Source: a virus
Length of the DNA stretch: 64,000 nt
Virus record (IMG/VR): IMGVR_UViG_3300023174_000087
Span: 51,202 to 115,201 of that record
Direction: 5' to 3' (one strand)
Shown: piece after piece, positions 1-64,000 of the stretch
Layout of the letters: each line of letters opens with the position of its first letter
Numbering within the stretch: the first letter of the stretch is position 1
The notes under the pieces: generated by a model
The model's input: only the letters and a program-made list of their open reading frames with translations
Told to the model about the DNA's origin: nothing
The model's database searches: none
Made by a program: the position numbers and the translations under genes

Positions 1-3000
1 CATTTGGAAATACATTTTTAGGTTCAGATCTTGGTAAACAGGAAAAGAAAACATTTAAAGAAAACTCATCAAAGTTTGGTGTAGAGCAAGCAACCTCAGA
101 TCTTGCTCTTAAGTTATCTGCACAAGTCGCAGATGGAGTTCTTGGTAAAGACCAAGCAGAAAGCATCGCAGCAGCGCTTGCATTATCATTAAAAAATCAA
201 AAAATTGAAATGCAAGTAACTGGAAAAATGAGAACTATTTTGGGTCCAGATGGAGAAGATCTAAAAGATAAGCCATTAAAGACAAGAGTTTTACTTATTG
301 CTACAGCAAGACAAAGAAGCGAAAAAGCATTAAAAACAATTGAAACAAAAAGAGAAAATGGGGATAGCGCTAGAAAAGATATAGCAGCGCTTGCTGCATA
401 CAATATTAATAATCTTGAACTTGCAACAATGCAAGCAGACGCTGTTCAGTATGAATATGAAACACAAAAGAAGAAACTTGAAATTGAAATTGCTTCAACA
501 GCAAATGCTCAAAGAAAAGTAGAACTTGAAACTCAACTTGGTACACTAAACTCTAATAATCTTAAAAATACTGAAACAATGAACAACCAAGTTCTTATGA
601 ATATTAAACAAGCAGAACTTGATTTCCAAAAAGTTTATAGTGGATCTGTTTTGGGAAGTCAGGCAAATAGAGAGGACGCTTTCTTCGATGCCTCTAGAAC
701 TACAGTAACCAATGCTTATAAAGGTACAGATCAAGAAAAATCAGCATCCAATTTCTTAAAAAATACAAAGCAACTTGAGACTGGTGCAACATCTGGAACC
801 TATAATAGCAAAACAAGTTTATATGAAAAAAATGGTCTTGGAACTGCAAGAGCAGCACAAACATTCCAAGCAAAAATGGAACTATTGGTTGGCGGAAAAG
901 TAATTAGTCCAGATGAAGCAAATTCATGGATGAAGATGTTTAAGGGAAAACTAAATGAACTTGATTTAGCAATTAATACAAGCATTAAATTAAATGGCGC
1001 AGGTAAGACAAAAGAACTATTTAATATGTTCTCAGGATTTAGAAACAAAAAAGTTGCAACAAATATGATTCAACAGATTCTTTTAACAAAGAAAAATCCT
1101 GCAGAATTTGATGCAATTATGGAAACATTAAAGAATCTACAGGCACTTGATGGAACAGCAATAGATATGGAAGTTTTAATTAAATCTATTGGTTTATCTG
1201 GAGTAGATAAAATTAAAAAAGAATTTGAGCAAATTGAAGCATTAAAAGAAAAAGCAAAAAAAGAAGGCAAAAAGATAGACTTAGAAGAAGTAAAGAAAAA
1301 AGGCGGAACTGTAAATCCCGCAATTGAAGCACTTCAAAAAGATACTAAAGCCTATAAGAAATTTACTGACTTAAATGTAGAGCAACAGGGCGAGTACTTA
1401 CAAAAACTAACTGCTGCATATGCTTATCAATCACAATTAACAGACACACAACTTGAAGAAGAAGCAGCAACATGGGCTGCAGCACAGTTATGGGAAGAGG
1501 GAATTTCACAAGATGATGCAAAATACAAAGATTCATTAGCAGCAAAAATTGCAACCTATCTTTCAAAAGGACCCCAACAAAGAGCAGTTGATTCTTTAAT
1601 ACCATATCTAGATCCAACAATACCTTCAAAAACTGGAAATGGTGCAGGTGGTGGTGGTGGCGGAACAAGAGATGCAACTTATGATGATTTATTAAAGCGT
1701 TTGAGAAATGTTCGACTGGCTGCACTTAATGCAGCAGGAGGTTTTAAAGAACTTGAAAAAGCCATAGCAGCATCTGGAAGTAAAGCAATCAAGAATCAGT
1801 TTAATGGTTTAGAGCAACAACTTATTAAACTTGGAAAGTCTACTCAATTTTCTGATTATTTGGCGGGACTTGATCAAAAAGAATTAAATGTAATGGGCAA
1901 GGCTGCAACTAAAAATGGCATTGATCCAAATACAGGTAAAAAGAAAAAGGGTGTAAAGGCTGGAGACTTTATTCTTAGTGATAAAGGTCAAAAGATGGAA
2001 AAGGGCTTTGATAAAGCCGTTATAGGAGATTACAATAAAGAGCAGTTAAAATCTGTAACATTGGCCAAGCAGGAGATTGCAGCAAGAGGAAAACTTTTAG
2101 CACTGGGCTTTAAAGAAGTAGATATTCAGACAATGCTTGCAGATGAAAACTATAAGACACTTATTGCCACAGGCAAAGTAACTGATGCAGAATTAAAAAC
2201 AAATGCTGCACTAACCCAGCAAGCAAGAATTAGAAATCAAATTAATGGCGCAGTTGCTGGACAAAAAGAGTTGCAAAAAACTACAGAAAATCAAAAAAGA
2301 ATTCCAGAAGTTATAAAAATGATGCAACAGGCAGGAATGGATGCAGAAGCAATCCGTGCAGCAATATCAGATCCAGCAATGTTAGATACGTTAATAACTG
2401 GAATGGATAATTTTGCTACTTTGGCCAAAGATGCTCAAGCAGAATTTAATCATCTATTGTCACAGATTAATGAAATTCCAGAAAGAAAAATTGTTGAAAT
2501 TGCTTTTACTCAAACAAGAGAAGAAAAAATAATTAATGCTGCAAATGCCGCAGCAGAAATGTTTGATGCCTATAAGATGATTGATGAAAATACAATAAAG
2601 AATGCACAAGGAAATACTTATGCCAGCATTCAAACTCAGATGGATAACTTAAACAATCAAGCAAAAATTGTTCAAGACAGCATAAATATAACACAATCAC
2701 AGATTGATACTCTTCAGCAAGAAGTAGATAAAGATCAAAGAAATATAGAAACAAACTTTACTCGTCCAATTGAAGCAAAGCAAAGAGCAATTGAAAAACT
2801 AAATCGTACAGCAGAAATGAATTTTGTTCGTCCAATACAAACACTTCAAGATAGATCTGCTATTTTATCTCATGATTTAGAAGTAATGAGCCATGCAGCA
2901 GATCAGATTAATGAAAAATATGATAAGCAACAAGAAGCCCTTGCCAAGGTTTCTGAAATTAACCAACAAATTATTGAACAACAACAGCAACAACTTGGGT

Positions 3001-4364
3001 TAGCAGATGCATTATCCTCTGGAGATATTTCAGCAGCAGCAAAGGCTGTACAAGGAATGCGATCAACAAGTGCATCAAACTATGCACAAAATGCTGATAA
3101 GGCTTTGCAACAAGCAAGACAAAATGAAATTGATGGACTACGTGGTGGAGTAAGTGGAAAATCACAAAAAGATATTCAAGAAGAACAATATCAAATTGGG
3201 CAACAGGTTTATGATCTTGAACAAAAGAAGGCTGCCATTGATGTAGAGATACTTAAGATTCAGGATGAAATTTATAGTCTAGAGCAATCAAGACAAGTAG
3301 CACTTGATGCAATTCAAGTTAAAACAGATGCAATTGCTAAACTTCAATACGGAACACTTCTTGATCAGCAAAACCAACTTAAAACAATAAACGATCAAAA
3401 CCTTAAGTTACAGTTACAGAGTGATGTTCTTGCATTGCAAATAAGTCAAAATGATGCAAACAGAATTATTCAAGGCCAAACTAGAGCAGAGTGGGATCTT
3501 ACATTAAAAGCAGCCCAGGCCGCAGAAAAACTTGCAAAGGGGGATCTTGCTCTTGCACTTGCTGGAATCAATACGGTTTCTGGTACAGTAAAGGGCGCAT
3601 GGGACTCTATCAAATCATCTTATGATGCAATCAAAGATAAATCCATTACCATAACTCAACATATTGTTACTACATATGGAACAGCACTTGGTTTACCACC
3701 AGTCACACCAACAGTTCCACCGCCTTCAGGAGATCCAGCAAAGGCTCCAGGATCTGCTTGGGTTTCTGATGGCAACGGTGGCTGGAAGCAACCAACAAAA
3801 CCTGCTGGGGATTATGGTTGGGATGATAATCAAGGTTGGGTAAAGGGTTATTATAAAGATGATGCTAATATACCACAGCCAGGATCACAAACAGATTCAG
3901 CAGCAGAAGCAAATATGAGAGCAAAAGCACTTGAAGAAACAGCAAGAAGAGAAAAAGAAGCAGCAGACGCTAAAGTACAGGCAGAGGCTCTTGCATTGCT
4001 AAAAGCAAAAGAAGCAGCCTCAGCAAAAGCAGATCGCATTGCAACTGGATTTGGCTGGTATGGATTTGCTAAAGGTGGAATAGTTCCAAAATATTTTGCA
4101 TCAGGTGGTTTTGCTCGTGGAACAGATACAGTTCCAGCAATGCTAACCCCAGGAGAATTTGTAATGAGTAGATATGCTGTAAATAGCCATGGCATAAATA
4201 ATATGAGTGCTTTAAATTCAGGAACATCAATGGGCGATTCAGTGTATAATTATAACTTAAATGTAAGTGTAAGATCAGATGCTAGTCCAGACGAAATTGC
4301 AAGAACGGTAATGGCACAAATAAAGCAAGTAGACTCACAAAGAATTAAGGGGAATAGACTATAA
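1..4364 (+). CDS. Tail tape measure protein, C-terminal part (5'-truncated by the window)
   Basis: Frame open from base 3; long Ala/Gln/Lys coiled-coil; C-terminal FAKGG..FASGG..GTDTVPAMLTPGEFV motif typical of tape measures; followed by tail genes. Confidence 0.88.
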   Translation, partial: FGNTFLGSDLGKQEKKTFKENSSKFGVEQATSDLALKLSAQVADGVLGKDQAESIAAALALSLKNQKIEMQVTGKMRTILGPDGEDLKDKPLKTRVLLIATARQRSEKALKTIETKRENGDSARKDIAALAAYNINNLELATMQADAVQYEYETQKKKLEIEIASTANAQRKVELETQLGTLNSNNLKNTETMNNQVLMNIKQAELDFQKVYSGSVLGSQANREDAFFDASRTTVTNAYKGTDQEKSASNFLKNTKQLETGATSGTYNSKTSLYEKNGLGTARAAQTFQAKMELLVGGKVISPDEANSWMKMFKGKLNELDLAINTSIKLNGAGKTKELFNMFSGFRNKKVATNMIQQILLTKKNPAEFDAIMETLKNLQALDGTAIDMEVLIKSIGLSGVDKIKKEFEQIEALKEKAKKEGKKIDLEEVKKKGGTVNPAIEALQKDTKAYKKFTDLNVEQQGEYLQKLTAAYAYQSQLTDTQLEEEAATWAAAQLWEEGISQDDAKYKDSLAAKIATYLSKGPQQRAVDSLIPYLDPTIPSKTGNGAGGGGGGTRDATYDDLLKRLRNVRLAALNAAGGFKELEKAIAASGSKAIKNQFNGLEQQLIKLGKSTQFSDYLAGLDQKELNVMGKAATKNGIDPNTGKKKKGVKAGDFILSDKGQKMEKGFDKAVIGDYNKEQLKSVTLAKQEIAARGKLLALGFKEVDIQTMLADENYKTLIATGKVTDAELKTNAALTQQARIRNQINGAVAGQKELQKTTENQKRIPEVIKMMQQAGMDAEAIRAAISDPAMLDTLITGMDNFATLAKDAQAEFNHLLSQINEIPERKIVEIAFTQTREEKIINAANAAAEMFDAYKMIDENTIKNAQGNTYASIQTQMDNLNNQAKIVQDSINITQSQIDTLQQEVDKDQRNIETNFTRPIEAKQRAIEKLNRTAEMNFVRPIQTLQDRSAILSHDLEVMSHAADQINEKYDKQQEALAKVSEINQQIIEQQQQQLGLADALSSGDISAAAKAVQGMRSTSASNYAQNADKALQQARQNEIDGLRGGVSGKSQKDIQEEQYQIGQQVYDLEQKKAAIDVEILKIQDEIYSLEQSRQVALDAIQVKTDAIAKLQYGTLLDQQNQLKTINDQNLKLQLQSDVLALQISQNDANRIIQGQTRAEWDLTLKAAQAAEKLAKGDLALALAGINTVSGTVKGAWDSIKSSYDAIKDKSITITQHIVTTYGTALGLPPVTPTVPPPSGDPAKAPGSAWVSDGNGGWKQPTKPAGDYGWDDNQGWVKGYYKDDANIPQPGSQTDSAAEANMRAKALEETARREKEAADAKVQAEALALLKAKEAASAKADRIATGFGWYGFAKGGIVPKYFASGGFARGTDTVPAMLTPGEFVMSRYAVNSHGINNMSALNSGTSMGDSVYNYNLNVSVRSDASPDEIARTVMAQIKQVDSQRIKGNRL

Positions 4365-5023
4365 TGGCATCAGCATCATATTTATCGGGAAGAAAAAAAT
4401 ATGGCAGACCACAAGCAGCCTTATGGTCAAATAATGCTGGAACCCTAGTAAATGGTGTATATATACCAACAGGATATGAAATAGGTGCAGATCAAACTGG
4501 CGCTTTAAGTCAATCATATTTAGATCAATTTTTAATATTGTCTGATCACAATAGATCTCCAATTAATGTTGGAAATGAAAGAATTGAAAAACGTGAAAGA
4601 ATGATTAATGGAAGAATGCGCTCTTATCATGTTGCCGATAAACTTAAATTTGATTTTAGTTGGGATATGTTGCCATCCAGGTCTTATGCAGGAGTTCCTG
4701 AATTTAATAAAGATACTGGCAAAAGTTCTATGTTTGGTGGATCTGGTCTATCAACTGGGCCAGACTCAGAGTACACCATTGATGGTGGTGCAGGTGGAGC
4801 AGAATTATTAGACTGGTACGAAAATCATACTGGGTCATTTTGGATGTTTTTAGCATATGATAAATATACAAACTTTGGATCAGACGATAATGCATACGGA
4901 CATCTTGCACAGTATAATCAAATAGTTGAGGTTTTCTTTTCAAAGTTTGACTATTCTGTACAAAAAAGAGGAAATTCTAATATGGATCTTTGGAATGTAT
5001 CTGTGTCTTTGGAAGAAGTTTAA
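4364..5023 (+). CDS. Putative distal tail / minor tail protein
   Basis: Directly after tape measure (TAATG overlap); 219 aa, ERMINGRMRSYHVADK segment. Confidence 0.6.
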   Translation: MASASYLSGRKKYGRPQAALWSNNAGTLVNGVYIPTGYEIGADQTGALSQSYLDQFLILSDHNRSPINVGNERIEKRERMINGRMRSYHVADKLKFDFSWDMLPSRSYAGVPEFNKDTGKSSMFGGSGLSTGPDSEYTIDGGAGGAELLDWYENHTGSFWMFLAYDKYTNFGSDDNAYGHLAQYNQIVEVFFSKFDYSVQKRGNSNMDLWNVSVSLEEV

Positions 5024-8000
5024 TGTTTGATAACAAAGAACTTCAAGATCACTTGGAACAATCATCAACAGTAAAAACCCAATCTGCTGTAATTGCAGAG
5101 TGGAACATGAATATTCCCACAAACATTTTAAAAATCGGAAACTATAGATATAGACCAACAGTTACAGATTCAAAATACTCACTATTACCTAACACATTTG
5201 ATCCAAATGATGCTGGAAATTATTACACAGATGCTACTGATGCAGATATCACCATTGACGGCGGTATTGAAGATTCAGGGCTTCCCATATCTTTAACCAC
5301 CAAAAAAGATAAATTAAAAATGTTATATTCATTAGAGGATTGTTTTAAACAATTTAGACCTAGATCTGGAATTAATAAGGCTAAGTATTTTAGTGGATTA
5401 TTCTTGCACCATGCCAATATGCAAATGGCTGATAGACCAAGATATTATATGTCAGATAGGCAAGACATTTTTAAATATTGGACATCCTTTAGAACTGAGT
5501 CTGGCAGCGAATATGGTATTGCAAATAAAACATCTAACGGACAAAGAATAATTGAAGACTCTGTTCCATTTGTTGTTTACAAAGAAACAATTCCAGCAAA
5601 CAGAATTGTTGTGAAGATGCAAACTCATATTGGAAGCGTTGATCTTGGAAATATTGTTTATAATTCAAAATCAATACCAGACCCACTATACGGAGATGCA
5701 AATAAATCAACCCCACTTAAATGGAAGATACAGGTGCTCAAAGGTTCTAACTGGGTAGATGGTTTATCTTTTGCTGTAGGAGAACTTAGAGCAAACGGAA
5801 AACCTATAATTGGTTCAGATGGATATGTAGAACTATCGTATGGTCTAAAGATTCCACAAAAATATAAAAGCAATTTTATTTTTGCAGAAAGGCTTTCTTC
5901 AGAAACACTTTTGCCAGAAACAAATATAGATGGATATGCCTATTTAATTGTTTCAAATAGCAATACTCGTGGTACATTTCATATTTGGAATAAAACAATG
6001 TATGAAACTTTTTCTCCAGAATATACTTGGCAATTAGCAGAAGATGTTGTTGATAGTTTTACAAACTTTGTCACAGACCTTACATCCCCAGACTATTATA
6101 ATTCAACCACTGATAATTCATTAAAGTACCGTGAGTTTGAATATATTCGTGGTGTTCGAGTTGTTGTTGATTCAATGACAAAAGCAGATGCAACATTTGA
6201 TTTGATTGAAATATCTCCAAGACTTTCAGTCAATTTAACAGATAAAGTTTTACAGTATTCTGTAAATAAAAGTGCATCAGATCTTGGAGTAAGCGGTTTA
6301 CCAGTTGGACAATTACTTGCTTCAACTGGAAGCATAAAACTTTTTGACTACGATGATTCATTTAATCAAAATAACTCTAATAGTATAATTAAAAACTATG
6401 TCTCAAGGCACATACAGTTTAAGTTATACGAAGTGATTGTAGATATAAATGGATACGATTATTATGTTCCATTAAAAACTTTGTATTCTGAAGACTTTCC
6501 AAAAATATCAAATGCTGATAGAACTGTAGAACTTAGTTTAAGGGATATGTTTTTTTATCTTGAGTCTATTACTGCTCCACAAATTTTAATGACAAATGTA
6601 TCTATAAGTTCTGCAGTCTCCCTTCTTCTTGACTATGTAGGTTTTTCAAATTATTCTTTTAAAAGGGTAAACGGAGAATCTGAAGTTACAATTCCTTATT
6701 TTTTTATTCCACCCGATATGACAGTTGCACAAGTATTACAAGACCTTGCTGTATCAACACAAACAGCAATGTTCTTTGATGAATATAATAATTTTATAAT
6801 GATGAGTAAAAATTATACTATGCCTTTAGAGTCAGAGAGATCAACAAGCATAACACTTTATGGAACTAAAGACTTTGAAGATCAAGGGGTTCGTGAAAAT
6901 TACCCATTAAATAATAAACTAACAAATATTATAGAATTAAGCAATCAAGACTCAAAAGTATATAATGATGGATCAATCAATTATACTTCAAGATATATTC
7001 AAAGATCTGTTGGTTCCATAAAACAGGCGGGATTAATTGATAATGAAAAAACATGGATATATAAGCCAGTATTGCTATGGGAAGTTACGGGAACAGATAA
7101 TACAAAATCCGTAAATGGTCAAGTTGGAAATCAGTCAACATATGTTCTTGGTGCTATTGCATTAAATTCTGATCTATCAAATTTGGTGCCATATGTTTCA
7201 AACAATAAAATTTTAAATAATACTATCGACTTTGGTGAGTCAGTGTATTGGATGACAAGATATAATGGGTATTTTTATGCAAATGGAGAAGTTATTAAAT
7301 TTGATGCAGTTGAGTATAATGTTGCTGGTGTTGGAAATGTTTGGATTTCGGATGTACAGGAGTATCAGACTTATTTTTCAAAAATACCATTTAACGGAAA
7401 AATTTATCCAACAGGTCTTGTAAGAATATACTCAGAGCCAAATTATCAAGAAGTAAATGGTGTTTTAAAATTTAAAAATGGTGACGTTGCAAAACATGGA
7501 CGAGGACAGTTTGGAACATCTATTGTAAATCATTATGCTGGACTATCTACACATTGGACAGACAGTGAAAATCTTCGTGGTTGCACCATGACTGGAGATG
7601 TTCTATTTAGTTCTATTGCAACAGAACTACCACAACCAGAAACAGGGCTATCAGTTGCAGCAGCAGGTCTTTCTACTTTTATAAATAGTGGCACACCACC
7701 TGAAACTGAACAGCCAACAAGTAATTCTATTTCTCAAAAAGCAACAAGAAATGGAATCATTAAAAACTTTTTGTCTTCAACATATATTGATCAATCAGTA
7801 ACGAATAGACTGCAAAGCACACAATCTGGATCAATTCAATCATCAGCATTTGTTATGAACGGTCCAGCACTTACAACCTCTCCAAGACCAAAAGACTTTA
7901 TTTCTTATGTATACAAACCATTAGAAGATAAATTTAAGCATTTTGGAACAAGGGTTAGAATTATTGGAAAGATAGAAAACAATATGGATCGTGGTCAAAG

Positions 8001-9354
8001 TGCTATAGGCAGTTCAAACTACTATATTATTCCAGGCACGACTCCAGAAAAAAGCATTAGCATTTCTGGTGGATCTGGTGGAATGGCAGTTATGATTAAC
8101 CCAGATACAAATATCGGTTATTATTTTGAAATTGCAGCACTTGGTATTTCAGACATAAAAAAAACAGATACAAGCAATGTAAATAATGTTTTCTTTTATA
8201 AACTTTTAAAAGATGCCAATGGCAATGCTGTACCAGTAAAACTGTGGGAAGGGCTGTCAAAGATTATTGTTGATGATGGAAATTTTGTTGGTCAATATAG
8301 GGTTGCTGCTGAAGAAAATCCAACGGTATACGATCTTTCAGTTGAATACCAAGATATAGGAAAGACAAGAAGGTTTTATTTATATATAAATAATACTTTA
8401 ATTAAGACTGTTGATGATACAAACCCACTACCTATATACAAAAATATGGCTCTTTTTGTAAGAGGGGCTTCTAGACTTATGTTTGAAAATGTTTATGCAC
8501 TTACAAATAATTACTCTCAAAACACTACTTTTGCTTTAGACACACCAGTAAATTCAATATTTGATGGAAAAGAAATTAATGCCAACGACTCATTTAGAAA
8601 ATATGCTATGAGTGGAATTGTGCAAGGAACTCACCTTTCGGGAATATCTTCTTCGGAGGGGCCAAAGTACAATATATACTTTGAAGAATTTGGAACAATT
8701 ATGAGAGAGGCAGCAGCATTTAACATTCGATACGATAAGGCATATCCTGCACTTTATGCAAAAATATCTCCAACTTTTAATAGGCTCAAAGGCTATACTG
8801 TTTCTGGTTTTAGATCTGGTTCTTATGGCGCAGAATTTTTAATATTTAATGCTACAGACACTGCTCTTAGTTTAGATGAAACATCTGGAAACTATTTAAG
8901 AATTCAGGGTATTACTTTTACTCAACAATCTCAAAATATTTTAAAGGTAGATGATTATTTTTCTAAATATTCAGATTTATCAGATCCAGATGTAAGTGGA
9001 ACCACCGTTATTACATCTCCATTTAAAATAGCAAAAGATTATGAAGATATAAAATTAAGTAGAATGACTTATGGAAATAAAGCATTTAGTTTAAATGTTC
9101 CATATGTTCAAACGACAGATGATGCCAACAACCTAATGAAGTGGATGATTTCAAAAATAATGAAACCAAGAAGATCCATTGGTGTAAAGATTTTTGCTAA
9201 CCCAATGATTCAATTAGGAGATATAGTTTCAGTAGACTATACTGAAAATGAAATAAAAAAGGGTGGACCTTCTAGATATGTTGTATACAATATTGAGTAC
9301 TCAAAAGATAAAAATGGACCAAGCATGCAATTATTTTTAAGTGAGGTAGTTTAA
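5023..9354 (+). CDS. Large minor tail / baseplate hub protein
   Basis: About 1440 aa, beta-rich; C-terminal NPMIQLGDIV motif typical of hub proteins; ATG at 5023 overlaps the upstream stop. Confidence 0.65.
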   Translation: MFDNKELQDHLEQSSTVKTQSAVIAEWNMNIPTNILKIGNYRYRPTVTDSKYSLLPNTFDPNDAGNYYTDATDADITIDGGIEDSGLPISLTTKKDKLKMLYSLEDCFKQFRPRSGINKAKYFSGLFLHHANMQMADRPRYYMSDRQDIFKYWTSFRTESGSEYGIANKTSNGQRIIEDSVPFVVYKETIPANRIVVKMQTHIGSVDLGNIVYNSKSIPDPLYGDANKSTPLKWKIQVLKGSNWVDGLSFAVGELRANGKPIIGSDGYVELSYGLKIPQKYKSNFIFAERLSSETLLPETNIDGYAYLIVSNSNTRGTFHIWNKTMYETFSPEYTWQLAEDVVDSFTNFVTDLTSPDYYNSTTDNSLKYREFEYIRGVRVVVDSMTKADATFDLIEISPRLSVNLTDKVLQYSVNKSASDLGVSGLPVGQLLASTGSIKLFDYDDSFNQNNSNSIIKNYVSRHIQFKLYEVIVDINGYDYYVPLKTLYSEDFPKISNADRTVELSLRDMFFYLESITAPQILMTNVSISSAVSLLLDYVGFSNYSFKRVNGESEVTIPYFFIPPDMTVAQVLQDLAVSTQTAMFFDEYNNFIMMSKNYTMPLESERSTSITLYGTKDFEDQGVRENYPLNNKLTNIIELSNQDSKVYNDGSINYTSRYIQRSVGSIKQAGLIDNEKTWIYKPVLLWEVTGTDNTKSVNGQVGNQSTYVLGAIALNSDLSNLVPYVSNNKILNNTIDFGESVYWMTRYNGYFYANGEVIKFDAVEYNVAGVGNVWISDVQEYQTYFSKIPFNGKIYPTGLVRIYSEPNYQEVNGVLKFKNGDVAKHGRGQFGTSIVNHYAGLSTHWTDSENLRGCTMTGDVLFSSIATELPQPETGLSVAAAGLSTFINSGTPPETEQPTSNSISQKATRNGIIKNFLSSTYIDQSVTNRLQSTQSGSIQSSAFVMNGPALTTSPRPKDFISYVYKPLEDKFKHFGTRVRIIGKIENNMDRGQSAIGSSNYYIIPGTTPEKSISISGGSGGMAVMINPDTNIGYYFEIAALGISDIKKTDTSNVNNVFFYKLLKDANGNAVPVKLWEGLSKIIVDDGNFVGQYRVAAEENPTVYDLSVEYQDIGKTRRFYLYINNTLIKTVDDTNPLPIYKNMALFVRGASRLMFENVYALTNNYSQNTTFALDTPVNSIFDGKEINANDSFRKYAMSGIVQGTHLSGISSSEGPKYNIYFEEFGTIMREAAAFNIRYDKAYPALYAKISPTFNRLKGYTVSGFRSGSYGAEFLIFNATDTALSLDETSGNYLRIQGITFTQQSQNILKVDDYFSKYSDLSDPDVSGTTVITSPFKIAKDYEDIKLSRMTYGNKAFSLNVPYVQTTDDANNLMKWMISKIMKPRRSIGVKIFANPMIQLGDIVSVDYTENEIKKGGPSRYVVYNIEYSKDKNGPSMQLFLSEVV

Positions 9355-9845
9355 TGGCAACAGATGCAGTAGCAAATCAAGCAGCAAGTACTCCAAGCAC
9401 ATCTTCTAATGGAGTAAAAATTGCAACACCAGATTTATTTATCTTTAAAGATGAAGTTGTACCTATTGAAATAATGACAGATCTTATTTTTGAAAATATT
9501 GGTGGTCAAGAATTAATTACAATTTCAAGAAATGATATAATTTCTGGTCAGTCAATATATTATCAGCCAATTAAAAATATTAGTCATCTTTATATTCAAT
9601 ATAATCCACAAAATATATTAAACTTGCAAGACACATCTGCAACCTTCTTTAAAAATTATCCTATTAAATTTGAAAAATCAATCCCAATATCGGGAACTGG
9701 CCCAAACGGTGAGATTGTTTATTTAGATCCAGTAACTGGTGATCTTGTGATAAACGTAATTAATCTTGAAAGTGATGAACAGGTAGATGTTCAAATTTTG
9801 ATTGATGGCAAACTACTTAATGGTACAATATATGGGGCGGTATAA
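9354..9845 (+). CDS. Putative minor tail protein
   Basis: Coupled ORF within the tail module. Confidence 0.5.
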   Translation: MATDAVANQAASTPSTSSNGVKIATPDLFIFKDEVVPIEIMTDLIFENIGGQELITISRNDIISGQSIYYQPIKNISHLYIQYNPQNILNLQDTSATFFKNYPIKFEKSIPISGTGPNGEIVYLDPVTGDLVINVINLESDEQVDVQILIDGKLLNGTIYGAV

Positions 9846-9848
9846 AAA

Positions 9849-11006
9849 ATGATAACTAAAACAGGCAAAGGAATAATCACTAAATATCTTATTGGACAGG
9901 CACCAGCCTATGCTTCTTATGTTGCTGTAGGGTGTGGTCCTAATGCTATTAGCGGAAGTTTGGGTGATTACTCAGATCAGACATCCCTTGATTTTGAGAT
10001 GTTTCGTGTTCCAATTACATCAAGGGGTTTTGTAACTGAGGATGGCATAAATAAAGTTGTTTTGACAGCAGAACTACCTACAGAAGAAAGGTATGAAATA
10101 ACAGAAATTGGAATTTATTCTGCAGGATCAAATCCATCTGCTGGATCTTATGATAGCAGAAATCTTTTTTCTTTTACAGAAAATGAAAATTGGGAACATC
10201 ATACAAGCACGGCAGCAGGTGCAATTGATTCTATTACTACACCGTTAAATGAAGACAGTGGAAATAATACAATTACAACAACAAAAAAAGTTTTTCAAAC
10301 AAATGCAGATAATGTTGTCTTTACAAATACACAAAGACTAAACAGAAATGAAAGATGTAGGTTTTTAAATAATATTATTGTCATGTCTGGAGACTCATCT
10401 AAAATTGATTTGCTACCAAGCGGTAAACTTGATTTAGTATCTACATGGGGTACTGGACAAAATATTAAGAACTCTTCACATATACATCTTAATGGAACGC
10501 CTCCAGATTTTAATAAGCAATCTCCAAAAGATGAAATTCGTTTTGCATTTTCTGTAATTAATAAAAATGGAACAGATGGAACCAAGCCCAAAAAGATTAG
10601 ATTAATGGTAGAGTTTGCAGAAGATGATGCTTACAGCGTAGGACAATATGCAAGATTTGAAGTAGATATTTCTCATATTGATAATGATCCAGTTTATGAT
10701 TTTTCAGATAATAGATATTTTGTTGTATCTAAAAAATTAGAAGAACTAACAAAGACTTCTGCTTTTTCTTGGGGATCTATGAAACTTGTAAAAATACATG
10801 CATGCATTTTAGATCAAAACGATGAGCCATCTGAAAACTTTTTAGTTTGTCTTGATGCAATTAGATTAGAAAATACATATAGTCAAAATCCATTATATGG
10901 TCTTACAGGTTATTCTGTTGTAAAGAATACAAATGCAAGACCAATTATTAAGTCTGCAAACACATCAAATTTTATTGAGTTTAGATTTAATGTTGGTGTT
11001 GCGTAG
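9849..11006 (+). CDS. Putative tail/baseplate structural protein
   Basis: MITKTGK..YVAVGCG..ITEIGIYS N-terminus resembles tail-fibre/baseplate attachment domains. Confidence 0.55.
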   Translation: MITKTGKGIITKYLIGQAPAYASYVAVGCGPNAISGSLGDYSDQTSLDFEMFRVPITSRGFVTEDGINKVVLTAELPTEERYEITEIGIYSAGSNPSAGSYDSRNLFSFTENENWEHHTSTAAGAIDSITTPLNEDSGNNTITTTKKVFQTNADNVVFTNTQRLNRNERCRFLNNIIVMSGDSSKIDLLPSGKLDLVSTWGTGQNIKNSSHIHLNGTPPDFNKQSPKDEIRFAFSVINKNGTDGTKPKKIRLMVEFAEDDAYSVGQYARFEVDISHIDNDPVYDFSDNRYFVVSKKLEELTKTSAFSWGSMKLVKIHACILDQNDEPSENFLVCLDAIRLENTYSQNPLYGLTGYSVVKNTNARPIIKSANTSNFIEFRFNVGVA

Positions 11007-11446
11007 TGGCAGACTCAAAAATAAAAAAGGTAGTTATACCAAAATCTAAACTACCATCAGTTAGTGGAAATGAAAAGGGCTATACTGTAAGATATAGAAT
11101 TGTTTCAGAAGATAAAAATAGAACATCTCACTGGTCAGCACAATATAAACTTGGTGTACAAAATCAAACTCCAATAGATTATGCAATATCTGTTGATACT
11201 ACTGGAAAAATAATCAATGTTGTTTGGACACCACCAACTGGATCAACAAGTATTTTTGATGTATATGTTAAATGGGATAATCAAGATTGGAAATCTGTTG
11301 GTCAGGTTTTATCTCCAAACTACTCTGCCCTAGTGCCAGTTGGGTCAACATCTGTAAAAGTTGCTGTTCAGATTCCAACATTTCCAAAAAGTAGATTTGT
11401 GTTTGCCACACTGTTTGAAACAACAGCAACCTCTGTAGTGGTATAA
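11006..11446 (+). CDS. Putative minor tail protein (Ig/FN3-like)
   Basis: YTVRYRIVSEDKNRTSHWS; beta-rich; module position. Confidence 0.45.
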   Translation: MADSKIKKVVIPKSKLPSVSGNEKGYTVRYRIVSEDKNRTSHWSAQYKLGVQNQTPIDYAISVDTTGKIINVVWTPPTGSTSIFDVYVKWDNQDWKSVGQVLSPNYSALVPVGSTSVKVAVQIPTFPKSRFVFATLFETTATSVVV

Positions 11447-11447
11447 T
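11439..11447 (+). promoter_or_regulatory. Extended -10 promoter (TGgTATAAT), probably leaderless
   Basis: TATAAT 11442-11447, ATG at 11453, no SD. Confidence 0.6.
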
Positions 11448-11452
11448 AGATT

Positions 11453-11896
11453 ATGGCAAAAATTCCTGTACCTGACCGTGGTCAACCACTAGATGTTTCT
11501 TATATTTCTACATTAGCAGAAGCAGTTAATAGCCTTTCAGAGCAGATCACCCCAGCACTGTACAAGTATGTAACAGTAGACACTCCAAATGTCGGCAAGC
11601 AAAGTGTGAAGGCTTCTGAAGCACGTATTTTGGGTGGGTATGTAGAAGTTGTTAACAGTGCAGCAAAAACAAAAGGAGATACTGTAGCATTCTCATATGA
11701 TTTTGCAACAGATTTTAAGTATGCCCCGATTGCAACAGCAACACCTGTAAATATTGGAAATACATCTGCAGGTAAAAATGTTTCAGTAGTTTTAAAAACA
11801 GTAACGACATCAAAGGTTGAGGGTGTTGTTATTTTTAATGAAACTGGTGACCTAACAGTTGGAGTCAATCTAATAGTTGTTGGAATTCCTAATTAA
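11453..11896 (+). CDS. Putative tail fibre-associated protein
   Basis: C-terminal beta domain (FATDFKYAPIATAT) reminiscent of H-lectin/gp53-like tail-fibre ends. Confidence 0.4.
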   Translation: MAKIPVPDRGQPLDVSYISTLAEAVNSLSEQITPALYKYVTVDTPNVGKQSVKASEARILGGYVEVVNSAAKTKGDTVAFSYDFATDFKYAPIATATPVNIGNTSAGKNVSVVLKTVTTSKVEGVVIFNETGDLTVGVNLIVVGIPN

Positions 11897-12087
11897 TGCT
11901 AAGATGCGACAAATGCAAAGGAAGAATGTTTCTTGATAGACAATACAGTAGCCCAGGTCATCTAGAATCTTACTGCATGATGTGTGGCAATAGAAGATTC
12001 TTTAATCCACCACAGAATTCATCGGAGGGAAGATGGCTCTTAAAAAAGGAAGTATCCAGAGCGAAGGCTACAATCTCGCCCCTGTAA
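11896..12087 (+). CDS. Small zinc-ribbon protein
   Basis: CDKC...CMMC. Confidence 0.6.
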   Translation: MLRCDKCKGRMFLDRQYSSPGHLESYCMMCGNRRFFNPPQNSSEGRWLLKKEVSRAKATISPL

Positions 12088-12575
12088 TCCCAGGTAATAA
12101 AAAAGTTTGGTTTCTTAATGGAGACCTTGTTAGAGTTCATCACCTAAATAGATCTAATGGGATAATGTCTGTTTATAACATTACAAAAGATCAAATTGAA
12201 AGTTGCTTAATTGGTGATTTTAAGAAAAAAAGAGAAAGAGCATATACTGTTGGTGAAACTGCTACTCTTGTGAATAGACATAAAAAATATATGCCATCAT
12301 TAATGAAACGAGGAATCATTCCTTTTCCCACTGGGTCTCAAAAGGGAGGGGCAAGGGGATTTCAAGTAAGATCATACTATTCAGAATCACAAGTAAGGGC
12401 TATACGTGATATACTTGCTACGTACCATATTGGAAGACCAAGAAAAGATAATTTAATAACAAATGACATGACGCCAAGTGTGCAAGAGTTGACAAGGCGT
12501 ATGGGAGACGGTATACTTACATATGTAAGAACTGAAGATGGACGATTCATTCCAGTGTGGTCTGAGTCTATTTAA
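12033..12575 (+). CDS. Putative MerR-like HTH DNA-binding protein
   Basis: YTVGETATLVNRH...RGIIP...RSYYSESQV pattern. Confidence 0.55.
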   Translation: MALKKGSIQSEGYNLAPVIPGNKKVWFLNGDLVRVHHLNRSNGIMSVYNITKDQIESCLIGDFKKKRERAYTVGETATLVNRHKKYMPSLMKRGIIPFPTGSQKGGARGFQVRSYYSESQVRAIRDILATYHIGRPRKDNLITNDMTPSVQELTRRMGDGILTYVRTEDGRFIPVWSESI

Positions 12576-12588
12576 CGAAGGGTATAAA

Positions 12589-12798
12589 ATGGAAAATGAT
12601 TTAACTAAGGTATCCGTAACACTAGGATATACACTCAATTTAGGAAATTTTCAGTCTTTGAGACTTGATCTTGGAGTTATTGATTCCAAGCGTGATGGTG
12701 AAAATACAGAGCAGGCTTTTGAGCGTGTATATAAGTTTGTTGAAGACAAACTAACTGATAAGATTAAAGAAGCGCAGTTAGAAGCATCTGATTCATAA
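12589..12798 (+). CDS. Hypothetical protein
   Basis: GYTLNLGNFQSLRLD; SD-like GAAGGG upstream. Confidence 0.6.
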   Translation: MENDLTKVSVTLGYTLNLGNFQSLRLDLGVIDSKRDGENTEQAFERVYKFVEDKLTDKIKEAQLEASDS

Positions 12799-13109
12799 TG
12801 GCAGAACGCAAAGACCGAATGGCTTTGCTTTCACGCTACAGCAAGTTACATACTGCAAAGTATGAGCAAAAGCCATCACTAAATCTTAATGTGGAGCAAT
12901 GGGCTTCCGATGCACTTATTGAATCATATGGAATTGGAGCCTGCTACGATGTTCTTGACTATTACTTTAGTGTTGCTCAGTCTCCCTCTTGGAATTACTT
13001 TGCATACAATACAGAAAAAATATTACAAGCAAGACTAGATAAACAACAAGATGATAAAGAAAGAGCAGAGCGTAGACAAATGGCAAAGGAGTGGTTGAAG
13101 AGTGAATGA
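12798..13109 (+). CDS. Hypothetical protein upstream of the helicase
   Basis: Coupled ORF, 103 aa. Confidence 0.6.
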   Translation: MAERKDRMALLSRYSKLHTAKYEQKPSLNLNVEQWASDALIESYGIGACYDVLDYYFSVAQSPSWNYFAYNTEKILQARLDKQQDDKERAERRQMAKEWLKSE

Positions 13110-14322
13110 TACAGAGGCAAAATTAATTTCAGCAGTCCTAAATGATAAACAGGTTCATGTTCTTCTTCAAGCAAATGTCGATAATCTTTTAAGAACCCAT
13201 ACAGACGTATGGACATTTATTAGAAATTATTTTGAGGCTAATTCTGCAGTACCACCAACAAACCTTGTTGTTGAAAAGTTTCGTGACTTTCAGCCAATCT
13301 CTGGTGTTGGAGCAACAAAGCATCACTTAGAAGAACTTCAAACAGAATACCTAAATGATAGTTTAAAAGATATTCTTAGAAATGCTGCAGGAGAAGTTCA
13401 ACAAGGACAGGGTACAAAAGCATTAGACGAACTAATTACAAAAACATCAGAATTAAAAAAGAATACATCTGCTATTCGTGATATTGATGTTACAGACCTA
13501 GAGTCTGCAATAGCCTATTTTGAAAACATGAAAGAACAACAGGCACTTGGCAAGGTTGGAATTAAAACTAACTTACCAGGTTTTGATAACTACTTACCAG
13601 CAGGAATTATGCCAGGGCAGTTAGGAGTCTTTTTAGCATACCCAGGTATAGGAAAGTCATGGATGGCCTTATACTTTGCTGTACAGGCCTGGAAACAGGG
13701 TAAGACACCCCTTGTAATTTCACTTGAGATGTCAGAAACAGAAGTTCGTAATCGTGTTTTTACAATTATGGGTGAGGGTCTTTGGTCACATAGAAAGATA
13801 TCTAATGGGGAGATTGAGTTAGATATGTTGAAGTCGTGGCATGCTAAAAATCTTCAAGGAAAACCAGAGTTTCATATTATCTCAAATGATCAAGGTGGAG
13901 AAATAAACCCATCGGTTCTCCGTGGAAAAATTGATCAATATAAACCAGATTTTGTTATTGTTGATTACCTACAGTTAATGGCTCCAAATCAAAAGTCAGA
14001 CAATGAAACAGTACGAATGAAAAACCTTTCACGAGAACTCAAACTTATGGCTATTGGTGAAGAGGTTCCTATTATTGCTATCTCATCTGCAACTCCTGAT
14101 GATGTTAATGATCTTAGTGGTGTCCCAACACTTGGACAAACTGCTTGGTCAAGACAGATTGCATATGATGCAGACTGGGTAATTGCACTGGGTCGTGCTA
14201 CAAATAGCGATATTATTGAGTGTGCTTTTAGAAAAAACCGTAATGGATTTATGGGGGACTTTCTTGTCCAGGTGGACTTTGATAGAGGGTATTATAGATA
14301 TAAAGATTTTGAAGATAAGTAG
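13102..14322 (+). CDS. dnaB: Replicative DNA helicase (DnaB family)
   Basis: Walker A AYPGIGKS, ISLEMS, VIVDYLQLM, YDAD, KNRNG. Confidence 0.93.
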   Translation: MNDTEAKLISAVLNDKQVHVLLQANVDNLLRTHTDVWTFIRNYFEANSAVPPTNLVVEKFRDFQPISGVGATKHHLEELQTEYLNDSLKDILRNAAGEVQQGQGTKALDELITKTSELKKNTSAIRDIDVTDLESAIAYFENMKEQQALGKVGIKTNLPGFDNYLPAGIMPGQLGVFLAYPGIGKSWMALYFAVQAWKQGKTPLVISLEMSETEVRNRVFTIMGEGLWSHRKISNGEIELDMLKSWHAKNLQGKPEFHIISNDQGGEINPSVLRGKIDQYKPDFVIVDYLQLMAPNQKSDNETVRMKNLSRELKLMAIGEEVPIIAISSATPDDVNDLSGVPTLGQTAWSRQIAYDADWVIALGRATNSDIIECAFRKNRNGFMGDFLVQVDFDRGYYRYKDFEDK

Positions 14323-14334
14323 TTATAATGTGAT

Positions 14335-14661
14335 ATGGAAAACTATCACCATAAGACTATAAAAAGGTTTAACCTTAACGGCATCATTCAGGATGAGGCT
14401 AGACTTGGTAGACTAAAAAATGAATACATTAGGTTGATAGAATCAGAAATGAGACTATCTGGATATGTACCAAGGCTTGACATAGAACCAGATTTTACGA
14501 TAGACTATAATGAAAGAAAGAAATATTTTGAGTTTGAATTAACATTATACGGGGTTCACATAGGGAGAAAGAAAAGCGAATGGATAGTAGGAATAGACGG
14601 AGCAAGACCAATAGTTACACTACAGAACAGATCAAAAGAGTTCTCACAGGAACAGGCGTAA
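14335..14661 (+). CDS. Hypothetical protein
   Basis: ORF with TATAAT 5 nt upstream of ATG. Confidence 0.55.
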   Translation: MENYHHKTIKRFNLNGIIQDEARLGRLKNEYIRLIESEMRLSGYVPRLDIEPDFTIDYNERKKYFEFELTLYGVHIGRKKSEWIVGIDGARPIVTLQNRSKEFSQEQA

Positions 14662-15524
14662 CTATTGAGTCTGAGGTAGACTCCGATTATATAATTTTTT
14701 GTCCATTCCACAATAATAATAGAACACCTGCTGGTGAAATAGATAAAAGCAATGGAACGTTTTTTTGTTTTTCTTGCCACCATATTGCTGATTTAATTGA
14801 GTTTGTTATGCATATGTCTGGGCGAACATATTTTGAGGCTATTAGATTTATAAAAAGCAAAGAGGTTGAGGGCAACCTAGAAAGAGATATTAACAAGGCT
14901 TTTATTGTTAAGCCAGACTTTGTTACGTATGACGAATTAATATTAAAGCGTTTGTATAATAATTTAGTAACATCCGATAGAGCAAAAGATTACTTTAACT
15001 ATAGAAAAATCAACATCCAGTCTTGGTCAAAATTTTCTTTGGGTTATTCTGAAAAACAAGATATGGTTACCGTTCCAGTGCATAGTCCAGATGGAATGCC
15101 AATCGGATTTGTTGGCAGATCAATTGAGGGTAAAGAGTTTAAGAATACTCCAGGTTTGCCTAAATCAAAAACATTGTTTAATCTTCACAGAGTAAAAACA
15201 TCAAACAAGGTTTATGTTGTTGAATCTTCTTTTGATGCTATAAGGCTTGATCAGGTGGGTATTCCAGCAATTGCAACTTTAGGATCTAATGTTTCAAATA
15301 CACAGATAGAATTATTGCAAAAATGTTTTAATGATATAATTATAGTTGCAGATAATGATGAGGCTGGTGGTAATATGAAAACAAAAATAATTGAAAAACT
15401 TGGGTCTCGTGTGTCTGTAATACAGTTAGACAGTAAATATAAAGACATTGGCGACATGGAAGATTCTGCAATAATTAAATTAGAAAGCGATTTTACTAAA
15501 GATATTGTGGCCATGTTAAAATGA
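14580..15524 (+). CDS. dnaG: DNA primase (Zn-finger plus TOPRIM)
   Basis: CPFH...CFSC; VVESSFDA; ADNDEAG; KDIGD. Confidence 0.92.
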   Translation: MDSRNRRSKTNSYTTEQIKRVLTGTGVTIESEVDSDYIIFCPFHNNNRTPAGEIDKSNGTFFCFSCHHIADLIEFVMHMSGRTYFEAIRFIKSKEVEGNLERDINKAFIVKPDFVTYDELILKRLYNNLVTSDRAKDYFNYRKINIQSWSKFSLGYSEKQDMVTVPVHSPDGMPIGFVGRSIEGKEFKNTPGLPKSKTLFNLHRVKTSNKVYVVESSFDAIRLDQVGIPAIATLGSNVSNTQIELLQKCFNDIIIVADNDEAGGNMKTKIIEKLGSRVSVIQLDSKYKDIGDMEDSAIIKLESDFTKDIVAMLK

Positions 15525-15814
15525 AAAATAAAGCACAATGGTTTTTACCTATAAAAAATATGAAAAATAAAACATATTGGAATAAACCAAATACTGTTGA
15601 ATTTTTTGCTTTTGCTACAAAGTTAGTTATTATTTTTCCAGGTTTGCTTTTTGGTAAACAAATTTGGTGGCTTTATATTTTTGCACTAGCGTCAAGCCTA
15701 TCTCTTATTTGGTCTTCAACAATAAAAACTTTGCCATCTATTATTTTATTTAATATTGGTTGGTCTATCCTTGCTACTTTAGCAATTTTAAAACACTTTG
15801 GAGCAATACTATGA
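15521..15814 (+). CDS. Small membrane protein
   Basis: Three hydrophobic segments; ATGA overlaps on both sides. Confidence 0.6.
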   Translation: MKNKAQWFLPIKNMKNKTYWNKPNTVEFFAFATKLVIIFPGLLFGKQIWWLYIFALASSLSLIWSSTIKTLPSIILFNIGWSILATLAILKHFGAIL

Positions 15815-17331
15815 ACATTGTGGTGTTGGGGGGAGGGACTGCTGGATACATAAGTGCGTTAGCATTTAAAAAAAGATATCCAAACTATAATATAAAAATA
15901 GTTGATAGTTCAAAAATTGGAATTATTGGTGTTGGGGAATCAACAACCCCTCAGTTTGAAACAATGATCAAATATTTAGATTTGCCAATGAATGAATTTA
16001 TATCTGAAACTGGCGCAACTATTAAAAATGGTATAAAATTTACAAATTGGACAAATAACAAGCCACATTATTTTCATCCTTTCTATCAATATGTAGATAT
16101 GGATTATGTAACATATTTAGATAATGTTATGAAACAAAAAAACAAAGATAGTTTGGATTATACGTATAGAGATTTTAAGTTAAATGCTAATAAAGACTTT
16201 GTGCCTGTAATTATTAATGCACTATTGCTAGATGGAAACTTAGATAAAGTAAACCTACAAACAGAACTAAGTTATGAAAATAAAGTTTTAGATTCGGCAT
16301 ATGCTTGGCATATTGATGCAGCCCTAGTGATTAACTTTTTTAGAAAACATGCTAAGATAAGAGGCATTGATGTTATAGACGATGTACTCTTGAATGCAGA
16401 ATCAGATAATAGTGGCAATATTACAAAATTAATTTTAGAAAAACAGATTTTAAATTTAGACTTTGTTATAGATTGTTCTGGATTTTCTAGACTGCTTATT
16501 GGAAAACATTTTGATTCTGAACTTACCTATGTTTCAGATAGTTTGCCATGTGACAGTGGCATTGCTTTCCAGATGGATGGAGACCCAGTTCCATATACAG
16601 AAGCAATAGCAATGAATTATGGCTGGGCATGGAAGATACCTTTGCAACATAGGTATGGTTGTGGTTATATTTATGACTCAAAATACATTAATGATGAAGA
16701 TGCATTAGATGAAATTAAAAATAAGTTTGGCAATAACATACGTGTAATGAAAAACTATAAATTCAAGGCTGGATACTATAAAAAGCCTTGGGTAAATAAT
16801 TGTTTGGCTGTAGGAGTCGCAGCAAGTTTTTTTGAGCCACTAGAAGCAACATCACTTTTAAATTCAACAACCATGATTGAAATATTTTTAAAAGAATATT
16901 TTGATGAATACATAAAAGATAAAAAGAGTGTAGATTTAAATAAGTATAATAATTTAATTGAGCATAGGAATGAACACTTAAAGGCTTTTTTATATTTACA
17001 CTATACAACCAATAAAATAAATACTCCTTTTTGGAAAGACTTTAATCATTTAAATAAAATTCCAGAAATATTAATTTCTTTTATGGATGATATGAAAAAT
17101 CAATTTTATTCAAATAGTTTAATAGAAAAACGAGGTTCCATTTTTGGTTGGAGCAACTGGGCATCTGTTTATTTTGGCAATGAACTTTATGATTCAAGCC
17201 TGCTTAGTGATCAACTTGACAAAGATGGTGTAACAAGGTACAATATAATAAGAGAAAGAATAAATAAGTCAAAAAACTTAGGTATTCCAATTAAAGAATA
17301 TATAAACACACTAACAAAAAAAGGAGAATAA
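15811..17331 (+). CDS. Flavin-dependent halogenase (tryptophan halogenase family)
   Basis: GGGTAG FAD motif, GVGEST, TIKNGIKF (Lys at the catalytic position), IDCSGF, GWAWKIPL (WxWxIP), FFEPLEATS. Confidence 0.9.
   Translation: MNIVVLGGGTAGYISALAFKKRYPNYNIKIVDSSKIGIIGVGESTTPQFETMIKYLDLPMNEFISETGATIKNGIKFTNWTNNKPHYFHPFYQYVDMDYVTYLDNVMKQKNKDSLDYTYRDFKLNANKDFVPVIINALLLDGNLDKVNLQTELSYENKVLDSAYAWHIDAALVINFFRKHAKIRGIDVIDDVLLNAESDNSGNITKLILEKQILNLDFVIDCSGFSRLLIGKHFDSELTYVSDSLPCDSGIAFQMDGDPVPYTEAIAMNYGWAWKIPLQHRYGCGYIYDSKYINDEDALDEIKNKFGNNIRVMKNYKFKAGYYKKPWVNNCLAVGVAASFFEPLEATSLLNSTTMIEIFLKEYFDEYIKDKKSVDLNKYNNLIEHRNEHLKAFLYLHYTTNKINTPFWKDFNHLNKIPEILISFMDDMKNQFYSNSLIEKRGSIFGWSNWASVYFGNELYDSSLLSDQLDKDGVTRYNIIRERINKSKNLGIPIKEYINTLTKKGE
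17216..17244 (+). promoter_or_regulatory. Sigma70-type promoter inside the halogenase 3' end, facing ssb/dnaE
   Basis: TTGACA-17 nt-TACAAT. Confidence 0.55.
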
Positions 17332-17332
17332 T

Positions 17333-17986
17333 ATGAGCGTAATTAAGGGATTAAAAGATATCAACGCCCTGCTCGAAAAACCAAAGTATGAAGGAACAGG
17401 GCAAAAGGTTCGTTGGGTAAAGTTAGCCGATGGACAATCAGCAAAGGTTAGATTTGTTGAAGAACTAGATCAAGATTCAGCACACTATGCAGAGGCTCGT
17501 GGTCTTTCTGTTGTAGTTGCAGAACATACAAACCCAAAGGACTATAAGCGCAAGGCTGCATGCACAATGGAATCAGAGGGCCGTTGCTTTGGTTGTGAGA
17601 TGGCAAAGAAAGAACCAAAATCAGGTTGGAGAGCACGACTTCGCTTCTATTGTAATGTATTGATCAATGATGGAACAGAAGATGCTTATATTGCTGTTTG
17701 GTCACAAGGCATTTCAAAGCAATCTGCATTTAATAATATTCGTGAATATGCACTTGACACAGGTAGCATTTCAAATCTTGAGTGGAAGTTAAAGCGCAAT
17801 GGTCAGGGAACTGAAACAAACTACACACTTCTTCCAAGTAAGCCAGATACAGAGCCATTCACTTGGGATGGCTTTGAATATTTCAACCTAGAAAAGGTTG
17901 TCCGTGAGGTTCCTTACCCAGAGCAAGAAGCATTTTACTTTGGGTTTGATACTCCTTCTGTTACCAGCACCAACATCGACTGGTAA
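17333..17986 (+). CDS. Single-stranded DNA-binding protein (gp32-like)
   Basis: Zn ligands H..C..CFGC; KRNGQGTETNYTL; acidic/aromatic C-terminus (NIDW); strong SD AAGGAG. Confidence 0.7.
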   Translation: MSVIKGLKDINALLEKPKYEGTGQKVRWVKLADGQSAKVRFVEELDQDSAHYAEARGLSVVVAEHTNPKDYKRKAACTMESEGRCFGCEMAKKEPKSGWRARLRFYCNVLINDGTEDAYIAVWSQGISKQSAFNNIREYALDTGSISNLEWKLKRNGQGTETNYTLLPSKPDTEPFTWDGFEYFNLEKVVREVPYPEQEAFYFGFDTPSVTSTNIDW

Positions 17987-17989
17987 TAG

Positions 17990-20900
17990 ATGTCTTACGT
18001 AGGCTTACACGTACATACTCACTACTCGTTATTTGACGGGATTGCTACTCCAGAAGAATACATTGACCGTGCAGTTGAGTTAGGGATGACAGCAATTGCC
18101 ATCACTGACCACGGTACTTTATCTGGGCATAGGGAACTGCACCGTATTGCAAAAGCAAAGGGTATTAAGCCTATACTTGGTGTAGAAGGCTATATGTGTC
18201 AGGATAGATTTGATACAAGAGATAAGTCGGAAAGAGACGGCGATCTTGATTTAATTTATAACCATATAGTCCTTCTCGCCAAGAATCAAATTGGTTTAGA
18301 GAATCTAAATAAAATTAATGAAATTGCATGGACAGAGGGTTTTTTCAAGAAACCAAGGTTTGATTTTGAGATACTAAAAAAGTATTCAGAAGGAATTATT
18401 GTAACATCAGCATGTCCAAGTAGCGTACTTGTAAAAGCACTTGAGAACAATGAGTTTGCTATTGCAAAAAAGCATATTGAATGGTTTAAGCGTGTATTTA
18501 ATGATGACTACTACATTGAAGTAATGCCTCACAATCCTGCAGAAATTAATAAACAATTAATTGCTTTAGCAGATGAGTTTGGTGTTCAAGTTGTTGTTAC
18601 TCCTGACTGTCATCACAGTTCAACAGATCAAAAAGAAATACAGGAGTTTAAACTTCTTTTGAATACACATGTAAAGATTGACAAAGAACATACTTTTGAA
18701 AAATCTAAAAAGCACACAGACATGATGAAGCGTCTTGATTATTTGTACGGAGAAGACCGTCAGATTACTTTTAATAAGTTTGATATTCACCTTCTTTCTT
18801 ATGAAGAAATGAAGGCTGCAATGGAAGCACAAGGTGTTGACCGCCCAGATATTTATTCTAATACATTATCTATTGCTGATAAGGTAGGGGATTATGGAAT
18901 TCAAGAAGGATTAGATCTTTTACCAGTTCAATACAAGAACCCAGATAAAGAACTTAAAGAATTAGCCCTTGTTGGATTAAAAGAACGAGGAGTAGATTCA
19001 CAAGAATATCTAGATAGATTAGATGAAGAACTAAAAGTAATTAAAGATAAAAAGTTTGCACCTTACTTTTTGGTTGTTAGAAGCATGATTAACTGGGCTA
19101 AAAAAGAAGATATTATGGTTGGACCAGGCCGTGGATCTGCTGCAGGTTCATTGTTGTGTTATGCACTAAATATAACAGACATTGATCCAATAAAGCATGG
19201 TCTTTTGTTTTTCCGTTTTATTAACCCAGATCGTAACGACTTTCCAGATATTGATACTGATATCCAAGACACTCGTCGTGAAGAGGTAAAAGATTATTTG
19301 GTTAGACAGTATCGACATGTTGCATCTATTGCTACTTTTTTATCATTTAAGGATAAAGGAGTAGTAAGAGATGTTGCACGAGTTCTTAATATTCCACTTC
19401 CAGATGTAAACAAAGTATTAAAGTTGGTTGATACATGGGATGATTTTTGCAACTCAAAATCAACAAGGGAGTTTCGTGAAAAATATCCAGAGGTAGAAGT
19501 TTATGGAGAACAACTGCGTGGTCGAATTAGAGGTACTGGCATTCATGCTGCTGGTGTTGTAACTAGCAAAGAACCAATTTTTAGATTTGCTCCAATGGAA
19601 ACTAGATCTGTTACTGGCCAAGATGGAAGAATTCCTGTTGTTGCTGTTGATATGGAAGAGGCAGAGAAAATTGGATTAATTAAAATTGATGCATTAGGAT
19701 TAAAAACTCTTTCAGTGCTAAAGGACACCCTTGACATCATTAAAGAAAGAGATGGTAAAAAGATTGATCTTCTTAATATTAGTATGGACGATGCAAATGT
19801 ATATCAAATGCTTTCTGATGGATACACAAAGGGTGTGTTTCAGTGTGAAGCAGCACCATATACAAATCTTTTAGTTAAAATGGGTGTAAAAAACCTTTCA
19901 GAACTTGCTGCATCTAATGCACTTGTTCGTCCAGGTGCAATGAATACTATCGGTAAAGACTATGTTGCTATTAAGCATGGTCGCCAAAATCCAGATTATA
20001 AGCATCAAGTAATCAAATCATTTACGGAGGAAACCTATGGTTGTATTCTTTACCAAGAACAGGTTATGCAAGCATGCGTACAACTTGGTGGTATGTCCAT
20101 GTCGGAAGCAGATAAAGTTAGAAAGATCATTGGAAAGAAAAAAGATGCTAAAGAGTTTGATATCTTTAAGGATCAGTTCGTTAAAGGGGCTTCTCAATAC
20201 ATTTCGCCGAATCAAGCCCTAGATTTGTGGCACGACTTTGAGGCTCACGCAGGGTATTCATTTAACAAGTCACACGCCGTAGCATATTCAACACTATCAT
20301 ATTGGACAGCATGGTTAAAGTACCACTATCCACTAGAGTTTATGTATTCACTATTAAAAAATGAAAAGGATAAAGATGCACGTACTGAGTACCTTATTGA
20401 GGCAAAAAGAATGGGGATTGTTATTAAATTACCTCATATTAATGATTCCGATATTGATTTTAAAATTGAGGGTAAGGGCATTAGGTTTGGTCTTACTGGT
20501 ATTAAATACATTTCCGACAAGATTGCAGAAAGATATATTGCTTCTAGACCTTTCTCTACGTATGCTGAAGTTGAAGCGTTTACATTTACAAAAGGAAATG
20601 GCGTTAACTCTCGTGCTCTTCAAGCATTACGAGTTGTCGGAGCAACGACTTTTAATGACAATCCAAGAAACGATCAAGAGATTAAAGAAAATATCTACGA
20701 ATATTTAAATCTACCAGAATTTAACATAACAGTTCCATCTCATTATCATGCATTTATAACTGATACAGAAGACTATGAAGAAAAAGGTTCTTTTATTTTA
20801 ATGGGTATGGTAAAATCTATTAAAAGAGCAAAGGGTTGGTCAAGAGTAGAACTACTAGACAAAACAGGAAGCATAGGTGTATTTGATGATGAAAACACAA

Positions 20901-21262
20901 CTATCGAGGCTGGTACTTCGTATATCATTCTTGCTAATGATAATAGGATTTTATCTGCTGTGCCTGTTGATTCAATAAAGACTGCTGATAGCGCATTGAT
21001 TAAATTTTTAAACTATAAGATGTTGCCATATAAAGATGATGACATGTTTGTTGTATCATTTAAACCAAGAATTACTAAAAATGGTAAGAAGATGGCATCT
21101 CTTACACTTGCAGATGCTTCAAGAGATTTACATTCCGTTACTGTATTTCCTACAACATTTGCAAAAGCCTATATGAAACTTGAAGAGGGTAATGTGTATA
21201 AATTTAGTTTTGGAAAAACAAAAGATGGAACTGTTATATTGGAGGATATAAATGTCGGTTAG
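17990..21262 (+). CDS. dnaE: DNA polymerase III alpha subunit
   Basis: PHP HVHTHYS/TDHG; GPGRGSAAGS; PDIDTD; GIHAAG; KIDALGL; FNKSHA. Confidence 0.96.
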   Translation: MSYVGLHVHTHYSLFDGIATPEEYIDRAVELGMTAIAITDHGTLSGHRELHRIAKAKGIKPILGVEGYMCQDRFDTRDKSERDGDLDLIYNHIVLLAKNQIGLENLNKINEIAWTEGFFKKPRFDFEILKKYSEGIIVTSACPSSVLVKALENNEFAIAKKHIEWFKRVFNDDYYIEVMPHNPAEINKQLIALADEFGVQVVVTPDCHHSSTDQKEIQEFKLLLNTHVKIDKEHTFEKSKKHTDMMKRLDYLYGEDRQITFNKFDIHLLSYEEMKAAMEAQGVDRPDIYSNTLSIADKVGDYGIQEGLDLLPVQYKNPDKELKELALVGLKERGVDSQEYLDRLDEELKVIKDKKFAPYFLVVRSMINWAKKEDIMVGPGRGSAAGSLLCYALNITDIDPIKHGLLFFRFINPDRNDFPDIDTDIQDTRREEVKDYLVRQYRHVASIATFLSFKDKGVVRDVARVLNIPLPDVNKVLKLVDTWDDFCNSKSTREFREKYPEVEVYGEQLRGRIRGTGIHAAGVVTSKEPIFRFAPMETRSVTGQDGRIPVVAVDMEEAEKIGLIKIDALGLKTLSVLKDTLDIIKERDGKKIDLLNISMDDANVYQMLSDGYTKGVFQCEAAPYTNLLVKMGVKNLSELAASNALVRPGAMNTIGKDYVAIKHGRQNPDYKHQVIKSFTEETYGCILYQEQVMQACVQLGGMSMSEADKVRKIIGKKKDAKEFDIFKDQFVKGASQYISPNQALDLWHDFEAHAGYSFNKSHAVAYSTLSYWTAWLKYHYPLEFMYSLLKNEKDKDARTEYLIEAKRMGIVIKLPHINDSDIDFKIEGKGIRFGLTGIKYISDKIAERYIASRPFSTYAEVEAFTFTKGNGVNSRALQALRVVGATTFNDNPRNDQEIKENIYEYLNLPEFNITVPSHYHAFITDTEDYEEKGSFILMGMVKSIKRAKGWSRVELLDKTGSIGVFDDENTTIEAGTSYIILANDNRILSAVPVDSIKTADSALIKFLNYKMLPYKDDDMFVVSFKPRITKNGKKMASLTLADASRDLHSVTVFPTTFAKAYMKLEEGNVYKFSFGKTKDGTVILEDINVG

Positions 21263-22262
21263 TATAGAGCAAGCATTAGCACAACTTGATCCAAAGTTAA
21301 GGAAAAGACTTGGAAGTGGTGTTGGTATTAATTATGAGTATCAGCCAACTCCCAGTTTTGGTTTAAATCGTGCTTTAGGTGGTGGACTTCCTTATGGTAG
21401 ACAAGTTCTTATTTGGGGTTCAAAGTCGTCTGCAAAGTCCTCCATGTGCCTTCAGATGATTGCTCTAGCACAAGCAGAAGGAAAGTTGTGTGCATGGATT
21501 GATTCAGAAATGTCATACTCAGAAGATTGGGCTAGAACTCTTGGGGTAGATCCAGAAAAATTAATCTACTCACAAGCAAGAACTATTAGCGATATGGTTG
21601 ATGTTGGTGTTGGATTAATGAATGCTGGAGTTGACTTAATTGTGGTAGACTCTATTACATCAATGCTTCCAGCAATTTATTTTGAAAAAGATACAGATGA
21701 AATGAAAGCATTAGAAAATACTAAGCAGATTGGAGCAGAGTCCCGTGACTTTAGTAATGCATGGAAAATGCTTAATTATGCTAATAACAAGGTTAAGCCT
21801 ACTCTTCTTGTTCTTATTTCCCAGTCTCGTAATAATATTAATGCTATGTATACTAGCCAGCAGCCTTCTGGTGGTCAGGCTACTAAGTTTTATTCTTCTT
21901 GCATCATTAAGTTATTTAGTTCCGAATCCGACAATCAAGCGATTAAAGGAAAAATTCAAGTAGGAGATAAACTAATTGAAGAAAAAATTGGAAGAACTAT
22001 TCGTTGGGAACTGCAATTTTCAAAAACCTCTCCAGGGTTTCAGTCTGGTGAATATGATTTTTATTTTAGAGGTGATGATATTGGTCTTGATACCATTGGT
22101 GATTTGGTTACTACCGCAGAATTAAACGGTATTGTAGAACGCACTGGTGCTTGGTACATACTACCTGATGGATCAAAAGTTCAAGGTAAAGAAGCATTTA
22201 TTAATCGTGTTAGGGAGGATCTTGATTTGCAAGAATCAATCAAGTCTAGATTGAATGCCTAG
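21252..22262 (+). CDS. recA: RecA/UvsX-like recombinase
   Basis: GGGLPYGR; GSKSSAKS; WIDSE; IVVDSI; GGQATKFYSS; GAWY. Confidence 0.92.
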   Translation: MSVSIEQALAQLDPKLRKRLGSGVGINYEYQPTPSFGLNRALGGGLPYGRQVLIWGSKSSAKSSMCLQMIALAQAEGKLCAWIDSEMSYSEDWARTLGVDPEKLIYSQARTISDMVDVGVGLMNAGVDLIVVDSITSMLPAIYFEKDTDEMKALENTKQIGAESRDFSNAWKMLNYANNKVKPTLLVLISQSRNNINAMYTSQQPSGGQATKFYSSCIIKLFSSESDNQAIKGKIQVGDKLIEEKIGRTIRWELQFSKTSPGFQSGEYDFYFRGDDIGLDTIGDLVTTAELNGIVERTGAWYILPDGSKVQGKEAFINRVREDLDLQESIKSRLNA

Positions 22263-22431
22263 TTATACAGTATATAATGGTAAATTTGTTTGCCATGAAT
22301 GCAAGATTGAGGTCAGATCATTAAGGCTTTATGCAGAAACAAAGACTGCAACATGGATGTGTAAAGATAAACACCTAAGCACTGTTAAGTTTGGAAAACA
22401 AAAAAGGAAAAATAATGACAGAGAAGAGTGA
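22255..22431 (+). CDS. Small Cys/His protein (58 aa, below the ORF-track cutoff)
   Basis: MPSYTVYNGKFVCHEC...WMCKDKH; overlaps both neighbours. Confidence 0.55.
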   Translation: MPSYTVYNGKFVCHECKIEVRSLRLYAETKTATWMCKDKHLSTVKFGKQKRKNNDREE

Positions 22432-22699
22432 GTCAAAGAGAATAGGTGCTAAGCAGCATAAGAACTCTGGTCGTAATACTCAAAAAGGTGATGCCACTTG
22501 GAACAACTTTGTCGTAGATTTTAAAGAAGTCAGCAAATCTTTTACATTAAATAAAGATGTTTGGGCAAAAGTAACAACAGATGCTATCAAAAATAGCAAA
22601 GACCCAGCAATTATTGTTGTTCTAGGAGAGGGTAACTCAAAAGTTAGGCTTGCAATAATAGAACTAGAAACATTAGAACAATTAACAGATAGGGTATAA
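22415..22699 (+). CDS. PD-(D/E)xK Holliday junction resolvase-like protein
   Basis: NSGR..KGDA..VVDFKE. Confidence 0.7.
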   Translation: MTEKSESKRIGAKQHKNSGRNTQKGDATWNNFVVDFKEVSKSFTLNKDVWAKVTTDAIKNSKDPAIIVVLGEGNSKVRLAIIELETLEQLTDRV

Positions 22700-22706
22700 T
22701 AGTATT

Positions 22707-23432
22707 ATGGATACAGGATACGCACCAAAAAATAAGATTGTCCCCCACATTGTAAAGGGGTTCTTCACAGAAGAAGAGATTTCTGAAATTCTTGCTATTG
22801 TGGAAAGACAAAAAACAGACGAGTCATTAGATTCTTTTTATAGACCCTTTATGCTGCCAAAGATGTCAAGAATGCAAATTGAGGTAATGTACCCAGATCA
22901 TATAGTGGAAAAACTTGAACGATTTGCTTCAGAAGTTGCTGGAGAAGAATTAAAAATGTACCATAATAGTTATTTAAGTTATAACCTAGAACACACAGAA
23001 ACAAAAGATGCAAATCCAAAACTTCCTCCACACTATGATTCAGATAATTATTTTTCTAAGTTGACATTAGACTATCAATTAAATAAAACCCTTGATTGGA
23101 CAATTCATATTGAAGAAGATAAATTTGATCTTGAGTACGGAGACTTGCTTGTATTTTGGGGTGCAGGTCAGGTTCATTGGAGAAATCCAGTTTTATTTAG
23201 AGAAGGAGATAGCACAGAAGTTTTAACTATGCACTTTTCAAACAAAGAAGATTTTGAAAATTTAAATGATCTTGCAAGAAAAGTAGAGGAAAGAGAAGCA
23301 AGACTTGAAAAATGGGGTCAAATTCCAGAGTATGTAGAATACTGGCAGCAATATGAAAAACAAAATGATCTTGTTGTAAAAAGAAAAAAATTAATGCAAA
23401 TTATAAAACAAAACACCAAAACAACGGAGTAA
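22707..23432 (+). CDS. 2OG-Fe(II) oxygenase-like protein
   Basis: LPPHYD (HxD) ... QVHWR; leaderless TATAAT 6 nt upstream. Confidence 0.7.
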   Translation: MDTGYAPKNKIVPHIVKGFFTEEEISEILAIVERQKTDESLDSFYRPFMLPKMSRMQIEVMYPDHIVEKLERFASEVAGEELKMYHNSYLSYNLEHTETKDANPKLPPHYDSDNYFSKLTLDYQLNKTLDWTIHIEEDKFDLEYGDLLVFWGAGQVHWRNPVLFREGDSTEVLTMHFSNKEDFENLNDLARKVEEREARLEKWGQIPEYVEYWQQYEKQNDLVVKRKKLMQIIKQNTKTTE

Positions 23433-23437
23433 AAAAA

Positions 23438-23743
23438 ATGGAAAAAGAAGTAACAACGCTAGACATGGTAAATGGTTTAGCAGAAATTGCCGACTACATG
23501 GAAGATGAAGAACTTACTCAGGCACTAACCTTTATTGCCAAGATCATAATTAAACCAGATATACCGCTAAATGTAGCAACTGTTGAGATTGTTAGACTTC
23601 AGGCAATTGCAGCAAAGATGTCTTTTAAAGCAACCTGGATGGCCAATGTTGACAAGTCTGACAGAGGAAAGAAAAATCTTTATTACACTGCTGCTGAATC
23701 AATCAACAATCTTGTTTCTGCTCTAAAATATATAACACGCTGA
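23438..23743 (+). CDS. Hypothetical helical protein
   Basis: ORF with GGAG SD. Confidence 0.6.
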   Translation: MEKEVTTLDMVNGLAEIADYMEDEELTQALTFIAKIIIKPDIPLNVATVEIVRLQAIAAKMSFKATWMANVDKSDRGKKNLYYTAAESINNLVSALKYITR

Positions 23744-23780
23744 TATATGCTATACTTAATAGAATAGAAATGGAATAATA

Positions 23781-24575
23781 ATGACAAAAAGTTTATTGCA
23801 ACAGATTATGATAAAAAAAGATACACTTCCCGCACATCCACTAGAAGTTGATGCTTTGGTTGAAAAAATTAAAACTGGATATACAGTTAATCGCATTGAT
23901 AAGCATACTCAAAAGAAAACATTTGCGCCTTCTACTATCGCATATGGTCATGGAGAATGTCCTAGATATTGGTACCTTGCTTTTGATGGTCAAACATTTG
24001 AAGATAATGCAGATGCTTATGGAGCAGCAAATATGACTGCTGGTACAAAATCTCATGAAAGAATTCAAGATGCTATGGGAAATGTTCCAGATTTCCTTAT
24101 CGACTCTGAGTTTAAGATTACATATCCAGATCCTCCCATCTTTGGATATGGAGACGTAATGCTTAACTGGCAAGGAGAACCTTTGCTTGGCGAAATTAAA
24201 ACAATGATGAATGAGGGTTTTGAATATCGTAAAGCGCATATGAAACCAAAGACTGGTCATCTAATTCAATTATTAATTTATATGAAGATTTTAAAGAAAG
24301 CAAAAGCAGTATTAATTTATGAAAATAAAAATAACCACGAACTATTAGTTTTGCCAGTAGAAGTAAATGATCATTACCGTCAATGGGTAGATCAGGCTTT
24401 TGAGTGGATGCGGACAGTTAGAAAGGCTTGGATAGATAGAACTTTGCCCAAGAAAAACTATAGGTCTAATTCAAAGATTTGTAAAAATTGTCCAATTCAA
24501 AAGGCTTGTTCAGCAGCAGAGGTTGGGGATCTTAAAATTAATTCCTTGGAGCCTTTGACTGATGAAGCATTGTAG
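23781..24575 (+). CDS. Cas4-like exonuclease
   Basis: ECPR, GTKSHE, GYGD..GEIKT, QLLIY, CKNCPIQKAC. Confidence 0.85.
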   Translation: MTKSLLQQIMIKKDTLPAHPLEVDALVEKIKTGYTVNRIDKHTQKKTFAPSTIAYGHGECPRYWYLAFDGQTFEDNADAYGAANMTAGTKSHERIQDAMGNVPDFLIDSEFKITYPDPPIFGYGDVMLNWQGEPLLGEIKTMMNEGFEYRKAHMKPKTGHLIQLLIYMKILKKAKAVLIYENKNNHELLVLPVEVNDHYRQWVDQAFEWMRTVRKAWIDRTLPKKNYRSNSKICKNCPIQKACSAAEVGDLKINSLEPLTDEAL

Positions 24576-24846
24576 TTGGTGTGACAATCAATTTTCAACG
24601 GCAATCTCTTACCAGATATACTGTTCTCCTGAATGTAGAGAGTCAGCAACAAAAGAAAAAATTGCTGCAAGATACATGCATTCAAGAAGACAAAAAAGAA
24701 AAGGTAAGGATAGGCGTTGCAAGTCTTGTGACAAACAACTATCAATTTATAATGATGATGCATTATGTGCTGAATGTAACATAAACCCAATGGTGGTGGC
24801 AAAAGTTATTAAACAGATTAAAGGAATTGCAAATGGTAAAGAATAA
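24562..24846 (+). CDS. Zn-finger protein
   Basis: CSWC, YCSPEC, CKSC, CAEC. Confidence 0.65.
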   Translation: MKHCSWCDNQFSTAISYQIYCSPECRESATKEKIAARYMHSRRQKRKGKDRRCKSCDKQLSIYNDDALCAECNINPMVVAKVIKQIKGIANGKE

Positions 24847-25417
24847 ATGGGGTATTGAAATTATTCCACAAATTATATGCTCTATTGATGCAAGTACTAA
24901 TAATCTTGCTTTTGCTATCTTTAATACTAATAAAAAAACTTTAGAATCAGTTGGTAAGATTAATTTTGAAGGTAGTAATACCTATGAAAAAGTTATGGAT
25001 GCTGGGCAAAAAGTTAAGGCATTCCTTGACATTTATGGTGGGTTTGAAGCGATAGTTATTGAGCATACAGTATTTATGAATAGCCCTAAGACTGCTGCGG
25101 ATCTAGCATTAGTTCAAGGAGCCATTCTTGGCGCTGCAGGACAATCAGGCACTAAGGTAATAGGTAGGGTTGCTCCAATAACTTGGCAAAATTTTATTGG
25201 TAATAAAAAAATATCCAAAGATGAAAAACTATATATTCGATCACAAAATCCAGATAAGTCAGATTCATGGCTTAAGGCATATGAAAGAGAACTAAGAAAA
25301 CAAAGAACAATAAATTTTATTAATATTCAGTATGATAGAACAATAAACGACAATGATGTCGCAGATGCTTGTGGAATTGGTCACTGGGCAATGAAAAATT
25401 GGGACAAAGCAATATGA
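24833..25417 (+). CDS. RuvC-like resolvase
   Basis: SIDAST, IVIEH, DNDVADACGIG. Confidence 0.8.
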   Translation: MVKNKWGIEIIPQIICSIDASTNNLAFAIFNTNKKTLESVGKINFEGSNTYEKVMDAGQKVKAFLDIYGGFEAIVIEHTVFMNSPKTAADLALVQGAILGAAGQSGTKVIGRVAPITWQNFIGNKKISKDEKLYIRSQNPDKSDSWLKAYERELRKQRTINFINIQYDRTINDNDVADACGIGHWAMKNWDKAI

Positions 25418-26469
25418 GGATATTAGTATCAATAATTTCTTATAAAGAGGGAGATCTTCGTGGAACAGTTTTAGATTGCTACAACAAAGCAAAAAATAAA
25501 GAAGATTTAATATTTTCTATAGTAGAGGAACACTATCCAGAATTTTATTCAGATTTAAGTTTTATTCCAAAGAAACAAATAATATATAGGAAATATGATC
25601 TTTCTAAATATAGGGGAATTTTATGGGCAAGAAATTTAACAACAAAAAATATTTTTGTTAACTACGATTATGTATTATATATTTGTGGTCATACGAGGTT
25701 TGAGGAAGACTGGGATGTTACTTGTTTACAGGAATACGCAAAAGCAAAAGCAAAATCTGAAACAGGTAAAGCAATTTTAACATTTTGCAGTCCAGATTTT
25801 GAGTACAATAATGACTGGTCTATTAGATATAAAGATAAAGTTAAAACAAACTTATATCATCCGTCAATAAATGGTTACGATCCAAGGTCTCAGTCTCCAT
25901 CAGATTTTATTCCAGGCTATTGGTTTCCAATTGGTCATGCTCCACCCGAAGATGATGATGTTCATGAAAACTATTGGGTTCATTTCACTTGGTGTTTTGC
26001 AGAAAAATCTTATGTGGAGGAAGTTCCATTAGATCCAGAGATGAATTTTAATGGAGAAGAACCCTATGTTTCTTTGCAATCCTGGGGTCGTGGTTGGAGA
26101 ATGTATGCAACATCTAAAATATTTTATTATCACCATCTTTCAAGATCTTATCCAGGAGAAAAAGAAAGCAGATATAGAACTGCAAGACCATGGGCAGATG
26201 ACAAAAAGAAAGAACACTGGGAGCACTCAAGAAAGGCAATGTTAAAACTCAATATGTTATTTTCTGGAAGGTTAGATGGCAAGTATGGTGGAATATCATT
26301 AAAAACAGCAACTGAATATTGCAAAAAAAGTGGTATTAATTTAAAGTGGACAGAATATGATCCAGAGTATGACAAGATTGATGGATACCAACATATGATG
26401 TGGATAAAAAATGATGAGCCAATTAAGAGAGAAGATTTAGATTGGAAAATTCCAGAGGTTGACAAATAG
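25414..26469 (+). CDS. Glycosyltransferase, Gnt1/GT60 (GlcNAc-T)-like
   Basis: ILVSIISYKE..L..TV.DCYNKAKN; GILWAR; YICGHTRFEEDWD; VPLDPEMNFNGEEPYVSLQSWGRGW; YYHH. Confidence 0.75.
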   Translation: MRILVSIISYKEGDLRGTVLDCYNKAKNKEDLIFSIVEEHYPEFYSDLSFIPKKQIIYRKYDLSKYRGILWARNLTTKNIFVNYDYVLYICGHTRFEEDWDVTCLQEYAKAKAKSETGKAILTFCSPDFEYNNDWSIRYKDKVKTNLYHPSINGYDPRSQSPSDFIPGYWFPIGHAPPEDDDVHENYWVHFTWCFAEKSYVEEVPLDPEMNFNGEEPYVSLQSWGRGWRMYATSKIFYYHHLSRSYPGEKESRYRTARPWADDKKKEHWEHSRKAMLKLNMLFSGRLDGKYGGISLKTATEYCKKSGINLKWTEYDPEYDKIDGYQHMMWIKNDEPIKREDLDWKIPEVDK

Positions 26470-26487
26470 GATTATGGCTGCTAAACT
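26459..26487 (+). promoter_or_regulatory. Sigma70-type promoter
   Basis: TTGACA-17 nt-(TGC)TAAACT. Confidence 0.55.
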
Positions 26488-26629
26488 ATATACATCAGAA
26501 GTTTTTATGCGTAAGAGATATCTCATAGATAAAAAGACTCCAGAAGAAATTGCAAAAGAATGCGGAGTAAGTCTAGAAACTATCTATGTGTATCTTGCTA
26601 AATTTGGATTAAGGAAGTCAAGAAGATGA
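26474..26629 (+). CDS. Small HTH protein (51 aa)
   Basis: KTPEEIAKECGVSLETIYVYLAKFGL. Confidence 0.75.
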   Translation: MAAKLYTSEVFMRKRYLIDKKTPEEIAKECGVSLETIYVYLAKFGLRKSRR

Positions 26630-26748
26630 ATAAGATTCAAAAAACATTTGCTGTTATAACTATTGCTAGTGCAGTGGGAATTTCCTATGCACTATATACT
26701 CTTAGGGGTTTGCCAGAAGCATTTGATTGGGAGGAAGATGATGAATAA
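26626..26748 (+). CDS. Small membrane peptide (40 aa)
   Basis: One TM segment, acidic tail; ATGA overlap. Confidence 0.45.
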   Translation: MNKIQKTFAVITIASAVGISYALYTLRGLPEAFDWEEDDE

Positions 26749-26902
26749 AATTAAACATTTTATGTATTTTGGAAAATTAAAATTTAAGCAGATGACTTGC
26801 AAGCATTTAGATTCATCAATTTCTTCATGCCCTTTTACAGAAAGAACATATACAACATGTTTGTTGTGTTTCAAACAATTAAATGTTGAGGTTACAAAAT
26901 GA
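26738..26902 (+). CDS. Small Cys-containing protein
   Basis: CKH..SCPFT..TCLLC. Confidence 0.45.
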   Translation: MMNKIKHFMYFGKLKFKQMTCKHLDSSISSCPFTERTYTTCLLCFKQLNVEVTK

Positions 26903-27141
26903 GCAATAAGTTAAATATAACAGTTGACCAAGTAAATAATCCATTGCATTATACATCGGATCCCTCTGGCATTGAGTGCATTGAGATTACTAGACATAGA
27001 AATTTTAATGTTGGAAATGCATTTAAATATCTTTGGAGAGCAGGTCTTAAAGATGAAGCAAAAACTATTCAAGATTTAGAAAAAGCAATTTTTTACATTA
27101 AAGATGAAATTAATAGACTAGAGGGCAAGTATGTCAACTGA
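26899..27141 (+). CDS. DUF3310 / SaV-like protein
   Basis: DQVNNPLHY..GIECI..GNAFKYLWRAGLK..DLEKAIFY. Confidence 0.85.
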   Translation: MSNKLNITVDQVNNPLHYTSDPSGIECIEITRHRNFNVGNAFKYLWRAGLKDEAKTIQDLEKAIFYIKDEINRLEGKYVN

Positions 27142-27664
27142 AGATGATGTTGTTAAGCATTTAGACCAAGTAAATCTTGTTGTTGAAGAATACCTAAAGG
27201 GCAATGATCCAACACAAATATCTAAAGAACTTTCTATACCAAGACAAAGAGTTGTTGCGTATATAGATGAGTGGAAAGTTAGCGCATCAAATAATGCTGC
27301 AATTAGAGCAAGAGCAAAAGAAGCACTTGCTGGAGCAGACCAACACTACGGATTACTAATATCCAAATCGTATGAAGTTATTGATGAAGCGTCAATGACT
27401 AATAATCTTAGTGCAAAAACTGCTGCAATTAAACTTGTTATGGATATTGAATCAAAGCGAATTGATATGCTTCAAAAGGCTGGTCTTCTTGAAAATAAAG
27501 AACTTGCTGACGAAATGGTTGAAATTGAAAAGCGTCAAGAAGTTTTGGTTGGAATTCTTCGTGAAATTGCTTCATCTCATCCAGAAGTTCGTGACCTTAT
27601 CATGCGTAGGCTTTCTGATATATCAAAAGAAAATGAAGTTATAACGGTAATTGCAGATGTATGA
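27131..27664 (+). CDS. Probable terminase small subunit
   Basis: N-terminal HTH plus coiled coil, directly upstream of the large subunit. Confidence 0.55.
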   Translation: MSTEDDVVKHLDQVNLVVEEYLKGNDPTQISKELSIPRQRVVAYIDEWKVSASNNAAIRARAKEALAGADQHYGLLISKSYEVIDEASMTNNLSAKTAAIKLVMDIESKRIDMLQKAGLLENKELADEMVEIEKRQEVLVGILREIASSHPEVRDLIMRRLSDISKENEVITVIADV

Positions 27665-29426
27665 TGAATTTTTAGATGTACTTAAAGACAATAACTTTAG
27701 AGAGATGCCTGTAAATGCTAAAGCATTTGTTGAGGGTGAAAATTATTTGGGTCAGCCACCACTATCAGATATTCAGTATGACATTGTAGAAGCAATGAGT
27801 CAAATATATAAATTAGAAGATGTTATTGATATCTTGGGTGAAGCAGAAGGAACTAGGTATTATAAAAAATACACTAAAAATGAAATTATTTTACAACTTG
27901 GCAAGGGATCTGGAAAAGATTTTACATCTACGGTAGCCTGTGCATATATAGTTTATAAACTACTATGTCTTAAAGAACCAGCAAGATATTTTGGAAAACC
28001 ACATGGAGATGCTATTGATATTATCAATGTGGCTATTAATGCTCAACAAGCAAAGAATGTTTTTTTTAAAGGTTTTAAAACAAAAATTGAAAATTCTCCA
28101 TGGTTTGCAGGAAAATATAACGCAAAGGCTGAGTCTATAGAGTTTAATGATTCAATTACGGTTTACTCTGGTCATTCAGAGCGTGAGTCGCATGAAGGCT
28201 TAAACCTTATTCTTGCTGTTCTAGATGAAATATCTGGTTTTGCACAAGAGGTAGCAACTGGAAACGAACAAGGAAAGACTGCAGACAATATCTATAAGGC
28301 ATTCCGTGCATCAGTAGATTCTCGTTTTCCAGATCTTGGAAAGGTTGCTCTTCTTTCTTTTCCTAGATATCCTGGAGACTTTATTTCACAAAAGTATGAT
28401 GATGTAATTGCAGAAAAAGAAGTTATAAACTACACTCATAATTTTATTATGAATCCAGATCTTCCAGAAGATGCTACGGGAAACTCACTTGAAATCAATT
28501 GGGACGAAGACACAATCGTTTCATACAAGTACCCAGGTGTGTTTGCTTTAAAAAGACCAACATGGGTTGTAAATCCTACTAGAAAAATTGATGACTTTAA
28601 GTTAGCATTTTATACAGATCTTGGTGATGCTATGCAAAGATTTGCATGCGTACCAACATATTCTTCTGATGCATTCTTTAAACAAATTGAAAAGGTTAGG
28701 TCGTGCATGACACTTCGTAACCCATTGGATAATTTTAGAAGGTTTGATGAAACATTTAAACCAGATCCAGAAAAAATTTATTATATACATGCTGACCTAG
28801 CCCAAAAACATGATAAGTGTGCTGTTGCAATTGCACATGTTGATAAGTGGGTAAATATTCAGGTAATCAAAGATTATCAGCAAGTAGCACCAGTAGTAGT
28901 GGTAGATGCAGTTGCTTATTGGGAACCAAAAGTAGAAGGTCCAGTAAACCTATCAGAAGTTAAACAATGGATTCAAAACTTAAGAAGGCTTGGATTCAAT
29001 ATTGGGATGGTTTCTTTTGACCGTTGGCAATCATTTGATATTCAGAATGAACTAAAGCAGGTTGGAATGAGAACTGAAACTGTTTCTGTTGCCAAAAAGC
29101 ACTATGAAGATATGGCTATGCTTGTGTATGAGGAAAGACTTGCAATGCCTGCTATAGATCTTTTGTTTGAAGAACTTACAGAACTTAAGATTATGAAAAA
29201 TGACAGAGTTGACCACCCCCGCAAAAAGTCTAAAGACTTGGCAGATGCGGTTTGTGGTGCAATTTTTGGAGCAATATCACACACTCCAAAAAACATGGAT
29301 CAAGAAATTGAGATCCATACCTTTAGGGATAGACCTAAAGTTGACATGAATCAAGACAATGTGATACACTATAAACCTATGCCAGATGATGTAAAAGATT
29401 ATTTGGATAGATTTAATCTACTATAA
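27657..29426 (+). CDS. terL: Terminase large subunit
   Basis: GKGSGKD Walker A; AVLDE Walker B; IHADLA; SFDRW; DHP..SKDLADA nuclease motif. Confidence 0.9.
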   Translation: MYDEFLDVLKDNNFREMPVNAKAFVEGENYLGQPPLSDIQYDIVEAMSQIYKLEDVIDILGEAEGTRYYKKYTKNEIILQLGKGSGKDFTSTVACAYIVYKLLCLKEPARYFGKPHGDAIDIINVAINAQQAKNVFFKGFKTKIENSPWFAGKYNAKAESIEFNDSITVYSGHSERESHEGLNLILAVLDEISGFAQEVATGNEQGKTADNIYKAFRASVDSRFPDLGKVALLSFPRYPGDFISQKYDDVIAEKEVINYTHNFIMNPDLPEDATGNSLEINWDEDTIVSYKYPGVFALKRPTWVVNPTRKIDDFKLAFYTDLGDAMQRFACVPTYSSDAFFKQIEKVRSCMTLRNPLDNFRRFDETFKPDPEKIYYIHADLAQKHDKCAVAIAHVDKWVNIQVIKDYQQVAPVVVVDAVAYWEPKVEGPVNLSEVKQWIQNLRRLGFNIGMVSFDRWQSFDIQNELKQVGMRTETVSVAKKHYEDMAMLVYEERLAMPAIDLLFEELTELKIMKNDRVDHPRKKSKDLADAVCGAIFGAISHTPKNMDQEIEIHTFRDRPKVDMNQDNVIHYKPMPDDVKDYLDRFNLL

Positions 29427-29441
29427 AGAAAAGAGAAATGA

Positions 29442-30569
29442 ATGAATTCATTTAAGAAAATTGCACTAGCCATGGTTGCAGCCATGACTTTGGGCACAAT
29501 CGTAGCAACACCTGCAAGTGCTGCTGTAATGACAGTCGCTGTATCGCTTGACTCTGTAGCAAACACTACAGCATCAGCAATCGCTACACCTGCATCATTG
29601 CCAGTCCCTGCAGACAACTCTGTTGATGCTGCTGATGCACTAAAGTTCGTTGCAACAGTTGACGTAGGAACAAGCGTAACTGTTTCAGCAACAAATGCAA
29701 CAATCGTGTCTGCACTACACACATCTGCTGCACCAGTAGGAGCAACATCAGGATCATCATCTTTGACAGTTGCAACTGGTACAGGAACAACAGCAACATT
29801 TTATGTCTACACAAAGACAACAGCAATTGGTACAGTTGTAATCAACAACCAGGGAACAACTCTTACATACTATGTACAGGGAACTGCTGGTAAGATTAAC
29901 TCTCTTACAGTCTCTGCACCAACATCAGGCGCTGCTGGCACAAAGCAAGACATCACAGTAACTGCAACAGATACTTTTGGTAACAAGGTTTCTGGTAAGT
30001 CAATTACTGCAACAGTATTCGCTTCAACAGCAACACTAGATACAGCAACAGCAACAACTGGTGCTACACTTTCAGACTTTGGAGTTGCTACATTTAAGGC
30101 AACACTTCCAACAACTGGAACACGCTCACTAATCACATTTGCACCAACAACTTCAACAGATGCAACATCTGCAGATGTAGTCGGACTTCCTGCTCGTGCC
30201 CTTGCACCATTTGCAGAAATCGCAGTTCGTGATCTAGTATCAGAACTTGCTGCACAAGTTGCTGCTAAGGATGCAGCACTTGCTGCAAAGGCAATCGCAG
30301 ATGCTGCAGTTGTAAAGGCTAACGCTGATGCTTCTGCTGCTAAGGTTGCTTCAGATGCTGCTCTTGCAGCAGAAAAGGCTGCTTCTGCAAAGGCACTTGC
30401 TGATGCAAAGACTGCACATGATGCAGTTGTAGTTGCTAAAGATGCACAGATTGCAAAGTTGACTGCAGATAATGCTGCTACAATTGCAAATCTTAAGGCA
30501 TCATTTAATGCACTTGCTAAGCAGTGGAATGCAAAGAATCCAAAGGCCAAGGTTACTTTAGTTAAGTAA
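29442..30569 (+). CDS. Exported Ala/Thr-rich surface protein (Ig-like domains plus coiled coil)
   Basis: Sec signal MNSFKKIALAMVAAMTLG..ASA; TATDTFGN Ig-like motif; strongly biased codon use; own terminator. Confidence 0.7.
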   Translation: MNSFKKIALAMVAAMTLGTIVATPASAAVMTVAVSLDSVANTTASAIATPASLPVPADNSVDAADALKFVATVDVGTSVTVSATNATIVSALHTSAAPVGATSGSSSLTVATGTGTTATFYVYTKTTAIGTVVINNQGTTLTYYVQGTAGKINSLTVSAPTSGAAGTKQDITVTATDTFGNKVSGKSITATVFASTATLDTATATTGATLSDFGVATFKATLPTTGTRSLITFAPTTSTDATSADVVGLPARALAPFAEIAVRDLVSELAAQVAAKDAALAAKAIADAAVVKANADASAAKVASDAALAAEKAASAKALADAKTAHDAVVVAKDAQIAKLTADNAATIANLKASFNALAKQWNAKNPKAKVTLVK

Positions 30570-30585
30570 TTAGTCCAACATTAAA

Positions 30586-30615
30586 GGGGTTACCAATTAC
30601 GGTAGCCCCTTTTTT
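30586..30615 (+). terminator. Intrinsic terminator
   Basis: GGGGTTACC/GGTAGCCCC stem followed by T6. Confidence 0.85.
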
Positions 30616-30674
30616 GTGGAATAAAATGGTATAATCATCCTAGCAGACATCTTGTCTCTAAGGGGGAAAGGTAA

Positions 30675-32813
30675 ATTAAAAGATTAATACGCATAACAAT
30701 AGCGTCAATATTGGCTTTTGGATGGCTACTAATATCCCCACAAGATGCTCACTCTGACGATCCCTTAACAGTAGCAGCAAAACAAATTGAAAACCTCAAT
30801 AGCGCAGTAGATAAATTAGACTACAAAGATGGTCTAATAAACCTAATTGATATAGCAGAGAATAAGTTTATGTATGCTAAAAATCTACGGGATGTCAGAG
30901 ACCTAACAATTAAAAATTATGATGATGCAGTAGACGCAGAATACCTAGCATTGGAAGCAAAAGATCTTGCCCAGTCTAATGTAGATGGGCAGACAGCAAC
31001 AGTAGCCTTAGCCTTTGAACACAAGAATGATGCTTATGATGCCCTTGGGGTAGCCAACATTAATCTATCTAATGCCCAGCAAGCCTTAAATGGTGCTGGT
31101 GGAGAGGGTTTAAGATATGATGTTTATAGCCTGATTAGAGTTAATGGGCAAGCAGCCACAGATCAATTGCTATGTAGTGGTACATGGAATTCAAACTATA
31201 TGCAACTGCCAGTTTGTGGAAATCGGTATCAGAATTTCATTGTTAAATTTACTGGACAGATAACAGTTCCTTCATGGTTTACACAGGCATACTTTGCAGG
31301 ATATACAGATGATGGTTTTAGAATGTACATTGATGGGGAACTTGCCATTAATAATTGGCGGGAGCAGGGAACAACTTGGAGTGCTTATTCTCCTATATAC
31401 GATGTAACAAGTGATAAAGTTTTTGATGTAGAGATTTGGTGGTACAACGGTGGAGGACCAGGATCCTATCATCTTGGATGGGGAATTCCTGGAGGATGGA
31501 CTGGAGCAGGTTGTGACTATGCTGGAAATCCAAGAGTATGGGGACAAAACTTTAGTTGTAACTTAAACACATTTTCTTCTGGTTCTGGACCAAGTGCAAC
31601 ACAGACTGCAGAATACCAAGCAGCACTAAGTAAAAAGAATGCAGCACAGCAAGAATATAATGACAAACTAAATGTTTATAATCAAGCAGTTGCAACACTA
31701 AATTCATATAATCAAGAGTTAACTAATAAAACATCTGCGTATGAAAATGCTGTTAACGATACAGAAGATGCTTTATCTGAAAAGAATAATGCTATATCTA
31801 ATTTTAATAACGCAATCCTTGATGTTAATAGTGCCATTGATGACGCATGGCGTTACTATGATGAGCAATCACAAAGAGAAATTCAAAGAGCAATTGCTCA
31901 AGCAGCAGCCAATGCTGCAGCAAATCAACCTACACCAGAGCCAAAGCCAACTGTTGAACCAGAAAAGCCAAAGCCTTCCCCACCACCAACAGATAAGCCA
32001 GAACCAAAGCCAACTAACAATACCGCTACAGAAGAACCAGGAACAAAGCCTACACAGCCAGGACCAAAGCCTACAGAGCCTGGACCTAAACCAGAACCAA
32101 CAGACAAGCCAAAGCCAGATCCTACTGATAAGCCAAAACCAGAAGAGCCTAAGCCTACACCTTCCCCAAACCCTGAACCAAAGCCAGAGCCTACTCCAGA
32201 GCCTTCTGTAGAGCCTTCCCCAGAACCTAAACCACTTCCAAGACCAGACTTTAAGCCAGCAGAAAATATTGATCCAGTAATCAAGGATGCAGCATTAGCA
32301 GCACTTATCCCACAAAAGGGTACAGGAAATGCAGAAGATCTATCTGGGGTTATTGCAAACCTTACAAGCAAGGATAATAAATTAGTTAAACTTTCTGTAG
32401 AGCAGACTGCAGCAGTTAGTCAAACATTAAAGGCTTTAACACAGGAAGCAAAAACACAAGTCGCTGAAAACCTTGGTATTTCTGCATCAGAAGTTGCAAA
32501 GGTTGCAGATCAAATGAAATCTAACCCAGCACTTGCTGCTGCATTCGTTGCTTTTAATGATAAAGCAGAAGAAGCAGGAGATACTCCAATGCCATTTACA
32601 TTAGCAGATGCAGTAACAGAAGTACAAACAGATGAATTTTTAGCAGACCCACTTGCAGCAGTCTTTGCAGTGGATCCACTAGAACTCCTATCCAATTTCT
32701 CTGAGTTGGGTATGGACATGACAGATGATCAGAGAGAAAAAGCACAAGAAGTAATTGTCCCAGTGGTCATTGCATCACAAATTGCAGGGGCAATGATAAG
32801 GAGGAACAAATGA
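30675..32813 (+). CDS. Exported PA14-domain protein with coiled coil and Pro-rich linker
   Basis: Signal peptide; FTGQI..YTDDGFRMYIDG..WWYNGGG PA14 motif; PEPKPT repeats; start probably ATT at 30675. Confidence 0.75.
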   Translation: MKRLIRITIASILAFGWLLISPQDAHSDDPLTVAAKQIENLNSAVDKLDYKDGLINLIDIAENKFMYAKNLRDVRDLTIKNYDDAVDAEYLALEAKDLAQSNVDGQTATVALAFEHKNDAYDALGVANINLSNAQQALNGAGGEGLRYDVYSLIRVNGQAATDQLLCSGTWNSNYMQLPVCGNRYQNFIVKFTGQITVPSWFTQAYFAGYTDDGFRMYIDGELAINNWREQGTTWSAYSPIYDVTSDKVFDVEIWWYNGGGPGSYHLGWGIPGGWTGAGCDYAGNPRVWGQNFSCNLNTFSSGSGPSATQTAEYQAALSKKNAAQQEYNDKLNVYNQAVATLNSYNQELTNKTSAYENAVNDTEDALSEKNNAISNFNNAILDVNSAIDDAWRYYDEQSQREIQRAIAQAAANAAANQPTPEPKPTVEPEKPKPSPPPTDKPEPKPTNNTATEEPGTKPTQPGPKPTEPGPKPEPTDKPKPDPTDKPKPEEPKPTPSPNPEPKPEPTPEPSVEPSPEPKPLPRPDFKPAENIDPVIKDAALAALIPQKGTGNAEDLSGVIANLTSKDNKLVKLSVEQTAAVSQTLKALTQEAKTQVAENLGISASEVAKVADQMKSNPALAAAFVAFNDKAEEAGDTPMPFTLADAVTEVQTDEFLADPLAAVFAVDPLELLSNFSELGMDMTDDQREKAQEVIVPVVIASQIAGAMIRRNK
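31925..32250 (+). repeat. Low-complexity Pro-Glu/Lys-Pro-Thr coding repeats
   Basis: Imperfect CCAGAGCC/CCAAAGCC units encoding PEPKPT/PTDKPKP. Confidence 0.8.
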
Positions 32814-33037
32814 AAATAATCAATAAAGCCATCAACCTGGTAGGCAAAATGCTCAAGGGATTAATTAAATGGTTTAAAGACGCAGGAATGGAATTAATTG
32901 CACAGGCATTCACCCTCCTTGGCTTCTTTATCGCATGGCTAACTTTGACGGGATCAGCAAGAGACATTGTTGGACTTGCAGTACTTGCAACCACAGTAAT
33001 CTGGCTTATTACAATCCCGCTAAGAAAGGAGGACTAA
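32810..33037 (+). CDS. Two-TM membrane protein
   Basis: Two hydrophobic helices. Confidence 0.65.
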   Translation: MKIINKAINLVGKMLKGLIKWFKDAGMELIAQAFTLLGFFIAWLTLTGSARDIVGLAVLATTVIWLITIPLRKED

Positions 33038-33039
33038 GT

Positions 33040-33324
33040 ATGGCAACTAAAAAGGTAGTAGAGCCTCCTAAGAAAGAGCACCCACAAAAGGCAATCACAA
33101 ATATCTTGATGAGAATCGTAGCAGTCTTTGCAGCATCTGGTCTATCAGTACTTGGTGCTGGAGCAGTTGTAGGAATTGACACAGTTCAGGCAGTATTCTT
33201 AGCAGGACTATTAGGCGTAGCGACAGTCATTGAAAGACTTGCAAGGGCTTTTTTGGACGATGGAAAACTCACATTGGCAGAGATCAATGATGCGTTTAAG
33301 ACAGTAGACAAAAAGGCTAATTAG
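33040..33324 (+). CDS. Holin-like two-TM membrane protein
   Basis: Two TMs, DDGKLTLAEIN tail; SD AGGAGG. Confidence 0.5.
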   Translation: MATKKVVEPPKKEHPQKAITNILMRIVAVFAASGLSVLGAGAVVGIDTVQAVFLAGLLGVATVIERLARAFLDDGKLTLAEINDAFKTVDKKAN

Positions 33325-33373
33325 TATTTTCCCCTACTTAGATGATATACTTATTCTGAGTAGGGGAAGATAT
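33324..33373 (+). promoter_or_regulatory. Long hairpin enclosing an extended -10 and occluding the downstream SD/AUG
   Basis: GTATTTTCCCCTACTTAGA / TCTGAGTAGGGGAAGATAT arms; loop TGATATACTTAT. Confidence 0.65.
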
Positions 33374-33953
33374 GAACAAAATTATTGAGCAGCAGTTTAC
33401 AAATATATATAATAATAATAAAAATGCTGATGAAGAAACTGTTTCTGGCATTGGATCAAAAATAGAAAATGCAATAGACTTAATAAATACACTTCCAGAT
33501 ATATTAAAAAAATACGAAATATCAAGCATTTTTGATATAGGCTGTGGAGATTTTAACTGGATGAAAAATATTGACATTTCAGGAATTAATTATACTGGCG
33601 GAGAAATAGTATTAGATGTTTTTAAATCAAACAAAAAATATGAAAGTGATACGATAAACTTTATACATTTTGACATAACTTCAGATAGCATACCTAGGTC
33701 AGACCTGATTATATGTAGAGGGGTTCTTTCATTTTACAATACAAAAACAATATTAAATATAATTAATAAAATAATTAATAGTAAATCTTTGTATATCCTG
33801 TTAACAAATTTTCCAAAATCTACTGACACAAAGATAGATTTTTTGCAACCACCATATAGTTTTCCAGATCCAATAATCTCAATAAAAGATGGAGTAAACA
33901 AAGAGATTGGTTTATGGAAAATAAGTGATTTGCTAATACAAATAGATCAATGA
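33372..33953 (+). CDS. Class I SAM-dependent methyltransferase
   Basis: SGIGS; FDIGCGDFNW; DLIICR. Confidence 0.8.
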   Translation: MNKIIEQQFTNIYNNNKNADEETVSGIGSKIENAIDLINTLPDILKKYEISSIFDIGCGDFNWMKNIDISGINYTGGEIVLDVFKSNKKYESDTINFIHFDITSDSIPRSDLIICRGVLSFYNTKTILNIINKIINSKSLYILLTNFPKSTDTKIDFLQPPYSFPDPIISIKDGVNKEIGLWKISDLLIQIDQ

Positions 33954-33985
33954 TATACTTATATTACAAATGAAAGGTTTTATAT

Positions 33986-34714
33986 ATGGCAATAGAAAAT
34001 AAAAAAGTACAAGAATTGCATGGTCGTGAGCATAAGTTTTTTTATAGAGATTTAAACTTAGATCTAGATGATATAACTAAAATTTTAGAGACTGAGTATG
34101 AAAGAATCCAAAAGGGAGAAATGCGTGGTGTAACTCCAGTAAATGTAGATGTGCCAAGACAAGAAATATTTTTAGAGTCAAACTCTGTTTCTACAATTAA
34201 ATCTAGAGAGTATAATGCTTTTCAAATGTACTACCCATTTTTACACGATCTATACTCTGAGGTAGTTGATATGACAATAGAAGCATGCGAATATTATGGT
34301 ATTGATTATAATGAACAAAAATATGTCTGTCAGGCCTGGTTTAATATAAATAATACAAGCAAGGGTGGAAAGTTAGATTGGCATGACCATGTTCCAATGG
34401 GAATGCTTAGTTCCACAGCATTTCATGGTTATTATTCTGTTAGTGCAGAACCATCTAAAACTCATTACCTTATTGATGGTGTAGAAAAAATTAACAACAA
34501 TAAAAATAATCGTGCAATACTTTCAAGAGTTGGCTATCCACACGCCATGGCAGATTGGAATTGGGAAGGACAAAGAATTACAATTGCCTATGATGTTGCA
34601 CCATTAAAATATTCATTACAAAAAGATTTTTTAAAATTTAAGCAACCAGAATATGCTTCATTTTGGGAACAACATTATTTCCCATTGCCACAATTAAAAT
34701 CATTAACAAAATAA
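33986..34714 (+). CDS. Putative 2OG-Fe(II) oxygenase (paralog of 37900)
   Basis: QAWFN..LDWHDH..FHGYY..PHAM..RITIAYD. Confidence 0.7.
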   Translation: MAIENKKVQELHGREHKFFYRDLNLDLDDITKILETEYERIQKGEMRGVTPVNVDVPRQEIFLESNSVSTIKSREYNAFQMYYPFLHDLYSEVVDMTIEACEYYGIDYNEQKYVCQAWFNINNTSKGGKLDWHDHVPMGMLSSTAFHGYYSVSAEPSKTHYLIDGVEKINNNKNNRAILSRVGYPHAMADWNWEGQRITIAYDVAPLKYSLQKDFLKFKQPEYASFWEQHYFPLPQLKSLTK

Positions 34715-34730
34715 TTACTCTTAAGGTTGC

Positions 34731-34759
34731 TTGACAGTTCCCCGTAGTGATGATATACT
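34731..34759 (+). promoter_or_regulatory. Sigma70-type promoter
   Basis: TTGACA-17 nt-TATACT with TG extension. Confidence 0.75.
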
Positions 34760-34790
34760 TAAATATAAACTATTTAGAAAGGGCTTTACG

Positions 34791-35315
34791 ATGACCTGCA
34801 TTGCCGTAGTAAAACATGAAGACAAAATTTACATGGCTGGAGATCGTGGCGCATCAGATGATGGAACAATTTTAGCACTTGAAGCACCAAAAGTTTGGAA
34901 AATAGGTCCATATTTAATTGGATATGCGGGAGCAATGGACGGAGAAAGAATCCGTTACAACTTTAAACCAACCGCGCCCAACATTAAAGACACAGATAGA
35001 TTTATGCAAACAAGGTTTGTGAAAGAACTTCGTGAGTTTTATAATGAATTTTGGGTAGACACATCTAAAGATGGAGATCTTGGTTTGATTATTGCAGTTC
35101 GTGGAGAAATATACGAACATAGTTCTGCAGACATGTCTTTATCTAAATATACATTGCCATATCTTGCTATGGGATCTGGAGCAGAATATGCATTTGGTGT
35201 TTTATATGCAACAGACAAGCAAAAAAATGCAAGAAATAGAGTCATGCAAGCGGTAAATGCTGCTATTAAATTTAATCCATCATGCATGGGTCCAGTTGAC
35301 ATTGTCAGTCTTTAA
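34791..35315 (+). CDS. Ntn-hydrolase, HslV/proteasome-beta-like protease
   Basis: N-terminal MTCIA nucleophile Thr; GD; PKV; AMGSGAEYAFG. Confidence 0.8.
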   Translation: MTCIAVVKHEDKIYMAGDRGASDDGTILALEAPKVWKIGPYLIGYAGAMDGERIRYNFKPTAPNIKDTDRFMQTRFVKELREFYNEFWVDTSKDGDLGLIIAVRGEIYEHSSADMSLSKYTLPYLAMGSGAEYAFGVLYATDKQKNARNRVMQAVNAAIKFNPSCMGPVDIVSL

Positions 35316-35330
35316 GGATATACTTAATAT

Positions 35331-35534
35331 ATGAATCACACGCATGATGATTTATCACTAGAAGAACAAGAGTTTGGCATCTGGCTTTCAAATGGTATTG
35401 ACAGGGGATGGGTTACACCACCATACTGCAACACTCATGATGGCGGATATGAGTACATGAGTGAAGAAGAAAGCGATGAATGGGACCAAGGCGGAGACCC
35501 GTGTTGTCATGTCATCAGATTGATGATATCATAA
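35331..35534 (+). CDS. Hypothetical protein
   Basis: CNTHDG..GGDPCCHVIRL; leaderless -10. Confidence 0.6.
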   Translation: MNHTHDDLSLEEQEFGIWLSNGIDRGWVTPPYCNTHDGGYEYMSEEESDEWDQGGDPCCHVIRLMIS

Positions 35535-35551
35535 AAATGAAAAGGAATAAA

Positions 35552-36361
35552 ATGAAAAAGATCGTAGCATTAGTAGCAGTACTGTTTTCAGTAATCACAC
35601 CAGTGCAATCACAAGCAGCGGTTGGAGAACGAATTGTAATTATTGACAGTTATTTTGATAAGACAAAAATTTCTGGAAGCATTGAGTTTGTGTGTCTTGC
35701 ATCCGATGGTTGCGTAAAAACAGCAATCCTAAAGCCAGGAATGGGAACTGATCCTGCAAACCATGGTACAGTTATGGCAAACATTGCTCGTCAACAAAAC
35801 TTAACAGCAACATTAGTTCTTATTCAAACAGAAGAAGTTTTGGTTAGCAATAAAGGTGTTGTATCTATTACAACTCTAGATGGCTCAGACTTCATTAAGG
35901 CTTTAGAATGGGTTAATTTAAATAAAAACAATGTATCAGCAGTATCATTTTCATATAATTTAACAAATTCAAATGCCAAGGTTGGTGAGTGTAAGATTTC
36001 TGCACAAGGTGGAGCAGTTACAGTCATGGATACATCAATTAAGTCTTTGGTTGCTTCCCTAAAGTCTTCAGGCATTCCAGTTCTTGCAGCAGCAGGAAAT
36101 GATAATAAAAAGCCATTGCAGTATCCAGCATGTCTTAATGATGTTGTTTCAATTGGATCAACTGGATCTGCAGCCTATCATCAAAATAACGTAAAAATTC
36201 TTGCAACAATTATCAATCCAGATAAGGCTTCATACATGAAGTCTGTTGCTCCATGGTTTGGATCTGTAGAATTTACTACTTCTGCAGCAACTGTTGCCGT
36301 AGCATCTAACTGGAAATCAATTCCAACAGGTACTACAAAGGTAAATATTCTCTCTAACTAA
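35552..36361 (+). CDS. Secreted subtilisin-like (S8) peptidase
   Basis: Signal peptide; IIDS, NHGT, AAAGND, YPAC, TTSAAT. Confidence 0.75.
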   Translation: MKKIVALVAVLFSVITPVQSQAAVGERIVIIDSYFDKTKISGSIEFVCLASDGCVKTAILKPGMGTDPANHGTVMANIARQQNLTATLVLIQTEEVLVSNKGVVSITTLDGSDFIKALEWVNLNKNNVSAVSFSYNLTNSNAKVGECKISAQGGAVTVMDTSIKSLVASLKSSGIPVLAAAGNDNKKPLQYPACLNDVVSIGSTGSAAYHQNNVKILATIINPDKASYMKSVAPWFGSVEFTTSAATVAVASNWKSIPTGTTKVNILSN

Positions 36362-36369
36362 GAGGGTAG

Positions 36370-36442
36370 TGGCCCATAACTCAGTTGGTAGAGTGCCGAA
36401 CTGTTAATTCGGATGTCCCAGGATCGAAACCTGGTGGGCCAG
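36370..36442 (+). tRNA. tRNA-Asn(GTT)
   Basis: TGGCCCA/TGGGCCA acceptor; CCGAA-CTGTTAA-TTCGG anticodon arm; T-loop ATCGAAA. Confidence 0.9.
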
Positions 36443-36470
36443 CAAATATATAGATTGGTATAATGTTTTT

Positions 36471-37130
36471 ATGGATCCAAATAATTTTTTAAACAAGGGA
36501 AGACTTGGATCAAAATATTGGATAAACTCTGAACTAAAAACATTTGAAGAGTTGTGCAAAGATAATATCCTACAACACTCAAAATGGAAAAACTCTAAAA
36601 GTTTATTAAGTGTTGGTTTTGAAAATAAAATATTAAAACCAGCAAACGAATATGCAAGAATATTTTCAAATAAACCAGAAATAATTCAAGAAAATGATCA
36701 ACTAAGATTAAGATATAAAACCCATGCAGAAATATGGTTTGAGAAAAAGTCAGATGGATTTTATTGTTTAGACAAGGTGATGCAGCGACAATTCTATCCA
36801 TCTGAATTAGACATAAAAGTATTAAAAACAAACTTTGATGCCTTGTATAAATTTTACACGCCATGGATAATTGATTTAAATAAAAGTTTTTTAATAGAGC
36901 AAATTGATTCTTCTCCATTTTTCATACATAGCAAAGAAATTTTTTTCAATGAAATAAAAAAAGATAAAGATATTTGGGATATAGGTTTTGTTCATTTTTC
37001 TATTAAGAATATTGGAGATCACATAAAAAATTTCAATGGTGATTTTTTTGGGATAATAGATGCTCAAACACCCATGTATGATATAATCGTTGAAGATAAA
37101 GAAATAATAAAAAGGATACTAAGTGAATAA
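36471..37130 (+). CDS. Hypothetical protein
   Basis: AT-rich ORF; KFYTPW and GIIDAQTPMY weakly resemble the next gene. Confidence 0.55.
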   Translation: MDPNNFLNKGRLGSKYWINSELKTFEELCKDNILQHSKWKNSKSLLSVGFENKILKPANEYARIFSNKPEIIQENDQLRLRYKTHAEIWFEKKSDGFYCLDKVMQRQFYPSELDIKVLKTNFDALYKFYTPWIIDLNKSFLIEQIDSSPFFIHSKEIFFNEIKKDKDIWDIGFVHFSIKNIGDHIKNFNGDFFGIIDAQTPMYDIIVEDKEIIKRILSE

Positions 37131-37860
37131 AAAAAATAAAATAAAATTTTCTCCAAGTTTGCAAAATACAGAAAGTTTATCTTATCAAAATCCACCAGTT
37201 GAATCTTCAAGAGTTATACCAGATTGGTACAAAGATTTATCTGGATTTAAAAATTCATCAAGTACAAATATTAGATTTTTAAACCCAGTAAATGATCGAG
37301 GACAAGATGGTTCTGATGTATCAACAAAACTATGTCCACCATATCTAGATGCAATAATTTCTGGATACATGCACACAGCACCAGAGGATATATTTGTTGA
37401 AATTTTAGAAGAAGAAAAACCAATAATTAGTTGGAAAAGCAATGAACACCTGATTGATACAAGGCCAAAAGTTGATGTTCCTATTCCAAAAGAATGTTAT
37501 CCTGTTCAGTTTGGTTGGAAGATGACTTGGTATTATGAAACACCGCCAGGATATTCTTTATTATTTACCCATCCACTTAATAGATACGATCTTCCATTTT
37601 ACAATGCTTCAGCGATTGTAGATAGTGATATCTGGGGACTTCCAGCATTTATGCCATTTTTTTTAAAGCGAGGATTTTCTGGGGTTATTCCAAAGGGCAC
37701 ACCACTTTTTCAAATGATACCAATAAAAAGAGATAACTGGGAATTAGATATAGATATGTCTGATGAAAAATATTGGAAAAATAAAGAAAGAGAAGAAAAA
37801 AGAAGAACAGACATAACTGGACACTACAAAAAAACAACATGGCAAAAAAAGCAATACTAG
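37123..37860 (+). CDS. Conserved phage protein (dUTPase-like / DUF6065-like fold)
   Basis: KLCPPYLDA..GY; TPPGYSLLFTHPLNR; IPKGTPLFQMIPIKR. Confidence 0.5.
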   Translation: MNKKNKIKFSPSLQNTESLSYQNPPVESSRVIPDWYKDLSGFKNSSSTNIRFLNPVNDRGQDGSDVSTKLCPPYLDAIISGYMHTAPEDIFVEILEEEKPIISWKSNEHLIDTRPKVDVPIPKECYPVQFGWKMTWYYETPPGYSLLFTHPLNRYDLPFYNASAIVDSDIWGLPAFMPFFLKRGFSGVIPKGTPLFQMIPIKRDNWELDIDMSDEKYWKNKEREEKRRTDITGHYKKTTWQKKQY

Positions 37861-37899
37861 TATATGGTATAATTATTTTAACGAGAGATAGGATATAAA

Positions 37900-38559
37900 A
37901 TGCAAAACGCAATGCGTCCAATACCAAAAAGATATGACAAGCCACATAAGTTTTTTGAAAAACATCTAGACAATGATTTAGACAAGTTGGCTAACTTTTT
38001 AGAATTAAAGTACAAGCAAATAGAAGAAGCAAAAGTTCCAGGCGTAAGCAAGTTGGGCGAGAATGGAAGAGAGATTTGGCTTGAAAGCGGTAGTCTTTCA
38101 ACTGTAAAATGGAAAGAATATAATGTTTTTCAATTTTACAATGAAGAAATTTACAACCTGTTTGTGGGCATTAGAGAAACCGTAAAAGAAGCATGTGACT
38201 ACTATGGTATTGACTTTGATAAAGAAAAATATATGATTCAGGGTTGGTTTAATATTACACATAAGGGTAAGGGCAAACTAGATTGGCATGATCATGGTGG
38301 ACCATGGGCACCCTTTTTCCATGGATACTATTGTGTAAAAGCAGAACCATCATCTACATGGTACAAAATTGATAACAAAGATGAAAATGTTTTTGAAAAC
38401 AAAAATTTAGACAATCGACTTATAATTTCTGAAATGGGGCACCCACATGCGATGGCAGACTGGGACTGGGATGGATCAAGAATTACTATTGCTTATGATG
38501 TAATGCCACTAAGAGCATTACGAGGAGAAGTAAACGAACAACACTACTTCCCATTATAA
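37900..38559 (+). CDS. Putative 2OG-Fe(II) oxygenase (paralog of 33986)
   Basis: QGWFN..LDWHDH..FHGYY..PHAMADW..RITIAYD. Confidence 0.7.
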   Translation: MQNAMRPIPKRYDKPHKFFEKHLDNDLDKLANFLELKYKQIEEAKVPGVSKLGENGREIWLESGSLSTVKWKEYNVFQFYNEEIYNLFVGIRETVKEACDYYGIDFDKEKYMIQGWFNITHKGKGKLDWHDHGGPWAPFFHGYYCVKAEPSSTWYKIDNKDENVFENKNLDNRLIISEMGHPHAMADWDWDGSRITIAYDVMPLRALRGEVNEQHYFPL

Positions 38560-38560
38560 T

Positions 38561-39385
38561 ATGAACACCATCAATGTATTTATTTATTCTTATAAAGTAA
38601 AATCTTTAATAGAAAACATAACTGACATTGTTAATAAACAAAGCAATAAAAATAAAATAATATATCATATTTTTGACCAAAGCACTACTGATAAAACTAT
38701 TAGTTTTAAAAAAAGAGACAATGTTTTTTATAGATACATATCGTGGGATGACACAAAAGGGGTTCCATATTATAGAAAACATGTTTTGTTTGATCAAAGC
38801 GCTAAATACTTTTTAGAGTTGTCACCAAACATATCTTTGTCAAAAAACTGGGACAGCGTTTTAATTGAATCATTAATGCCGAATACAATAATATCTGGTA
38901 ACTCAATAAAAAAAATTAAAATAGATAAAACACATACTTATATTCATGAAGAAAAAATAGATAATATTTCTGAGTCAAACTTTATAGACACAAACTTATT
39001 ATTTTTAAAACAAAAAGATTCAATATTTTTAAATCAGTTATCATTTTTAAAATATTACGGACAAGATTTATTTGCCTCAATATTGTCTGTTGCCAGAGGT
39101 ATTAAAATTTTTTCCATGAATTCTGATTTTTATACAGTAGATTCAAAAAATATAGATATGCTATATTATCCGTATTCAAAAATGCATGGATATAATAAAA
39201 TGATTGACACCATCAATTCATTTAAAAATAACACATTTGAAAGTTTTCACAACATAAAGGTTTCAGAAATACCTAAAATGTATTATCAGGTGGATGATGT
39301 TCCTTATCATGATGCAAGAACATCTATAGATGTCTCAGCATCAACAAAATTTCATAATGGATACAATAGTATAAGGGTGCTGTAG
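38561..39385 (+). CDS. Divergent GT60-like glycosyltransferase
   Basis: INVFIYSYK..HIFDQ; GVPYYR; YFLEL..SKNWDSVLI; YYGQDLFASI..RGIKIF; collinear with 25414. Confidence 0.5.
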   Translation: MNTINVFIYSYKVKSLIENITDIVNKQSNKNKIIYHIFDQSTTDKTISFKKRDNVFYRYISWDDTKGVPYYRKHVLFDQSAKYFLELSPNISLSKNWDSVLIESLMPNTIISGNSIKKIKIDKTHTYIHEEKIDNISESNFIDTNLLFLKQKDSIFLNQLSFLKYYGQDLFASILSVARGIKIFSMNSDFYTVDSKNIDMLYYPYSKMHGYNKMIDTINSFKNNTFESFHNIKVSEIPKMYYQVDDVPYHDARTSIDVSASTKFHNGYNSIRVL

Positions 39386-39407
39386 TATAATATAATATGG
39401 TGATAAT

Positions 39408-39995
39408 ATGAACAGAATTACGGTTATTGATAATTTTATAAGCGAAAAAGATGCAAACATCTTAATCTCTGAACAGTTAAACCCAAGTGAAATAAATCAA
39501 TACCCAGAGCATTATAAAAGTAGATATGGCGGAACTGCCTTTCCATATAACAATATTGTCATGAGTATTTTAAAAAAATATGGATACCTATCTAGCGCAA
39601 AACACAAAGATTTAAATTCTTTTATTAATCCTATATATGTTTTTAAAGCATTTGGTTCTTGCTGGCTTCCAGGCACAAAGGGGGAACTTCATATTGATGC
39701 ACAAGGACCAGAGCCATGGATTGAGTTTAGTACAATTATTTATTTAAATGATGAGTTTGATGGAGGAGAACTTTATTTTCCAAATCAAAACTTAGTGTAT
39801 AAACCAAAAAAATATTCTGCTGTATTTTTTCCAAGTGCTGGTTCTGAATATATTCACGGGGTAACTACTGTTTCTTCTGGAATAAGACACACCGCTTTAT
39901 ATATGCACACAAGTTTGCCAAATAACGCAGATCCTGATTTTCATCCTAATAAAGAAAACTGGAAAGCATTGGAGCACTCGCATGTTGGATTATGA
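39408..39995 (+). CDS. Prolyl-4-hydroxylase-like 2OG-Fe(II) oxygenase
   Basis: LHID; IIYLNDEFDGGELYF; HGVTTVSSGIR. Confidence 0.85.
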   Translation: MNRITVIDNFISEKDANILISEQLNPSEINQYPEHYKSRYGGTAFPYNNIVMSILKKYGYLSSAKHKDLNSFINPIYVFKAFGSCWLPGTKGELHIDAQGPEPWIEFSTIIYLNDEFDGGELYFPNQNLVYKPKKYSAVFFPSAGSEYIHGVTTVSSGIRHTALYMHTSLPNNADPDFHPNKENWKALEHSHVGL

Positions 39996-40644
39996 AATTT
40001 TAGATCTTGGCTTAGTTTATTATAAAAATATTATTAAAAATCCAGAAAAACTCATTGAAGAGATTGAGTCTTTAGATGAAAAGTATAACAATAATATTGA
40101 AAATACAAATACACTAGTTGAGCCTTGGATAAAATGGAAATACAATTCTGGAGAAAAAGAGTTAATGTTCTGTTGGCAAAAATTTATACCACAAGTAGTT
40201 GATATTCCAGATTCTGATTTATACAAAGATGAGCAAACAAGTATCTCTTCTCAATTATTTGGAGCAATAGATAAAACTTTTGATCACTATACAAAAGAGT
40301 TGTACCCATTTGCTGAAAGAAATATAAAATCTAGAGAAAAAACCATGCACTTGTTAAAATATAATACTGCTGGACACCTACCAGCACATCAAGATCAAGG
40401 TATGAGTAGCAGAGTTTTATCAGTCCTTGTTTATTTAAACGATGATTATATAGGTGGGGATATAGAGTTTAAGCATTCTGGTGTAAGAATTAAGCCAAAG
40501 GCTGGAAGTCTATTGTTCTTTCCATCAAATTTTTTGTATGTACATGAGGTCCATCCAGTATATAAAGGTCCAAGGTATGCTCTTCCTAACTGGTTTCATA
40601 ACATACCATTTGAAAACAAAAGAGACTCTAATGGTGAAGAATGA
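39982..40644 (+). CDS. Prolyl-4-hydroxylase-like 2OG-Fe(II) oxygenase
   Basis: AHQD; VYLNDDYIGG; HEVHPVYKGPRY. Confidence 0.87.
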   Translation: MLDYEILDLGLVYYKNIIKNPEKLIEEIESLDEKYNNNIENTNTLVEPWIKWKYNSGEKELMFCWQKFIPQVVDIPDSDLYKDEQTSISSQLFGAIDKTFDHYTKELYPFAERNIKSREKTMHLLKYNTAGHLPAHQDQGMSSRVLSVLVYLNDDYIGGDIEFKHSGVRIKPKAGSLLFFPSNFLYVHEVHPVYKGPRYALPNWFHNIPFENKRDSNGEE

Positions 40645-40736
40645 AAAAAATAATAAAAAGAATTAAGTCGTATTTTATATTAAGAAAGATTAAAAAAAAT
40701 GGCAACAATGATAGATATATATACTAAGGATAAACT

Positions 40737-42161
40737 GTGATAATACTTGGAGTAAACGAAACCAGTCATGACGCCTCTGTATCTTTAATCAAAGACGGAG
40801 AGATACTTTTTGCGGGGCATGCCGAAAGATATAGCAAGCAAAAAAATGACTGGTATGTGAATGATAGTTTAATAAAAGATGCTTTACAATATGGTACACC
40901 AGATCACATAGCCTACTATGAAAAGCCTCTTCTAAAGGCCTCTAGGCTGGCTTTAAAGGGTGGTTCTGGAGAATGGAAGCCAAGGTTTGAACTTTCTGGG
41001 ATTCCAAGAAAATCTTTTACTCATCACTATTCTCACGCAGCAGCAGGGTATTATACAAGTGCATTTAATGATGCAGTGATTGTAGTTCTTGATGCAATTG
41101 GTGAATATAACACCTCCACAATTTGGGTGGGTGAAGGCGATAAAATTAAATTAAAATATAAGCAAAATTATCCTGTTAGTTTTGGATTGTTTTATTCAGC
41201 ATTTACTCAACTCATAGGTCTGATGCCAAACCAAGAAGAATATATTATGATGGGAATGGCTGCTTATGGGGACTGGACAAGATATTATAAAGAAGTAGAC
41301 GAATACTTTCCAAAATATGACAGACAAAAATATAACTTTCATAAGGGAATTAGTGACTGGGGCATTGAGATTACAGATCAGGACAGGTTTGATATTGCAG
41401 CAGCAGTTCAAGTTGTTTATGAACAAAGACTAAATGATTTTATGCGTATGGCAAAACATATTACTGGGAAAAAGAACTTAGTATTTATGGGAGGGTGTGC
41501 CCTCAACTCATCAGCAAATACATTACTTTGGAATATATTTGATATGATTTGGATCATGCCAAACCCTGGTGATGCTGGCAGTTCTTTGGGAGCAGCAGCA
41601 GCACTATACGGAAAGCATCTTGATTGGAAGACTCCATATCTTGGCTATGATCTTGGAGGAGAGTACCCTGTTCAGCAAATTGTGGACGGCATACTAAAAA
41701 ATGGAGTAGTGGCAGTAGCAACAGGAAGAGCAGAGTATGGCCCAAGAGCATTGGGTAATAGAAGTATTCTTGCTGATCCAAGAGACCCATTGATCAAAAA
41801 TAAAGTTAATCTAATTAAACAAAGAGAGTTGTTTAGACCATTTGCCCCAGTTGTTATGGAAGAGTGTGCATCTAAATGGTTTGATATGGACTTTACATCA
41901 CCATATATGCAGTACACAGTAAAGTGCTTACAGCCAGAAAAAATACCATCTGTTGTTCATGCTGATGGAACATCTAGAGTGCAAACAGTAAACAGAGATC
42001 AGCATCGTGGATTGTGGAGAACAATTAACAAGTTCTATCTTCAAACTGGCGTTCCAGTTTTATTAAATACAAGTCTTAACATTAAAGGCCAGCCATTGCT
42101 TAATGATGAAACAGATATTATTGAATGGGAAAAAGAATATAACTTCAAAATATGCAGGTAA
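40737..42161 (+). CDS. Carbamoyltransferase (CmcH/NodU/TobZ family)
   Basis: SHDAS; HHYSHAA; DAIGE; GGCALN; GDAGSSLG; EYGPRALGNRSILADP; RPFAP; LLNTSLN. Confidence 0.93.
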   Translation: MIILGVNETSHDASVSLIKDGEILFAGHAERYSKQKNDWYVNDSLIKDALQYGTPDHIAYYEKPLLKASRLALKGGSGEWKPRFELSGIPRKSFTHHYSHAAAGYYTSAFNDAVIVVLDAIGEYNTSTIWVGEGDKIKLKYKQNYPVSFGLFYSAFTQLIGLMPNQEEYIMMGMAAYGDWTRYYKEVDEYFPKYDRQKYNFHKGISDWGIEITDQDRFDIAAAVQVVYEQRLNDFMRMAKHITGKKNLVFMGGCALNSSANTLLWNIFDMIWIMPNPGDAGSSLGAAAALYGKHLDWKTPYLGYDLGGEYPVQQIVDGILKNGVVAVATGRAEYGPRALGNRSILADPRDPLIKNKVNLIKQRELFRPFAPVVMEECASKWFDMDFTSPYMQYTVKCLQPEKIPSVVHADGTSRVQTVNRDQHRGLWRTINKFYLQTGVPVLLNTSLNIKGQPLLNDETDIIEWEKEYNFKICR

Positions 42162-42198
42162 GGTGCTATAATAGATTGTATACAAAAGGAGGCCAATA

Positions 42199-42747
42199 AT
42201 GGCAGAAAAAGGAACACTACAGGCAATCGTCGAGGTTGCAAAGAAAGAAATTGGAACCATTGAAGGTCCAAAAGATAATGAAACAAAATATGGTAAGTGG
42301 ACAGGGGCAAATTTCCTTCCATGGTGCCAATCATTTGTTTCTTGGTGTGCATTTACTGCAGGACTTGATGCAAAAAAGTATCCAAAAAGCGCAGCAACAG
42401 TCGCAGCATCTGATTGGTTTAAAAAGAATAACCGTTGGTCTGATGCTCGTAATGATGATCCAACTCCAGGTGATTGGATTTATTTTGATTTTCCAGATGA
42501 TGGAGTAAATCGTATTTCACATGTTGGTTTATGTATCAAGAATAACGGCGATGGAACTATCCAAGTTATTGAAGGAAACACATCTGGAACAGCAAAGGGA
42601 GATCAACGCAACGGAGGAATGTGCGTTGAAAAAACTCGTGGTTATGTAAAGAATAACAAGAAGAAATTAATCAATGCTGTAGTTGGCTGGGGTCGTCCAG
42701 TATATGTTGGAGAAGAAGATGCTCCATTGTTAAATAAGGTTAAGTGA
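42199..42747 (+). CDS. CHAP-domain endolysin/amidase
   Basis: PWCQSFVSW; PTPGDW; SHVG; IEGNTS. Confidence 0.85.
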   Translation: MAEKGTLQAIVEVAKKEIGTIEGPKDNETKYGKWTGANFLPWCQSFVSWCAFTAGLDAKKYPKSAATVAASDWFKKNNRWSDARNDDPTPGDWIYFDFPDDGVNRISHVGLCIKNNGDGTIQVIEGNTSGTAKGDQRNGGMCVEKTRGYVKNNKKKLINAVVGWGRPVYVGEEDAPLLNKVK

Positions 42748-42965
42748 TGGAATCAAACAAAAGAAGTTTATATAAATCAATTACTTGGCCAGCAGTGCAT
42801 ATTGGATTTGTTGGCACACTAATATATTTCTTTGAAAAAGCAATTACTGGAGAAGCACACTGGGAATACGCTGGATCATTTGCATTAATTTATACAGTAT
42901 GCGAAATGATTGGTTATTTTTTACATGAAAGAGCATGGTCAAAATTTGGAAAAAAGATAAACTAA
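42747..42965 (+). CDS. DUF2061-like membrane protein
   Basis: ESNKRSLYKSITW...YFLHERAW. Confidence 0.75.
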   Translation: MESNKRSLYKSITWPAVHIGFVGTLIYFFEKAITGEAHWEYAGSFALIYTVCEMIGYFLHERAWSKFGKKIN

Positions 42966-42995
42966 TCTTTTATAAAAAATGAGAGGTTATTGTTT

Positions 42996-43583
42996 ATGAG
43001 TGAAACTTTTGATTTTATTGAAGACTTTATTGAAGAATCAATTCAAAAAGATTTTTCAGAAAAAATTTTTAATTCTAAATCTATTAAATGGAGACTTTCT
43101 AACATAAAAACATTTTTAAATAACCAAGAAAATTTTTTTATTCCAGAAAAAACACCTACAACTATTGTCTCTAAAAACTCAAAACCAATCTTTCAAATTA
43201 TTGGTGATTTAGAAAATAATGAGTATCAAGATTTATTTGCTTATTTTTGTAAAAAACATAATATTGATGTTGATACTGTATTAAGGGCAAGGGTTGTTGT
43301 TACAACAAATAGTCCTGAAAAAGAAAAACACTCTTATCCACATATAGACCATATATTAGATCATAATGTATTCCTATATTATTTAAATACAACAGATGGA
43401 GATACCGTATTCTTTGATAAAGTTTTTGGAGAAGACGTATCAGATATGAAAATAATTAAAAGGTCAACACCTACTGTTGGAAAAGCCATTAATTTTAATG
43501 GAAAAAGGTTTCATGCCCTATTTCAAACAAGCACTAAAACAATTAGGTGTATACTAAACATAGAATATAGAATAAAAAAATGA
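42996..43583 (+). CDS. 2OG-Fe(II) oxygenase-like protein
   Basis: PHIDH; LYYLNTTDGDTVFF; FHA; R.ILNI. Confidence 0.75.
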   Translation: MSETFDFIEDFIEESIQKDFSEKIFNSKSIKWRLSNIKTFLNNQENFFIPEKTPTTIVSKNSKPIFQIIGDLENNEYQDLFAYFCKKHNIDVDTVLRARVVVTTNSPEKEKHSYPHIDHILDHNVFLYYLNTTDGDTVFFDKVFGEDVSDMKIIKRSTPTVGKAINFNGKRFHALFQTSTKTIRCILNIEYRIKK

Positions 43584-43599
43584 AAGGAGGAGTTGGATT

Positions 43600-43710
43600 A
43601 TGCGTATTAAAATTATTAAGTTTGTAGTTAAAGTTTTGGGATACGAATGGGGTGGAGAAAACCTTAAGTTGCCTTATTGGACAGTTAAAGGAAAGAAAAG
43701 GAATAAGTAA
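43600..43710 (+). CDS. Small hypothetical protein (36 aa)
   Basis: Strong SD AAGGAGGAG; stop abuts the next ATG. Confidence 0.5.
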   Translation: MRIKIIKFVVKVLGYEWGGENLKLPYWTVKGKKRNK

Positions 43711-43896
43711 ATGGCTTTATATGAATATGATTGTATGCCGTGTGCAAAAAGGTATACTAAAGAAAGGTCTATCAAAGACAATGACCCTGGCTATCATTGT
43801 GAAAATTGCAATGCGCCTTTAGTTCGTGTATATTCTAATGTAGGAGCAGTTTTTAACGGCAGTGGATTTTATTCCACAGATAATAGGAAAAAATGA
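43711..43896 (+). CDS. FmdB-family zinc-ribbon protein
   Basis: YEYDC..C..CENC..FNGSGFYSTD. Confidence 0.85.
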   Translation: MALYEYDCMPCAKRYTKERSIKDNDPGYHCENCNAPLVRVYSNVGAVFNGSGFYSTDNRKK

Positions 43897-44504
43897 TAAC
43901 AAGCATACCAGAAGGACAGATCTGTCAATCGTTTGATCCAAAAATGCACCTGTCTAAAGAAATATTAGAAAGACAGGGAGTAACTGAGAACGGTAATGTG
44001 TCTTGTGTTGCCCCAGCATACGTTTACATAGAAGGAATTCACGGTAAAAAGTTTTTGTGTGATTATCATTATCATTATGAAATATATATGACTACAAATG
44101 GATACTCAGAGCCTAATATTTCTTGGAAAAACATTCAAGAGTTTGTTATTGATGAAAGAGAAAGAGTAAAAGAAACATTTGCAAAAGATGTAACAACTAC
44201 AGAAACATCAGGACACAAATGCTCATTAATTAACTCATATGATAAAAGGTTTGGGTGCACTGCTGATGCTCTTGTAAAAGTCATACCGACTGGCATTGTT
44301 CCTAATAAGATAAATTTTACAGCAATAAAAGATAAAAACAATATTTCAGAAGGTATTTTTTATTGTAATTTTCACTTTAGAAGAGAATATTATAGATATT
44401 GTAGCAATGGAGTTATTTATGAAGATTTTCATAAAATAATAGATGAAAGATATAGAATGACATTTACTCTTGCTAATGAAGCGTTAAACTTAAAGTATGT
44501 ATAG
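43893..44504 (+). CDS. Hypothetical protein with two C/C/CxxH metal-binding repeats
   Basis: CVAPAYV..LCDYH and CTADALV..YCNFH. Confidence 0.55.
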   Translation: MITSIPEGQICQSFDPKMHLSKEILERQGVTENGNVSCVAPAYVYIEGIHGKKFLCDYHYHYEIYMTTNGYSEPNISWKNIQEFVIDERERVKETFAKDVTTTETSGHKCSLINSYDKRFGCTADALVKVIPTGIVPNKINFTAIKDKNNISEGIFYCNFHFRREYYRYCSNGVIYEDFHKIIDERYRMTFTLANEALNLKYV

Positions 44505-44506
44505 CC

Positions 44507-44535
44507 TTGACATACTGGCTGTAGTAGTATATAAT
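44507..44535 (+). promoter_or_regulatory. Consensus sigma70 promoter
   Basis: TTGACA-17 nt-TATAAT. Confidence 0.8.
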
Positions 44536-44567
44536 TAAGTATACATCAAATAATTGGAAGGTATAAT

Positions 44568-44819
44568 ATGTTTACAATGATTAAAGACGAAGTTAAGCAG
44601 GAGTGGCAACTATCTCCACAGGATCGTTGCGATAAATGCAACGCTGAGGCTTTAGTAAAAATTACTGGAATTAGTGGAGACCTTTTGTTTTGTGGTCATC
44701 ACTACAATAAGATAATGTCTATTCCAGATGGATACAATAGCATGATGTCTTTCATGATTAGCATTGTTGATGAACGAGAAAAACTTGTTGAAAACAAGTC
44801 AAAGGGTAAGGACTACTAA
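44568..44819 (+). CDS. Small actinobacterial-type Zn-binding protein
   Basis: DRCDKCNAEALV..LLFCGHH..IVDERE. Confidence 0.65.
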   Translation: MFTMIKDEVKQEWQLSPQDRCDKCNAEALVKITGISGDLLFCGHHYNKIMSIPDGYNSMMSFMISIVDEREKLVENKSKGKDY

Positions 44820-45580
44820 TGATTATTCAGATTATCGGTCTTCCAGGTTCTGGGAAAACAGAATTAGCGAAGGCATTAAAAGAACGTATTAACGCTATCC
44901 ATCTCAATGCAGATGAGGTTCGTGCAACGGTAAACTCAGACCTGGGGTTTACACCAGAGGATCGACTTGAACAGGCCCGTCGCATGGGAGAGATGGCTCG
45001 CCTTATCTCTAAGCAGGGGGTTGCTCCAGTAATCGTGGACTTTGTTTGTCCTACAGAATTAACTCGTGCAGCATTTGGAAAGCCAGATGTTCTTGTCTAT
45101 ATGGATACAATTAAAGAAGGTCGTTTTGAAGATACAAACAAGATGTTCGAAGCACCTACAGAGTATGATTGGTCATTTTTAAATCACACGATAGATCCAA
45201 ATGAAAAGTCTTCTATCCTTATTGAAGAGTTTGGACTACATGATTGGTCAGCACCCACAACGCTAATGCTTGGTCGCTACCAGCCATGGCACGAAGGTCA
45301 CCATGCTCTCTACAAAGAAGCGGGAAAGAGAACAGAGCAGGTACTGCTTGGAGTCCGTAATACATACAACACAAGCGAAAAGGATCCGCTTACCTTTGAT
45401 CAAGTAAAGGGTTACATTGCTAAGGACGATTTTATGGATGGTGCATTAGTACTAAGACTACCCAATATAACAAATATTGTATATGGTCGTGATGTAGGAT
45501 ATAAGATTGAGCAAGTAGATTTAGGGGCAGATATTCATGCTATTTCTGCAACGGAAAAGCGTAAAGAACTAGGAATCTAG
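44819..45580 (+). CDS. cysC: Adenylylsulfate (APS) kinase fused to an HxGH nucleotidyltransferase domain
   Basis: GLPGSGKT; LNADEVR; DLGFTPEDRLEQARR; FVCP; FEAP; C-terminal GRYQPWHEGH..ISATEKR. Confidence 0.8.
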   Translation: MIIQIIGLPGSGKTELAKALKERINAIHLNADEVRATVNSDLGFTPEDRLEQARRMGEMARLISKQGVAPVIVDFVCPTELTRAAFGKPDVLVYMDTIKEGRFEDTNKMFEAPTEYDWSFLNHTIDPNEKSSILIEEFGLHDWSAPTTLMLGRYQPWHEGHHALYKEAGKRTEQVLLGVRNTYNTSEKDPLTFDQVKGYIAKDDFMDGALVLRLPNITNIVYGRDVGYKIEQVDLGADIHAISATEKRKELGI

Positions 45581-46218
45581 TGTTGTACTCGTCAGACCAC
45601 AAGTTTTTATTAATTAAAAACATGAAGGTTGGAAGCACATCCTTAGAGGTAGAACTTTCTAAAATTTTACCAAAGAATGCCATTGTTACAACGATTAATC
45701 CTCCAAACATGAGTCATCAGCCTAGAAACTATGGAGAGTTTAGGAATCATGAATCATTTTCTAGTATTTCATCAAAGATTGATCTATCTGGTGTAACTTC
45801 CTATGTCTTTGTAAGAAACCCTTATGAGTGTGTGTTGTCAGATTTTTTCTTTAGGCCAGACATTAAAAAACTTTCTAGTCAGTGGGAGTCTATCAAGAAG
45901 TATGAAAGAATAAAAATGGTAGACAACTACTTTAAAGGAAAACTAACATATGGGCCTTTCATGAGAAGTACAAAAATGCTTTACTCTGATGGAAACACTG
46001 TGCTTGTAGATCATTTGTTGAGGTATGAAAATGGTATAGAAAGTGAAATAAATAAATTTTTACCAATACATGGACTACCTACAATTACTATTAACACTTT
46101 TGAAAAGGCTCATAGGCCCAAACATATTATATATAGTGACATATTTACCAATAATCAAAAAGAACAAATTCAAGAGGAGTGGTTTTGGGAATTTGACAAC
46201 TTGGGGTATAATAGATAA
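45580..46218 (+). CDS. Sulfotransferase (Sulfotransfer_2-like)
   Basis: IKNMKVGSTSL (5'-PSB loop); FVRNPYECVLS (3'-PB motif); LRYEN. Confidence 0.75.
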   Translation: MLYSSDHKFLLIKNMKVGSTSLEVELSKILPKNAIVTTINPPNMSHQPRNYGEFRNHESFSSISSKIDLSGVTSYVFVRNPYECVLSDFFFRPDIKKLSSQWESIKKYERIKMVDNYFKGKLTYGPFMRSTKMLYSDGNTVLVDHLLRYENGIESEINKFLPIHGLPTITINTFEKAHRPKHIIYSDIFTNNQKEQIQEEWFWEFDNLGYNR

Positions 46219-46782
46219 ATGATAACAAAAAAAGAAGAAAGTTTTAATTTTAATTTTATTGGCTCTTACAATGTGTCTAATATTAATAAAATTATTGAGA
46301 CTTTTTCTAATGAGTGGACATTAAATACATCAAGACAGTCGATGTTTGATGAAACACATAAATATACAAATACATACTTTCTTCGTGTACTAGACAATAA
46401 ATGGGAACCAAACCAAGAACTAAGATCTTTTCCAATTGCAACAAATACACAACTTCTTGCAGAAATAGATACAATTGTTGCAGATCTTGAAAAGTATCAC
46501 AATGGCAAATGTGGCGCAGCAATGATTGTTAAACTATTTTCAGATAACAATGTTTTGCCACATTCAGATAATTCCCCATACCTGTCTGCAGCAAGAAGAC
46601 ATCATATACCGTTAAAAACAAATAAAGATGTTATATTTTTTGTAGGAGATGAAACAATGCATTTAGGTGTAGGGGAATGTTGGGAAATAAATAATAACAA
46701 AATCCATGCAGTGACAAATCATTCAGAAGAGGATAGGATACATTTAATAATTGATATTATTCCTAATAGGTTTATTAAATGA
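46219..46782 (+). CDS. Aspartyl/asparaginyl beta-hydroxylase-like 2OG oxygenase
   Basis: PHSD; RHHIPL.TN; GECWEINN..HAV.N..DRIHLIID. Confidence 0.85.
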   Translation: MITKKEESFNFNFIGSYNVSNINKIIETFSNEWTLNTSRQSMFDETHKYTNTYFLRVLDNKWEPNQELRSFPIATNTQLLAEIDTIVADLEKYHNGKCGAAMIVKLFSDNNVLPHSDNSPYLSAARRHHIPLKTNKDVIFFVGDETMHLGVGECWEINNNKIHAVTNHSEEDRIHLIIDIIPNRFIK

Positions 46783-46893
46783 TAATTTTAAAAATATTTA
46801 AATTTATTTTTCTGCAATTTAAAAAATCTTCAAAAGGAATTGCAGATGCAGAAGACAGATTTGTAGCATCTATGTTTAAAGAAAAGGATAAAG

Positions 46894-47097
46894 ATGAAAG
46901 TAACTAGGCAAAGATCATTTGTTAAATCTTTAAGTTATCGTGTATTTGGCACTCTGTCATCATTTGTAGTTGCATATGTAATTACTGGTAAGGGCAGTCT
47001 ATCTGCTCTAATTGCTATGTGGGAAACAATAGTTAAGGTTGGAATTTACTATTGGCACGAAAGAATTTGGGATAAAATTCGTTGGGGGAGAAAATAA
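46894..47097 (+). CDS. DUF2061-like membrane protein
   Basis: RSFVKSLSYR..YYWHERIWDKIRWG. Confidence 0.85.
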   Translation: MKVTRQRSFVKSLSYRVFGTLSSFVVAYVITGKGSLSALIAMWETIVKVGIYYWHERIWDKIRWGRK

Positions 47098-47504
47098 TGT
47101 ATGAATACTATGTAAGAAAAGTAGAGAATGTCGTAGATGGAGATACCATTGATGTTCTTATTGATTTAGGGTTTGATATCCTATTTGCATCTCGTGTAAG
47201 ACTGGCTGGTATTGATACCCCTGAGTCTCGCACAAAGGATCTTGCTGAGAAGGCCCTTGGTCTTGAGGCTAAGGAGTACCTAAAGAAGCATCTCAAGGAT
47301 GCTAAGTCTGTTGTAATTAAGACTGAAAAGATGGACTCATCTGAGAAGTATGGTCGTATTTTGGGCTGGGTATATGTAGATGGTAATACCATTTCCCTTA
47401 ATGACATGATGATTAACGATGGTTATGCATGGGGATACCTGGGAGATACTAAGGTTAAGGACTTTGAAGCACTTGCAAAGGCTAGAAAGAAGTCTGGAAA
47501 GTGA
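47097..47504 (+). CDS. Thermonuclease (SNase family)
   Basis: VVDGDT; RLAGIDTPE; KYGRIL; GYA. Confidence 0.9.
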   Translation: MYEYYVRKVENVVDGDTIDVLIDLGFDILFASRVRLAGIDTPESRTKDLAEKALGLEAKEYLKKHLKDAKSVVIKTEKMDSSEKYGRILGWVYVDGNTISLNDMMINDGYAWGYLGDTKVKDFEALAKARKKSGK

Positions 47505-47758
47505 AACATGTTTTATATTTTACTGCAGAATGGTGCAATCCTTGCAAAAAGGTAAAGCCAATTGTTGAAGAAATAAACCGTGAATACTCAGATGCTAAAT
47601 TTATTGTTGTTGACGCCGATTCAGAAATAGAATTAGCAAGCAACTTTGGTGTAAAATCTATTCCTACTTTTATTTTAATTAAAGATGGAGAAGAAATGTC
47701 CAGACTTACTGGAGCAAAGACAAAAGAAGAACTACTAAGTTTTATAACTGGAGAATAA
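47501..47758 (+). CDS. trxA: Thioredoxin
   Basis: FTAEWCNPC; GVKSIPT. Confidence 0.92.
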   Translation: MKHVLYFTAEWCNPCKKVKPIVEEINREYSDAKFIVVDADSEIELASNFGVKSIPTFILIKDGEEMSRLTGAKTKEELLSFITGE

Positions 47759-47759
47759 T

Positions 47760-47981
47760 ATGAATCCTAAAACTGATGCAATGATTGAGCATCTTGTTAA
47801 TCAAGGTGCAGTAGAAATGCATAGTCTTGACAATGATGGGCATATTCTTTACAGAATTACAGAAAAACTACAGCATGTTAGTCCAGAATTATATGAAGAT
47901 CTTCGTGATCAATATGAGGATCATATGTTTAAACTTATAGATAGAGGTCCGTCAACTATGGTTTGGAAATTAAATGGATGA
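47760..47981 (+). CDS. Hypothetical protein (paralog of the next gene's N-terminus)
   Basis: LVNQGAVE..ILYRITEKL..VSPELY. Confidence 0.6.
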   Translation: MNPKTDAMIEHLVNQGAVEMHSLDNDGHILYRITEKLQHVSPELYEDLRDQYEDHMFKLIDRGPSTMVWKLNG

Positions 47982-48303
47982 TGAAAAGATGTTTGAAGAT
48001 TTAATTTTATCTGGAGCAATTGAGGCTTCTGGAATAGATATAGATTCTGGAGAAATGCTTTATAACTTTACACACAAACTTGAATCAGTTAATCCAGAAC
48101 TACACAATGAGTTTTCAAGATATTTTTCAACCGAGGTTTATGGACTTTGGGAAAATGGATTTTTAGATATGGATGTTACAGATAAAAATCCTAAAATATC
48201 TATAACGCAAAAGGCTCTTGATCCAAAACAAGTTGCAAAACTTGATAAAGATAGACAGTATACGTTAAAAGAAATTATAAGAATTATTTTAGGTAAAAAA
48301 TAA
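47974..48303 (+). CDS. Hypothetical protein
   Basis: LILSGAIE..MLYNFTHKL..VNPELH. Confidence 0.6.
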   Translation: MDDEKMFEDLILSGAIEASGIDIDSGEMLYNFTHKLESVNPELHNEFSRYFSTEVYGLWENGFLDMDVTDKNPKISITQKALDPKQVAKLDKDRQYTLKEIIRIILGKK

Positions 48304-48309
48304 AGTATC

Positions 48310-48732
48310 ATGGATTTTTTATTAGGTTGCTTAATTACTTTAATTGTAACTTTTATAACATTTAAATATTATATTTATTTAGATACAATAAGATCTACAG
48401 AACAAAGGTATAAATTTTCTCAAAGTTCTTTGCATGAAATGATAAAACCTTTGCTTCCACCAGATCTTTTTAAACCTATAATAAAAAAAACTCAGTCTAG
48501 GGTATATGAAGAAAGAACAAATCTTCGTGTGATTATATTAGATGGATATGCTTATTGGATTAAAGATAATAAATTTTATAAAGCGCCAACAATAGGTCAA
48601 AACATAGACAAAGACTCTGCAGTTGTAGTTGACACAATGGGCTTAGATAGAGTACAATTAGATAAGATGTTGTTTATAATGGATAGATTAAGAGAAGGGT
48701 TAGATAATGATAGTGGGAGTACAGGGAACTAG
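48310..48732 (+). CDS. Membrane-anchored hypothetical protein
   Basis: N-terminal TM segment. Confidence 0.6.
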   Translation: MDFLLGCLITLIVTFITFKYYIYLDTIRSTEQRYKFSQSSLHEMIKPLLPPDLFKPIIKKTQSRVYEERTNLRVIILDGYAYWIKDNKFYKAPTIGQNIDKDSAVVVDTMGLDRVQLDKMLFIMDRLREGLDNDSGSTGN

Positions 48733-49057
48733 TGGTTTTAACGACTACCAGGTCTTTCTTCGTTCCATGGGTGTAGCAATGTCTATGCTAAAAGATGAAG
48801 ATAAAGAGTTTAACATTTATTCAGCAGGTCCTGGAAATATTAATGACATGGTCTCTGAGTTTACAAACCTTTCTGAGCGTGGAATGAAGTCTCGTGGGAA
48901 AAAGATTAAGTTTTATAAAGTAGCACCATCATGGATTGTTGAAAATGTAAATGATTTTAATTATATTGCATATTTATCTTTACCAAATGAAGGAAATTCA
49001 AAACTAGTTAATCAAGCACAAGATCATAAAGTTGAAGTTGGAATTTTTAAATACTAA
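48707..49057 (+). CDS. Hypothetical protein (SLOG/YspA-like Rossmannoid)
   Basis: MIVGVQGTSGFNDY N-terminus. Confidence 0.4.
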   Translation: MIVGVQGTSGFNDYQVFLRSMGVAMSMLKDEDKEFNIYSAGPGNINDMVSEFTNLSERGMKSRGKKIKFYKVAPSWIVENVNDFNYIAYLSLPNEGNSKLVNQAQDHKVEVGIFKY

Positions 49058-49068
49058 TAGGGGGAAAA

Positions 49069-49278
49069 ATGATTATTAAATCATTAGAAAAAATGGAAAA
49101 GATTGTATCAAGCAATAGTTCTTTAAGTTGGAATGGATGGACTGTTATACAGTCATATGTTTCAGATAAAGCAAGAACATCTAAAGATGGTGTACTTCGC
49201 AATGGCAAGTGGCAAATTCAAAAAAGATTTGAGCCTTCAAGAACTGGGTGGGATATACCAGATAAATTTGTGAGGTAA
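49069..49278 (+). CDS. Hypothetical protein
   Basis: LSWNGWTV; SD GGGGG. Confidence 0.6.
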   Translation: MIIKSLEKMEKIVSSNSSLSWNGWTVIQSYVSDKARTSKDGVLRNGKWQIQKRFEPSRTGWDIPDKFVR

Positions 49279-49280
49279 AA

Positions 49281-49562
49281 ATGAAACACCATTGGAAAGA
49301 CAATGCCGCATGTTTAGATTATGATACAAATTTATTTTTTGATAAATATGAAGAAGATGAGGTTCTGCGACCTGCAATAGATAAACTATGCTCAACATGC
49401 CCAGTAAGCAAGACATGCTTTGCTGTTGGAATTTCACAAAAAGAATGGGGCATTTGGGGTGGTGTATACTTAGAAGGTGGATCTATTTCAAAAGAATTTA
49501 GCAAGCACAAGAGTAAATCTGACTGGGCAAACACTTGGCAGCATTTGACAATGGAAAATTAA
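49281..49562 (+). CDS. whiB: WhiB-family Fe-S transcription factor
   Basis: W..AAC..FF..CSTCPVSKTC..WGIWGG. Confidence 0.92.
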   Translation: MKHHWKDNAACLDYDTNLFFDKYEEDEVLRPAIDKLCSTCPVSKTCFAVGISQKEWGIWGGVYLEGGSISKEFSKHKSKSDWANTWQHLTMEN

Positions 49563-49801
49563 TGTATACTGAACAAAATAAAAAAGCATTTCACTCTCTT
49601 TCACATTATTCACCAAAAGGCTTTGCTTTGCAAATAGTTGATAATGAGAATTTTTTAACAGTAAAAGCAAATGAAAAACAGTTTATGATTTTGTCTGATG
49701 ATGGCAAAAGACAAGCAATAGAGTACATGGCAAGAGTGAAAAAGGCGCTTGAAGATACAGGAGCAATTGTGCTTCTTGTTAGAGAGGGTGGAAAAGAATA
49801 A
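49562..49801 (+). CDS. Hypothetical protein
   Basis: Coupled ORF. Confidence 0.55.
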   Translation: MYTEQNKKAFHSLSHYSPKGFALQIVDNENFLTVKANEKQFMILSDDGKRQAIEYMARVKKALEDTGAIVLLVREGGKE

Positions 49802-50448
49802 TGGATATAGAAAAATTTAGAAAGCATATTGATTTAGAAAAAGATGAAGTTTATATAAACAATGTTGCAAAATTGGGAAGTTCTGCAAAAAATGTATATG
49901 TTGTAGATAATTTTTTATCTAATGAAGAGCATCAATCATTATATAACTTTGTAAATAATAATGATCAGATTTCTTGGATTAAAGAGCCATGGACTACAGA
50001 AAGAACTCCAAAAGACTCAATTCCAAAAGACATTATGAAACTTTTAGAAAAAATATTTAAAACTAGCAGATTAAAATGTATAAATTATTATGATATAGAA
50101 GTAGACGATAATTTTATCGGCGAATATCTTTTAACAAAATGGAGCAGTGGAGATGTAATGCAACCACATGTGGATACAGATTCTCAAAAACATCAACATA
50201 TTGTTTGTATGTACTATATCAATGATGAATACGATGGGGGAGAACTTGTATTTCCAGACTATAATTTAAAAATTAAACCTAAGTCAAATAGTTTGATTAT
50301 GTTCCCTGGTAATGAAAACTACCTTCACGCAGTACTTGAAGTTTCAAAAGGTTTTAGATATACTTTTGGTATGAGGTTTGCTTTTTCAGGATCTAAATTT
50401 TTAGGATCAACTGGAATTAGGGAATGGGCGGAAAAAAACTATGGCTAA
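49801..50448 (+). CDS. P4H-like 2OG-Fe(II) oxygenase
   Basis: PHVD; YYINDEYDGGEL; FPGNENYLHAV..GFRY. Confidence 0.87.
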   Translation: MDIEKFRKHIDLEKDEVYINNVAKLGSSAKNVYVVDNFLSNEEHQSLYNFVNNNDQISWIKEPWTTERTPKDSIPKDIMKLLEKIFKTSRLKCINYYDIEVDDNFIGEYLLTKWSSGDVMQPHVDTDSQKHQHIVCMYYINDEYDGGELVFPDYNLKIKPKSNSLIMFPGNENYLHAVLEVSKGFRYTFGMRFAFSGSKFLGSTGIREWAEKNYG

Positions 50449-50502
50449 CTTAATTTTTACATGTGATAGAGGCGCAATTTTTAGTAAAGTTGGAAAAGAA
50501 AA

Positions 50503-50919
50503 ATGATTTTAACAATATTTTTAGTAATTTTAATTAGCCTTTTAACATCTTTGTCTGGTTTTCTTGGTATAAAGATAATCATAATGAAAAACTATGTTGC
50601 AGAATTAAATCTTAGGGTTGCTTTAACAGAGCAAAAAATTAAAGATCAGTTTGAAAATGACCCTGGTTTAATAGAAAATACGGAAGGATTTCTTCGTTTT
50701 ATCTCAGAGTCTCGTGACTGGGCGTTTAAATATATAGAAAATGTTCAATTTGTGCTTAATAAATTTATTAAAGATATTGAGCCAGAGATTAATTATTTTA
50801 AAGAGTATGGGGATCTTGGTTCAATGGCACCTAACTACTACTCTATGAAAAAAATTACTGGGGAATATGAAGAGTTAAAGAAACTACTTCCAGAAGACTA
50901 TGGTAGAATAGATACATGA
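50503..50919 (+). CDS. Membrane-anchored hypothetical protein
   Basis: N-terminal TM; FISESRDWAFKYIE. Confidence 0.6.
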   Translation: MILTIFLVILISLLTSLSGFLGIKIIIMKNYVAELNLRVALTEQKIKDQFENDPGLIENTEGFLRFISESRDWAFKYIENVQFVLNKFIKDIEPEINYFKEYGDLGSMAPNYYSMKKITGEYEELKKLLPEDYGRIDT

Positions 50920-51524
50920 TTACTAACCCTTCAAAAAAAGATGACATCTATTTAAAAAATGTTGAAAAAATAGGAAAATCTCCAGAAAACATAAAGTTTA
51001 TAGAGGATGTACTATCTAAAGAAGAACATGCAACTTTGCTTGATTACGTAAATAAGCGTGAGTTGTGGATTCTTGAGCCTTGGGATTGCTATTCTGTTGG
51101 TATGGATCAGTTACCAGTTAATATTTTAAATATGCTAGAAAAAATATTTGCTATTGTTCACAAAAATGCTACAGAGGCTTATGGAGTAGACATTAATTAT
51201 TTTCAAAAAGAAAATATTGCATTATTTAAATTTGCAAAAGGTCTTGTTTTGCATCCACATATAGATACTGATTCCGCCGAATCAAACCATATTGCTTCAA
51301 TATATTATATTAACGATGAGTTTACTGGTGGCGAATTGTATTTTTCAGAACTTGATATAAATATTAAACCAAAGCCAAACAGTTTAGTATTTTTCCCTGG
51401 CAATGAAAACTATTTGCATGAAGTCAAAACAATTACAGGTGGAAATAGATATAGTTCGTCAATGTGGTTTCAGTTTACTGGTTCTTCTTTTAACAAGAAT
51501 GCAGAATGGTACAATAAAGAATGA
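50916..51524 (+). CDS. P4H-like 2OG-Fe(II) oxygenase
   Basis: PHID; YYINDEFTGGEL; FPGNENYLHEV..GNRY. Confidence 0.87.
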   Translation: MITNPSKKDDIYLKNVEKIGKSPENIKFIEDVLSKEEHATLLDYVNKRELWILEPWDCYSVGMDQLPVNILNMLEKIFAIVHKNATEAYGVDINYFQKENIALFKFAKGLVLHPHIDTDSAESNHIASIYYINDEFTGGELYFSELDINIKPKPNSLVFFPGNENYLHEVKTITGGNRYSSSMWFQFTGSSFNKNAEWYNKE

Positions 51525-52096
51525 TTGAAATTACCTCAGAAAATTCTATAGATAACATACAGGTTGTAGAAAATGTTTTACTAGAAGAAGAGCACAAAAA
51601 ATTGCTTGATTATGTAGTTAATGTTGAGGGGTGGCAAAAACAGCCTTGGGGTGTGAAGTTTTTTAATTCTGAAAAAGGACTATCTTCGGAGATTTCTGAC
51701 ATATTAGACAAGGCTATTCGAATTGCTTGGCAAAAATGTATAGATAAACATAATGTAAAACTTCGTGTTTTTGAAAAATCAGAAGTTCACTTAGTTAAAT
51801 TTGAAAAAGATTATTTAATGAACAAACATGTAGACACGGCTGGAGATTTTGCAGTTATTTATTATATTAATGATAACTACGATGGAGGAGAAATAAATTT
51901 CCCATGGCATAATTTAACAGTTAAGCCAAAGGCTAATAGTTTTATTTTATTCCCTAGCAACGAGCATTATTTGCATGAAGTGTTAATAAATAGTGCAGAT
52001 AGATACTCATCTCCTTTGTGGTTTAATATTGAAGGCACTCCTTATCGTGGAAATATAAATGAAACAGAAGGAACCGCTAGGACTGTTCAATATTAA
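51521..52096 (+). CDS. P4H-like 2OG-Fe(II) oxygenase
   Basis: KHVD; YYINDNYDGGEI; YLHEV..DRY. Confidence 0.87.
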   Translation: MIEITSENSIDNIQVVENVLLEEEHKKLLDYVVNVEGWQKQPWGVKFFNSEKGLSSEISDILDKAIRIAWQKCIDKHNVKLRVFEKSEVHLVKFEKDYLMNKHVDTAGDFAVIYYINDNYDGGEINFPWHNLTVKPKANSFILFPSNEHYLHEVLINSADRYSSPLWFNIEGTPYRGNINETEGTARTVQY

Positions 52097-52097
52097 A

Positions 52098-52256
52098 ATG
52101 AAAGATATTATAATGTCAATAATAACAGGTTTTGGATGTGGTGTAGTATTTGCTGCATTCAAATTGCCAGTTCCAGCACCACCAGTTTTTGCGGGAGTCG
52201 CAGGAATTATTGGGTTATGGATTGGTTTTACATTAATAACAAGAATTATATCCTAG
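52098..52256 (+). CDS. XapX / DUF1427 membrane protein
   Basis: G...G..F...KLPVPAPPVFAGVAGIIGLWIG. Confidence 0.8.
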   Translation: MKDIIMSIITGFGCGVVFAAFKLPVPAPPVFAGVAGIIGLWIGFTLITRIIS

Positions 52257-52266
52257 GAGGAATAAT

Positions 52267-52548
52267 ATGAATACAACACAACTAAAAGCAATGCTTGCAT
52301 CATACGGAAGATCAGTTCTTGGTGCTGCTATTGCTCTTTACGCTTCTGGCGTAACAGATCCAAAAACACTTGCTTATTCATTGCTTGGAGCCATCGTGCC
52401 CGTTGCATTGAGAGCGGTTAACCCTAATGATAAAGCGTTTGGCAAGTTGCCATCTGCTGAAGAAGTAGAGGTAGCCGTAAAGACTGCTAAAGTAGTCAAG
52501 AAAACTGCTAAGAAGACTCCTGCTAAAAAGGCAGCAGCAAAGAAGTAG
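52267..52548 (+). CDS. Holin-like membrane protein with Lys/Ala-rich tail
   Basis: ASYGRS; TM segments; RAVNPNDKAFG; SD AGGAGG. Confidence 0.55.
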   Translation: MNTTQLKAMLASYGRSVLGAAIALYASGVTDPKTLAYSLLGAIVPVALRAVNPNDKAFGKLPSAEEVEVAVKTAKVVKKTAKKTPAKKAAAKK

Positions 52549-52559
52549 ACCATTAGATT

Positions 52560-52591
52560 GGCAGGTCTGTTTATTTGACAGGCCTGCTTTT
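52560..52591 (+). terminator. Intrinsic terminator overlapping the hsp20 -35 box
   Basis: GCAGGTCTGT/ACAGGCCTGC stem followed by TTTT. Confidence 0.75.
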
Positions 52592-52603
52592 CTATGCTAT
52601 AAT
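52575..52603 (+). promoter_or_regulatory. Consensus promoter of hsp20
   Basis: TTGACA-17 nt-TATAAT with TG extension. Confidence 0.85.
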
Positions 52604-52660
52604 ATTTATACCTGCCCAACAGGGGGGTAAATTAACTTATTCGCTTGAAAGGGGAATAAA

Positions 52661-53065
52661 ATGGTAAAAACAGCACTGGATCTTTTTAATGATCCATTTT
52701 TTAATACCTTCTCAAATCTACAAAAAGTAACAACAACAACAAACTATCCACCTTATAATCAGATCAAACTAAATGATAAAGAGTATATTCTTTCATTTGC
52801 TTTGGCTGGCTTTTCTAAGGATGATGTCTCAGTATCGCTAGATAATCGCAAACTTACAATCAAGGGCGAGAAGCAGGACGCTGAGTTGCCAGAGGGAGCA
52901 GAGTATCTACACAAAGGCATTGCAGCCCGTAAATTTACAGATATCTTCACCCTTCCCGAGTTTGTTGAAGTTGTTGGGGCTGAATTTAAAGACGGTATCC
53001 TAGATATCAAACTTGAAAAGCAGATCCCAGAAGACAAACTTCCAAAATCTATTGAAATTCAGTAG
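52661..53065 (+). CDS. Small heat-shock protein Hsp20
   Basis: NYPPYN; ALAGF; YLHKGIAARKF; GILDI. Confidence 0.93.
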   Translation: MVKTALDLFNDPFFNTFSNLQKVTTTTNYPPYNQIKLNDKEYILSFALAGFSKDDVSVSLDNRKLTIKGEKQDAELPEGAEYLHKGIAARKFTDIFTLPEFVEVVGAEFKDGILDIKLEKQIPEDKLPKSIEIQ

Positions 53066-53077
53066 TATAATGGATAA

Positions 53078-53194
53078 CATTCCGCTATAAGACCTTAAGA
53101 AAGTTTTAGCAACGGATGCTCCTTTGAGTGGAGAGTTAGCAGGAGTCGAACCTTCGTGGCTAATAGACCTGAGCAGTCGTCTATAAACTGCTCA
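53078..53194 (+). ncRNA. Candidate structured ncRNA with a 3' pseudoknot
   Basis: TATAAT at 53066-53071; no ORF; three hairpins plus interlocking ATAGAC/GTCTAT and TGAGCAGT/ACTGCTCA pairings. Confidence 0.55.
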
Positions 53195-53198
53195 TTTA

Positions 53199-53888
53199 TT
53201 ATGAATTTCTTTTTATATATACTTCATGAAATCCAAGTTCATTTAATACAATACCGTCAACAGACCAGTTTTTGTTAAAATGTAAAAACTCGTTTACGCT
53301 TTGATATATTCCTACAGACATGTCGTAATGAATAGCATCATAATTTATGTAAGAAGTAAACCCTACAACTCCATTAACATTAACTATTTGATTACAATGT
53401 TTTAATGCATTTCTTATCATAAGCCTTCCTGATATTGCATCAAAAAGAATAAGGTCATATTTCTTATCTAAGGTAAAGAAAATATTTCTTGCATCGCCTT
53501 TTATTATAGTTATATCAGGATGATAAGAGAATTTATTTTTTATGTATTCTTCATGTGTCATTGAACTATCTTTTGGAGCAAGGCCTCCTGGATGTCTAAC
53601 TCCAGCAGCATTATCATATAAATCCATAAGATCTGCACTTTTGGCCTCTGTTGTGTCTATAAACATTTGAGCACTTTCCCCATAAGCAACACCTATTTCT
53701 AAGTACGATACATTTTTATTTAATGTTTTTGCATATTCATATTTTGAATTAAATAGTTTTGCACCGTTTAACTGATTTTGAGATATAGGTATTGCTCGTT
53801 CGATTTGGTCGTCATCGTATACATTTTTTTCGTCATACCCAATAGGCTCCATTATTTCTTTACCAGTGGACCATTTTTTATTTATCAT
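53199..53888 (-). CDS. SAM-dependent methyltransferase (Methyltransf_24-like)
   Basis: YLEIGVAYGES; IIKGDA; YDLILFDA. Confidence 0.75.
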   Translation of the reverse strand: MINKKWSTGKEIMEPIGYDEKNVYDDDQIERAIPISQNQLNGAKLFNSKYEYAKTLNKNVSYLEIGVAYGESAQMFIDTTEAKSADLMDLYDNAAGVRHPGGLAPKDSSMTHEEYIKNKFSYHPDITIIKGDARNIFFTLDKKYDLILFDAISGRLMIRNALKHCNQIVNVNGVVGFTSYINYDAIHYDMSVGIYQSVNEFLHFNKNWSVDGIVLNELGFHEVYIKRNS

Positions 53889-53960
53889 ACAGACAAGTAT
53901 ACCATTGACACCCTATAATATAGGCGTATAGCAGTCTAAACCGCATGGTATAATCATTAG

Positions 53961-54410
53961 ATGGAAGAATTAATAAACCTGTTAAAAGTCCTACTGGCAG
54001 ATAACATTACCCTTAAACTTAAGTCTCATGGGTATCACTGGAATGTAGAGGGAGATGATTTTCCTCAGTTTCATGAATTTTTTGGGGATATATATGCAGA
54101 CTACGAACAAGCAACAGACTCATATGCAGAGTTCTTACGTAAACTAGATACTTATGCACCATTTAAACTATCAAGGTTTATTCAACTAAATGAAGTTGGC
54201 GAGCCAGATATAAGTTCTGATCCAGTAGAAATGTCTAAAGATTTGCTTATGGCAAACGATATGGTTTTAACAAAATTAGTTGATGCAGTTGAACTTGCTA
54301 CAAAAAATAGACAACATGCACTTGCAAACTTCTTTGCAGAGCGTATGGACATGCACCAGAAATGGCACTGGATGCTCACTGCAGCCACCAAAGAAGTAGG
54401 TATGGACTAA
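53961..54410 (+). CDS. dps: Dps / ferritin-like DNA-protecting protein
   Basis: HGYHWNVEG..F.QFHEFF; D..AE; HQKWHWML. Confidence 0.92.
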   Translation: MEELINLLKVLLADNITLKLKSHGYHWNVEGDDFPQFHEFFGDIYADYEQATDSYAEFLRKLDTYAPFKLSRFIQLNEVGEPDISSDPVEMSKDLLMANDMVLTKLVDAVELATKNRQHALANFFAERMDMHQKWHWMLTAATKEVGMD

Positions 54411-55063
54411 TGTCTGATACACCAATGGATGTTTCTTACAATGCAATCGTAACTGATCCAACACCAGCAAACCCTTCATCAAATATTAATCCATCTGTTG
54501 GCATGAAGAAGCCACAATATAGTTTAAATCAATCAAGACCTGCAGGACCTGGAATACATAATAAGCCTGGTGTAAGTATTTGGGCTGGTTCTGCGTTTGG
54601 TAAATCAATTACTGCAGAAGTGGTTGCACCATCAACATATCAAGGGTGCGATTGCATGACTTGTAAAGAAATGAATGTGGATTGTCCAGACTGTCCTGTT
54701 TGTGCTAATCCAATTGCAGAGTCTATGGAAACGAAAGCAGATGCACCAATGCCAGAAAATCCAATAATGCCAACTAACACTTATCAAAAGTGTGAATGCG
54801 AAATGTGCATGGAACAAAACATTCCTTGCTCATCTTGCCCTGAATGTAGCGGGGGATTAGATGCAGAAACTCAAATGGCTATGTATGATTCATCAATTGG
54901 AAAAGCAGATCCATGCTGGGAAGGTTATGTTCAAAGAGGAATGAAACCAGGAGCAGATGGAAAACCAGTACCAAACTGTATACCAGTAGAAAAAACAGAA
55001 TCAATATTGTTTTCAGCAAAAGATTATACAAAACAAACACAAGTAGATAGGTTATTTAGGTAA
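54410..55063 (+). CDS. Cys-rich repeat protein with a CWxGY module
   Basis: Two CxCxxC-x6-CxxCPxC repeats; DPCWEGYVQRGMK..GKPVPNCIP. Confidence 0.65.
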   Translation: MSDTPMDVSYNAIVTDPTPANPSSNINPSVGMKKPQYSLNQSRPAGPGIHNKPGVSIWAGSAFGKSITAEVVAPSTYQGCDCMTCKEMNVDCPDCPVCANPIAESMETKADAPMPENPIMPTNTYQKCECEMCMEQNIPCSSCPECSGGLDAETQMAMYDSSIGKADPCWEGYVQRGMKPGADGKPVPNCIPVEKTESILFSAKDYTKQTQVDRLFR

Positions 55064-55200
55064 TGCCAAAAAAGAAATCACACGCATTTAATCCAATGCA
55101 AATTAAAGATGGTTGGATTGTTAGACTATATAAAGATGGTCGAATTAAATCTAAAATAGAACCATATTTACCAAAGCATAAGCCATCAACTAAAGCCTAA
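55063..55200 (+). CDS. Small basic protein (45 aa)
   Basis: MPKKK..QIKDGWIVRLYKDGRIK; TAATG overlap. Confidence 0.5.
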   Translation: MPKKKSHAFNPMQIKDGWIVRLYKDGRIKSKIEPYLPKHKPSTKA

Positions 55201-55203
55201 TTG

Positions 55204-55274
55204 CTTCCAGACATAGACTCGAACTATGATTCACGCCTTCAAAGGGCGTTGTCCTGCCATTGGACGATCTGGAA
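55204..55274 (-). tRNA. tRNA-Gln(TTG)
   Basis: TTCCAGA/TCTGGAA; ACGCC-CTTTGAA-GGCGT; TTCGAGT. Confidence 0.88.
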
Positions 55275-55278
55275 CTAG

Positions 55279-55351
55279 TATCCCCAACGGGATTCGAACC
55301 CGTGTTGCCACCGTGAAAGGGTGGAGTCCTAGGCCTCTAGACCATGGGGAC
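55279..55351 (-). tRNA. tRNA-Glu(TTC)
   Basis: GTCCCCA/TGGGGAT; CCACC-CTTTCAC-GGTGG; TTCGAAT. Confidence 0.92.
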
Positions 55352-55352
55352 T

Positions 55353-55426
55353 TGGAGCGAGTGACCAGAATCGAACTGGCACAACCAACTTGGAAGGATG
55401 GTGCACTACCATTATGCAACACTCGC
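55353..55426 (-). tRNA. tRNA-Gly(TCC)
   Basis: GCGAGTG/CACTCGC; loop CTTCCAA; CCA end encoded. Confidence 0.9.
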
Positions 55427-55430
55427 TTTG

Positions 55431-55503
55431 TACCCCTGGCAAGAATCGAACTTGCGACGCATGGCTTAGAAGTCCATCGTTCTGTCCACTGAACTACAGA
55501 GGT
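55431..55503 (-). tRNA. tRNA-Arg(TCT)
   Basis: ACCTCTG/CAGGGGT; loop CTTCTAA; TTCGATT. Confidence 0.9.
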
Positions 55504-55507
55504 TTAG

Positions 55508-55578
55508 TAGGCCTAGAAGGTAATGCTCCTTCTTCTCAGGATTAAAAGTCCTGAGCATCACTTTAATGCTTTAGGCCC
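55508..55578 (-). tRNA. tRNA-Lys(TTT) with non-canonical D and T loops
   Basis: GGGCCTA/TAGGCCT; CAGGA-CTTTTAA-TCCTG; T arm GAAGG-AGCATTA-CCTTC. Confidence 0.75.
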
Positions 55579-55582
55579 ATTG

Positions 55583-55656
55583 TACACCAGGTAGGACTTG
55601 AACCTACGATCTTCAGTATATAAGACTGATGCCTTAACCGACTTGGCTACTGGTGC
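55583..55656 (-). tRNA. tRNA-Ile(TAT)
   Basis: GCACCAG/CTGGTGT; TCAGT-CTTATAT-ACTGA; TTCAAGT; discriminator A. Confidence 0.85.
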
Positions 55657-55926
55657 TAGATATTATTTAATTAGTAATCCAAAAAATGTACCTAACAAAA
55701 AAGCACCAATTCCAACTGTCCAATGATAATACTTAAACATATAGTCTTTAATGATTGCATCTTTTACTTCTTGCTCAATATCATCAATATCAATCTTCAT
55801 TTTGATCTACTCCATATGTCATTTGAATATAACAAACAATCCATCCTGCTAAAAATGCAGGTATTAAAAATAATGCATGTACCATAATTACCTCCAGTCT
55901 ATATAATAATTATACTGAAGTAAATG

Positions 55927-56520
55927 CTAAAAGTCAAGTTGTCTTTTATATATAGCATAACGAGATTCTTCATATATATTTATTAATTCATCTAAACCAC
56001 TAATGCTATTGTATAAAATATCATAGGAACTCAAATCTTTTGATGTTGGAAATACATACATATTTTTGTTTTGAGCATAATTGAATCTAAGCATTTTTTC
56101 TACTTTTACATCAGGAAATATAAAATCTTCTTTATATCCACAATAATTTAAAAATATACTAAAACTTTTTTTAGGATTTTCAGTTATTTGCTCAAATGTA
56201 AAAGGCACTATGTTTTCAATATTGTCAACCATCAACAACATATATTTTTTAAAATCTTCAATAGATTTGGAGTGATCTATTTGTTCTAAATCTTCTTTAG
56301 AATATTTTTTATCTTGCAACCCCATAGCGATGTCGGATACAATTACATCTTTTGGGTTTCTTAGAACAGAAATAACCACAGAGTTTTCTACTTCTTTGTC
56401 TATTTTCCACCAAGGACTCTTATGTATAATCATTTTTGGGTTTATCACAGCAACATTATTAACTATAAAATTACTGGCAGATCTAGCATAACTTCTAACA
56501 AATAACTGCTTATACGTCAT
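55927..56520 (-). CDS. Sulfotransferase-like protein
   Basis: SYARSASNF; VLRNPKDVIVS; FEQITENP. Confidence 0.6.
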   Translation of the reverse strand: MTYKQLFVRSYARSASNFIVNNVAVINPKMIIHKSPWWKIDKEVENSVVISVLRNPKDVIVSDIAMGLQDKKYSKEDLEQIDHSKSIEDFKKYMLLMVDNIENIVPFTFEQITENPKKSFSIFLNYCGYKEDFIFPDVKVEKMLRFNYAQNKNMYVFPTSKDLSSYDILYNSISGLDELINIYEESRYAIYKRQLDF

Positions 56521-57082
56521 TTAATATTACACATTTCTTTAAAGCCATACTGTATAAATCATTGCATTCTGAAAGGTCTAAACTAGAAACAATAACTCTT
56601 ACTTCATTGTAATACTTAGATTTTTTAGAACTTTTTAAAAATTTTTGTTTTGGATCGTCTAAAACTATGTCTTTAAGATTATTGTTTTTAACCTCATAAC
56701 CAGTCAGTCTTGATACATACAATATAACTTCTTCAGTGTTTGCCACAATATCGTTAAAATTAATAAAGTTATTTGAATTTTTTAAAATAAAAGAATAAAA
56801 ATCGCAATACTCTTCTATTCTAATTTTAATTAAATCTTCTATAATTAAACTCTCATTAAACTCCATTTGCATAGCAACAATAGATGATATAGAGTCAACA
56901 GGATTTCTTACTAAACTAATTATATGATCATAATTTTTTAGTTTTTCTTTTTCTCCTGGCTTATTTAAATGAGAATAATAAAACATGTTAGAAAAAGCAA
57001 GTGTGAGCATAGATTGTAAATAACTTTTGCCAGATCTAGGATAAGCAATGATTATTGGATTCAAGACAAATCTCTTTTCCAA
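56510..57082 (-). CDS. Sulfotransferase-like protein
   Basis: AYPRSGKSYL; LVRNPVDSISS. Confidence 0.7.
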   Translation of the reverse strand: MEKRFVLNPIIIAYPRSGKSYLQSMLTLAFSNMFYYSHLNKPGEKEKLKNYDHIISLVRNPVDSISSIVAMQMEFNESLIIEDLIKIRIEEYCDFYSFILKNSNNFINFNDIVANTEEVILYVSRLTGYEVKNNNLKDIVLDDPKQKFLKSSKKSKYYNEVRVIVSSLDLSECNDLYSMALKKCVILNDV

Positions 57083-57273
57083 TGAAGAAAAGATTTAATA
57101 TACACAGCAGCATAAGCAATAGCCATTGCAATAAAGCCGTACTGATCTGTTGCAAGAGCATATAATATCCAAAGGCATTCATTTGCACAAAGTATAAGCC
57201 ATCCCCATATGGTCTTGCGACCAACAAGGAATATGCCTGAAACGCCTATAACGGCTAGAATCCAGGACCACAT
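57061..57273 (-). CDS. Small three-TM membrane protein (PnuC-like half)
   Basis: RKTIWGW..LWILYA..QYGF..FLHW. Confidence 0.55.
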   Translation of the reverse strand: MWSWILAVIGVSGIFLVGRKTIWGWLILCANECLWILYALATDQYGFIAMAIAYAAVYIKSFLHWKRDLS

Positions 57274-57276
57274 AAA

Positions 57277-57402
57277 CTATCCTACATGTAGTGGCATAAC
57301 GGCGTCACAGGGGCACACAATGGCTTCTGGAAGGTCATGTACGGATGTCTCAATAGTAATAACGGTTTTGCATTCTGGACAAGAATAAGAGTTTTTAGTC
57401 AT
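57277..57402 (-). CDS. Small Zn-ribbon peptide (41 aa)
   Basis: YSCPEC..VCPC; -10-like TATGAT just upstream. Confidence 0.45.
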   Translation of the reverse strand: MTKNSYSCPECKTVITIETSVHDLPEAIVCPCDAVMPLHVG

Positions 57403-57721
57403 AAGTCAATCATACCATACCTGTGCTATGATATATAAATGGAATGCATACATGAAAATAAAAAACCATATTATTATGGATATTTAAATAGTGATTTTAT
57501 TAAAAATCAATGGGACCAGTCTTCGGCATATGGGGGAACTATTTATTCAACAGATTTGCCTGAGTTTTTTTGTCCTGATTGTTTAGAAGATTTGTTTGAA
57601 TAGCCAACAACCCATCATTAATAATTTTATTTCTTATTTTTTGCTGCTGTCTTTCAAATTTAGACAAATTTTTTTTATTTGATTTTCTTTTAATATTTTT
57701 TATATGTCTTTTTTGTGTCAT

Positions 57722-58015
57722 TTACTCAAAATCCCAATAAGCCTTACCAAACTCATCATAGTCGTCCCAACCTGCACCATCTAGGTCATCTATCATTCCT
57801 TTAATATCAAGTTCGTAGTATGTGCCCCACCATGTATAAGGTTTATTAAGATACTTCCAGCATTTTGCGTGGTACTTAAACTTAAAGCCTAAATTATTAT
57901 CTTCATCCAGATTAATAGCCTTAACTAAATGATTCCCAGCGTATTCACCAAGAAAATTTCCTATCCATCGTAATGGAATAATGTTGGTTTTTTCAATCTT
58001 TATTATATTATTCAT
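57722..58015 (-). CDS. Hypothetical protein
   Basis: PLRWIGN..KPYTWWGTYY. Confidence 0.55.
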   Translation of the reverse strand: MNNIIKIEKTNIIPLRWIGNFLGEYAGNHLVKAINLDEDNNLGFKFKYHAKCWKYLNKPYTWWGTYYELDIKGMIDDLDGAGWDDYDEFGKAYWDFE

Positions 58016-59015
58016 TGTTTTGTTTTGATAGATTATAAAAAAAATCTGCCATATGCTCGTGAAAATGAATTCCTGGATGAGCACGACCAGTTACCATTTT
58101 TTTGCTGTCTACTATTGAGTAATCAGATCCAACAGTCCAGCAAATATTATCTTTAAAATCAGAGTTGTGATCTGATTTACAAGAATCTGATATAAAAGTG
58201 TTTATTTGAGTTTTTGTTTTAGGTGGAAAAAATGGTGTATAGTTTTTTAATTTAAAGTCTTTAAGTTTGACTAAGTTTTCCATAACCAAAGCACTTGCTA
58301 AGTCCCATGTTGTCCAGTTTAAATTTATATTATTTGATAAACAAAATGATTCTAAAACATAAATTGCGTTTACAGAGTTTAAAATTAATTGATGTGGAGA
58401 AACTGAGTCTTCTATATATTTTTGGTCTTCAATTTCCATAAAAATAGAATCGCTATCTAAAACGCTAACTTTTGGATTAGAAAAAGTATATGATAAATTA
58501 TTTAGTTTTTCTGCCCATTTATTTCCTTTTGTTTTATAAAATTCTTTATCTGCCACAACCATTTTTCTAAAAAAATCTGGGAATAAACAAAAAATTTCTT
58601 TTGGCATTTTATTATTTAGGCAGTATTGAATAATGTTAGCAGACATACTTTCTACAGAAGCACCAGGACTTCCTAAATTCATAATATTTTTATTGATTTT
58701 ATTACTTAGAAGACTCCCCCATCTGCCTGATTCTGGTACACCTATACCAAAAGTTATAGAGCAACCAGATACAATTATTTCAGAATCTTTGTAAGCCTTT
58801 CCACGAAAACCAAATTCATTAATATTGTATGTATTAATTTCATCAATTGTTCCAATATAGGGATCTTTTTCATTCCATTTGGAGTCAATAGCATTTTGTG
58901 CAAATGGCTGATAATATCCTAAGTTGTCTGTGTTTGTAAACATTTTTTTTAAATATAAAGTATTTGATTCATTTTCTTTATAAAAATTTAAAATATTTCT
59001 TGTAAGGGTTGTCAT
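58008..59015 (-). CDS. SGNH/GDSL-like hydrolase or acyltransferase
   Basis: INEFGFRG; GCSITFGIG; NLGSPGAS; HPGIHFH. Confidence 0.65.
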   Translation of the reverse strand: MTTLTRNILNFYKENESNTLYLKKMFTNTDNLGYYQPFAQNAIDSKWNEKDPYIGTIDEINTYNINEFGFRGKAYKDSEIIVSGCSITFGIGVPESGRWGSLLSNKINKNIMNLGSPGASVESMSANIIQYCLNNKMPKEIFCLFPDFFRKMVVADKEFYKTKGNKWAEKLNNLSYTFSNPKVSVLDSDSIFMEIEDQKYIEDSVSPHQLILNSVNAIYVLESFCLSNNINLNWTTWDLASALVMENLVKLKDFKLKNYTPFFPPKTKTQINTFISDSCKSDHNSDFKDNICWTVGSDYSIVDSKKMVTGRAHPGIHFHEHMADFFYNLSKQNNE

Positions 59016-59021
59016 AATTAA

Positions 59022-59573
59022 TTATAGCGCAATCTTTTTTTCTAAAACTTTATTGTAATAGAAATTACATAAACCAAGATCAAAACCATCTAAAAGATTT
59101 GCACTATAAGATGGCAAAACTTTGCTTGATGGAAGATATTCTTTTTCATACCAATAGTTACCTCTATCAAAAAACTTATAATCTTCTTCATTTATTTCTA
59201 GCAGGCTTATAATTTTTTTAGCAATAGAATCAGGATATGTTACAAGATCATTAAAATCTATAACATAGTCTGCATACTGATACAAAAAATTATTGAAAAG
59301 TATATATTCTGAAATGGCTTCCCTAGTCCTAGTCTTTTGAGCAGACTCAGGTGGAATATATTTTCTTAATTCGCTTGCTCTATACGATACAAGAGTGTCT
59401 ATTGGATTTCTAACTATTGTGATTATTTTTCTTTTTTTTTGATTGTTTTCATCAAAAAGTTCAGATACAAAGTGAGATTTTTCAATATGAATTCCTATCT
59501 TTTTATAAATGATTTCGTCAAAATAATGAGAACCACTTCTAGGAAATGTCAAAAGGTAGGGCAAATTTTTCAT
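59022..59573 (-). CDS. Sulfotransferase-like protein
   Basis: TFPRSGSHY; IVRNPIDTLVS; IDFNDL. Confidence 0.7.
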   Translation of the reverse strand: MKNLPYLLTFPRSGSHYFDEIIYKKIGIHIEKSHFVSELFDENNQKKRKIITIVRNPIDTLVSYRASELRKYIPPESAQKTRTREAISEYILFNNFLYQYADYVIDFNDLVTYPDSIAKKIISLLEINEEDYKFFDRGNYWYEKEYLPSSKVLPSYSANLLDGFDLGLCNFYYNKVLEKKIAL

Positions 59574-59710
59574 GATACTAAACTCATAGATAAGTGAAAA
59601 AAGCATACATCAGCAACAATATATTTCCCACAATTTACTACAATATCAAAATGAGTTGCGTCATTTTTACAAAAGAAACATTTACTTTTTTCCATATAAC
59701 AATTATATCA

Positions 59711-60262
59711 TTAAATAAAATCAAACCAGACAGGCATTATGTACCTTGATCCATTTGCGGGAGCAATATCATAAATATAATGAACATTTCCAGGAAACAT
59801 AACTAGATCACCAGTTTTGGGCTTAAATGATACTCCTTGATTGATAAAGGATAGGTCTCCGCCATCATAATTATCGTTTAAGTAAACCCATCCAGCCATG
59901 TGATTTGAGTCTTTATGACCTAAATCATCTATTGATATTGTTCTGCTATTTACATGTTGCCATTGAGCAAAGCGAGAATGCCTTGGTTTTAGGCTAACAC
60001 TATATTCTTTTTCTACAATAGAGTGAATTGTTGGAATATAGGTCTCTGCACGATGAAGTGAGTCGTAATATAACAAAGACAATATTGGATTATTAAAAGA
60101 GTCGGACTGCAATAACCTATTATTACTTGTTTCTGTTTTTTTGATTAATCCAATAATTTTGTCACACTCATACATACTTAAGTGATTGCTTATAACCTTG
60201 ATGTTATTGGGATTGCTGCCAATATTGTTAAAATTTTCTTTAGTTAATTCTGATATCTCCAT
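59711..60262 (-). CDS. P4H-like 2OG oxygenase with degenerate Fe ligands
   Basis: YLNDNYDGGDL, FPGN, GSRY present; HxD replaced by SID and distal His by Tyr. Confidence 0.7.
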   Translation of the reverse strand: MEISELTKENFNNIGSNPNNIKVISNHLSMYECDKIIGLIKKTETSNNRLLQSDSFNNPILSLLYYDSLHRAETYIPTIHSIVEKEYSVSLKPRHSRFAQWQHVNSRTISIDDLGHKDSNHMAGWVYLNDNYDGGDLSFINQGVSFKPKTGDLVMFPGNVHYIYDIAPANGSRYIMPVWFDFI

Positions 60263-60263
60263 A

Positions 60264-61115
60264 TTAATTAAACTCCCTTACTAGTTTTAATAACTGACTA
60301 ATATCTTCTTGATCTGTGTGAATCATAAAATCATATATGTTAAGTTGTCTTGACATGTGCTTTATTTGATCTATGACTTGTTGCTTTGTTCCTTTTACAT
60401 GATGGTGTTGTTTTCTTGGAGCAGCATTTTTATCATACCTAACATTTTGTTCATCTTCGGGACTATTAATAATAAGTGGATCAATGATCATGATTGGTTT
60501 AACACGACTTAGATCAATTTTTTTAAACTGTTCCCTAAACACTAAATTATCATCTACATATATATATTCACAATGCTTATTTGCTATACCAATTGTTGTA
60601 TCTGAAGAACCAACAACTGCCATATGAGTTTTGTATTGATGAGTTTTCATTAAATTTATAAAATTGTCCATCCAAACTGCAGATATTGCTACTCTTTTTT
60701 CTAAAGTATCAATCAAACTTGAATCATGCATGTAGTGATCTAAGACTAATTTTTCAGAAGGACCATTTCCTTCGTCCCCCCATCTTCCAGCAACAAGGTT
60801 CACGCCAATTCTTCCAGGTGCAAATCGATTTAAGGTATCAACAATTTTAGCAGCATAATCTGGACTTGTTCCGTATGATGGTAAAGCAATAGTCATTATT
60901 AATTGATTTGTTTCTTCTAATGCTTCTTTTATAACTAAAGAAAAATCAATGCCACCTGGACCATATGGAAGCAAAACAGATTTTACATTTGCACCGTCTA
61001 ACTCTTTTGCCATAGCCATAATCCCATTGAGATCTAGGTGTTCAGTGCTATCATTTATTTGCCAGTGCCTTCTCCACATCCAGTGAAAAGTTATAGGCTT
61101 ATTAGTGTTTTCCAT
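60264..61115 (-). CDS. LLM-class (luciferase-like) flavin monooxygenase
   Basis: PDYAAKIVDTLNRFAPGRIGVNLVAG; VGSS; GTKQQVIDQI. Confidence 0.7.
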   Translation of the reverse strand: MENTNKPITFHWMWRRHWQINDSTEHLDLNGIMAMAKELDGANVKSVLLPYGPGGIDFSLVIKEALEETNQLIMTIALPSYGTSPDYAAKIVDTLNRFAPGRIGVNLVAGRWGDEGNGPSEKLVLDHYMHDSSLIDTLEKRVAISAVWMDNFINLMKTHQYKTHMAVVGSSDTTIGIANKHCEYIYVDDNLVFREQFKKIDLSRVKPIMIIDPLIINSPEDEQNVRYDKNAAPRKQHHHVKGTKQQVIDQIKHMSRQLNIYDFMIHTDQEDISQLLKLVREFN

Positions 61116-61374
61116 TATTAACTGCTCTTCCTTTAGTTTTAAACCATGAACCTATTTTAGACTTAGATACTTTTTCACGCAAAATTTCTCCAAATGTTTC
61201 ATGAGATATATCTGATCCAAGATACTCTTGACCTGTTTCAAGGTCAATTAGTTTCCATTTGGCTGGTGCTTTTGTGTGTAAAATTAAATCAATTGGGGAA
61301 TCATAATCATTTACTTCAGATCCATCTAAAAGTTTTCTTTTCTTTTGGTTTTTCCCTGAAGCATTGTTTGTCAT
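61102..61374 (-). CDS. Hypothetical protein
   Basis: HTKAPAKWKLIDLETGQEYLG. Confidence 0.6.
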   Translation of the reverse strand: MTNNASGKNQKKRKLLDGSEVNDYDSPIDLILHTKAPAKWKLIDLETGQEYLGSDISHETFGEILREKVSKSKIGSWFKTKGRAVNNGKH

Positions 61375-61388
61375 TATTCAATTATACA

Positions 61389-62036
61389 CTATACTATTGA
61401 AAACCATAAAGCAACGGTATACCTGGTTCCAGATAAAACTTCTTTTACTTCATGCGGATAGTTGAGGCTTCCTGGAAAAATTAACAAAGAACCCACTTCG
61501 GGTTTAATGCATAAGTCATGTGTTGGAAAATTGATTTCTCCCCCCTCATAATCATCATTAAGATATATTAAAACTGCAATATTGTTGTGTGGCACATATC
61601 CAAGGTCATCGGCATGCAGGGTAAGGTATGATCCTTTATCCCATCTAACAATACTTATTCCTCTTTCTTCCACAGCCTTAATATTTTCAATTTCATATGC
61701 TTTAATAACTTCTTTTTTTACTTTATCTATAGTTTTAAAAATATCTTTCATATAATAACGATTTAGTGAAACCAGCGCTTCGCCTTTGTCATCTTTTTGA
61801 GCAACAAAGGTTGAAAATTTAGCATTAGGTATGCCACTCATTAAAAGTTGAATTTCTCTTTTATTTAAAAAATTATTAATTATTTTTATATTATTTTTAG
61901 AATCACCAATTTTACTATAAAAGTTAGAGTATGCCTGATCTCTTTCAATATTTTCAGGGTTTAATCCAATAATTTGACCATTTACCCAATAGGTGTCTTT
62001 ACGGGCACCAGTAAAATTATCACTACCATCCATCAT
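61389..62036 (-). CDS. P4H-like 2OG-Fe(II) oxygenase
   Basis: LHADD; IYLNDDYEGGEI; HEVKEVLSGTRY; leaderless TGcTATAAT. Confidence 0.87.
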   Translation of the reverse strand: MMDGSDNFTGARKDTYWVNGQIIGLNPENIERDQAYSNFYSKIGDSKNNIKIINNFLNKREIQLLMSGIPNAKFSTFVAQKDDKGEALVSLNRYYMKDIFKTIDKVKKEVIKAYEIENIKAVEERGISIVRWDKGSYLTLHADDLGYVPHNNIAVLIYLNDDYEGGEINFPTHDLCIKPEVGSLLIFPGSLNYPHEVKEVLSGTRYTVALWFSIV

Positions 62037-62043
62037 ATAATGA

Positions 62044-62661
62044 TTATAGCATATCTGGTATTGTAAACCAAACTGAAAGAGTATATCTTGTGCCAGATAC
62101 AACCTCTTTTACTTCATGCGGGTAATGCATATTGCCAGGGAAAATTATAAGATCACCCCTTTTTGGTTTAATATTTAAATTATGAGTTGGAAAACTTAAG
62201 TGTCCTCCTTCATAATCATCATTTAAATAAACAAGCGCTGGAATATGATTTTCTGTTAAATATCCAAGATCATCAACATGTAAAGACAACTTAGTTCCAG
62301 CATCCCATCTTGCTATATTAAGGCTAGTATACTTTGGCTTTATATTTTGATAATTGTATGATTTTTTAATTTCATCTAATATTTTTTTAAATATATTGTA
62401 TTTATCTATAATTCCTTCGTAGTTGTGTATCCACGATGTAGGATTACCTTCATTGTCTTTTTGAGAAACAAAACTTACCATTCTTTTTTCATCTACATGG
62501 CTCATCAAATAATCAATTTCTTTATCTGAAAGAAAGTTTGATACAACTACTATATTTTCTTTAGAGTTTCCAATTTTTTCAAAAAACTCAATATAAGATG
62601 GTGCTCTTTTAATCTCATTTGGGTGATGACCTACGGACTGATTATTAACTATGTATGGCAT
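62044..62661 (-). CDS. P4H-like 2OG-Fe(II) oxygenase
   Basis: LHVDD; VYLNDDYEGG; HEVKEVVSGTRY. Confidence 0.87.
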   Translation of the reverse strand: MPYIVNNQSVGHHPNEIKRAPSYIEFFEKIGNSKENIVVVSNFLSDKEIDYLMSHVDEKRMVSFVSQKDNEGNPTSWIHNYEGIIDKYNIFKKILDEIKKSYNYQNIKPKYTSLNIARWDAGTKLSLHVDDLGYLTENHIPALVYLNDDYEGGHLSFPTHNLNIKPKRGDLIIFPGNMHYPHEVKEVVSGTRYTLSVWFTIPDML

Positions 62662-62702
62662 ATAATTATTATACACCATAGGAAATAAAGTATAATAGAA
62701 TC

Positions 62703-63020
62703 ATGAATGAAGCCATACTTTACATACTTTATAGCCCAATACACAATGCAGTAAAGATAGGCATATCAGATATATCTGGGCAAAGATTTGCAAAACACAG
62801 AACTAAAGGTTGGTTGCTTGTATCTTATTGGCATTTTTTTCAAGGGGAAAAAGCAAGATCTGTAGAATCTAAAATACTAAAAACACTAAGAGACAAACAC
62901 GGACACTTTTTAAATAAAGAACAAATGCCACAAGGAGGTTATACTGAAACCTTTGATGCATCTAAGATAACTCGTAAAGGTTTAATTCGTATGGTCAACA
63001 AGGCTATAAAGGAGTCTTAA
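62703..63020 (+). CDS. GIY-YIG-like (T5orf172-type) protein
   Basis: LYIL..AVKIGIS..RF..H..E..GGYTETF. Confidence 0.65.
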   Translation: MNEAILYILYSPIHNAVKIGISDISGQRFAKHRTKGWLLVSYWHFFQGEKARSVESKILKTLRDKHGHFLNKEQMPQGGYTETFDASKITRKGLIRMVNKAIKES

Positions 63021-63113
63021 TGCCCTGGCATTTTGGACATTGCTTAGTAGGGTTTGCTGTTTCATAGGATACCTCAAAGGTTCCTCCACAATCAAAGCAT
63101 AGGACTATAGGCA

Positions 63114-63302
63114 TTACTTACAGTTCAAACAATAAAATGGATTTCTTAAGTTGCTTATATGAGTATATATGATTTGAGAACAGTTTGAACATTTAGCATG
63201 TGCCATATCAGGATCTGAAGTAGGAATTGAGATTTTAAAGTTTTTTGTATAATATGCCTTTGTAGCATACCAAGTAATCAATATCAAAGTTAATGTTATC
63301 AT
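63114..63302 (-). CDS. Small TM plus Zn-finger protein
   Basis: N-terminal TM; CSNC..CLNC. Confidence 0.5.
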   Translation of the reverse strand: MITLTLILITWYATKAYYTKNFKISIPTSDPDMAHAKCSNCSQIIYTHISNLRNPFYCLNCK

Positions 63303-63370
63303 TATACTATTGTATCAGAGCCATTACTCAAAGTCAACCTAAGAGTCAAACATTTTGCTATAATAGTAGT

Positions 63371-63649
63371 ATGATAATTCCAGAGTACACACCAGAAATA
63401 TTGGCTGCAAACGAACTATACAAAAATGCAATTACAAACGACGAAAAATTTGCTGCTAGACAAGCATTAAAGTTAGCATATCTTGGAACAAATCCACAAT
63501 ATAATGCAGAACAACTTGCTGCTAACGAACTTCGCAAAAATGCAATTACAAGAGAAGAAAAAGATATTGCAACAAAAGCATTAAAGTTGGCATTTTTAGG
63601 TTTAAGGCCAGGAATTGCAGCATTTACTGATGGCGAAGAAATAATTTAA
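63371..63649 (+). CDS. Helical protein with two 38-aa tandem repeats
   Basis: LAANELYKNAIT..EK..A..ALKLAYLG / LAANELRKNAIT..EK..A..ALKLAFLG; leaderless TATAAT. Confidence 0.6.
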   Translation: MIIPEYTPEILAANELYKNAITNDEKFAARQALKLAYLGTNPQYNAEQLAANELRKNAITREEKDIATKALKLAFLGLRPGIAAFTDGEEII

Positions 63650-64000
63650 TTATAATATTCTTTAAGTTTCGCCGCAAAATAGAAGTAATAAACCTTTCCA
63701 TGCCCTACACGGGCACTATCGGTGATCTGCCTTCATATGCCTGTATAGGCTATCGTGGGCAAAACCTACTCTAAAGTCCCATTCTTTCTTACAGACAGGA
63801 CAGATAATAGTTCTAGCCATTTGAATCCTCCACCTTATCTTTAGGCACCCATACTTTCTTTCCATCTTTCCATACAGGCCAATAGCCAAGGCTACGCCAG
63901 TCCATACTCATAACTTTAGGATCTTTTGGCATTTACGCACCAAATCTTTCCATCACTCATGGTCTGGTGTGCTTCCCAGAACCACTCTGATTCTTTAGAT

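Follow-up and report, generated by a model that had tools for sequence, protein, structure and literature searches.

Closest described systems and the phage genome

The deletion of restriction sites from phage genomes is already textbook knowledge, and one survey reports that about a tenth of viral genomes have lost such sites completely or almost so (Rusinov et al. 2018, PMC6286503). The phage examined here resembles the cases in that survey in that orthodox type II palindromes have been eliminated from a presumably non-temperate dsDNA phage with no recognised methylase of its own. It differs from them in belonging to a very large uncultured lake clade, in which the combinations of purged words are lineage-specific and the purge can relax and reverse, and it exemplifies known restriction-word deletion with unusual clarity and across a whole clade. 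A search of a paper collection found no account of an AGCT purge in lake actinophages. AGCT is the site of AluI and CCGG that of HpaII/MspI, and the classical AGCT-cutting enzymes AluI, MltI and OxaI come from Actinomycetota. The recognition words of the AluI, HpaII/MspI and FnuDII/BstUI type II restriction-modification (R-M) systems are exactly the words that the phage has purged; an AluI-like or CGCG-specific enzyme was not recognised, whereas an HpaII-family restriction endonuclease (REase) does occur in the candidate host order.

The DNA analysed here, which we call the window, is a 64-kb stretch, from base 51202 to base 115201, of one virus contig of 115,201 bp with a CheckV completeness of 100%. 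The genome has a GC content of 35% and a coding share of 92%, and belongs to a lake virus whose hosts are probably uncultured freshwater actinobacteria. An independent lake metagenome, from another study, contains multi-kb contigs that match the window exactly at ~180x depth, so the window sequence cannot be put down to a single faulty assembly. None of the 40 variants listed gives rise to an AGCT or CCGG, but with only ~0.8 expected this count is powerless.

The nearest cultured kin are the Stanwilliamsviridae, Streptomyces phages of 120-135 kb such as BillNye, with which the phage shares a backbone of portal, protease, major capsid protein (MCP), DnaB, DnaE, RecA and WhiB in similar gene order. 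Amino acid identity to this family is ~40% for MCP, 54% for DnaE and ~41-45% for WhiB. Further likenesses are a GC content far below that of the host, many tRNAs and the purging of a 4-mer, which in BillNye is GATC (0/143). On the other hand, DNA similarity is confined to one 160-bp stretch, protein similarity is distant, the GC content is 35% as against 53%, and the phage comes from a lake and has purged other words. From its proteins and gene order the phage is thus related to the Stanwilliamsviridae, a kinship distinct from family placement by ICTV criteria. The WhiB gene also bears on the host:

49281..49562, plus strand, WhiB-like transcription factor gene (PF02467, 46 bits, above cut-off)

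All 320 of 320 tblastn matches of WhiB to cultured phages were actinophages, the best being Streptomyces and Rhodococcus phages, while a Protein Atlas query returned viral clusters only and gave no clue to the host. Together with phage kinship, WhiB suggests that the host phylum is Actinomycetota. The earlier note had offered the AGCT purge as a clue to the host; host prediction goes no further than this phylum, and it derives from WhiB and kinship rather than from AGCT.

Loss of AGCT, CCGG and CGCG at the DNA level

1..64000, DNA free of AGCT and CCGG by word counts, a state that extends over the whole 115,201-bp genome

AGCT does not occur on either strand of the window, as against a mean of 252.8 (sd 13.2) in 100 dinucleotide-preserving shuffles and 178 under a second-order Markov model. 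In the whole genome 340 copies are expected and none occurs (z = -25.9), and each 11.5-kb bin has 0 against 26-47 expected. CCGG is likewise lacking from the window (17-51 expected) and the genome (46 expected), and CGCG is reduced to 5 copies in the genome against 29 expected, with a single copy in the window at ~34973. ACGT (72 against 182 expected in the genome), TCGA and GGCC are partly depleted. Strong depletion is limited to AGCT, CCGG and CGCG, short palindromes centred on CG or GC; none of the 5-mers, 6-mers and degenerate motifs scanned is depleted comparably. The earlier note had claimed a purge of AGCT and proposed that it be counted, along with CCGG, against a Markov expectation. 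The counts carry this claim further than it was made, with an AGCT observed/expected ratio (O/E) of 0 rather than near 1, and add the purge of CCGG and CGCG, which the note had missed. It had also described GATC, TGCA and CATG as common, and so they are: GATC stands at expectation (401/419 observed/expected), and TGCA and CATG are mildly low (O/E 0.70-0.86).

The avoidance reflects selection on DNA and not on translation, as it holds in each of the three reading frames and extends to tRNA genes and non-coding DNA. At codon junctions nnA|GCT occurs 0 times against 272 expected, while nnG|GCT occurs 162 and nnA|GCA 710 times, which agrees with the earlier observation that AAG GCT and GCA GCA are present and the A|GCT junction is missing. 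The other two frames give 0 against 41 expected (AGC|Tnn) and 0 against 70 expected (nAG|CTn), and 9.3 kb of non-coding DNA contain 0 against 25 expected. Synonymous alternatives are enriched: before CTN, the Lys, Glu and Gln codons AAG, GAG and CAG are never used, and AAA, GAA and CAA are used 238 times. Where relatives have an AGCT site and both amino acids are conserved, the phage has AACT, AGTT, AGCA, GGCT or similar words.

tRNA genes and the pattern among relatives

The nine tRNA genes, which contain no AGCT, serve as a natural control, and three of them have D-arms that depart from the canonical TAGCTCAG...GAGC:

36370..36443, plus strand, tRNA-Asn(GTT), D-arm TAACTCAG...GAGT (A10-U25)
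55430..55503, minus strand, tRNA-Arg(TCT), D-arm TAGTTCAG...GAAC (U11-A24)
55582..55656, minus strand, tRNA-Ile(TAT), D-arm TAGCCAAG...AGGC

In both tRNA-Asn and tRNA-Arg(TCT) the D-stem remains paired, exactly as the earlier note had read them. We compared these genes with those of three near-complete relatives that differ in their AGCT state (G005, free; G002, relaxed; G001, normal). The tRNA-Asn of G005 is the same as that of the phage, and those of G002 and G001 are canonical. For tRNA-Arg(TCT), G005 is identical, G002 has TAACTCAG...GAGT and G001 is again canonical, as is the tRNA-Ile(TAT) of G001, whose orthology to that of the phage is less certain. The pressure has thus been sufficient to rewrite conserved tRNA D-stems, and the changes revert once it lifts.

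AGCT is missing from most of more than 600 related lake-virus contigs, whereas one sub-clade has normal AGCT and canonical tRNA orthologs. The purged sets vary by lineage and draw on AGCT, CCGG, CGCG, GCGC and, rarely, GATC or GGCC. Of 52 MCP-linked loci with a length of 8 kb or more, 41 are purged of AGCT and 15 of GCGC; a purge of CCGG is seen in 47 of the 51 that allow a test, and one of CGCG in 23 of 35. The purged words form at least 11 different combinations. Another sample, of 80 loci and 1.17 Mb, gave 0/4125 for AGCT and 0/309 for CCGG. On an MCP tree the outgroups are among the AGCT-free lineages, the AGCT-normal state makes up one clade and one further row (L070), and intermediate states are nested within AGCT-free clades. 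Selection against AGCT is ongoing; the closest relatives, at ~78% DNA identity, are separated by ~3,500 substitutions per 16 kb, which have created 0 AGCT against ~50 if random.

In relaxed lineages the presence of AGCT showed no dependence on its flanking bases, and no difference in gene content matching AGCT state was found across the relatives. None of the genes specific to the AGCT-tolerant lineages encodes a methylase, and tolerance is therefore more likely to stem from a difference in host.

The phage's own genes are in keeping with the earlier suggestion that its DNA is not otherwise protected at AGCT. Searches with PF00145, PF01555, PF02086, PF00303 and PF01702 found nothing in this phage (G000), and all of these but PF01555 were also searched and missing in G001, G002 and G005; recognised families of C5, N4/N6 and Dam-type (D12) methylases, ThyA-like hydroxymethylases and TGT/DpdA were thus not found in the phage. 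A tyrosine integrase was found in 0 of 4 near-complete genomes. Small nuclease-like proteins are common to the AGCT-free G000 and G005 and were undetected in G001 and G002, among them:

62703-63020, T5orf172/GIY-YIG-like protein of 105 aa

The same distribution holds for a resolvase and a DenV-like protein. A 129-aa protein labelled 'nuclease' in PHROGs was set aside, being in fact a holin-like protein with a zinc ribbon and two transmembrane segments.

Candidate hosts and explanations for the purge

Classical restriction-site avoidance is in our view the best explanation, with a probability of about 85%. The long-term selection against an AluI-type site proposed in the earlier note is the best-supported reading of a depletion that is frame-independent, synonymous, present in non-coding DNA and tRNA genes, palindrome-specific, clade-wide and reversible. 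A virulent, WhiB-encoding, siphovirus-like lake actinophage would enter its host with unmodified DNA and, because a host type II endonuclease needs only one unmethylated site to cleave the incoming genome, purifying selection over a long time would have removed all AGCT, all CCGG and nearly all CGCG (FnuDII/BstUI type). Within genes the cheapest change would be a synonymous codon or another codon pair, and in tRNA D-stems a base change with a compensating change in its partner. In lineages that no longer met AGCT restriction, sites would drift back and tRNAs would regain the canonical TAGCTCAG. We infer both the selecting agent, a host R-M endonuclease, and the host that carries it.

The candidate host order (Actinomycetota of 1.1-2.2 Mb) was found through a metagenome-assembled genome (MAG) holding a contig of the phage clade. 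MAG binning as such was rejected as a host link, because its eight matches spread across several phyla (Flavobacterium, Flavipsychrobacter, Lishizhenia, Polynucleobacter, Methylococcus, Aquiluna, Bifidobacterium and an unnamed Actinomycetota) in a manner that points to composition-based mis-binning. The order carries varied cassettes of C5 methylase and REase, with C5 methylases in 48 of 201 genomes and an HpaII-family REase next to one of them in 2, which speaks for restriction-site avoidance. On the other side, the commonest cassette is Sau3AI-like (GATC) in appearance whereas GATC is normal in the phage, and HpaII-family REases at 2/201 are rare given that CCGG is purged nearly clade-wide. 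Relatives of an Aquiluna MAG had the HpaII-family pairing in 0 of 151 genomes. An MspI model matched 0 of 201 genomes, but the controls were also unmatched and the result is uninformative. Neither Pfam nor NCBIfam reveals what sequence the methylases recognise, NCBIfam is equally silent on the genes beside them, and several neighbours in the REase position match no family.

The AluI-like R-M system or AGCT methylation that the earlier note foresaw in candidate hosts did not emerge, no AGCT-specific REase or methylase being identified in those examined, a further point against restriction-site avoidance. We know of no family model with which R.AluI can be searched for, and this is why an AGCT-cutting host enzyme was not identified. 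A 2008 classification gave the R.AluI family two members, an 'unknown superfamily' and no assigned fold (PMC2441816). Also on the opposing side, SMRT metaepigenomics of Lake Biwa found acI bins without a methylated motif or methylase, and AGCT (m4C) only in Nitrosoarchaeum, with the caveat that SMRT is poor for m5C and the acI bins are incomplete (PMC6329791).

The rarity of recognisable cognate R-M genes in sampled hosts, the methylase neighbours without a family match and the acI bins lacking SMRT methylation (PMC6329791) could all be taken to mean that a host defence other than methylase-paired type II R-M senses AGCT, CCGG or CGCG. Four closed genomes of the candidate order, however, carry AGCT and CCGG at normal frequency (O/E 0.91-1.12). 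This weighs against restriction-site avoidance too, but it also means that the hosts must be protected somehow. To our knowledge methylation is the only way for a host to protect such words, and we consider another defence unlikely. The rarity of cognate enzymes may moreover be technical, since MAGs under-sample hypervariable islands and SMRT misses m5C. It is also improbable, and somewhat more so, that the phage avoids 4-cutter endonucleases of its own, which might degrade host DNA and, as it has no methylase, would require that its own genome be kept site-free. Many open reading frames are unannotated, and the nuclease-like proteins restricted to G000 and G005 would suit such a role, but they match repair, resolvase or homing-type families and not REases. 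No HpaII-family REase was found in the five clade genomes searched, nor a credible REase among the genes specific to AGCT-free lineages, a negative limited by the many unannotated frames. Three to four purged words in shifting sets would need as many enzymes gained and lost, against a gene content that does not track AGCT state.

Mutational decay, through m5C deamination or a context-specific bias, would account for the AACT and AGTT of the tRNA variants, which are the expected deamination transitions of AGCT on either strand. We give it very little credence, as the zero counts and the absence of any product excess already contradict it. A bias cannot yield exactly 0/340, or 0/4125 across relatives; AACT/AGTT (O/E 1.11 against 1.05 in an AGCT-normal relative) and CTGG/CCAG (2.00 against 2.14 in an unpurged relative) are not enriched, and replacements are scattered across many synonymous options. 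In the tRNAs each change is matched by a compensating one in the base with which it pairs, which is the result of selection. A genome so densely coding leaves room in principle for codon effects on tetramers, yet a translational, codon-pair or RNA-level constraint is contradicted by avoidance that is equal in the three frames and extends beyond coding sequence, and by relatives whose orthologous proteins coexist with normal AGCT; codon-pair bias alone, which the earlier note had named as a possible cause, fails on the same counts. A sequencing or assembly artefact is contradicted by metagenome 3300046779, which yields both AGCT-free and AGCT-normal relatives, and by the independent recovery of the exact sequence. 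To constraint or artefact we assign next to no probability.

Restriction-site avoidance would imply a strong and long-lasting restriction pressure on abundant lake phages whose hosts lack CRISPR. The near-universal purge of CCGG and AGCT, set against rare recognisable cognate enzymes, points to under-sampled defence islands. Although speculative and rather doubtful, the purge 'barcodes' may be the trace of an unseen set of 4-cutter R-M systems based on cytosine methylases, including an AluI-like one unrecognised by current models, that would lie in hypervariable islands of streamlined, CRISPR-less freshwater Actinomycetota and be missed by MAGs and SMRT. If true, the barcodes could serve to group uncultured phages by the immune type of their hosts and to predict host range. 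DNA of the clade should survive digestion with AluI and HpaII/MspI (and BstUI), which would make virome enrichment possible.

The tryptophan halogenase gene

15760..17331, plus strand, tryptophan halogenase gene (Pfam PF04820, E = 7e-105)

This gene is missing from G001, G002 and G005 and has a GC content of 29%, for which reasons it is a fairly recent, lineage-specific acquisition and not an old resident. The earlier note had placed it in the same gene pool for a long time. A fairly recent gain speaks against that view, and two observations favour the view of the note: the gene contains 0 AGCT (~3.8 expected), and besides a copy of 94% identity in L181 it has a homologue of 37% identity on another contig (L182) that is itself free of AGCT and CCGG.

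Words missing from the phage genome

AGCT occurs on neither strand of the 64-kb window, where 252.8 ± 13.2 copies are expected from dinucleotide-preserving shuffles and 178 from a second-order Markov model. The window forms the right-hand part of one 115,201-bp virus contig (G000; CheckV 100% complete, 35% GC), and over this whole genome we found 0 AGCT versus 340 expected (z = -25.9) and 0 CCGG versus 46 expected, the purge being even along the full length. The count bears out the absence of AGCT that the earlier note had read by eye, and the 4- to 6-mer Markov census it had proposed, CCGG included, yielded these two zeros and no 5-mer, 6-mer or degenerate motif depleted to a comparable degree. 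Observed versus expected counts were 5/29 for CGCG, 72/182 for ACGT, 64/116 for TCGA and 63/114 for GGCC, and GATC matches expectation (401/419). Multi-kb contigs identical to the G000 sequence are present at ~180x depth in an independent lake metagenome from a different study, and the AGCT-free sequence is therefore real. Among the small leftward early genes of G000 1-15000 (locus L001, outside the window), 4-bp palindromes are more broadly scarce, with a pooled observed/expected ratio, excluding AGCT and CCGG, of 0.69-0.79 versus 0.91-0.93 in the remaining genome; in the first 11.5 kb, TTAA stands at 41/78 and GTAC at 12/27.

AGCT avoidance operates on DNA and not on translation. Relative to codon-frequency expectation the word is missing from all three frames (AGC-Tnn 0/41, nAG-CTn 0/70, nnA-GCT 0/272), as is CCGG (0/12, 0/39, 0/1), and the 9.3 kb of non-coding DNA holds 0 AGCT versus ~25 expected. 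Alanine following an A-ending codon is written GCA 710 times, GCC 95, GCG 35 and GCT 0, although GCT is used 497 times following a T-ending codon; likewise, Lys, Glu or Gln preceding a CTN leucine is encoded by AAA/GAA/CAA in 238 cases and by AAG/GAG/CAG in none.

State of the purge among relatives

Three near-complete relatives were read over their full length. G005 lacks AGCT, CCGG and CGCG; G002 lacks CCGG and CGCG and carries 333 of 534 expected AGCT, evenly spread; and G001 (43% GC) lacks CCGG, CGCG and GCGC with AGCT at a normal 581/629. Where relatives have an AGCT site and both amino acids are conserved, G000 reads AACT, AGTT, AGCA, GGCT or TGCT, all of them synonymous rewrites. Despite having regained 333 AGCT, G002 contains 0 copies of GAGCTC (SacI-type; expected ~6 by Markov, 17 by dinucleotide model), and a 6-bp site with AGCT within it may be what this genome avoids. 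The five CGCG sites of G000 (position 34973 of the window; 10253, 10859, 14483 and 40951 of G000) compare with none in these three relatives, and the close relative L006 has as many CGCG as expected (6/6); the G000 sub-lineage seems to be losing the CGCG ban.

Transfer RNAs offer a control. The altered D-stems described in the earlier note are borne out: in both G000 and G005 the D-arm of tRNA-Asn reads TAACTCAG...GAGT and that of tRNA-Arg(TCT) TAGTTCAG...GAAC, whereas in AGCT-normal G001 both have the canonical TAGCTCAG...GAGC, and AGCT is present in 9 of its 16 tRNAs. G002, where AGCT is relaxed, has TAGCTCAG...GAGC restored in tRNA-Asn but keeps TAACTCAG...GAGT in tRNA-Arg. Rewriting these D-stems is thus a price of the AGCT ban: each rewrite is matched by a compensating change at the paired base and is undone once the ban lifts.

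A search with the major capsid protein (MCP) matched more than 599 IMG/VR contigs. The best 80 loci hold 898 AGCT versus 2,981 expected, all confined to 15 loci, and 17 CCGG versus 467 expected. The 52 loci that span 8 kb or more show a purge of AGCT in 41 cases, of CCGG in 47 of 51, of CGCG in 23 of 35, of GCGC in 15, and of GATC, GGCC and GTAC in one each, with eleven distinct combinations of purged words. Eighty further loci (1.17 Mb), sampled independently around a conserved 129-aa gene, gave AGCT 0/4,125, CCGG 0/309 and CGCG 2/233. On the MCP tree the AGCT-free state extends to the deepest rows (MCP identity as low as 62%), normal AGCT is confined to a single clade and one further row, intermediate states lie inside AGCT-free clades, and at least 5-8 changes are required; the purge is therefore old and was relaxed several times. 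It remains in force: ~3,500 substitutions per 16 kb separate G000 from its closest relatives, and none of these substitutions creates AGCT, versus ~50 expected from random substitutions of the same spectrum. The most distant relative, L135, an 85-kb contig in a MAG labelled Bifidobacterium (MCP 62%), is depleted of six words (AGCT 0/81, GATC 0/43, GGCC 0/25, CCGG 0/13, CGCG 0/9, GCGC 1/16).

The halogenase gene has 0 AGCT versus ~3.8 expected from its own composition. Outside G000 we found it in two contigs only, one near-identical (94% identity) and one of 113 kb (37% identity) that also lacks AGCT and CCGG. The suggestion that this gene had long been in the same gene pool holds in part: it is a member of the AGCT-free phage pool, yet its 29% GC and its absence from G001, G002 and G005 mark it as a recent addition to the G000 lineage.

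Gene content and competing explanations

G000 encodes a portal, protease, MCP, tail fibres, RNR, DnaB, a DnaE-type polymerase and RecA, together with the tryptophan halogenase, a carbamoyltransferase and nine tRNAs. Features of the window referred to here are:

49281-49562, WhiB-like factor gene
32935-33324 (+), 129-aa protein, PHROGs label 'nuclease'
55203-55656 (-) and 36370-36443 (+), tRNAs

All cultured-phage matches to the WhiB-like factor (320/320) are actinophages. Among cultured phages, G000 is closest to the Stanwilliamsviridae of Streptomyces (DnaE 54%, MCP ~40% identity, similar gene order). This sister family purges a different word: Streptomyces phage BillNye (NC_042105 10000-59999) has GATC at 0/143 and, unlike G000, normal AGCT and CCGG. 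Of the nine tRNAs, six (anticodons TTG, TTC, TCC, TCT, TTT, TAT) decode codons ending in A, which suggests that host GC is notably above the 35% of the phage, as it is for the sister family on Streptomyces.

We consider restriction-site avoidance the explanation of the AGCT/CCGG purge, with a probability of about 0.85. Mutation bias is highly implausible, being incapable of exact zeros and leaving its deamination products unenriched (AACT/AGTT observed/expected 1.11 in G000 versus 1.05 in G001). The chance that codon-pair bias, which the earlier note had named as a possible refutation, or an artefact lies behind the missing AGCT is close to negligible, given the zeros in every frame, in non-coding DNA and in the tRNAs, and a single metagenome yields both AGCT-free and AGCT-normal relatives. 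A phage-borne endonuclease whose site the phage itself avoids might hide among the many unannotated ORFs, but it is very unlikely: the genes common to AGCT-free G000 and G005 and undetected in G001 and G002 include only small nucleases of repair, resolvase and homing type, and nothing in this gene-content comparison supports such an enzyme. The 129-aa 'nuclease' has a CxxC...C zinc ribbon followed by two hydrophobic/transmembrane helices and, judged by sequence, appears holin-like despite its PHROGs label; it is 84-98% identical in the best 80 of 400 related contigs, a conservation above that of the capsid protein.

Searches of G000, G001, G002 and G005 for tyrosine integrase, C5 or Dam-type methylases, ThyA-like hydroxymethylase and TGT/DpdA genes, and of G000 for N4/N6 methylases, found none. 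No methylase occurs among the genes specific to AGCT-tolerant genomes; a difference in host is therefore the likelier reason for their tolerance. Rusinov et al. 2018 (PMC6286503) surveyed restriction-site avoidance of this kind, of which G000 is an unusually complete and phylogenetically rich case; added here are the relaxation and reversal control, the diversity of purged-word barcodes and the mismatch with recognisable host enzymes.

Candidate hosts and their restriction genes

Contigs of the phage clade (L128-L135), up to 85 kb, occur in eight GTDB MAGs from four phyla, among them species representatives labelled Flavobacterium, Flavipsychrobacter, Lishizhenia, Polynucleobacter, Methylococcus, Aquiluna and Bifidobacterium, where they are probably binning contamination. 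Through one of the eight, a 1.3-Mb 'Actinomycetota bacterium', we reached a candidate host order whose genome size (1.1-2.2 Mb) and GC (41-49% in four closed genomes, 38-47% at methylase loci) are consistent with Nanopelagicales.

C5 methylases were found in 48 of 201 genomes of this order, often syntenic at ~390-513 kb on closed chromosomes, beside REases of the LlaMI/BcnI, NgoPII, EcoO109I, BpuJI, NgoFVII-C and Sau3AI/MutH-like families and several neighbours with no family match. At L138-L157, L178 and L179 a similar methylase position has differing partners (LlaMI/BcnI, HpaII, BpuJI, Sau3AI-like, unmatched) and looks like a hypervariable R-M island. The island cassettes include a three-gene one in L139 and, in L147, a methylase paired with a 336-aa protein. 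An HpaII-family REase adjoins a C5 methylase in 2 of the 201 genomes and was found in 0 of 151 relatives of an Aquiluna MAG; AGCT and CCGG frequencies in four closed genomes of the order are normal. Its commonest cassette is GATC-type and is not mirrored in G000, where GATC is at expectation, so the order remains a candidate host only.

SMRT sequencing detects m5C poorly and bins often miss island genes; we know of no family model for R.AluI. R.AluI had no assigned fold in a 2008 type II enzyme classification (PMC2441816), and in Lake Biwa SMRT methylomes the acI bins showed no methylated motif and no methylase, AGCT (m4C) appearing solely in a Nitrosoarchaeum (PMC6329791). From these host-side gene and methylome results, the selecting enzymes are therefore ones that we infer. 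Nanopelagicales are without CRISPR (PMC10202952), in keeping with a strong dependence on R-M.

Follow-up and report, generated by a model that had tools for sequence, protein, structure and literature searches.

Does an uncultured lake phage, probably infecting actinobacteria, carry the genes to hydroxylate prolines in proteins and then to place sugars on them? This question was raised by a 64,000-nucleotide stretch (hereafter the window; positions 51,202 to 115,201 of IMG/VR record IMGVR_UViG_3300023174_000087), in which a first-pass annotation proposed a hydroxyproline-glycosylation pathway at 25414-42161, comprising two GT60/Gnt1-like transferases, two prolyl-hydroxylase (P4H)-like oxygenases, a carbamoyltransferase, and an exported PEPKPT protein and a Thr/Ala-rich surface protein as candidate substrates. 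All of the sequence features listed there were found where they had been placed, and the observation is therefore confirmed. The proposed pathway is only partly supported, because the enzyme identities and the predicted co-occurrence among relatives hold, while nothing ties the two proposed substrates specifically to the enzymes.

Glycosyltransferases, oxygenases and neighbouring genes

The first transferase, GT60a (25414-26469, + strand), carries LVSIISY, GILWAR, CGHTRFEEDWD, PLDPEMNFNGEE and YYHH, and matches Pfam PF11397 at E 1.4e-20 (74.5 bits against a cut-off of 21). Its AlphaFold model is confident (pLDDT 94.8), and the top 45 Foldseek hits are all GT27 polypeptide GalNAc-transferases (E 5e-10). 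The first-pass annotation would have been refuted had the transferases modelled as unrelated GT2 enzymes, which they are not. However, the metal-binding Asp of the DxH motif is replaced by Cys, as CGH aligns with the DSH of a canonical full-length PF11397 protein, XacN1 ORF334; in 24 homologues G92 and H93 are invariant and C91 nearly so. The second transferase, GT60b (38561-39385, +), is a divergent paralogue scoring 16.7 bits (E 5e-3), below the Pfam cut-off, and has SPN where GT60a has CGH. Nevertheless, its family aligns to that of GT60a at an hhalign probability of 93% (E 3e-7) over 194 columns, and six of its 20 homologue clusters carry PF11397 in precomputed Pfam annotation.

GT60b is followed by two PF13640 2OG-Fe(II) oxygenases at 39408-39995 (+, E 5e-8) and 39982-40644 (+, E 5e-17), both of which have the HxD...H...R motif. 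The PDB sequence hits were Bacillus anthracis P4H and P3H1 for the former, and PHD2/EGLN1, PiuC and P4H for the latter; the best solved relatives (PHD2, B. anthracis P4H and P3H1) matched only weakly, at E about 1e-3. Next comes a NodU/CmcH/TobZ-type O-carbamoyltransferase (40737-42161, +), which has both carbamoyltransferase domains (PF16861 at E 1e-52, PF02543 at E 7e-34) and matches NovN, GdmN and TobZ at up to E 3e-51.

Further P4H-like genes are present, giving at least eight in the 115-kb genome. A third paralogue at 22707-23432 (+), about 2 kb upstream of GT60a, has no Pfam hit but contains an HYD motif and clusters by BLAST with the two oxygenases above in one family, and its homologues directly follow GT60 in five related loci. 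Three more lie at 49801-50448, 50916-51524 and 51521-52096 (+), and another three at 59711-60262, 61389-62102 and 62044-62679 (-). Five of these six match PF13640 in a whole-genome scan, whereas 59711-60262 does not and lacks the iron-binding histidines, so it is probably inactive.

Three other genes lie upstream of GT60b within a conserved cassette (36471-42161). The first, 36471-37130 (+), gave no Pfam hit and no hhalign relation. The second, 37123-37860 (+), is a phrog_7084 protein related to DUF6065 (hhalign 94%, E 1.5e-7), with a dUTPase-like predicted fold and a conserved Cys: the DUF6065 profile hits WSSV dUTPase at E 2e-4, and Foldseek hits to dUTPases and dCTP deaminases were weak but consistent on a poor model (pLDDT 56). 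It is probably the "dUTPase-fold protein with a conserved cysteine" of the cyanophage Syn9 dioxygenase array (PMC2938197), although this equation is inferred. The third, 37900-38559 (+), is a phrog_2696 protein that is weakly oxygenase-like (hhalign to the P4H-like family 46%, E 2e-4). Its paralogue at 33986-34714 (+) is possibly a cupin/2OG-oxygenase-like protein, with a weak phrog_81 hit; both hit the same ORF in one related locus. A small SAM methyltransferase (phrog_3382) is encoded at 33372-33953 (+), and its homologue lies between DUF6065 and GT60 in two related loci.

The two substrates proposed by the first-pass annotation lie between the two transferases. The PEPKPT stretch occupies residues about 405-515 of the 30711-32813 frame, in a PA14/coiled-coil protein with a C-terminal hydrophobic anchor, which has a Sec-type signal peptide only if it starts at ATT 30675, the probable start, behind a strong Shine-Dalgarno sequence (30675-32813, +). 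Its linker is variable among 15 homologues. The Thr/Ala-rich protein (29442-30569, +) has a clear signal peptide, an Ala-rich coiled-coil end and no Pfam hit. Both belong to the conserved backbone and are present in relatives with or without the GT60b cassette, so the Thr/Ala-rich protein is unsupported as a substrate and the PEPKPT protein remains only a candidate.

Conserved linkage and proline-rich repeat proteins

The co-occurrence of GT60 and P4H-like genes predicted by the first-pass annotation was found among relatives. P4H-like genes lie within 7 kb of GT60a in 16 of 18 lineage groups (defined at 70% identity) and directly flank it in about 11. The seven-gene GT60b cassette keeps its order in 19 loci, down to 29% GT60b identity, with GT60b always directly followed by two P4H-like genes; the first gene is in the same position in 18 of the 19, the remaining locus being cut off before it. 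GT60a is a second, separately located copy, which other relatives carry instead of the cassette. GT60 is also followed, with at most one gene between, by a carbamoyltransferase in three related loci (L049, L050 and L052), and directly in the unrelated Xanthomonas/Stenotrophomonas jumbo phages of XacN1 type. An unknown protein ("f30") directly follows GT60 in L050, L052 and a further locus, L047, and its homologue, which has no Pfam hit, is encoded here at 58008-59015 (-). We do not regard this linkage as chance, although P4H-like genes are so common in these genomes that mere proximity is weak evidence.

Comparative data point not to the substrates first proposed but to cytoplasmically made, fibre-associated Pro-rich tandem-repeat proteins. 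In 15 of 18 GT60a groups a Pro-rich tandem-repeat protein lies within about 6 kb, of the types FN3-(PPFF/PPYF)n, (PPVT)n-Cys, (PPIIAVT)n, (PPVV)n, (PVS)n, (GVSPV)n-Hint and PA14-(PEPT)n, while only 2 of 157 ORFs in the present genome are Pro-rich by the same criterion. In a reciprocal test on 44 non-redundant FN3 loci, Pro-Pro-aromatic repeats and at least five downstream P4H-like genes were concordant in 44 of 44 (Spearman rho 0.71). These loci come from related phages and the counts are not independent; on a tree of the FN3 part alone there were 4-5 independent co-transitions, all in the same direction (sign test p = 0.125), and adjacent genes can move together as a recombination cassette. 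In addition, GT60 is optional, being present in only about 6 of 80 FN3/P4H-array loci, and the XacN1 GT60 has no annotated or Pfam-detectable P4H among the neighbours scanned, so that GT60 need not depend on hydroxyproline (Hyp). Since (PPFF)n has no Ser or Thr, Hyp (or Tyr, where a PPYF unit occurs) would be the only hydroxyl available to a transferase in those loci.

Proposed protein tailoring and alternative readings

The explanation we favour, with no more than even confidence, is that the window holds dispersed parts of a phage protein-tailoring system. What the analysis establishes is enzyme family membership, fold, gene linkage and covariation with repeats, whereas every function, every chemical step and the substrate are inferred. 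In this view, P4H-type Fe(II)/2-oxoglutarate oxygenases would hydroxylate prolines, and perhaps other residues, in Pro-rich tandem repeats of the phage's own fibre-associated or adhesin-type proteins in the infected cytoplasm. A GT60-family GT-A transferase, the closest relative of the mucin-type polypeptide GalNAc-transferases, would then put a HexNAc-type sugar from a UDP-sugar on the new Hyp hydroxyl or on a neighbouring Thr, and the NodU/TobZ-type enzyme would O-carbamoylate that sugar, as NodU-type enzymes carbamoylate GlcNAc hydroxyls. Sulfate may be added by the sulfotransferase-like protein and the Asp/Asn beta-hydroxylase-like oxygenase that are encoded, together with an APS-kinase fusion, by the neighbouring genes at 44819-46782 (+), which are variably present beside the cassette in four related loci; the hydroxylate-then-sulfate idea for such trios comes from PMC2938197.

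Candidate substrates in this genome are a (VTP)9/(PAVT)7 Cys-rich fibre-region protein (genome 18707-19738), a collagen-like protein (genome 15830-16558) and the exported PEPKPT protein. Cytoplasmically made, fibre-associated repeat proteins would also remove the compartment problem raised by the first-pass annotation, that the enzymes lack signal peptides while its proposed substrates are exported. However, the parts are scattered in this genome: GT60a sits among RecA/UvsX, Cas4-like, RuvC and terminase genes, and the FN3 protein of this genome has (FGA)13, which contains no Pro. The altered DxH motifs of both transferases also count against this reading.

The alternative that survives best, though only a tentative one, is mucin-type Thr/Ser O-glycosylation without any need for hydroxyproline, in which the GT60 enzymes would glycosylate Thr in PVT/PT-type repeats directly, as the trypanosome GT60 enzymes do (that of Trypanosoma cruzi is Thr-directed), the carbamoyltransferase would decorate the sugar, and the oxygenases would modify the same or other proteins independently, for example by stiffening polyproline or collagen-like rods. 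The closest folds are Ser/Thr-directed GT27 enzymes, many GT60-adjacent repeats are Thr-rich, including (PPVT)n, (PPIIAVT)n and the VTP/PAVT repeats of this genome, most P4H arrays lack GT60, and in XacN1 no P4H was detected among the scanned neighbours of GT60 and its carbamoyltransferase. On the other hand, in seven or more lineage groups GT60 is embedded in arrays beside (PPFF)n repeats, and GT60b is invariably followed by the two P4H-like genes.

A small-molecule or glycan pathway is more doubtful. The oxygenases, transferase, carbamoyltransferase, methyltransferase, sulfotransferase and dUTPase-fold protein would then make or remodel a secondary metabolite, a decorated (Nod-factor-like) oligosaccharide or a host envelope glycan. 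Secondary-metabolite synthesis was proposed for the Syn9 tandem dioxygenase array with its dUTPase-fold protein (Iyer et al. 2010, PMC2938197), all solved relatives of the carbamoyltransferase act on small molecules, carbamoyl, sulfate and methyl groups are the known Nod-factor GlcNAc decorations, and HtrL/YibB lies near GT60 in XacN1. However, no scaffold-forming enzyme (NRPS, PKS, ATP-grasp or GT2 polymerase) was seen in the cassette or arrays, the known acceptors of GT60 and of its nearest fold relatives are polypeptides, and the perfect covariation of the arrays with Pro-Pro-aromatic repeats would be unexplained.

Hypermodification of DNA or nucleotides, in which an oxygenase would make a hydroxylated base, GT60 would glycosylate it and the sugar would be carbamoylated to protect phage DNA from restriction, is unlikely. 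It is suggested by the DNA-metabolism genes around GT60a, by the DNA polymerase, RNase H and NUDIX genes near the XacN1 GT60, by the dUTPase-fold protein of the cassette and by weak Tet_JBP matches. However, the Tet_JBP scores (17-22 bits) are far below the cut-off of 34.9 while PF13640 is clearly matched, no C5-methyltransferase or hydroxymethylase came up in the ORFs scanned (window 21-47 kb and selected loci only), the transferase fold is nearest to peptide transferases, and the link to repeat proteins would be unexplained. Least likely is that these genes are independent morons accumulating in the same hypervariable regions, as their dispersal here, the lack of the cassette at the syntenic position in close relatives and the abundance of P4H-like genes might suggest, because the cassette order is conserved down to 29% identity, GT60 adjacency to P4H-like genes recurs through many rearrangements, and the GT60-carbamoyltransferase pair recurs in an unrelated jumbo-phage lineage.

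Comparison with known systems

The Skp1 modification pathway of Dictyostelium and Toxoplasma, in which PhyA (P4H) is followed by Gnt1 (CAZy GT60), likewise pairs a cytoplasmic P4H-type oxygenase with a soluble GT60 enzyme, and further sugars or decorations follow the first GlcNAc; a second glycosyltransferase lies beside GT60 in two loci related to ours. No Skp1 is expected in a phage, and a search that was itself uninformative found none. The candidate substrates here are long tandem repeats instead of one proline, there are many paralogous oxygenases and not one, DxH is CGH or SPN, and the carbamoyltransferase has no counterpart in the Skp1 pathway.

In plant and algal hydroxyproline-rich glycoproteins (P4H, then Hyp-O-glycosyltransferases) and in animal or trypanosome mucin-type O-glycosylation (GT27, GT60), Pro-rich or Thr-rich repeats are similarly hydroxylated and/or O-glycosylated into stiff, coated rods, and the GT27 fold is the closest to that of GT60a. 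Those systems run in the secretory pathway and use other families for Hyp (GT95, GT31), while the enzymes here are soluble, lack signal peptides and occur in a prokaryotic setting. Mycobacteriophages also encode glycosyltransferases thought to glycosylate their own structural proteins, with different transferase families, no hydroxylases or carbamoyltransferase known to be involved, and C-terminal tails of capsid and tail-tube proteins as targets.

Chlorovirus PBCV-1 provides a viral precedent, since a virus-encoded P4H-type enzyme occurs there together with virus-encoded Pro-rich repeats (PMC7019647), and a match to the virus's own Pro-rich repeats is reportedly found in Eriksson et al. 1999. 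However, hydroxyproline was not detected in PBCV-1 virions (PMC7019647), and this eukaryotic virus has a single enzyme and no GT60 or carbamoyltransferase partner. Among phages, cyanophage Syn9 has a tandem array of 10 dioxygenases plus the dUTPase-fold protein, for which no repeat-protein substrate or GT60 was named (PMC2938197), and no halogenases were seen in our case. Arrays of classical 2OG-Fe(II) oxygenases with a JmjC member and a dUTPase-fold protein occur here and in related loci, and the beta-hydroxylase plus sulfotransferase theme of the same paper is also seen at 44819-46782.

Glycosyltransferases, oxygenases and carbamoyltransferase

The 64-kb window is the last part of a 115,201-bp IMG/VR virus record, which was rated complete by CheckV and has a GC content of about 33%. 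A WhiB-family gene (window about 49293-49466, genome 100494-100667; 46 bits, over the cut-off) is encoded in this record and PASTA-domain relatives occur in related loci, suggesting that an actinobacterial host is likely. Megablast of the region against 50,697 deposited phage records found no match. By tblastn, only four related jumbo phages were found for the first glycosyltransferase of the region (GT60a) and none for the second (GT60b).

GT60a (25414-26469) carries every GT60-type motif that the first-pass annotation had listed, and it matches Pfam PF11397 (GlcNAc; CAZy GT60) with a score of 74.5 bits against a cut-off of 21 (E 1.4e-20). All 46 of its homologue clusters are metagenomic or viral, and all of them carry PF11397. 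However, the DxH metal-binding motif that follows the hydrophobic strand in this family is not retained. CGH of GT60a aligns with the DSH of ORF334, a canonical, full-length PF11397 protein from Xanthomonas phage XacN1, and in an alignment of 24 homologues the G and H are invariant and the C nearly so (one has GGH), indicating that the metal-binding Asp is replaced, almost always by Cys, in this phage branch. The distal His (H240) and the GEE motif are kept. The AlphaFold model of GT60a is confident (pLDDT 94.8), and its first 45 Foldseek matches in the PDB are all GT27 polypeptide GalNAc-transferases (E 5e-10 to 1e-7), indicating a predicted GT-A fold related to these enzymes. The possibility that it models as an unrelated GT2 enzyme, which had been named beforehand as a refuting outcome, was therefore not borne out. 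Sequence search of solved structures returned nothing for GT60a and only noise for GT60b. A scan of 185,579 prokaryote genomes with the GT60a profile patterns also found no relative, although this low-sensitivity scan does not show absence from bacteria.

GT60b (38561-39385) alone scores 16.7 bits, which is below the Pfam cut-off. Its membership rests on the alignment of its family with the GT60a family (hhalign probability 93%, E 3e-7) and on the presence of PF11397 in six of its 20 homologue clusters. It has SPN at the DxH position.

The two oxygenases downstream of GT60b, starting at 39408 and 39982, are PF13640 members in which the HxD...H iron triad and the 2OG-binding Arg were read in the alignment. 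Their best solved relatives by sequence are prolyl hydroxylases, but only at E about 1e-3. The evidence for proline as the hydroxylated residue is only indirect, consisting of these matches and of the covariation of oxygenase arrays with Pro-Pro-aromatic repeats described below. Six PF13640 matches over the cut-off occur in the genome. More paralogues were found than the first-pass annotation had seen. The gene at 22707-23432, about 2 kb upstream of GT60a, belongs to the same BLAST family as the two oxygenases, and six more paralogues lie at 49801-52096 and 59711-62679, of which one (59711-60262) lacks the His ligands of the iron. The carbamoyltransferase is a clear NodU/CmcH/TobZ family member with a Kae1-like N-terminal domain and a YrdC-like C-terminal domain (PF02543, 118 bits; PF16861, 178 bits), and it matches TobZ, GdmN and NovN at up to E 3e-51. 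The N-terminal match starts at profile position 129, so the N-terminal domain is short or divergent.

The protein at 37123-37860 (phrog_7084) is related to DUF6065 (hhalign 94%), and the DUF6065 profile hits the WSSV dUTPase at E 2e-4. Its predicted structure was poor (pLDDT 56) and gave weak but uniform Foldseek matches to dUTPases and dCTP deaminases (E at least 0.02), which count only together with the two profile results, while an Atlas search added only that the protein is viral and DUF6065-related. The hhalign comparison of the unknown genes at 36471, 34731 and 35480 with the glycosyltransferase, oxygenase and dUTPase-fold profiles found no relation, and the gene at 37900 is only weakly oxygenase-like. 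Just downstream of the cassette lie an APS-kinase fusion, a sulfotransferase-like protein and an Asp/Asn beta-hydroxylase-like oxygenase, a trio of the type that was read as 'hydroxylate, then sulfate' in a previous study (PMC2938197).

Gene linkage in related phages

To examine whether the linkage of these genes is real, we retrieved 79 viral loci encoding GT60a relatives, clustered all their ORFs, and grouped GT60a at 70% identity into 18 groups. P4H-like genes lie within 7 kb of GT60a in 16 groups, and in about 11 groups they are the immediate neighbour, often on both sides. Since these genomes are rich in such oxygenases, proximity could be due to chance and is weak evidence by itself. We therefore rely on direct adjacency through many rearrangements, on the conserved cassette order, and on the reciprocal test and tree-based pairs of the FN3 proteins described below, rather than on the count of 16 of 18.

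Nineteen loci encoding GT60b relatives, down to 29% identity, all keep the order unknown gene, phrog_7084, 37900-like gene, GT60b, oxygenase, oxygenase, as far as each locus extends. This is followed by the carbamoyltransferase in most loci and by a third oxygenase in three. GT60a is followed by a carbamoyltransferase, with one unknown gene between, in three of the retrieved loci (L049, L050, and L052; L numbers denote retrieved loci). In the unrelated XacN1-type jumbo phages of Xanthomonas and Stenotrophomonas, a canonical GT60 (260 bits) is directly followed by a carbamoyltransferase, which represents one independent lineage. In these phages (L082, XacN1 215513-230496; L084; L085) the pair is followed by two unknown ORFs and an HtrL/YibB-family protein, and lies beside DNA polymerase, RNase H and NUDIX genes.

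Three relatives that are at least 99% complete have the GT60b cassette but no GT60a, as found by a search for which a positive control was run, while at least eight GT60a-bearing fragments lack the cassette at the syntenic position. The genome studied here has both copies, so the two look like alternative or additive versions of one function. In L071 (295-993) and L073 (2704-3402), a second glycosyltransferase (Gly_transf_sug with a DXD motif, GT32-like) lies directly upstream of GT60, which would fit extension of the first sugar. In L059 (11008-12387) and L080 (1166-2485), GT60 is directly followed by a 440-460-aa protein with a P4H-type domain at its C-terminus and about 350 N-terminal residues of unknown sequence.

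Candidate substrates and a proposed tailoring pathway

The first-pass annotation had proposed two exported proteins as substrates, a Thr/Ala-rich protein and a protein with a PEPKPT segment (window 31925-32250). The former (29442-30569) has a plain Sec signal. The latter, which carries a PA14 domain, ends in a hydrophobic anchor and has a proper signal peptide only if it starts at ATT 30675. This start, which is the most likely one, lies directly after a TAA stop and behind an AAGGGGGAAAGG Shine-Dalgarno sequence (window 30660-30711) and restores a typical signal peptide (MKRLIRITIASILAFGWLLISPQDAHS), whereas the mechanical ORF call starts at TTG 30711, inside the hydrophobic core. However, both are conserved backbone genes, present with or without the cassette, and nothing links them specifically to the enzymes.

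A different pattern appeared in the related loci. In the more distant GT60a loci, an Mtd_N-type tail fibre gene is followed by an FN3 protein and then by oxygenase, GT60, oxygenases, DUF6065, phrog_7084, and up to nine more oxygenases. The FN3 proteins end in 80-100 residues of (PPFF/PPYF)n or (PPGFFS)n, an example of an FN3-(PPFF)n protein being L063 (8172-9137). Other groups have, just upstream of GT60, proteins with (PPVT)n plus a Cys-rich end, P13-(PPIIAVT)n, (PPVV)n, (PVS)n, or (GVSPV)n-Hint, and these sit on FN3, LamG, PASTA or Listeria-Bacteroides-repeat scaffolds. Counting the PA14-(PEPT)n protein of the window's own lineage, 15 of 18 groups have a Pro-rich tandem-repeat protein within about 6 kb, while by the same criterion only 2 of 157 ORFs in this genome are Pro-rich.

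For a reciprocal test, 80 loci were retrieved through the FN3 protein itself. Among 44 non-redundant loci with at least 8 kb downstream, the 30 whose FN3 protein carries Pro-Pro-aromatic repeats have 5-11 P4H-like genes downstream, and the 14 whose repeats are (FGA)n, (NFY)n, (FSFTP)n or (FGVFGFSP)n have 0-1. The two traits are thus concordant in 44 of 44 loci (Spearman rho 0.71). Homologous FN3 proteins with these other aromatic repeats without Pro-Pro, which lack the oxygenase arrays, were found in L088 (7923-9610), L104, L122, L127, L130, L145 and L147. The aromatic low-complexity tail itself is the conserved theme. On a tree of the FN3 part alone, with repeats excluded, the trait changes at least five times (four forced by well-supported branches), and in all 4-5 independent pairs the array changes the same way. 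Four pairs cannot reach formal significance (p = 0.125), and adjacent genes may travel as one recombination cassette. Even so, this is the best available evidence that the oxygenases act on the repeats. However, GT60 is present in only about 6 of these 80 loci, and it is an optional addition to the arrays rather than an obligate partner.

In this genome, the FN3 protein (genome 28994-30523) has (FGA)13 plus a Hint domain and is followed by a phrog_7084 paralogue, which fits the class without Pro-Pro repeats and without an array. A Hint (intein/hedgehog-type) domain also lies right after the repeat in the (GVSPV)n-Hint protein of L077 (7284-9995), suggesting autoprocessing at the end of the repeat. 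The genome also has a fibre-region protein with (VTP)9, (VTP)7, (PAVT)7 and a Cys-rich end (genome 18707-19738), followed by a small Cys-rich DUF6171-like protein and a JmjC oxygenase. This is the same layout as in L050, where GT60, the carbamoyltransferase, JmjC, a P4H-like gene and DUF6065 are contiguous. The small Cys-rich protein (about 80 aa, weak DUF6171 match, CxxC...CxxCGC...CP motif) sits between the PVT-repeat protein and GT60 or JmjC in several lineages (L047, L050, L051, L059), and has two copies in this genome (genome 20006-20245 and 13778-13978). A collagen-like protein with about 14 G-X-Y triplets (GPVGPQGPSGKDGKDGAPGPQGPEGKQGAKGEKGPKGNDG; genome 15830-16558), a classic type of prolyl/lysyl hydroxylase substrate, is also encoded in the fibre region. 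These proteins are made in the cytoplasm, so the mismatch between exported substrates and enzymes without signal peptides, which the first-pass annotation had raised, does not arise for them.

According to these results, the observation of GT60-like transferases, prolyl-hydroxylase-like enzymes, a carbamoyltransferase and a Pro-rich protein in this region is confirmed. The hydroxylate-glycosylate-decorate interpretation given with it is partly supported, being right about the enzymes and their linkage, unproven on the chemistry, and probably wrong or at least unsupported on the substrates. In the best reading, which we hold with no more than moderate confidence, the P4H-type oxygenases hydroxylate Pro-rich repeats of phage fibre-associated proteins, GT60 adds a HexNAc-type sugar to Hyp or Thr, and the carbamoyltransferase decorates the sugar. 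Family membership, the predicted fold, linkage and covariation were established by the analysis, while the substrate and every chemical step, including the donor sugar, the polypeptide acceptor and the hydroxylation of proline, are inferred.

The strongest alternative, although unlikely, is a Thr-directed mucin-type glycosylation independent of Hyp, which is favoured by the Thr-rich repeats, by the arrays without GT60, and by the absence of a detected P4H beside GT60 in XacN1. A small-molecule or glycan pathway, as was proposed for the dioxygenase array of cyanophage Syn9, seems somewhat less likely. DNA or nucleotide modification is improbable and is suggested only by the neighbours of GT60a and the dUTPase-fold protein, and a TET/JBP-type DNA oxygenase was rejected as the main reading since those scores are far below the cut-off while the PF13640 cut-off is clearly exceeded. 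That the genes are merely unlinked morons is the least likely.

The proposed logic matches the Skp1 PhyA-Gnt1 pathway and plant HRGP or animal mucin tailoring. No PF01466 match to Skp1 was found in the genome by a search in which the control genomes gave no signal either, and Skp1, as a eukaryotic protein, is not expected in a phage of bacteria. Large arrays of 2OG-Fe(II) oxygenases in aquatic phages have been known since the first cyanophage genomes, and arrays with a dUTPase-fold protein were highlighted in 2010 (PMC2938197), but they have no demonstrated substrate or role. In gene content, the relatives studied here resemble the Syn9-type array of several distinct 2OG/JmjC dioxygenases in tandem with a dUTPase-fold Cys protein, carrying 5-14 tandem oxygenases plus DUF6065 and phrog_7084, while in this genome the genes are split into groups of 2-3, with a JmjC gene at genome 20255 and two phrog_7084 paralogues. 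A viral P4H acting on Pro-containing peptides is known from PBCV-1, where no Hyp was found in virions, and virion glycosylation is known in mycobacteriophages. Full-text literature searches found no paper on phage hydroxyproline glycosylation or on the function of viral GT60, which appears only in lists of viral auxiliary genes, and searches on Gnt1/Skp1 in phages and on DUF6065 gave nothing relevant.

The comparative pattern names concrete, testable substrates, as the arrays track Pro-Pro-aromatic or Pro/Thr repeats on fibre-region proteins, and a peptide-type GT60 transferase and a carbamoyltransferase join them in several lineages. If the chemistry were confirmed, it would show collagen-, extensin- or mucin-like protein tailoring in bacteriophages, and would bear on how phage fibres gain stiffness, adhesion, or resistance to proteases and host defences. 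It would also extend the GT60 family, known so far from protist Skp1 and trypanosome mucin glycosylation, to viruses of bacteria, with an unusual Cys-for-Asp change at the metal site. A more far-reaching possibility, which we regard as tentative and rather unlikely, is that tailed phages of freshwater actinobacteria build extensin- or mucin-like coats on their own fibre-associated proteins. In this view, batteries of P4H-type oxygenases would hydroxylate Pro-rich tandem repeats, a phage-specific GT60 branch with a Cys-Gly-His metal site would add HexNAc to hydroxyproline, and a NodU-type enzyme would carbamoylate that sugar, after which sulfation may follow. To our knowledge and by the literature searches, this would be the first hydroxyproline O-glycosylation system reported outside eukaryotes and their viruses, and it would give a function to the long-unexplained phage dioxygenase arrays.

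Genes surrounding GT60a and the cassette

GT60a sits in a recombination block (window 21252-25417), which consists of a RecA/UvsX-like recombinase, a Cas4-type PD-(D/E)XK exonuclease, a NinG-like small protein and a RuvC-like resolvase. It is followed by a DUF3310 protein, phrog_9507 and the large terminase (27651-29426). The carbamoyltransferase is directly followed by a CHAP-domain protein (42199-42747), a likely peptidoglycan hydrolase, whose position relative to the cassette differs among relatives.

Follow-up and report, generated by a model that had tools for sequence, protein, structure and literature searches.

Does the phage gene described here encode a complete route from sulfate to PAPS? 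The question is raised by a 64,000-nucleotide window of viral DNA, the whole stretch that was analysed, in which one open reading frame joins an APS-kinase-like domain to a small HxGH nucleotidyltransferase (NTase) domain and overlaps the start of a sulfotransferase gene. From the letters alone, this gene had been taken for a possible miniature PAPS synthase whose small domain might be a minimal ATP sulfurylase. We infer that the fusion protein unites a sulfate adenylyltransferase of non-canonical type with an APS kinase and provides the phage sulfotransferase with PAPS; the inference comes from genomic context, without any assay, and we give it a probability of roughly 0.7.

The fusion gene lies at positions 44819-45580 and, like every other feature located below, on the plus strand. 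Its length of 253 aa and its motifs GLPGSGKT, DLGFTPEDR and GRYQPWHEGH were all found as the sequence-only reading had described them, together with a C-terminal ISATEKR motif absent from that reading. Because the fusion is matched by at least 7416 clusters of a 5.8-billion-protein database (E ≤ 1e-3) and PHROG 10255 spans it entirely with 210 bits, it is not a chance open reading frame. The NCBIfam apsK model matched its N-terminal half and NMNAT models matched residues 149-206, and Pfam CTP_transf_like gave a weak match (18.6 bits) to residues 150-188. A literature search found no description of APS-kinase/nucleotidyltransferase fusions in phages or SAR11.

The reported overlap with the sulfotransferase gene is real: the G at 45580 is both the last base of the fusion's TAG stop (45578-45580) and the first base of the GTG start, in the sequence ...atc TAG TG ttg.... 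At the other end, the fusion gene shares its first base with the end of a gene for a small DUF7455 protein (44568-44819; PF24254, 50.8 bits). That gene is preceded by a 63-nt gap holding a promoter-like site (TTGACA-17-TATAAT, 12/12; 44507-44535) that is possibly the operon start. Promoter-like sites as a whole are no more numerous in the region than expected from shuffling, and only this site is noted because it is a perfect match in an intergenic gap. The virus is a lake phage. Megablast of the region against a phage collection gave no match, tblastn with the major capsid candidate gave none either, and by such comparisons the phage appears to be without a close cultured relative.

The N-terminal half is a shortened APS-kinase-like domain (residues 1 to ~118; 44819-45172), identified by Pfam, NCBIfam and PDB matches, in which the P-loop GLPGSGKT is followed by NADEVR, DLGFTPEDR, FVCP and RFEDTNKMFEAP. 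Pfam APS_kinase (PF01583) matched residues 2-85 with 56.4 bits (cut-off 21.1), taking in only positions 4-91 of the 152 in the profile, and TIGR00455 (apsK) scored 57.5 bits, under its cut-off of 138.7. APS kinases in the PDB were matched with E 1e-9, or 1.8e-18 when a profile was used. D32, R35, F44 and R49, which are invariant or at least 90% conserved among 48 homologues, align with D480, R483, F492 and R497 of Mycobacterium tuberculosis CysC, where Asp480 is the proposed base, Arg483 and Arg497 serve phosphosulfate binding and Phe492 stacks on the APS adenine (PMC4373884). The first Asp of the LDGD motif is replaced by Asn in the fusion (NADEVR). Sequence comparison with the canonical CysC of the fusion P0243 revealed no equivalent of the lid segment RDPKGLYKKAR, and ~14 residues are gone between strand 4 and the RF..EAP segment. 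The deleted segment bears the Lys and Arg used in canonical APS kinases; we infer that the conserved R102 might stand in for them.

The C-terminal half (residues ~146-253; 45254-45580) is a minimal HxGH nucleotidyltransferase domain according to an AF2 model and a profile match, and its motifs are GRYQPWHEGH, VRNT, PNIT, YGRDVGY and ISATEKR. Among 48 homologues, G223, R224 and R248 are invariant, and R153, Q155, P156, H158, H161 and R180 are at least 90% conserved. The earlier reading had called GRxQPxHxGH more typical of NMNATs and cytidylyltransferases, and the nearest relatives of the domain are NadM-type NMNATs: the NadM signatures GRFQPxHxGH and ISxTxxR occur as GRYQPWHEGH and ISATEKR, and the NTase profile matched the NMNAT 1f9a with E 2.7e-11. 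Its scores, however, remain far below the family cut-offs (25.4 bits against 127 for NF002243 and 18.7 bits against 181.2 for TIGR01527). The NTase ends 5 residues past ISATEKR, the C-terminal subdomain of NMNAT is absent, and the stretch between strand 3 and the ISxT motif is ~22 residues shorter than in 1f9a; the structural alignment covers 107 residues of the model and 134 of the 164 in the 1f9a chain. Going by sequence, we regard the domain as derived from NadM-type NMNATs.

For Sat, profile PF01747 gave no match at E ≤ 1 across the whole phage genome, and a stand-alone NTase orthologue from SAR11 scored 16.7 bits, short of the 24.3-bit cut-off. The Sat motifs are QXRN, HXXH and VGRDHAG (PMC6607087). 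HXXH is present in the NTase as HEGH, and the GRD loop YGRDVGY, which follows strand 4 and has an invariant G-R, is comparable to VGRDHAG; the sulfate-binding QXRN is not conserved as such and GRYQ stands instead, as in NMNATs. The structure comparison with Sat and NadM that had been suggested was run on an AF2 model of residues 136-253 (pLDDT 91.1). In VIA-align the model matched NMNAT 1f9a with Z 8.9, PPAT with Z 8.8 and the ATP sulfurylase 1v47 with Z 7.6 (rmsd 3.4, 111 of 118 residues aligned), and the remaining Sats (Z 4.7-6.1) fell below NMNAT and PPAT (Z 8.7-8.9). Both folds align, but the scores do not tell them apart, and they separate Sat neither from NMNAT and PPAT nor from cytidylyltransferases. 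Foldseek with the same model returned nothing below E 1e-3 and no ATP sulfurylase among its top matches; Sat surfaced solely in the VIA wide search. Context supports the idea of a minimal ATP sulfurylase, though by sequence not one trimmed down from Sat.

The next open reading frame (45580-46218; 212 aa, GTG start) encodes a sulfotransferase-fold protein that was identified by fold only: searching solved structures with the family profile found none by sequence, and PF00685 (18.4 bits) and PF03567 (15.4 bits) were both under the cut-off of 22. Of the 45 family members, 16 gave weak matches to Pfam Sulfotransfer_1 and 19 to Sulfotransfer_2. With the AF2 model (pLDDT 95.3), the top 50 Foldseek matches were all PAPS-dependent sulfotransferases (best E 6.8e-5), and all matches listed by VIA were sulfotransferases, with Z 9.1 over 172 aligned residues to heparan sulfate 6-O-sulfotransferase. 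Across 45 homologues, K13, K16, G18 and S21 of the 5′-phosphosulfate loop (K-x-G-x-T-S type) are at least 90% conserved and H57, R79, P81 and S87 are invariant; an R...S for 3′-phosphate binding is present, and H57 is inferred to be structurally equivalent to the catalytic His. Pfam also bore out the two genes reported downstream, an AspH-like 2-oxoglutarate/Fe(II) oxygenase (46219-46782, 187 aa; Asp_Arg_Hydrox, PF05118, 53.5 bits, cut-off 22.6), whose iron triad is visible in the translation as H-S-D (PHSD) plus a distal H (IHAV), and a 67-aa DUF2061 protein (46894-47097; PF09834, 64.6 bits, cut-off 23.1). A second, divergent DUF2061 gene (42744-42965, 73 aa; PF09834, 36.2 bits) lies 1.9 kb upstream and recurs in 27 related loci.

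To place the locus among its relatives, 83 related fusion loci were scanned, with 6 kb retrieved on either side. DUF2061 was near the fusion in 66 of them, mostly directly downstream, and DUF7455 in 31. Sulfotransferases are carried by only a minority of related phages; most fusion-bearing phages have none within the 6 kb retrieved on each side, and the PAPS consumer is therefore unidentified there. The conserved phage partner of the fusion is DUF2061 and not the sulfotransferase. Viewed from the sulfotransferase, 39 of 70 viral loci with a homologue have the fusion within 5 kb, and loci with both genes show at least four different gene orders. Five further sulfotransferase records include three, among them the sole complete one, with the fusion elsewhere. 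The sulfotransferase, AspH-like, fusion and DUF2061 genes are kept together in shuffled order in related phages, and AspH-like homologues have the fusion as a neighbour in 13 related viral loci and the sulfotransferase in 26.

In Alphaproteobacteria, a genome search found DUF2061 fused C-terminally to CysN (locus L195) and to CysN-CysC (locus L187); longer DUF2061 proteins in the 5.8-billion-protein set yielded one uninformative match. The alphaproteobacterial neighbours of DUF2061 are otherwise heterogeneous, and adjacency alone therefore says little there. Complex prediction for the fusion with DUF2061 gave a score of 0.00, which is no verdict for or against binding, and no description of DUF2061 function was found in the literature.

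In the fusion protein P0243, an orthologous NTase (52% identical) is fused to a canonical CysC that scores 233.6 bits on TIGR00455 (cut-off 138.7), and in P0248 the kinase and NTase domains occur in reverse order. At 30 non-SAR11 alphaproteobacterial fusion loci, sulfotransferases were the commonest non-TPR neighbour families (five neighbouring ORFs within 2.6 kb matched Sulfotransfer_3 and five Sulfotransfer_1). The SAR11 fusion sits in glycan islands holding Sulfotransfer_1 genes and, in genome G131, directly abuts one. Across 151 genomes, Sulfotransfer_1 was present in 48 of 71 NTase carriers versus 20 of 80 non-carriers (odds ratio 6.3), and 45 genomes combined the NTase and Sulfotransfer_1 with neither Sat nor CysD; these co-occurrence statistics are uncorrected for phylogeny and genome completeness. 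In many complete SAR11 genomes, kinase and NTase form a split pair far from both apr and sulfotransferase genes.

SAR11 also has a stand-alone NTase of 126-130 aa, which lies immediately upstream of a 264-aa ORF, a putative aprM, followed by AprB, AprA and TauE; in 27 genomes it is 1.1-3.6 kb from aprB. The NTase was present in 53 of 58 genomes with aprB, Sat or CysD in only three. In Allochromatium vinosum, the same position is taken by sat, which is co-transcribed with aprMBA (PMC3779200). Assimilatory sulfate reduction is missing from complete Pelagibacter genomes (10.64898/2026.04.03.716430), and a preprint states that 'most SAR11 lack ATP sulfurylase' (10.1101/2022.09.23.509140).

APS is the sole metabolite common to AprBA, APS kinase and the sulfotransferase pathway, and because every genomic context found points to it, we propose APS as the substrate or product of the NTase. 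In the predicted route, sulfate would attack the α-phosphate of ATP in the C-terminal NTase to give APS and PPi, and the shortened N-terminal kinase would phosphorylate the 3′-OH of APS to give PAPS, pulling the unfavourable APS-forming step forward. The translationally coupled sulfotransferase, fed with PAPS, would then O-sulfate an unidentified acceptor, which the adjacent AspH-like oxygenase may have hydroxylated, and DUF2061 may be an accessory small subunit of sulfate-activating enzymes, its role unknown. The domain identities, conserved residues, folds and patterns of fusion, neighbourhood and co-occurrence underneath this scheme are observed; all catalytic steps are inferred, as is sulfate as the nucleophile. 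The suggestion that the small HxGH domain acts as an ATP sulfurylase has accordingly gained support from fusions, shuffled neighbourhoods, co-occurrence and the displacement of sat at aprBA, and from no biochemistry. With somewhat less assurance, we consider it probable that the NTase, at ~110-130 aa, represents a third kind of ATP sulfurylase, structurally minimal, alongside Sat and CysDN, that it closes AprBA-dependent sulfite oxidation and supplies PAPS for the sulfation of surface glycans in SAR11, and that aquatic phages carry it as a portable module for sulfate activation, fused to the trimmed kinase and accompanied by DUF2061.

Other readings remain. The kinase could be a genuine APS kinase and the NTase could have another function in the same pathway, for instance in regulation or nucleotide binding, or in converting AMP, PAP or a different adenylate; APS would then be supplied by AprBA or by the Sat or CysDN of the host. 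AprBA is itself able to form APS from sulfite and AMP, and kinase-only versions without the NTase do exist in Ralstonia phages and in a phage (L237) that has sulfotransferase and AspH-like genes, but phages without the NTase are equally expected where hosts supply APS. The HxGH and ISxTxxR motifs and the GRD arginine show little or no variation, a sign that the transferase is active, and in the apr cluster the stand-alone NTase is found in the place of sat without an accompanying kinase; we consider this reading unlikely, if still worth keeping in mind. Less plausible still is that the pair makes another PAPS-like donor, a 3′-phospho-nucleoside-5′-diphospho-X in which X is not sulfate but, for example, phosphoramidate, or possibly selenate or another oxyanion. 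The substrate of the NTase cannot be read from sequence or fold, and the chemistry, an NTase followed by an APS-kinase-type 3′-kinase, has a precedent in Campylobacter jejuni, in which Cj1416 is a CTP:phosphoglutamine cytidylyltransferase (HxGH) and Cj1415 a CysC-like CDP-amidate 3′-kinase. These two are separate genes that require a glutamine kinase and an amidohydrolase and donate phosphoramidate, whereas the commonest neighbour families of the fusion include no glutamine-kinase-like or amidohydrolase-like genes. The partner transferase has a sulfotransferase fold and PAPS-binding motifs, and the links to AprBA, CysN-DUF2061 and canonical CysC are specific to sulfate and APS.

The NMNAT and cytidylyltransferase alternatives that the sequence-only reading had named gained no support. 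An NAD salvage enzyme, in which a nucleoside or nucleotide kinase is joined to an NMN adenylyltransferase by NadR-like logic, would fit the NadM and archaeal NMNATs as nearest sequence relatives of the NTase and the NADAR-domain gene directly upstream of the fusion in Xylella phage Sano. We hold it to be very improbable: the scores fall far short of the NMNAT cut-offs, the NTase stops right after ISATxxR, and before this motif it is ~22 residues shorter than 1f9a, in the region with the nicotinamide-contacting residues. The kinase, moreover, has APS kinases as its best matches and retains the arginines that bind phosphosulfate, and the commonest neighbour families contain sulfotransferases and AprBA but no NAD genes. 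An enzyme of the CoA-synthase kind, with a PPAT-like adenylyltransferase and a dephospho-CoA 3′-kinase, follows the adenylyltransferase-plus-3′-kinase logic of eukaryotic CoA synthase; PPAT ranks with the best matches by fold, and the SAR11 split pair is flanked by an enoyl-CoA hydratase and a CoA-binding protein. It leaves the links to sulfotransferase, AprBA and CysN unexplained, and because canonical CoaD (over its cut-off) and CoaE are already present in all five complete pair-bearing SAR11 genomes tested, we find it scarcely credible.

Should the sulfate-activating reading prove true, ATP sulfurylase activity arose in a minimal NMNAT-like scaffold less than one third the size of Sat, and the 253-aa fusion is the smallest known PAPS synthase. 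It would fill a gap in SAR11, the most abundant marine bacteria, which have AprBA and many sulfotransferases, yet mostly lack ATP sulfurylase (10.1101/2022.09.23.509140). DUF2061 would be assigned to a pathway, and sulfate activation and sulfation would join the functions delivered by phages, abundantly so in lakes and oceans. Enzymatic sulfation might also profit from a PAPS generator this compact.

Among known systems, PAPS synthases and Sat-CysC proteins (human PAPSS1, 1x6v; Aquifex aeolicus, 2gks; Penicillium chrysogenum, 1i2d) likewise combine an adenylyltransferase of the HxxH superfamily and a P-loop kinase in one chain; the kinase halves are homologous, and the proposed product is also PAPS for sulfotransferases. 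Unlike these proteins of ~550-630 aa, the 253-aa fusion has an NMNAT-like minimal core as its transferase half, without PF01747, a PUA-like domain or QXRN, and its kinase lacks the RDPK lid segment; in nature the two domains occur in both orders. NadM and archaeal NMNATs (1f9a, 1ej2, 2qjt) are the closest relatives of the C-terminal domain in sequence and fold and share GRFQPxHxGH, an NPFT-like segment and ISxTxxR with it. They differ in length (168-181 aa against ~110 aa for the NTase, which has no C-terminal subdomain), in having G-S where the NTase has R-(D/N)-T after strand 2, and in the GRD loop, invariant in the NTase; the genomic partners of the NTase are enzymes of sulfur and not of NAD metabolism. 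Cj1416 and Cj1415 resemble the fusion as an HxGH nucleotidyltransferase and a CysC-like 3′-kinase that build a PAPS-like group donor, although their glutamine kinase and amidohydrolase partners are not seen with it. The SAR11 NTase takes the position of sat in the sat-aprMBA cluster of A. vinosum (PMC3779200), upstream of the putative aprM, aprB and aprA, but is a gene of 126-130 aa with no Sat homology by profile, and the phage has no apr genes and carries the domain fused to the kinase. CysDN and CysNC (NodPQ) differ in that CysD belongs to the PP-loop ATP pyrophosphatases, is driven by the GTPase CysN and has no homology to the NTase, and the phage fusion has no GTPase. They nevertheless carry out the pathway step proposed for the fusion, they have DUF2061 in common as a fused or adjacent partner, and the sulfotransferase-CysD-CysNC cluster of SAR11 genome G133 parallels the sulfotransferase-fusion cluster of G131.

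The sequence-only reading had taken a 253-aa ORF (44819-45580, +), in which an APS-kinase-like half is joined to a small HxGH nucleotidyltransferase (NTase), for a possible miniature PAPS synthase, and the features that it listed are all present at the locus, as seen from ORF translations, Pfam and NCBIfam profiles and the junction sequence. Downstream on the plus strand lie a sulfotransferase-fold ORF (45580-46218), whose GTG start takes its G from the TAG stop of the fusion, an AspH-like gene (46219-46782) and a DUF2061 gene (46894-47097). The fusion is abutted by a small DUF7455 gene, ahead of which stands a perfect TTGACA-17-TATAAT (44507-44535, +), and a second, divergent DUF2061 gene is located 1.9 kb upstream of the fusion (42744-42965).

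The analysed window covers the right-hand 64 kb of an IMG/VR virus record that is 115 kb long and complete according to CheckV. The phage has a G+C content of 33% and a DnaE-type polymerase most similar to those of Streptomyces phages; searches of a phage collection with the region and the major capsid candidate found no close cultured relative. The window also contains a six-tRNA cluster (Gln, Glu, Gly, Arg, Lys, Ile-tat; 55203-55656, minus strand), a lone tRNA-Asn (36370-36443, +) and a 523-aa ORF (15760-17331) that matches a PHROG family annotated as tryptophan halogenase (E 2e-101), an unusual phage cargo. At least five paralogous, prolyl-hydroxylase/2OG oxygenase-like ORFs of ~190-220 aa (39408-40644 and 49801-52096) have in common the pattern ...HxD...GGE..F...KPK.G....FP....H.V., and together with the AspH-like gene they make oxygenases unusually numerous in the region.

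APS kinases are the best PDB and family matches of the kinase half, and Pfam APS_kinase matches residues 2-85 with 56.4 bits. Residues D32, R35, F44 and R49, invariant or nearly so among 48 diverse homologues, align with Asp480, Arg483, Phe492 and Arg497 of Mycobacterium tuberculosis CysC, where Asp480 is the candidate base for the 3'-OH, Arg483 and Arg497 hold the phosphosulfate and Phe492 stacks on the adenine of APS (PMC4373884). Because these residues are kept in a domain that is shortened, lacks the RDPK lid segment and scores below the NCBI equivalog cut-off, the kinase half resembles, by its sequence, a 3'-kinase acting on an adenine nucleotide whose 5' group is anionic, and not a textbook CysC.

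The transferase half is matched only weakly by NMNAT and cytidylyltransferase models (residues 149-206), and its C-terminus has the second HxGH nucleotidyltransferase signature, ISATEKR. A profile of the family matches archaeal and NadM NMNATs (1f9a, E 2.7e-11) but not the Sat domain, and no PF01747 match exists in the phage genome. Because the AF2 model of residues 136-253 (pLDDT 91.1) aligns with NMNAT (Z 8.9), PPAT (8.8), cytidylyltransferases (7.1-7.7) and ATP sulfurylases (1v47, Z 7.6 with 111 of 118 residues aligned; others 4.7-6.1) alike, the predicted fold places the domain in the HxGH superfamily without revealing its substrate. Judged by the model, the domain is a stripped core: the aligned chain of 1f9a spans 134 residues compared with 107 in the model, which stops right after ISATxxR. 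The residues conserved specifically in the family are R180, located in VR-D/N-T where NMNATs carry G-S, and the invariant G223-R224 of YGRDVGY. This loop follows strand 4, as does the VGRDHAG loop of Sat (PMC6607087), which is suggestive but not diagnostic.

Sequence profiles match the sulfotransferase ORF only below threshold. Its AF2 model (pLDDT 95.3) matches PAPS-dependent sulfotransferases only, with a Foldseek E-value of 6.8e-5 and VIA-align Z-scores of 9.1 for heparan sulfate 6-O-sulfotransferase and 8.4 for StaL. In a 45-sequence alignment, the family conserves a K-x-x-K-V-G-x-T/S-S loop and keeps His57, R79, P81 and S87 invariant, and we accept the ORF as a predicted sulfotransferase-fold enzyme with intact PAPS-binding motifs.

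We scanned the neighbourhoods of 83 loci, comprising 80 related viral loci and three reference loci. Because 66 of these have DUF2061 close to the fusion, mostly directly downstream, and a sulfotransferase is present in this set only in the genome of the phage studied here, the conserved phage core is the fusion plus DUF2061. Among 70 sulfotransferase-bearing viral loci, 39 have the fusion within 5 kb, in the varying orders AspH-sulfotransferase-fusion-DUF2061, fusion-DUF2061-sulfotransferase, sulfotransferase-AspH-fusion and sulfotransferase-fusion-DUF2061; in three of five further sulfotransferase-bearing records, the fusion is located elsewhere in the record. One phage-lineage locus (L237:5001-7998) encodes a sulfotransferase, AspH-like, methyltransferase-like and 2OG oxygenase proteins and then a kinase-only protein of 139 aa without the NTase domain. 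ORF calls in the fetched loci are crude. Some alphaproteobacterial proteins carry DUF2061 as a C-terminal fusion to CysN (L195:106-1671) or CysN-CysC (L187:1-1701), a first clue to the function of this domain.

The fusion is common in Alphaproteobacteria. In 30 non-SAR11 loci, Sulfotransfer_3 and Sulfotransfer_1 (five neighbouring ORFs each within 2.6 kb) are the commonest non-TPR neighbour families, and in SAR11 single-cell genomes the fusion sits among epimerases, glycosyltransferases and Sulfotransfer_1 genes; sulfotransferases are included in SAR11 hypervariable regions (2026 preprint, 10.64898/2026.04.03.716430). Among 151 sampled Pelagibacteraceae genomes, 13 encode the fusion; in many more, the kinase and the NTase are separate neighbouring genes or the NTase is present by itself. 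With carriers defined at E<=1e-30, Sulfotransfer_1 was found in 48 of 71 NTase carriers vs 20 of 80 non-carriers (odds ratio 6.3, Fisher p = 2.5e-7), and by our own count from the tables each of the 22 carriers that reach 1.2 Mb or more encodes a sulfotransferase. In one genome (G131) the fusion starts one base after the end of a sulfotransferase, and in another (G133) CysD-CysNC adjoins a sulfotransferase. Canonical Sat occurs in five and true CysD in nine of the 151 genomes, and 45 have a sulfotransferase and the NTase without canonical ATP sulfurylase. These co-occurrence statistics are uncorrected for phylogeny or genome completeness. Previous work reported, in a study of sponge symbionts, that 'most SAR11 lack ATP sulfurylase' (10.1101/2022.09.23.509140) and, in the 2026 preprint, that assimilatory sulfate reduction is absent from 135 complete SAR11 genomes (10.64898/2026.04.03.716430).

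The small NTase has three kinds of partner, namely APS kinase, either short or canonical, AprBA and sulfotransferases, and DUF2061 further links it to CysN. In one homologue, P0243, an NTase with 52% identity is fused to a canonical CysC, which scores 233.6 bits with TIGR00455; in another, P0248, the NTase precedes the short kinase. APS is the only metabolite that all of these partners share. The most economical interpretation is interconversion, by the NTase, of ATP plus sulfate with APS plus PPi, although this is inferred from context only, without activity data. In the phage, the NTase would run in the unfavourable forward direction to APS and PPi, the fused kinase would pull the reaction towards PAPS, and PAPS would be supplied to the coupled sulfotransferase; the whole PAPS-synthase reading remains an inference from context. 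Our literature searches found no paper describing the fusion or the NTase family.

A non-sulfate PAPS-like donor as the product has no contextual support. A role in NAD metabolism rests only on the distant NMNAT similarity of the NTase and on a single NADAR-domain neighbour, upstream of the fusion homologue annotated 'kinase' in Xylella phage Sano (L001; features at 5553-5996 and 2199-2876), near which a sulfotransferase is neither annotated nor otherwise apparent. Sano also has, 3 kb upstream, a gene whose annotation is cysteine dioxygenase. Because each of the five complete carriers tested already encodes CoaD and CoaE, a CoA-synthase-like enzyme is unlikely. A non-catalytic or different role of the NTase fits poorly with its invariant catalytic motifs and with the sat-like position of its stand-alone form.

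Complete SAR11 genomes (L164-L169; e.g. L166:7276-8054) encode the kinase (135 aa) and the NTase (124-135 aa) in two separate genes that overlap, within a conserved locus that extends from a Rieske ring-hydroxylating oxygenase through enoyl-CoA hydratase, a CoA-binding protein and YeeE-like Sulf_transp plus DUF6691 to a dimethylglycine-dehydrogenase-like gene, with variable genes inserted directly after the NTase. It limits the argument from context that in many complete genomes this split-pair locus is far from apr. In 27 SAR11 genomes, aprB is located 1.1-3.6 kb from the NTase, pair or fusion. The NTase is present in 53 of 58 aprB-bearing SAR11 genomes (odds ratio 44, p = 3.7e-19, likewise uncorrected), and Sat or CysD in only three of the 58. 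The stand-alone NTase has 126-130 aa (L271:4996-5373 in genome G044; also L270 and L272-L275) and stands in the order TENA/haem-oxygenase-like protein, NTase, 264-aa ORF, AprB, AprA, 116-aa ORF and TauE sulfite exporter, the upstream genes also including an MFS transporter and a Cys/Met PLP enzyme; the 264-aa ORF, in the AprM position, has no Pfam match. In A. vinosum, aprMBA is directly preceded by sat and the genes are transcribed together (PMC3779200), and the stand-alone NTase of SAR11 occupies the position beside the apr genes that sat has in sulfur oxidisers.
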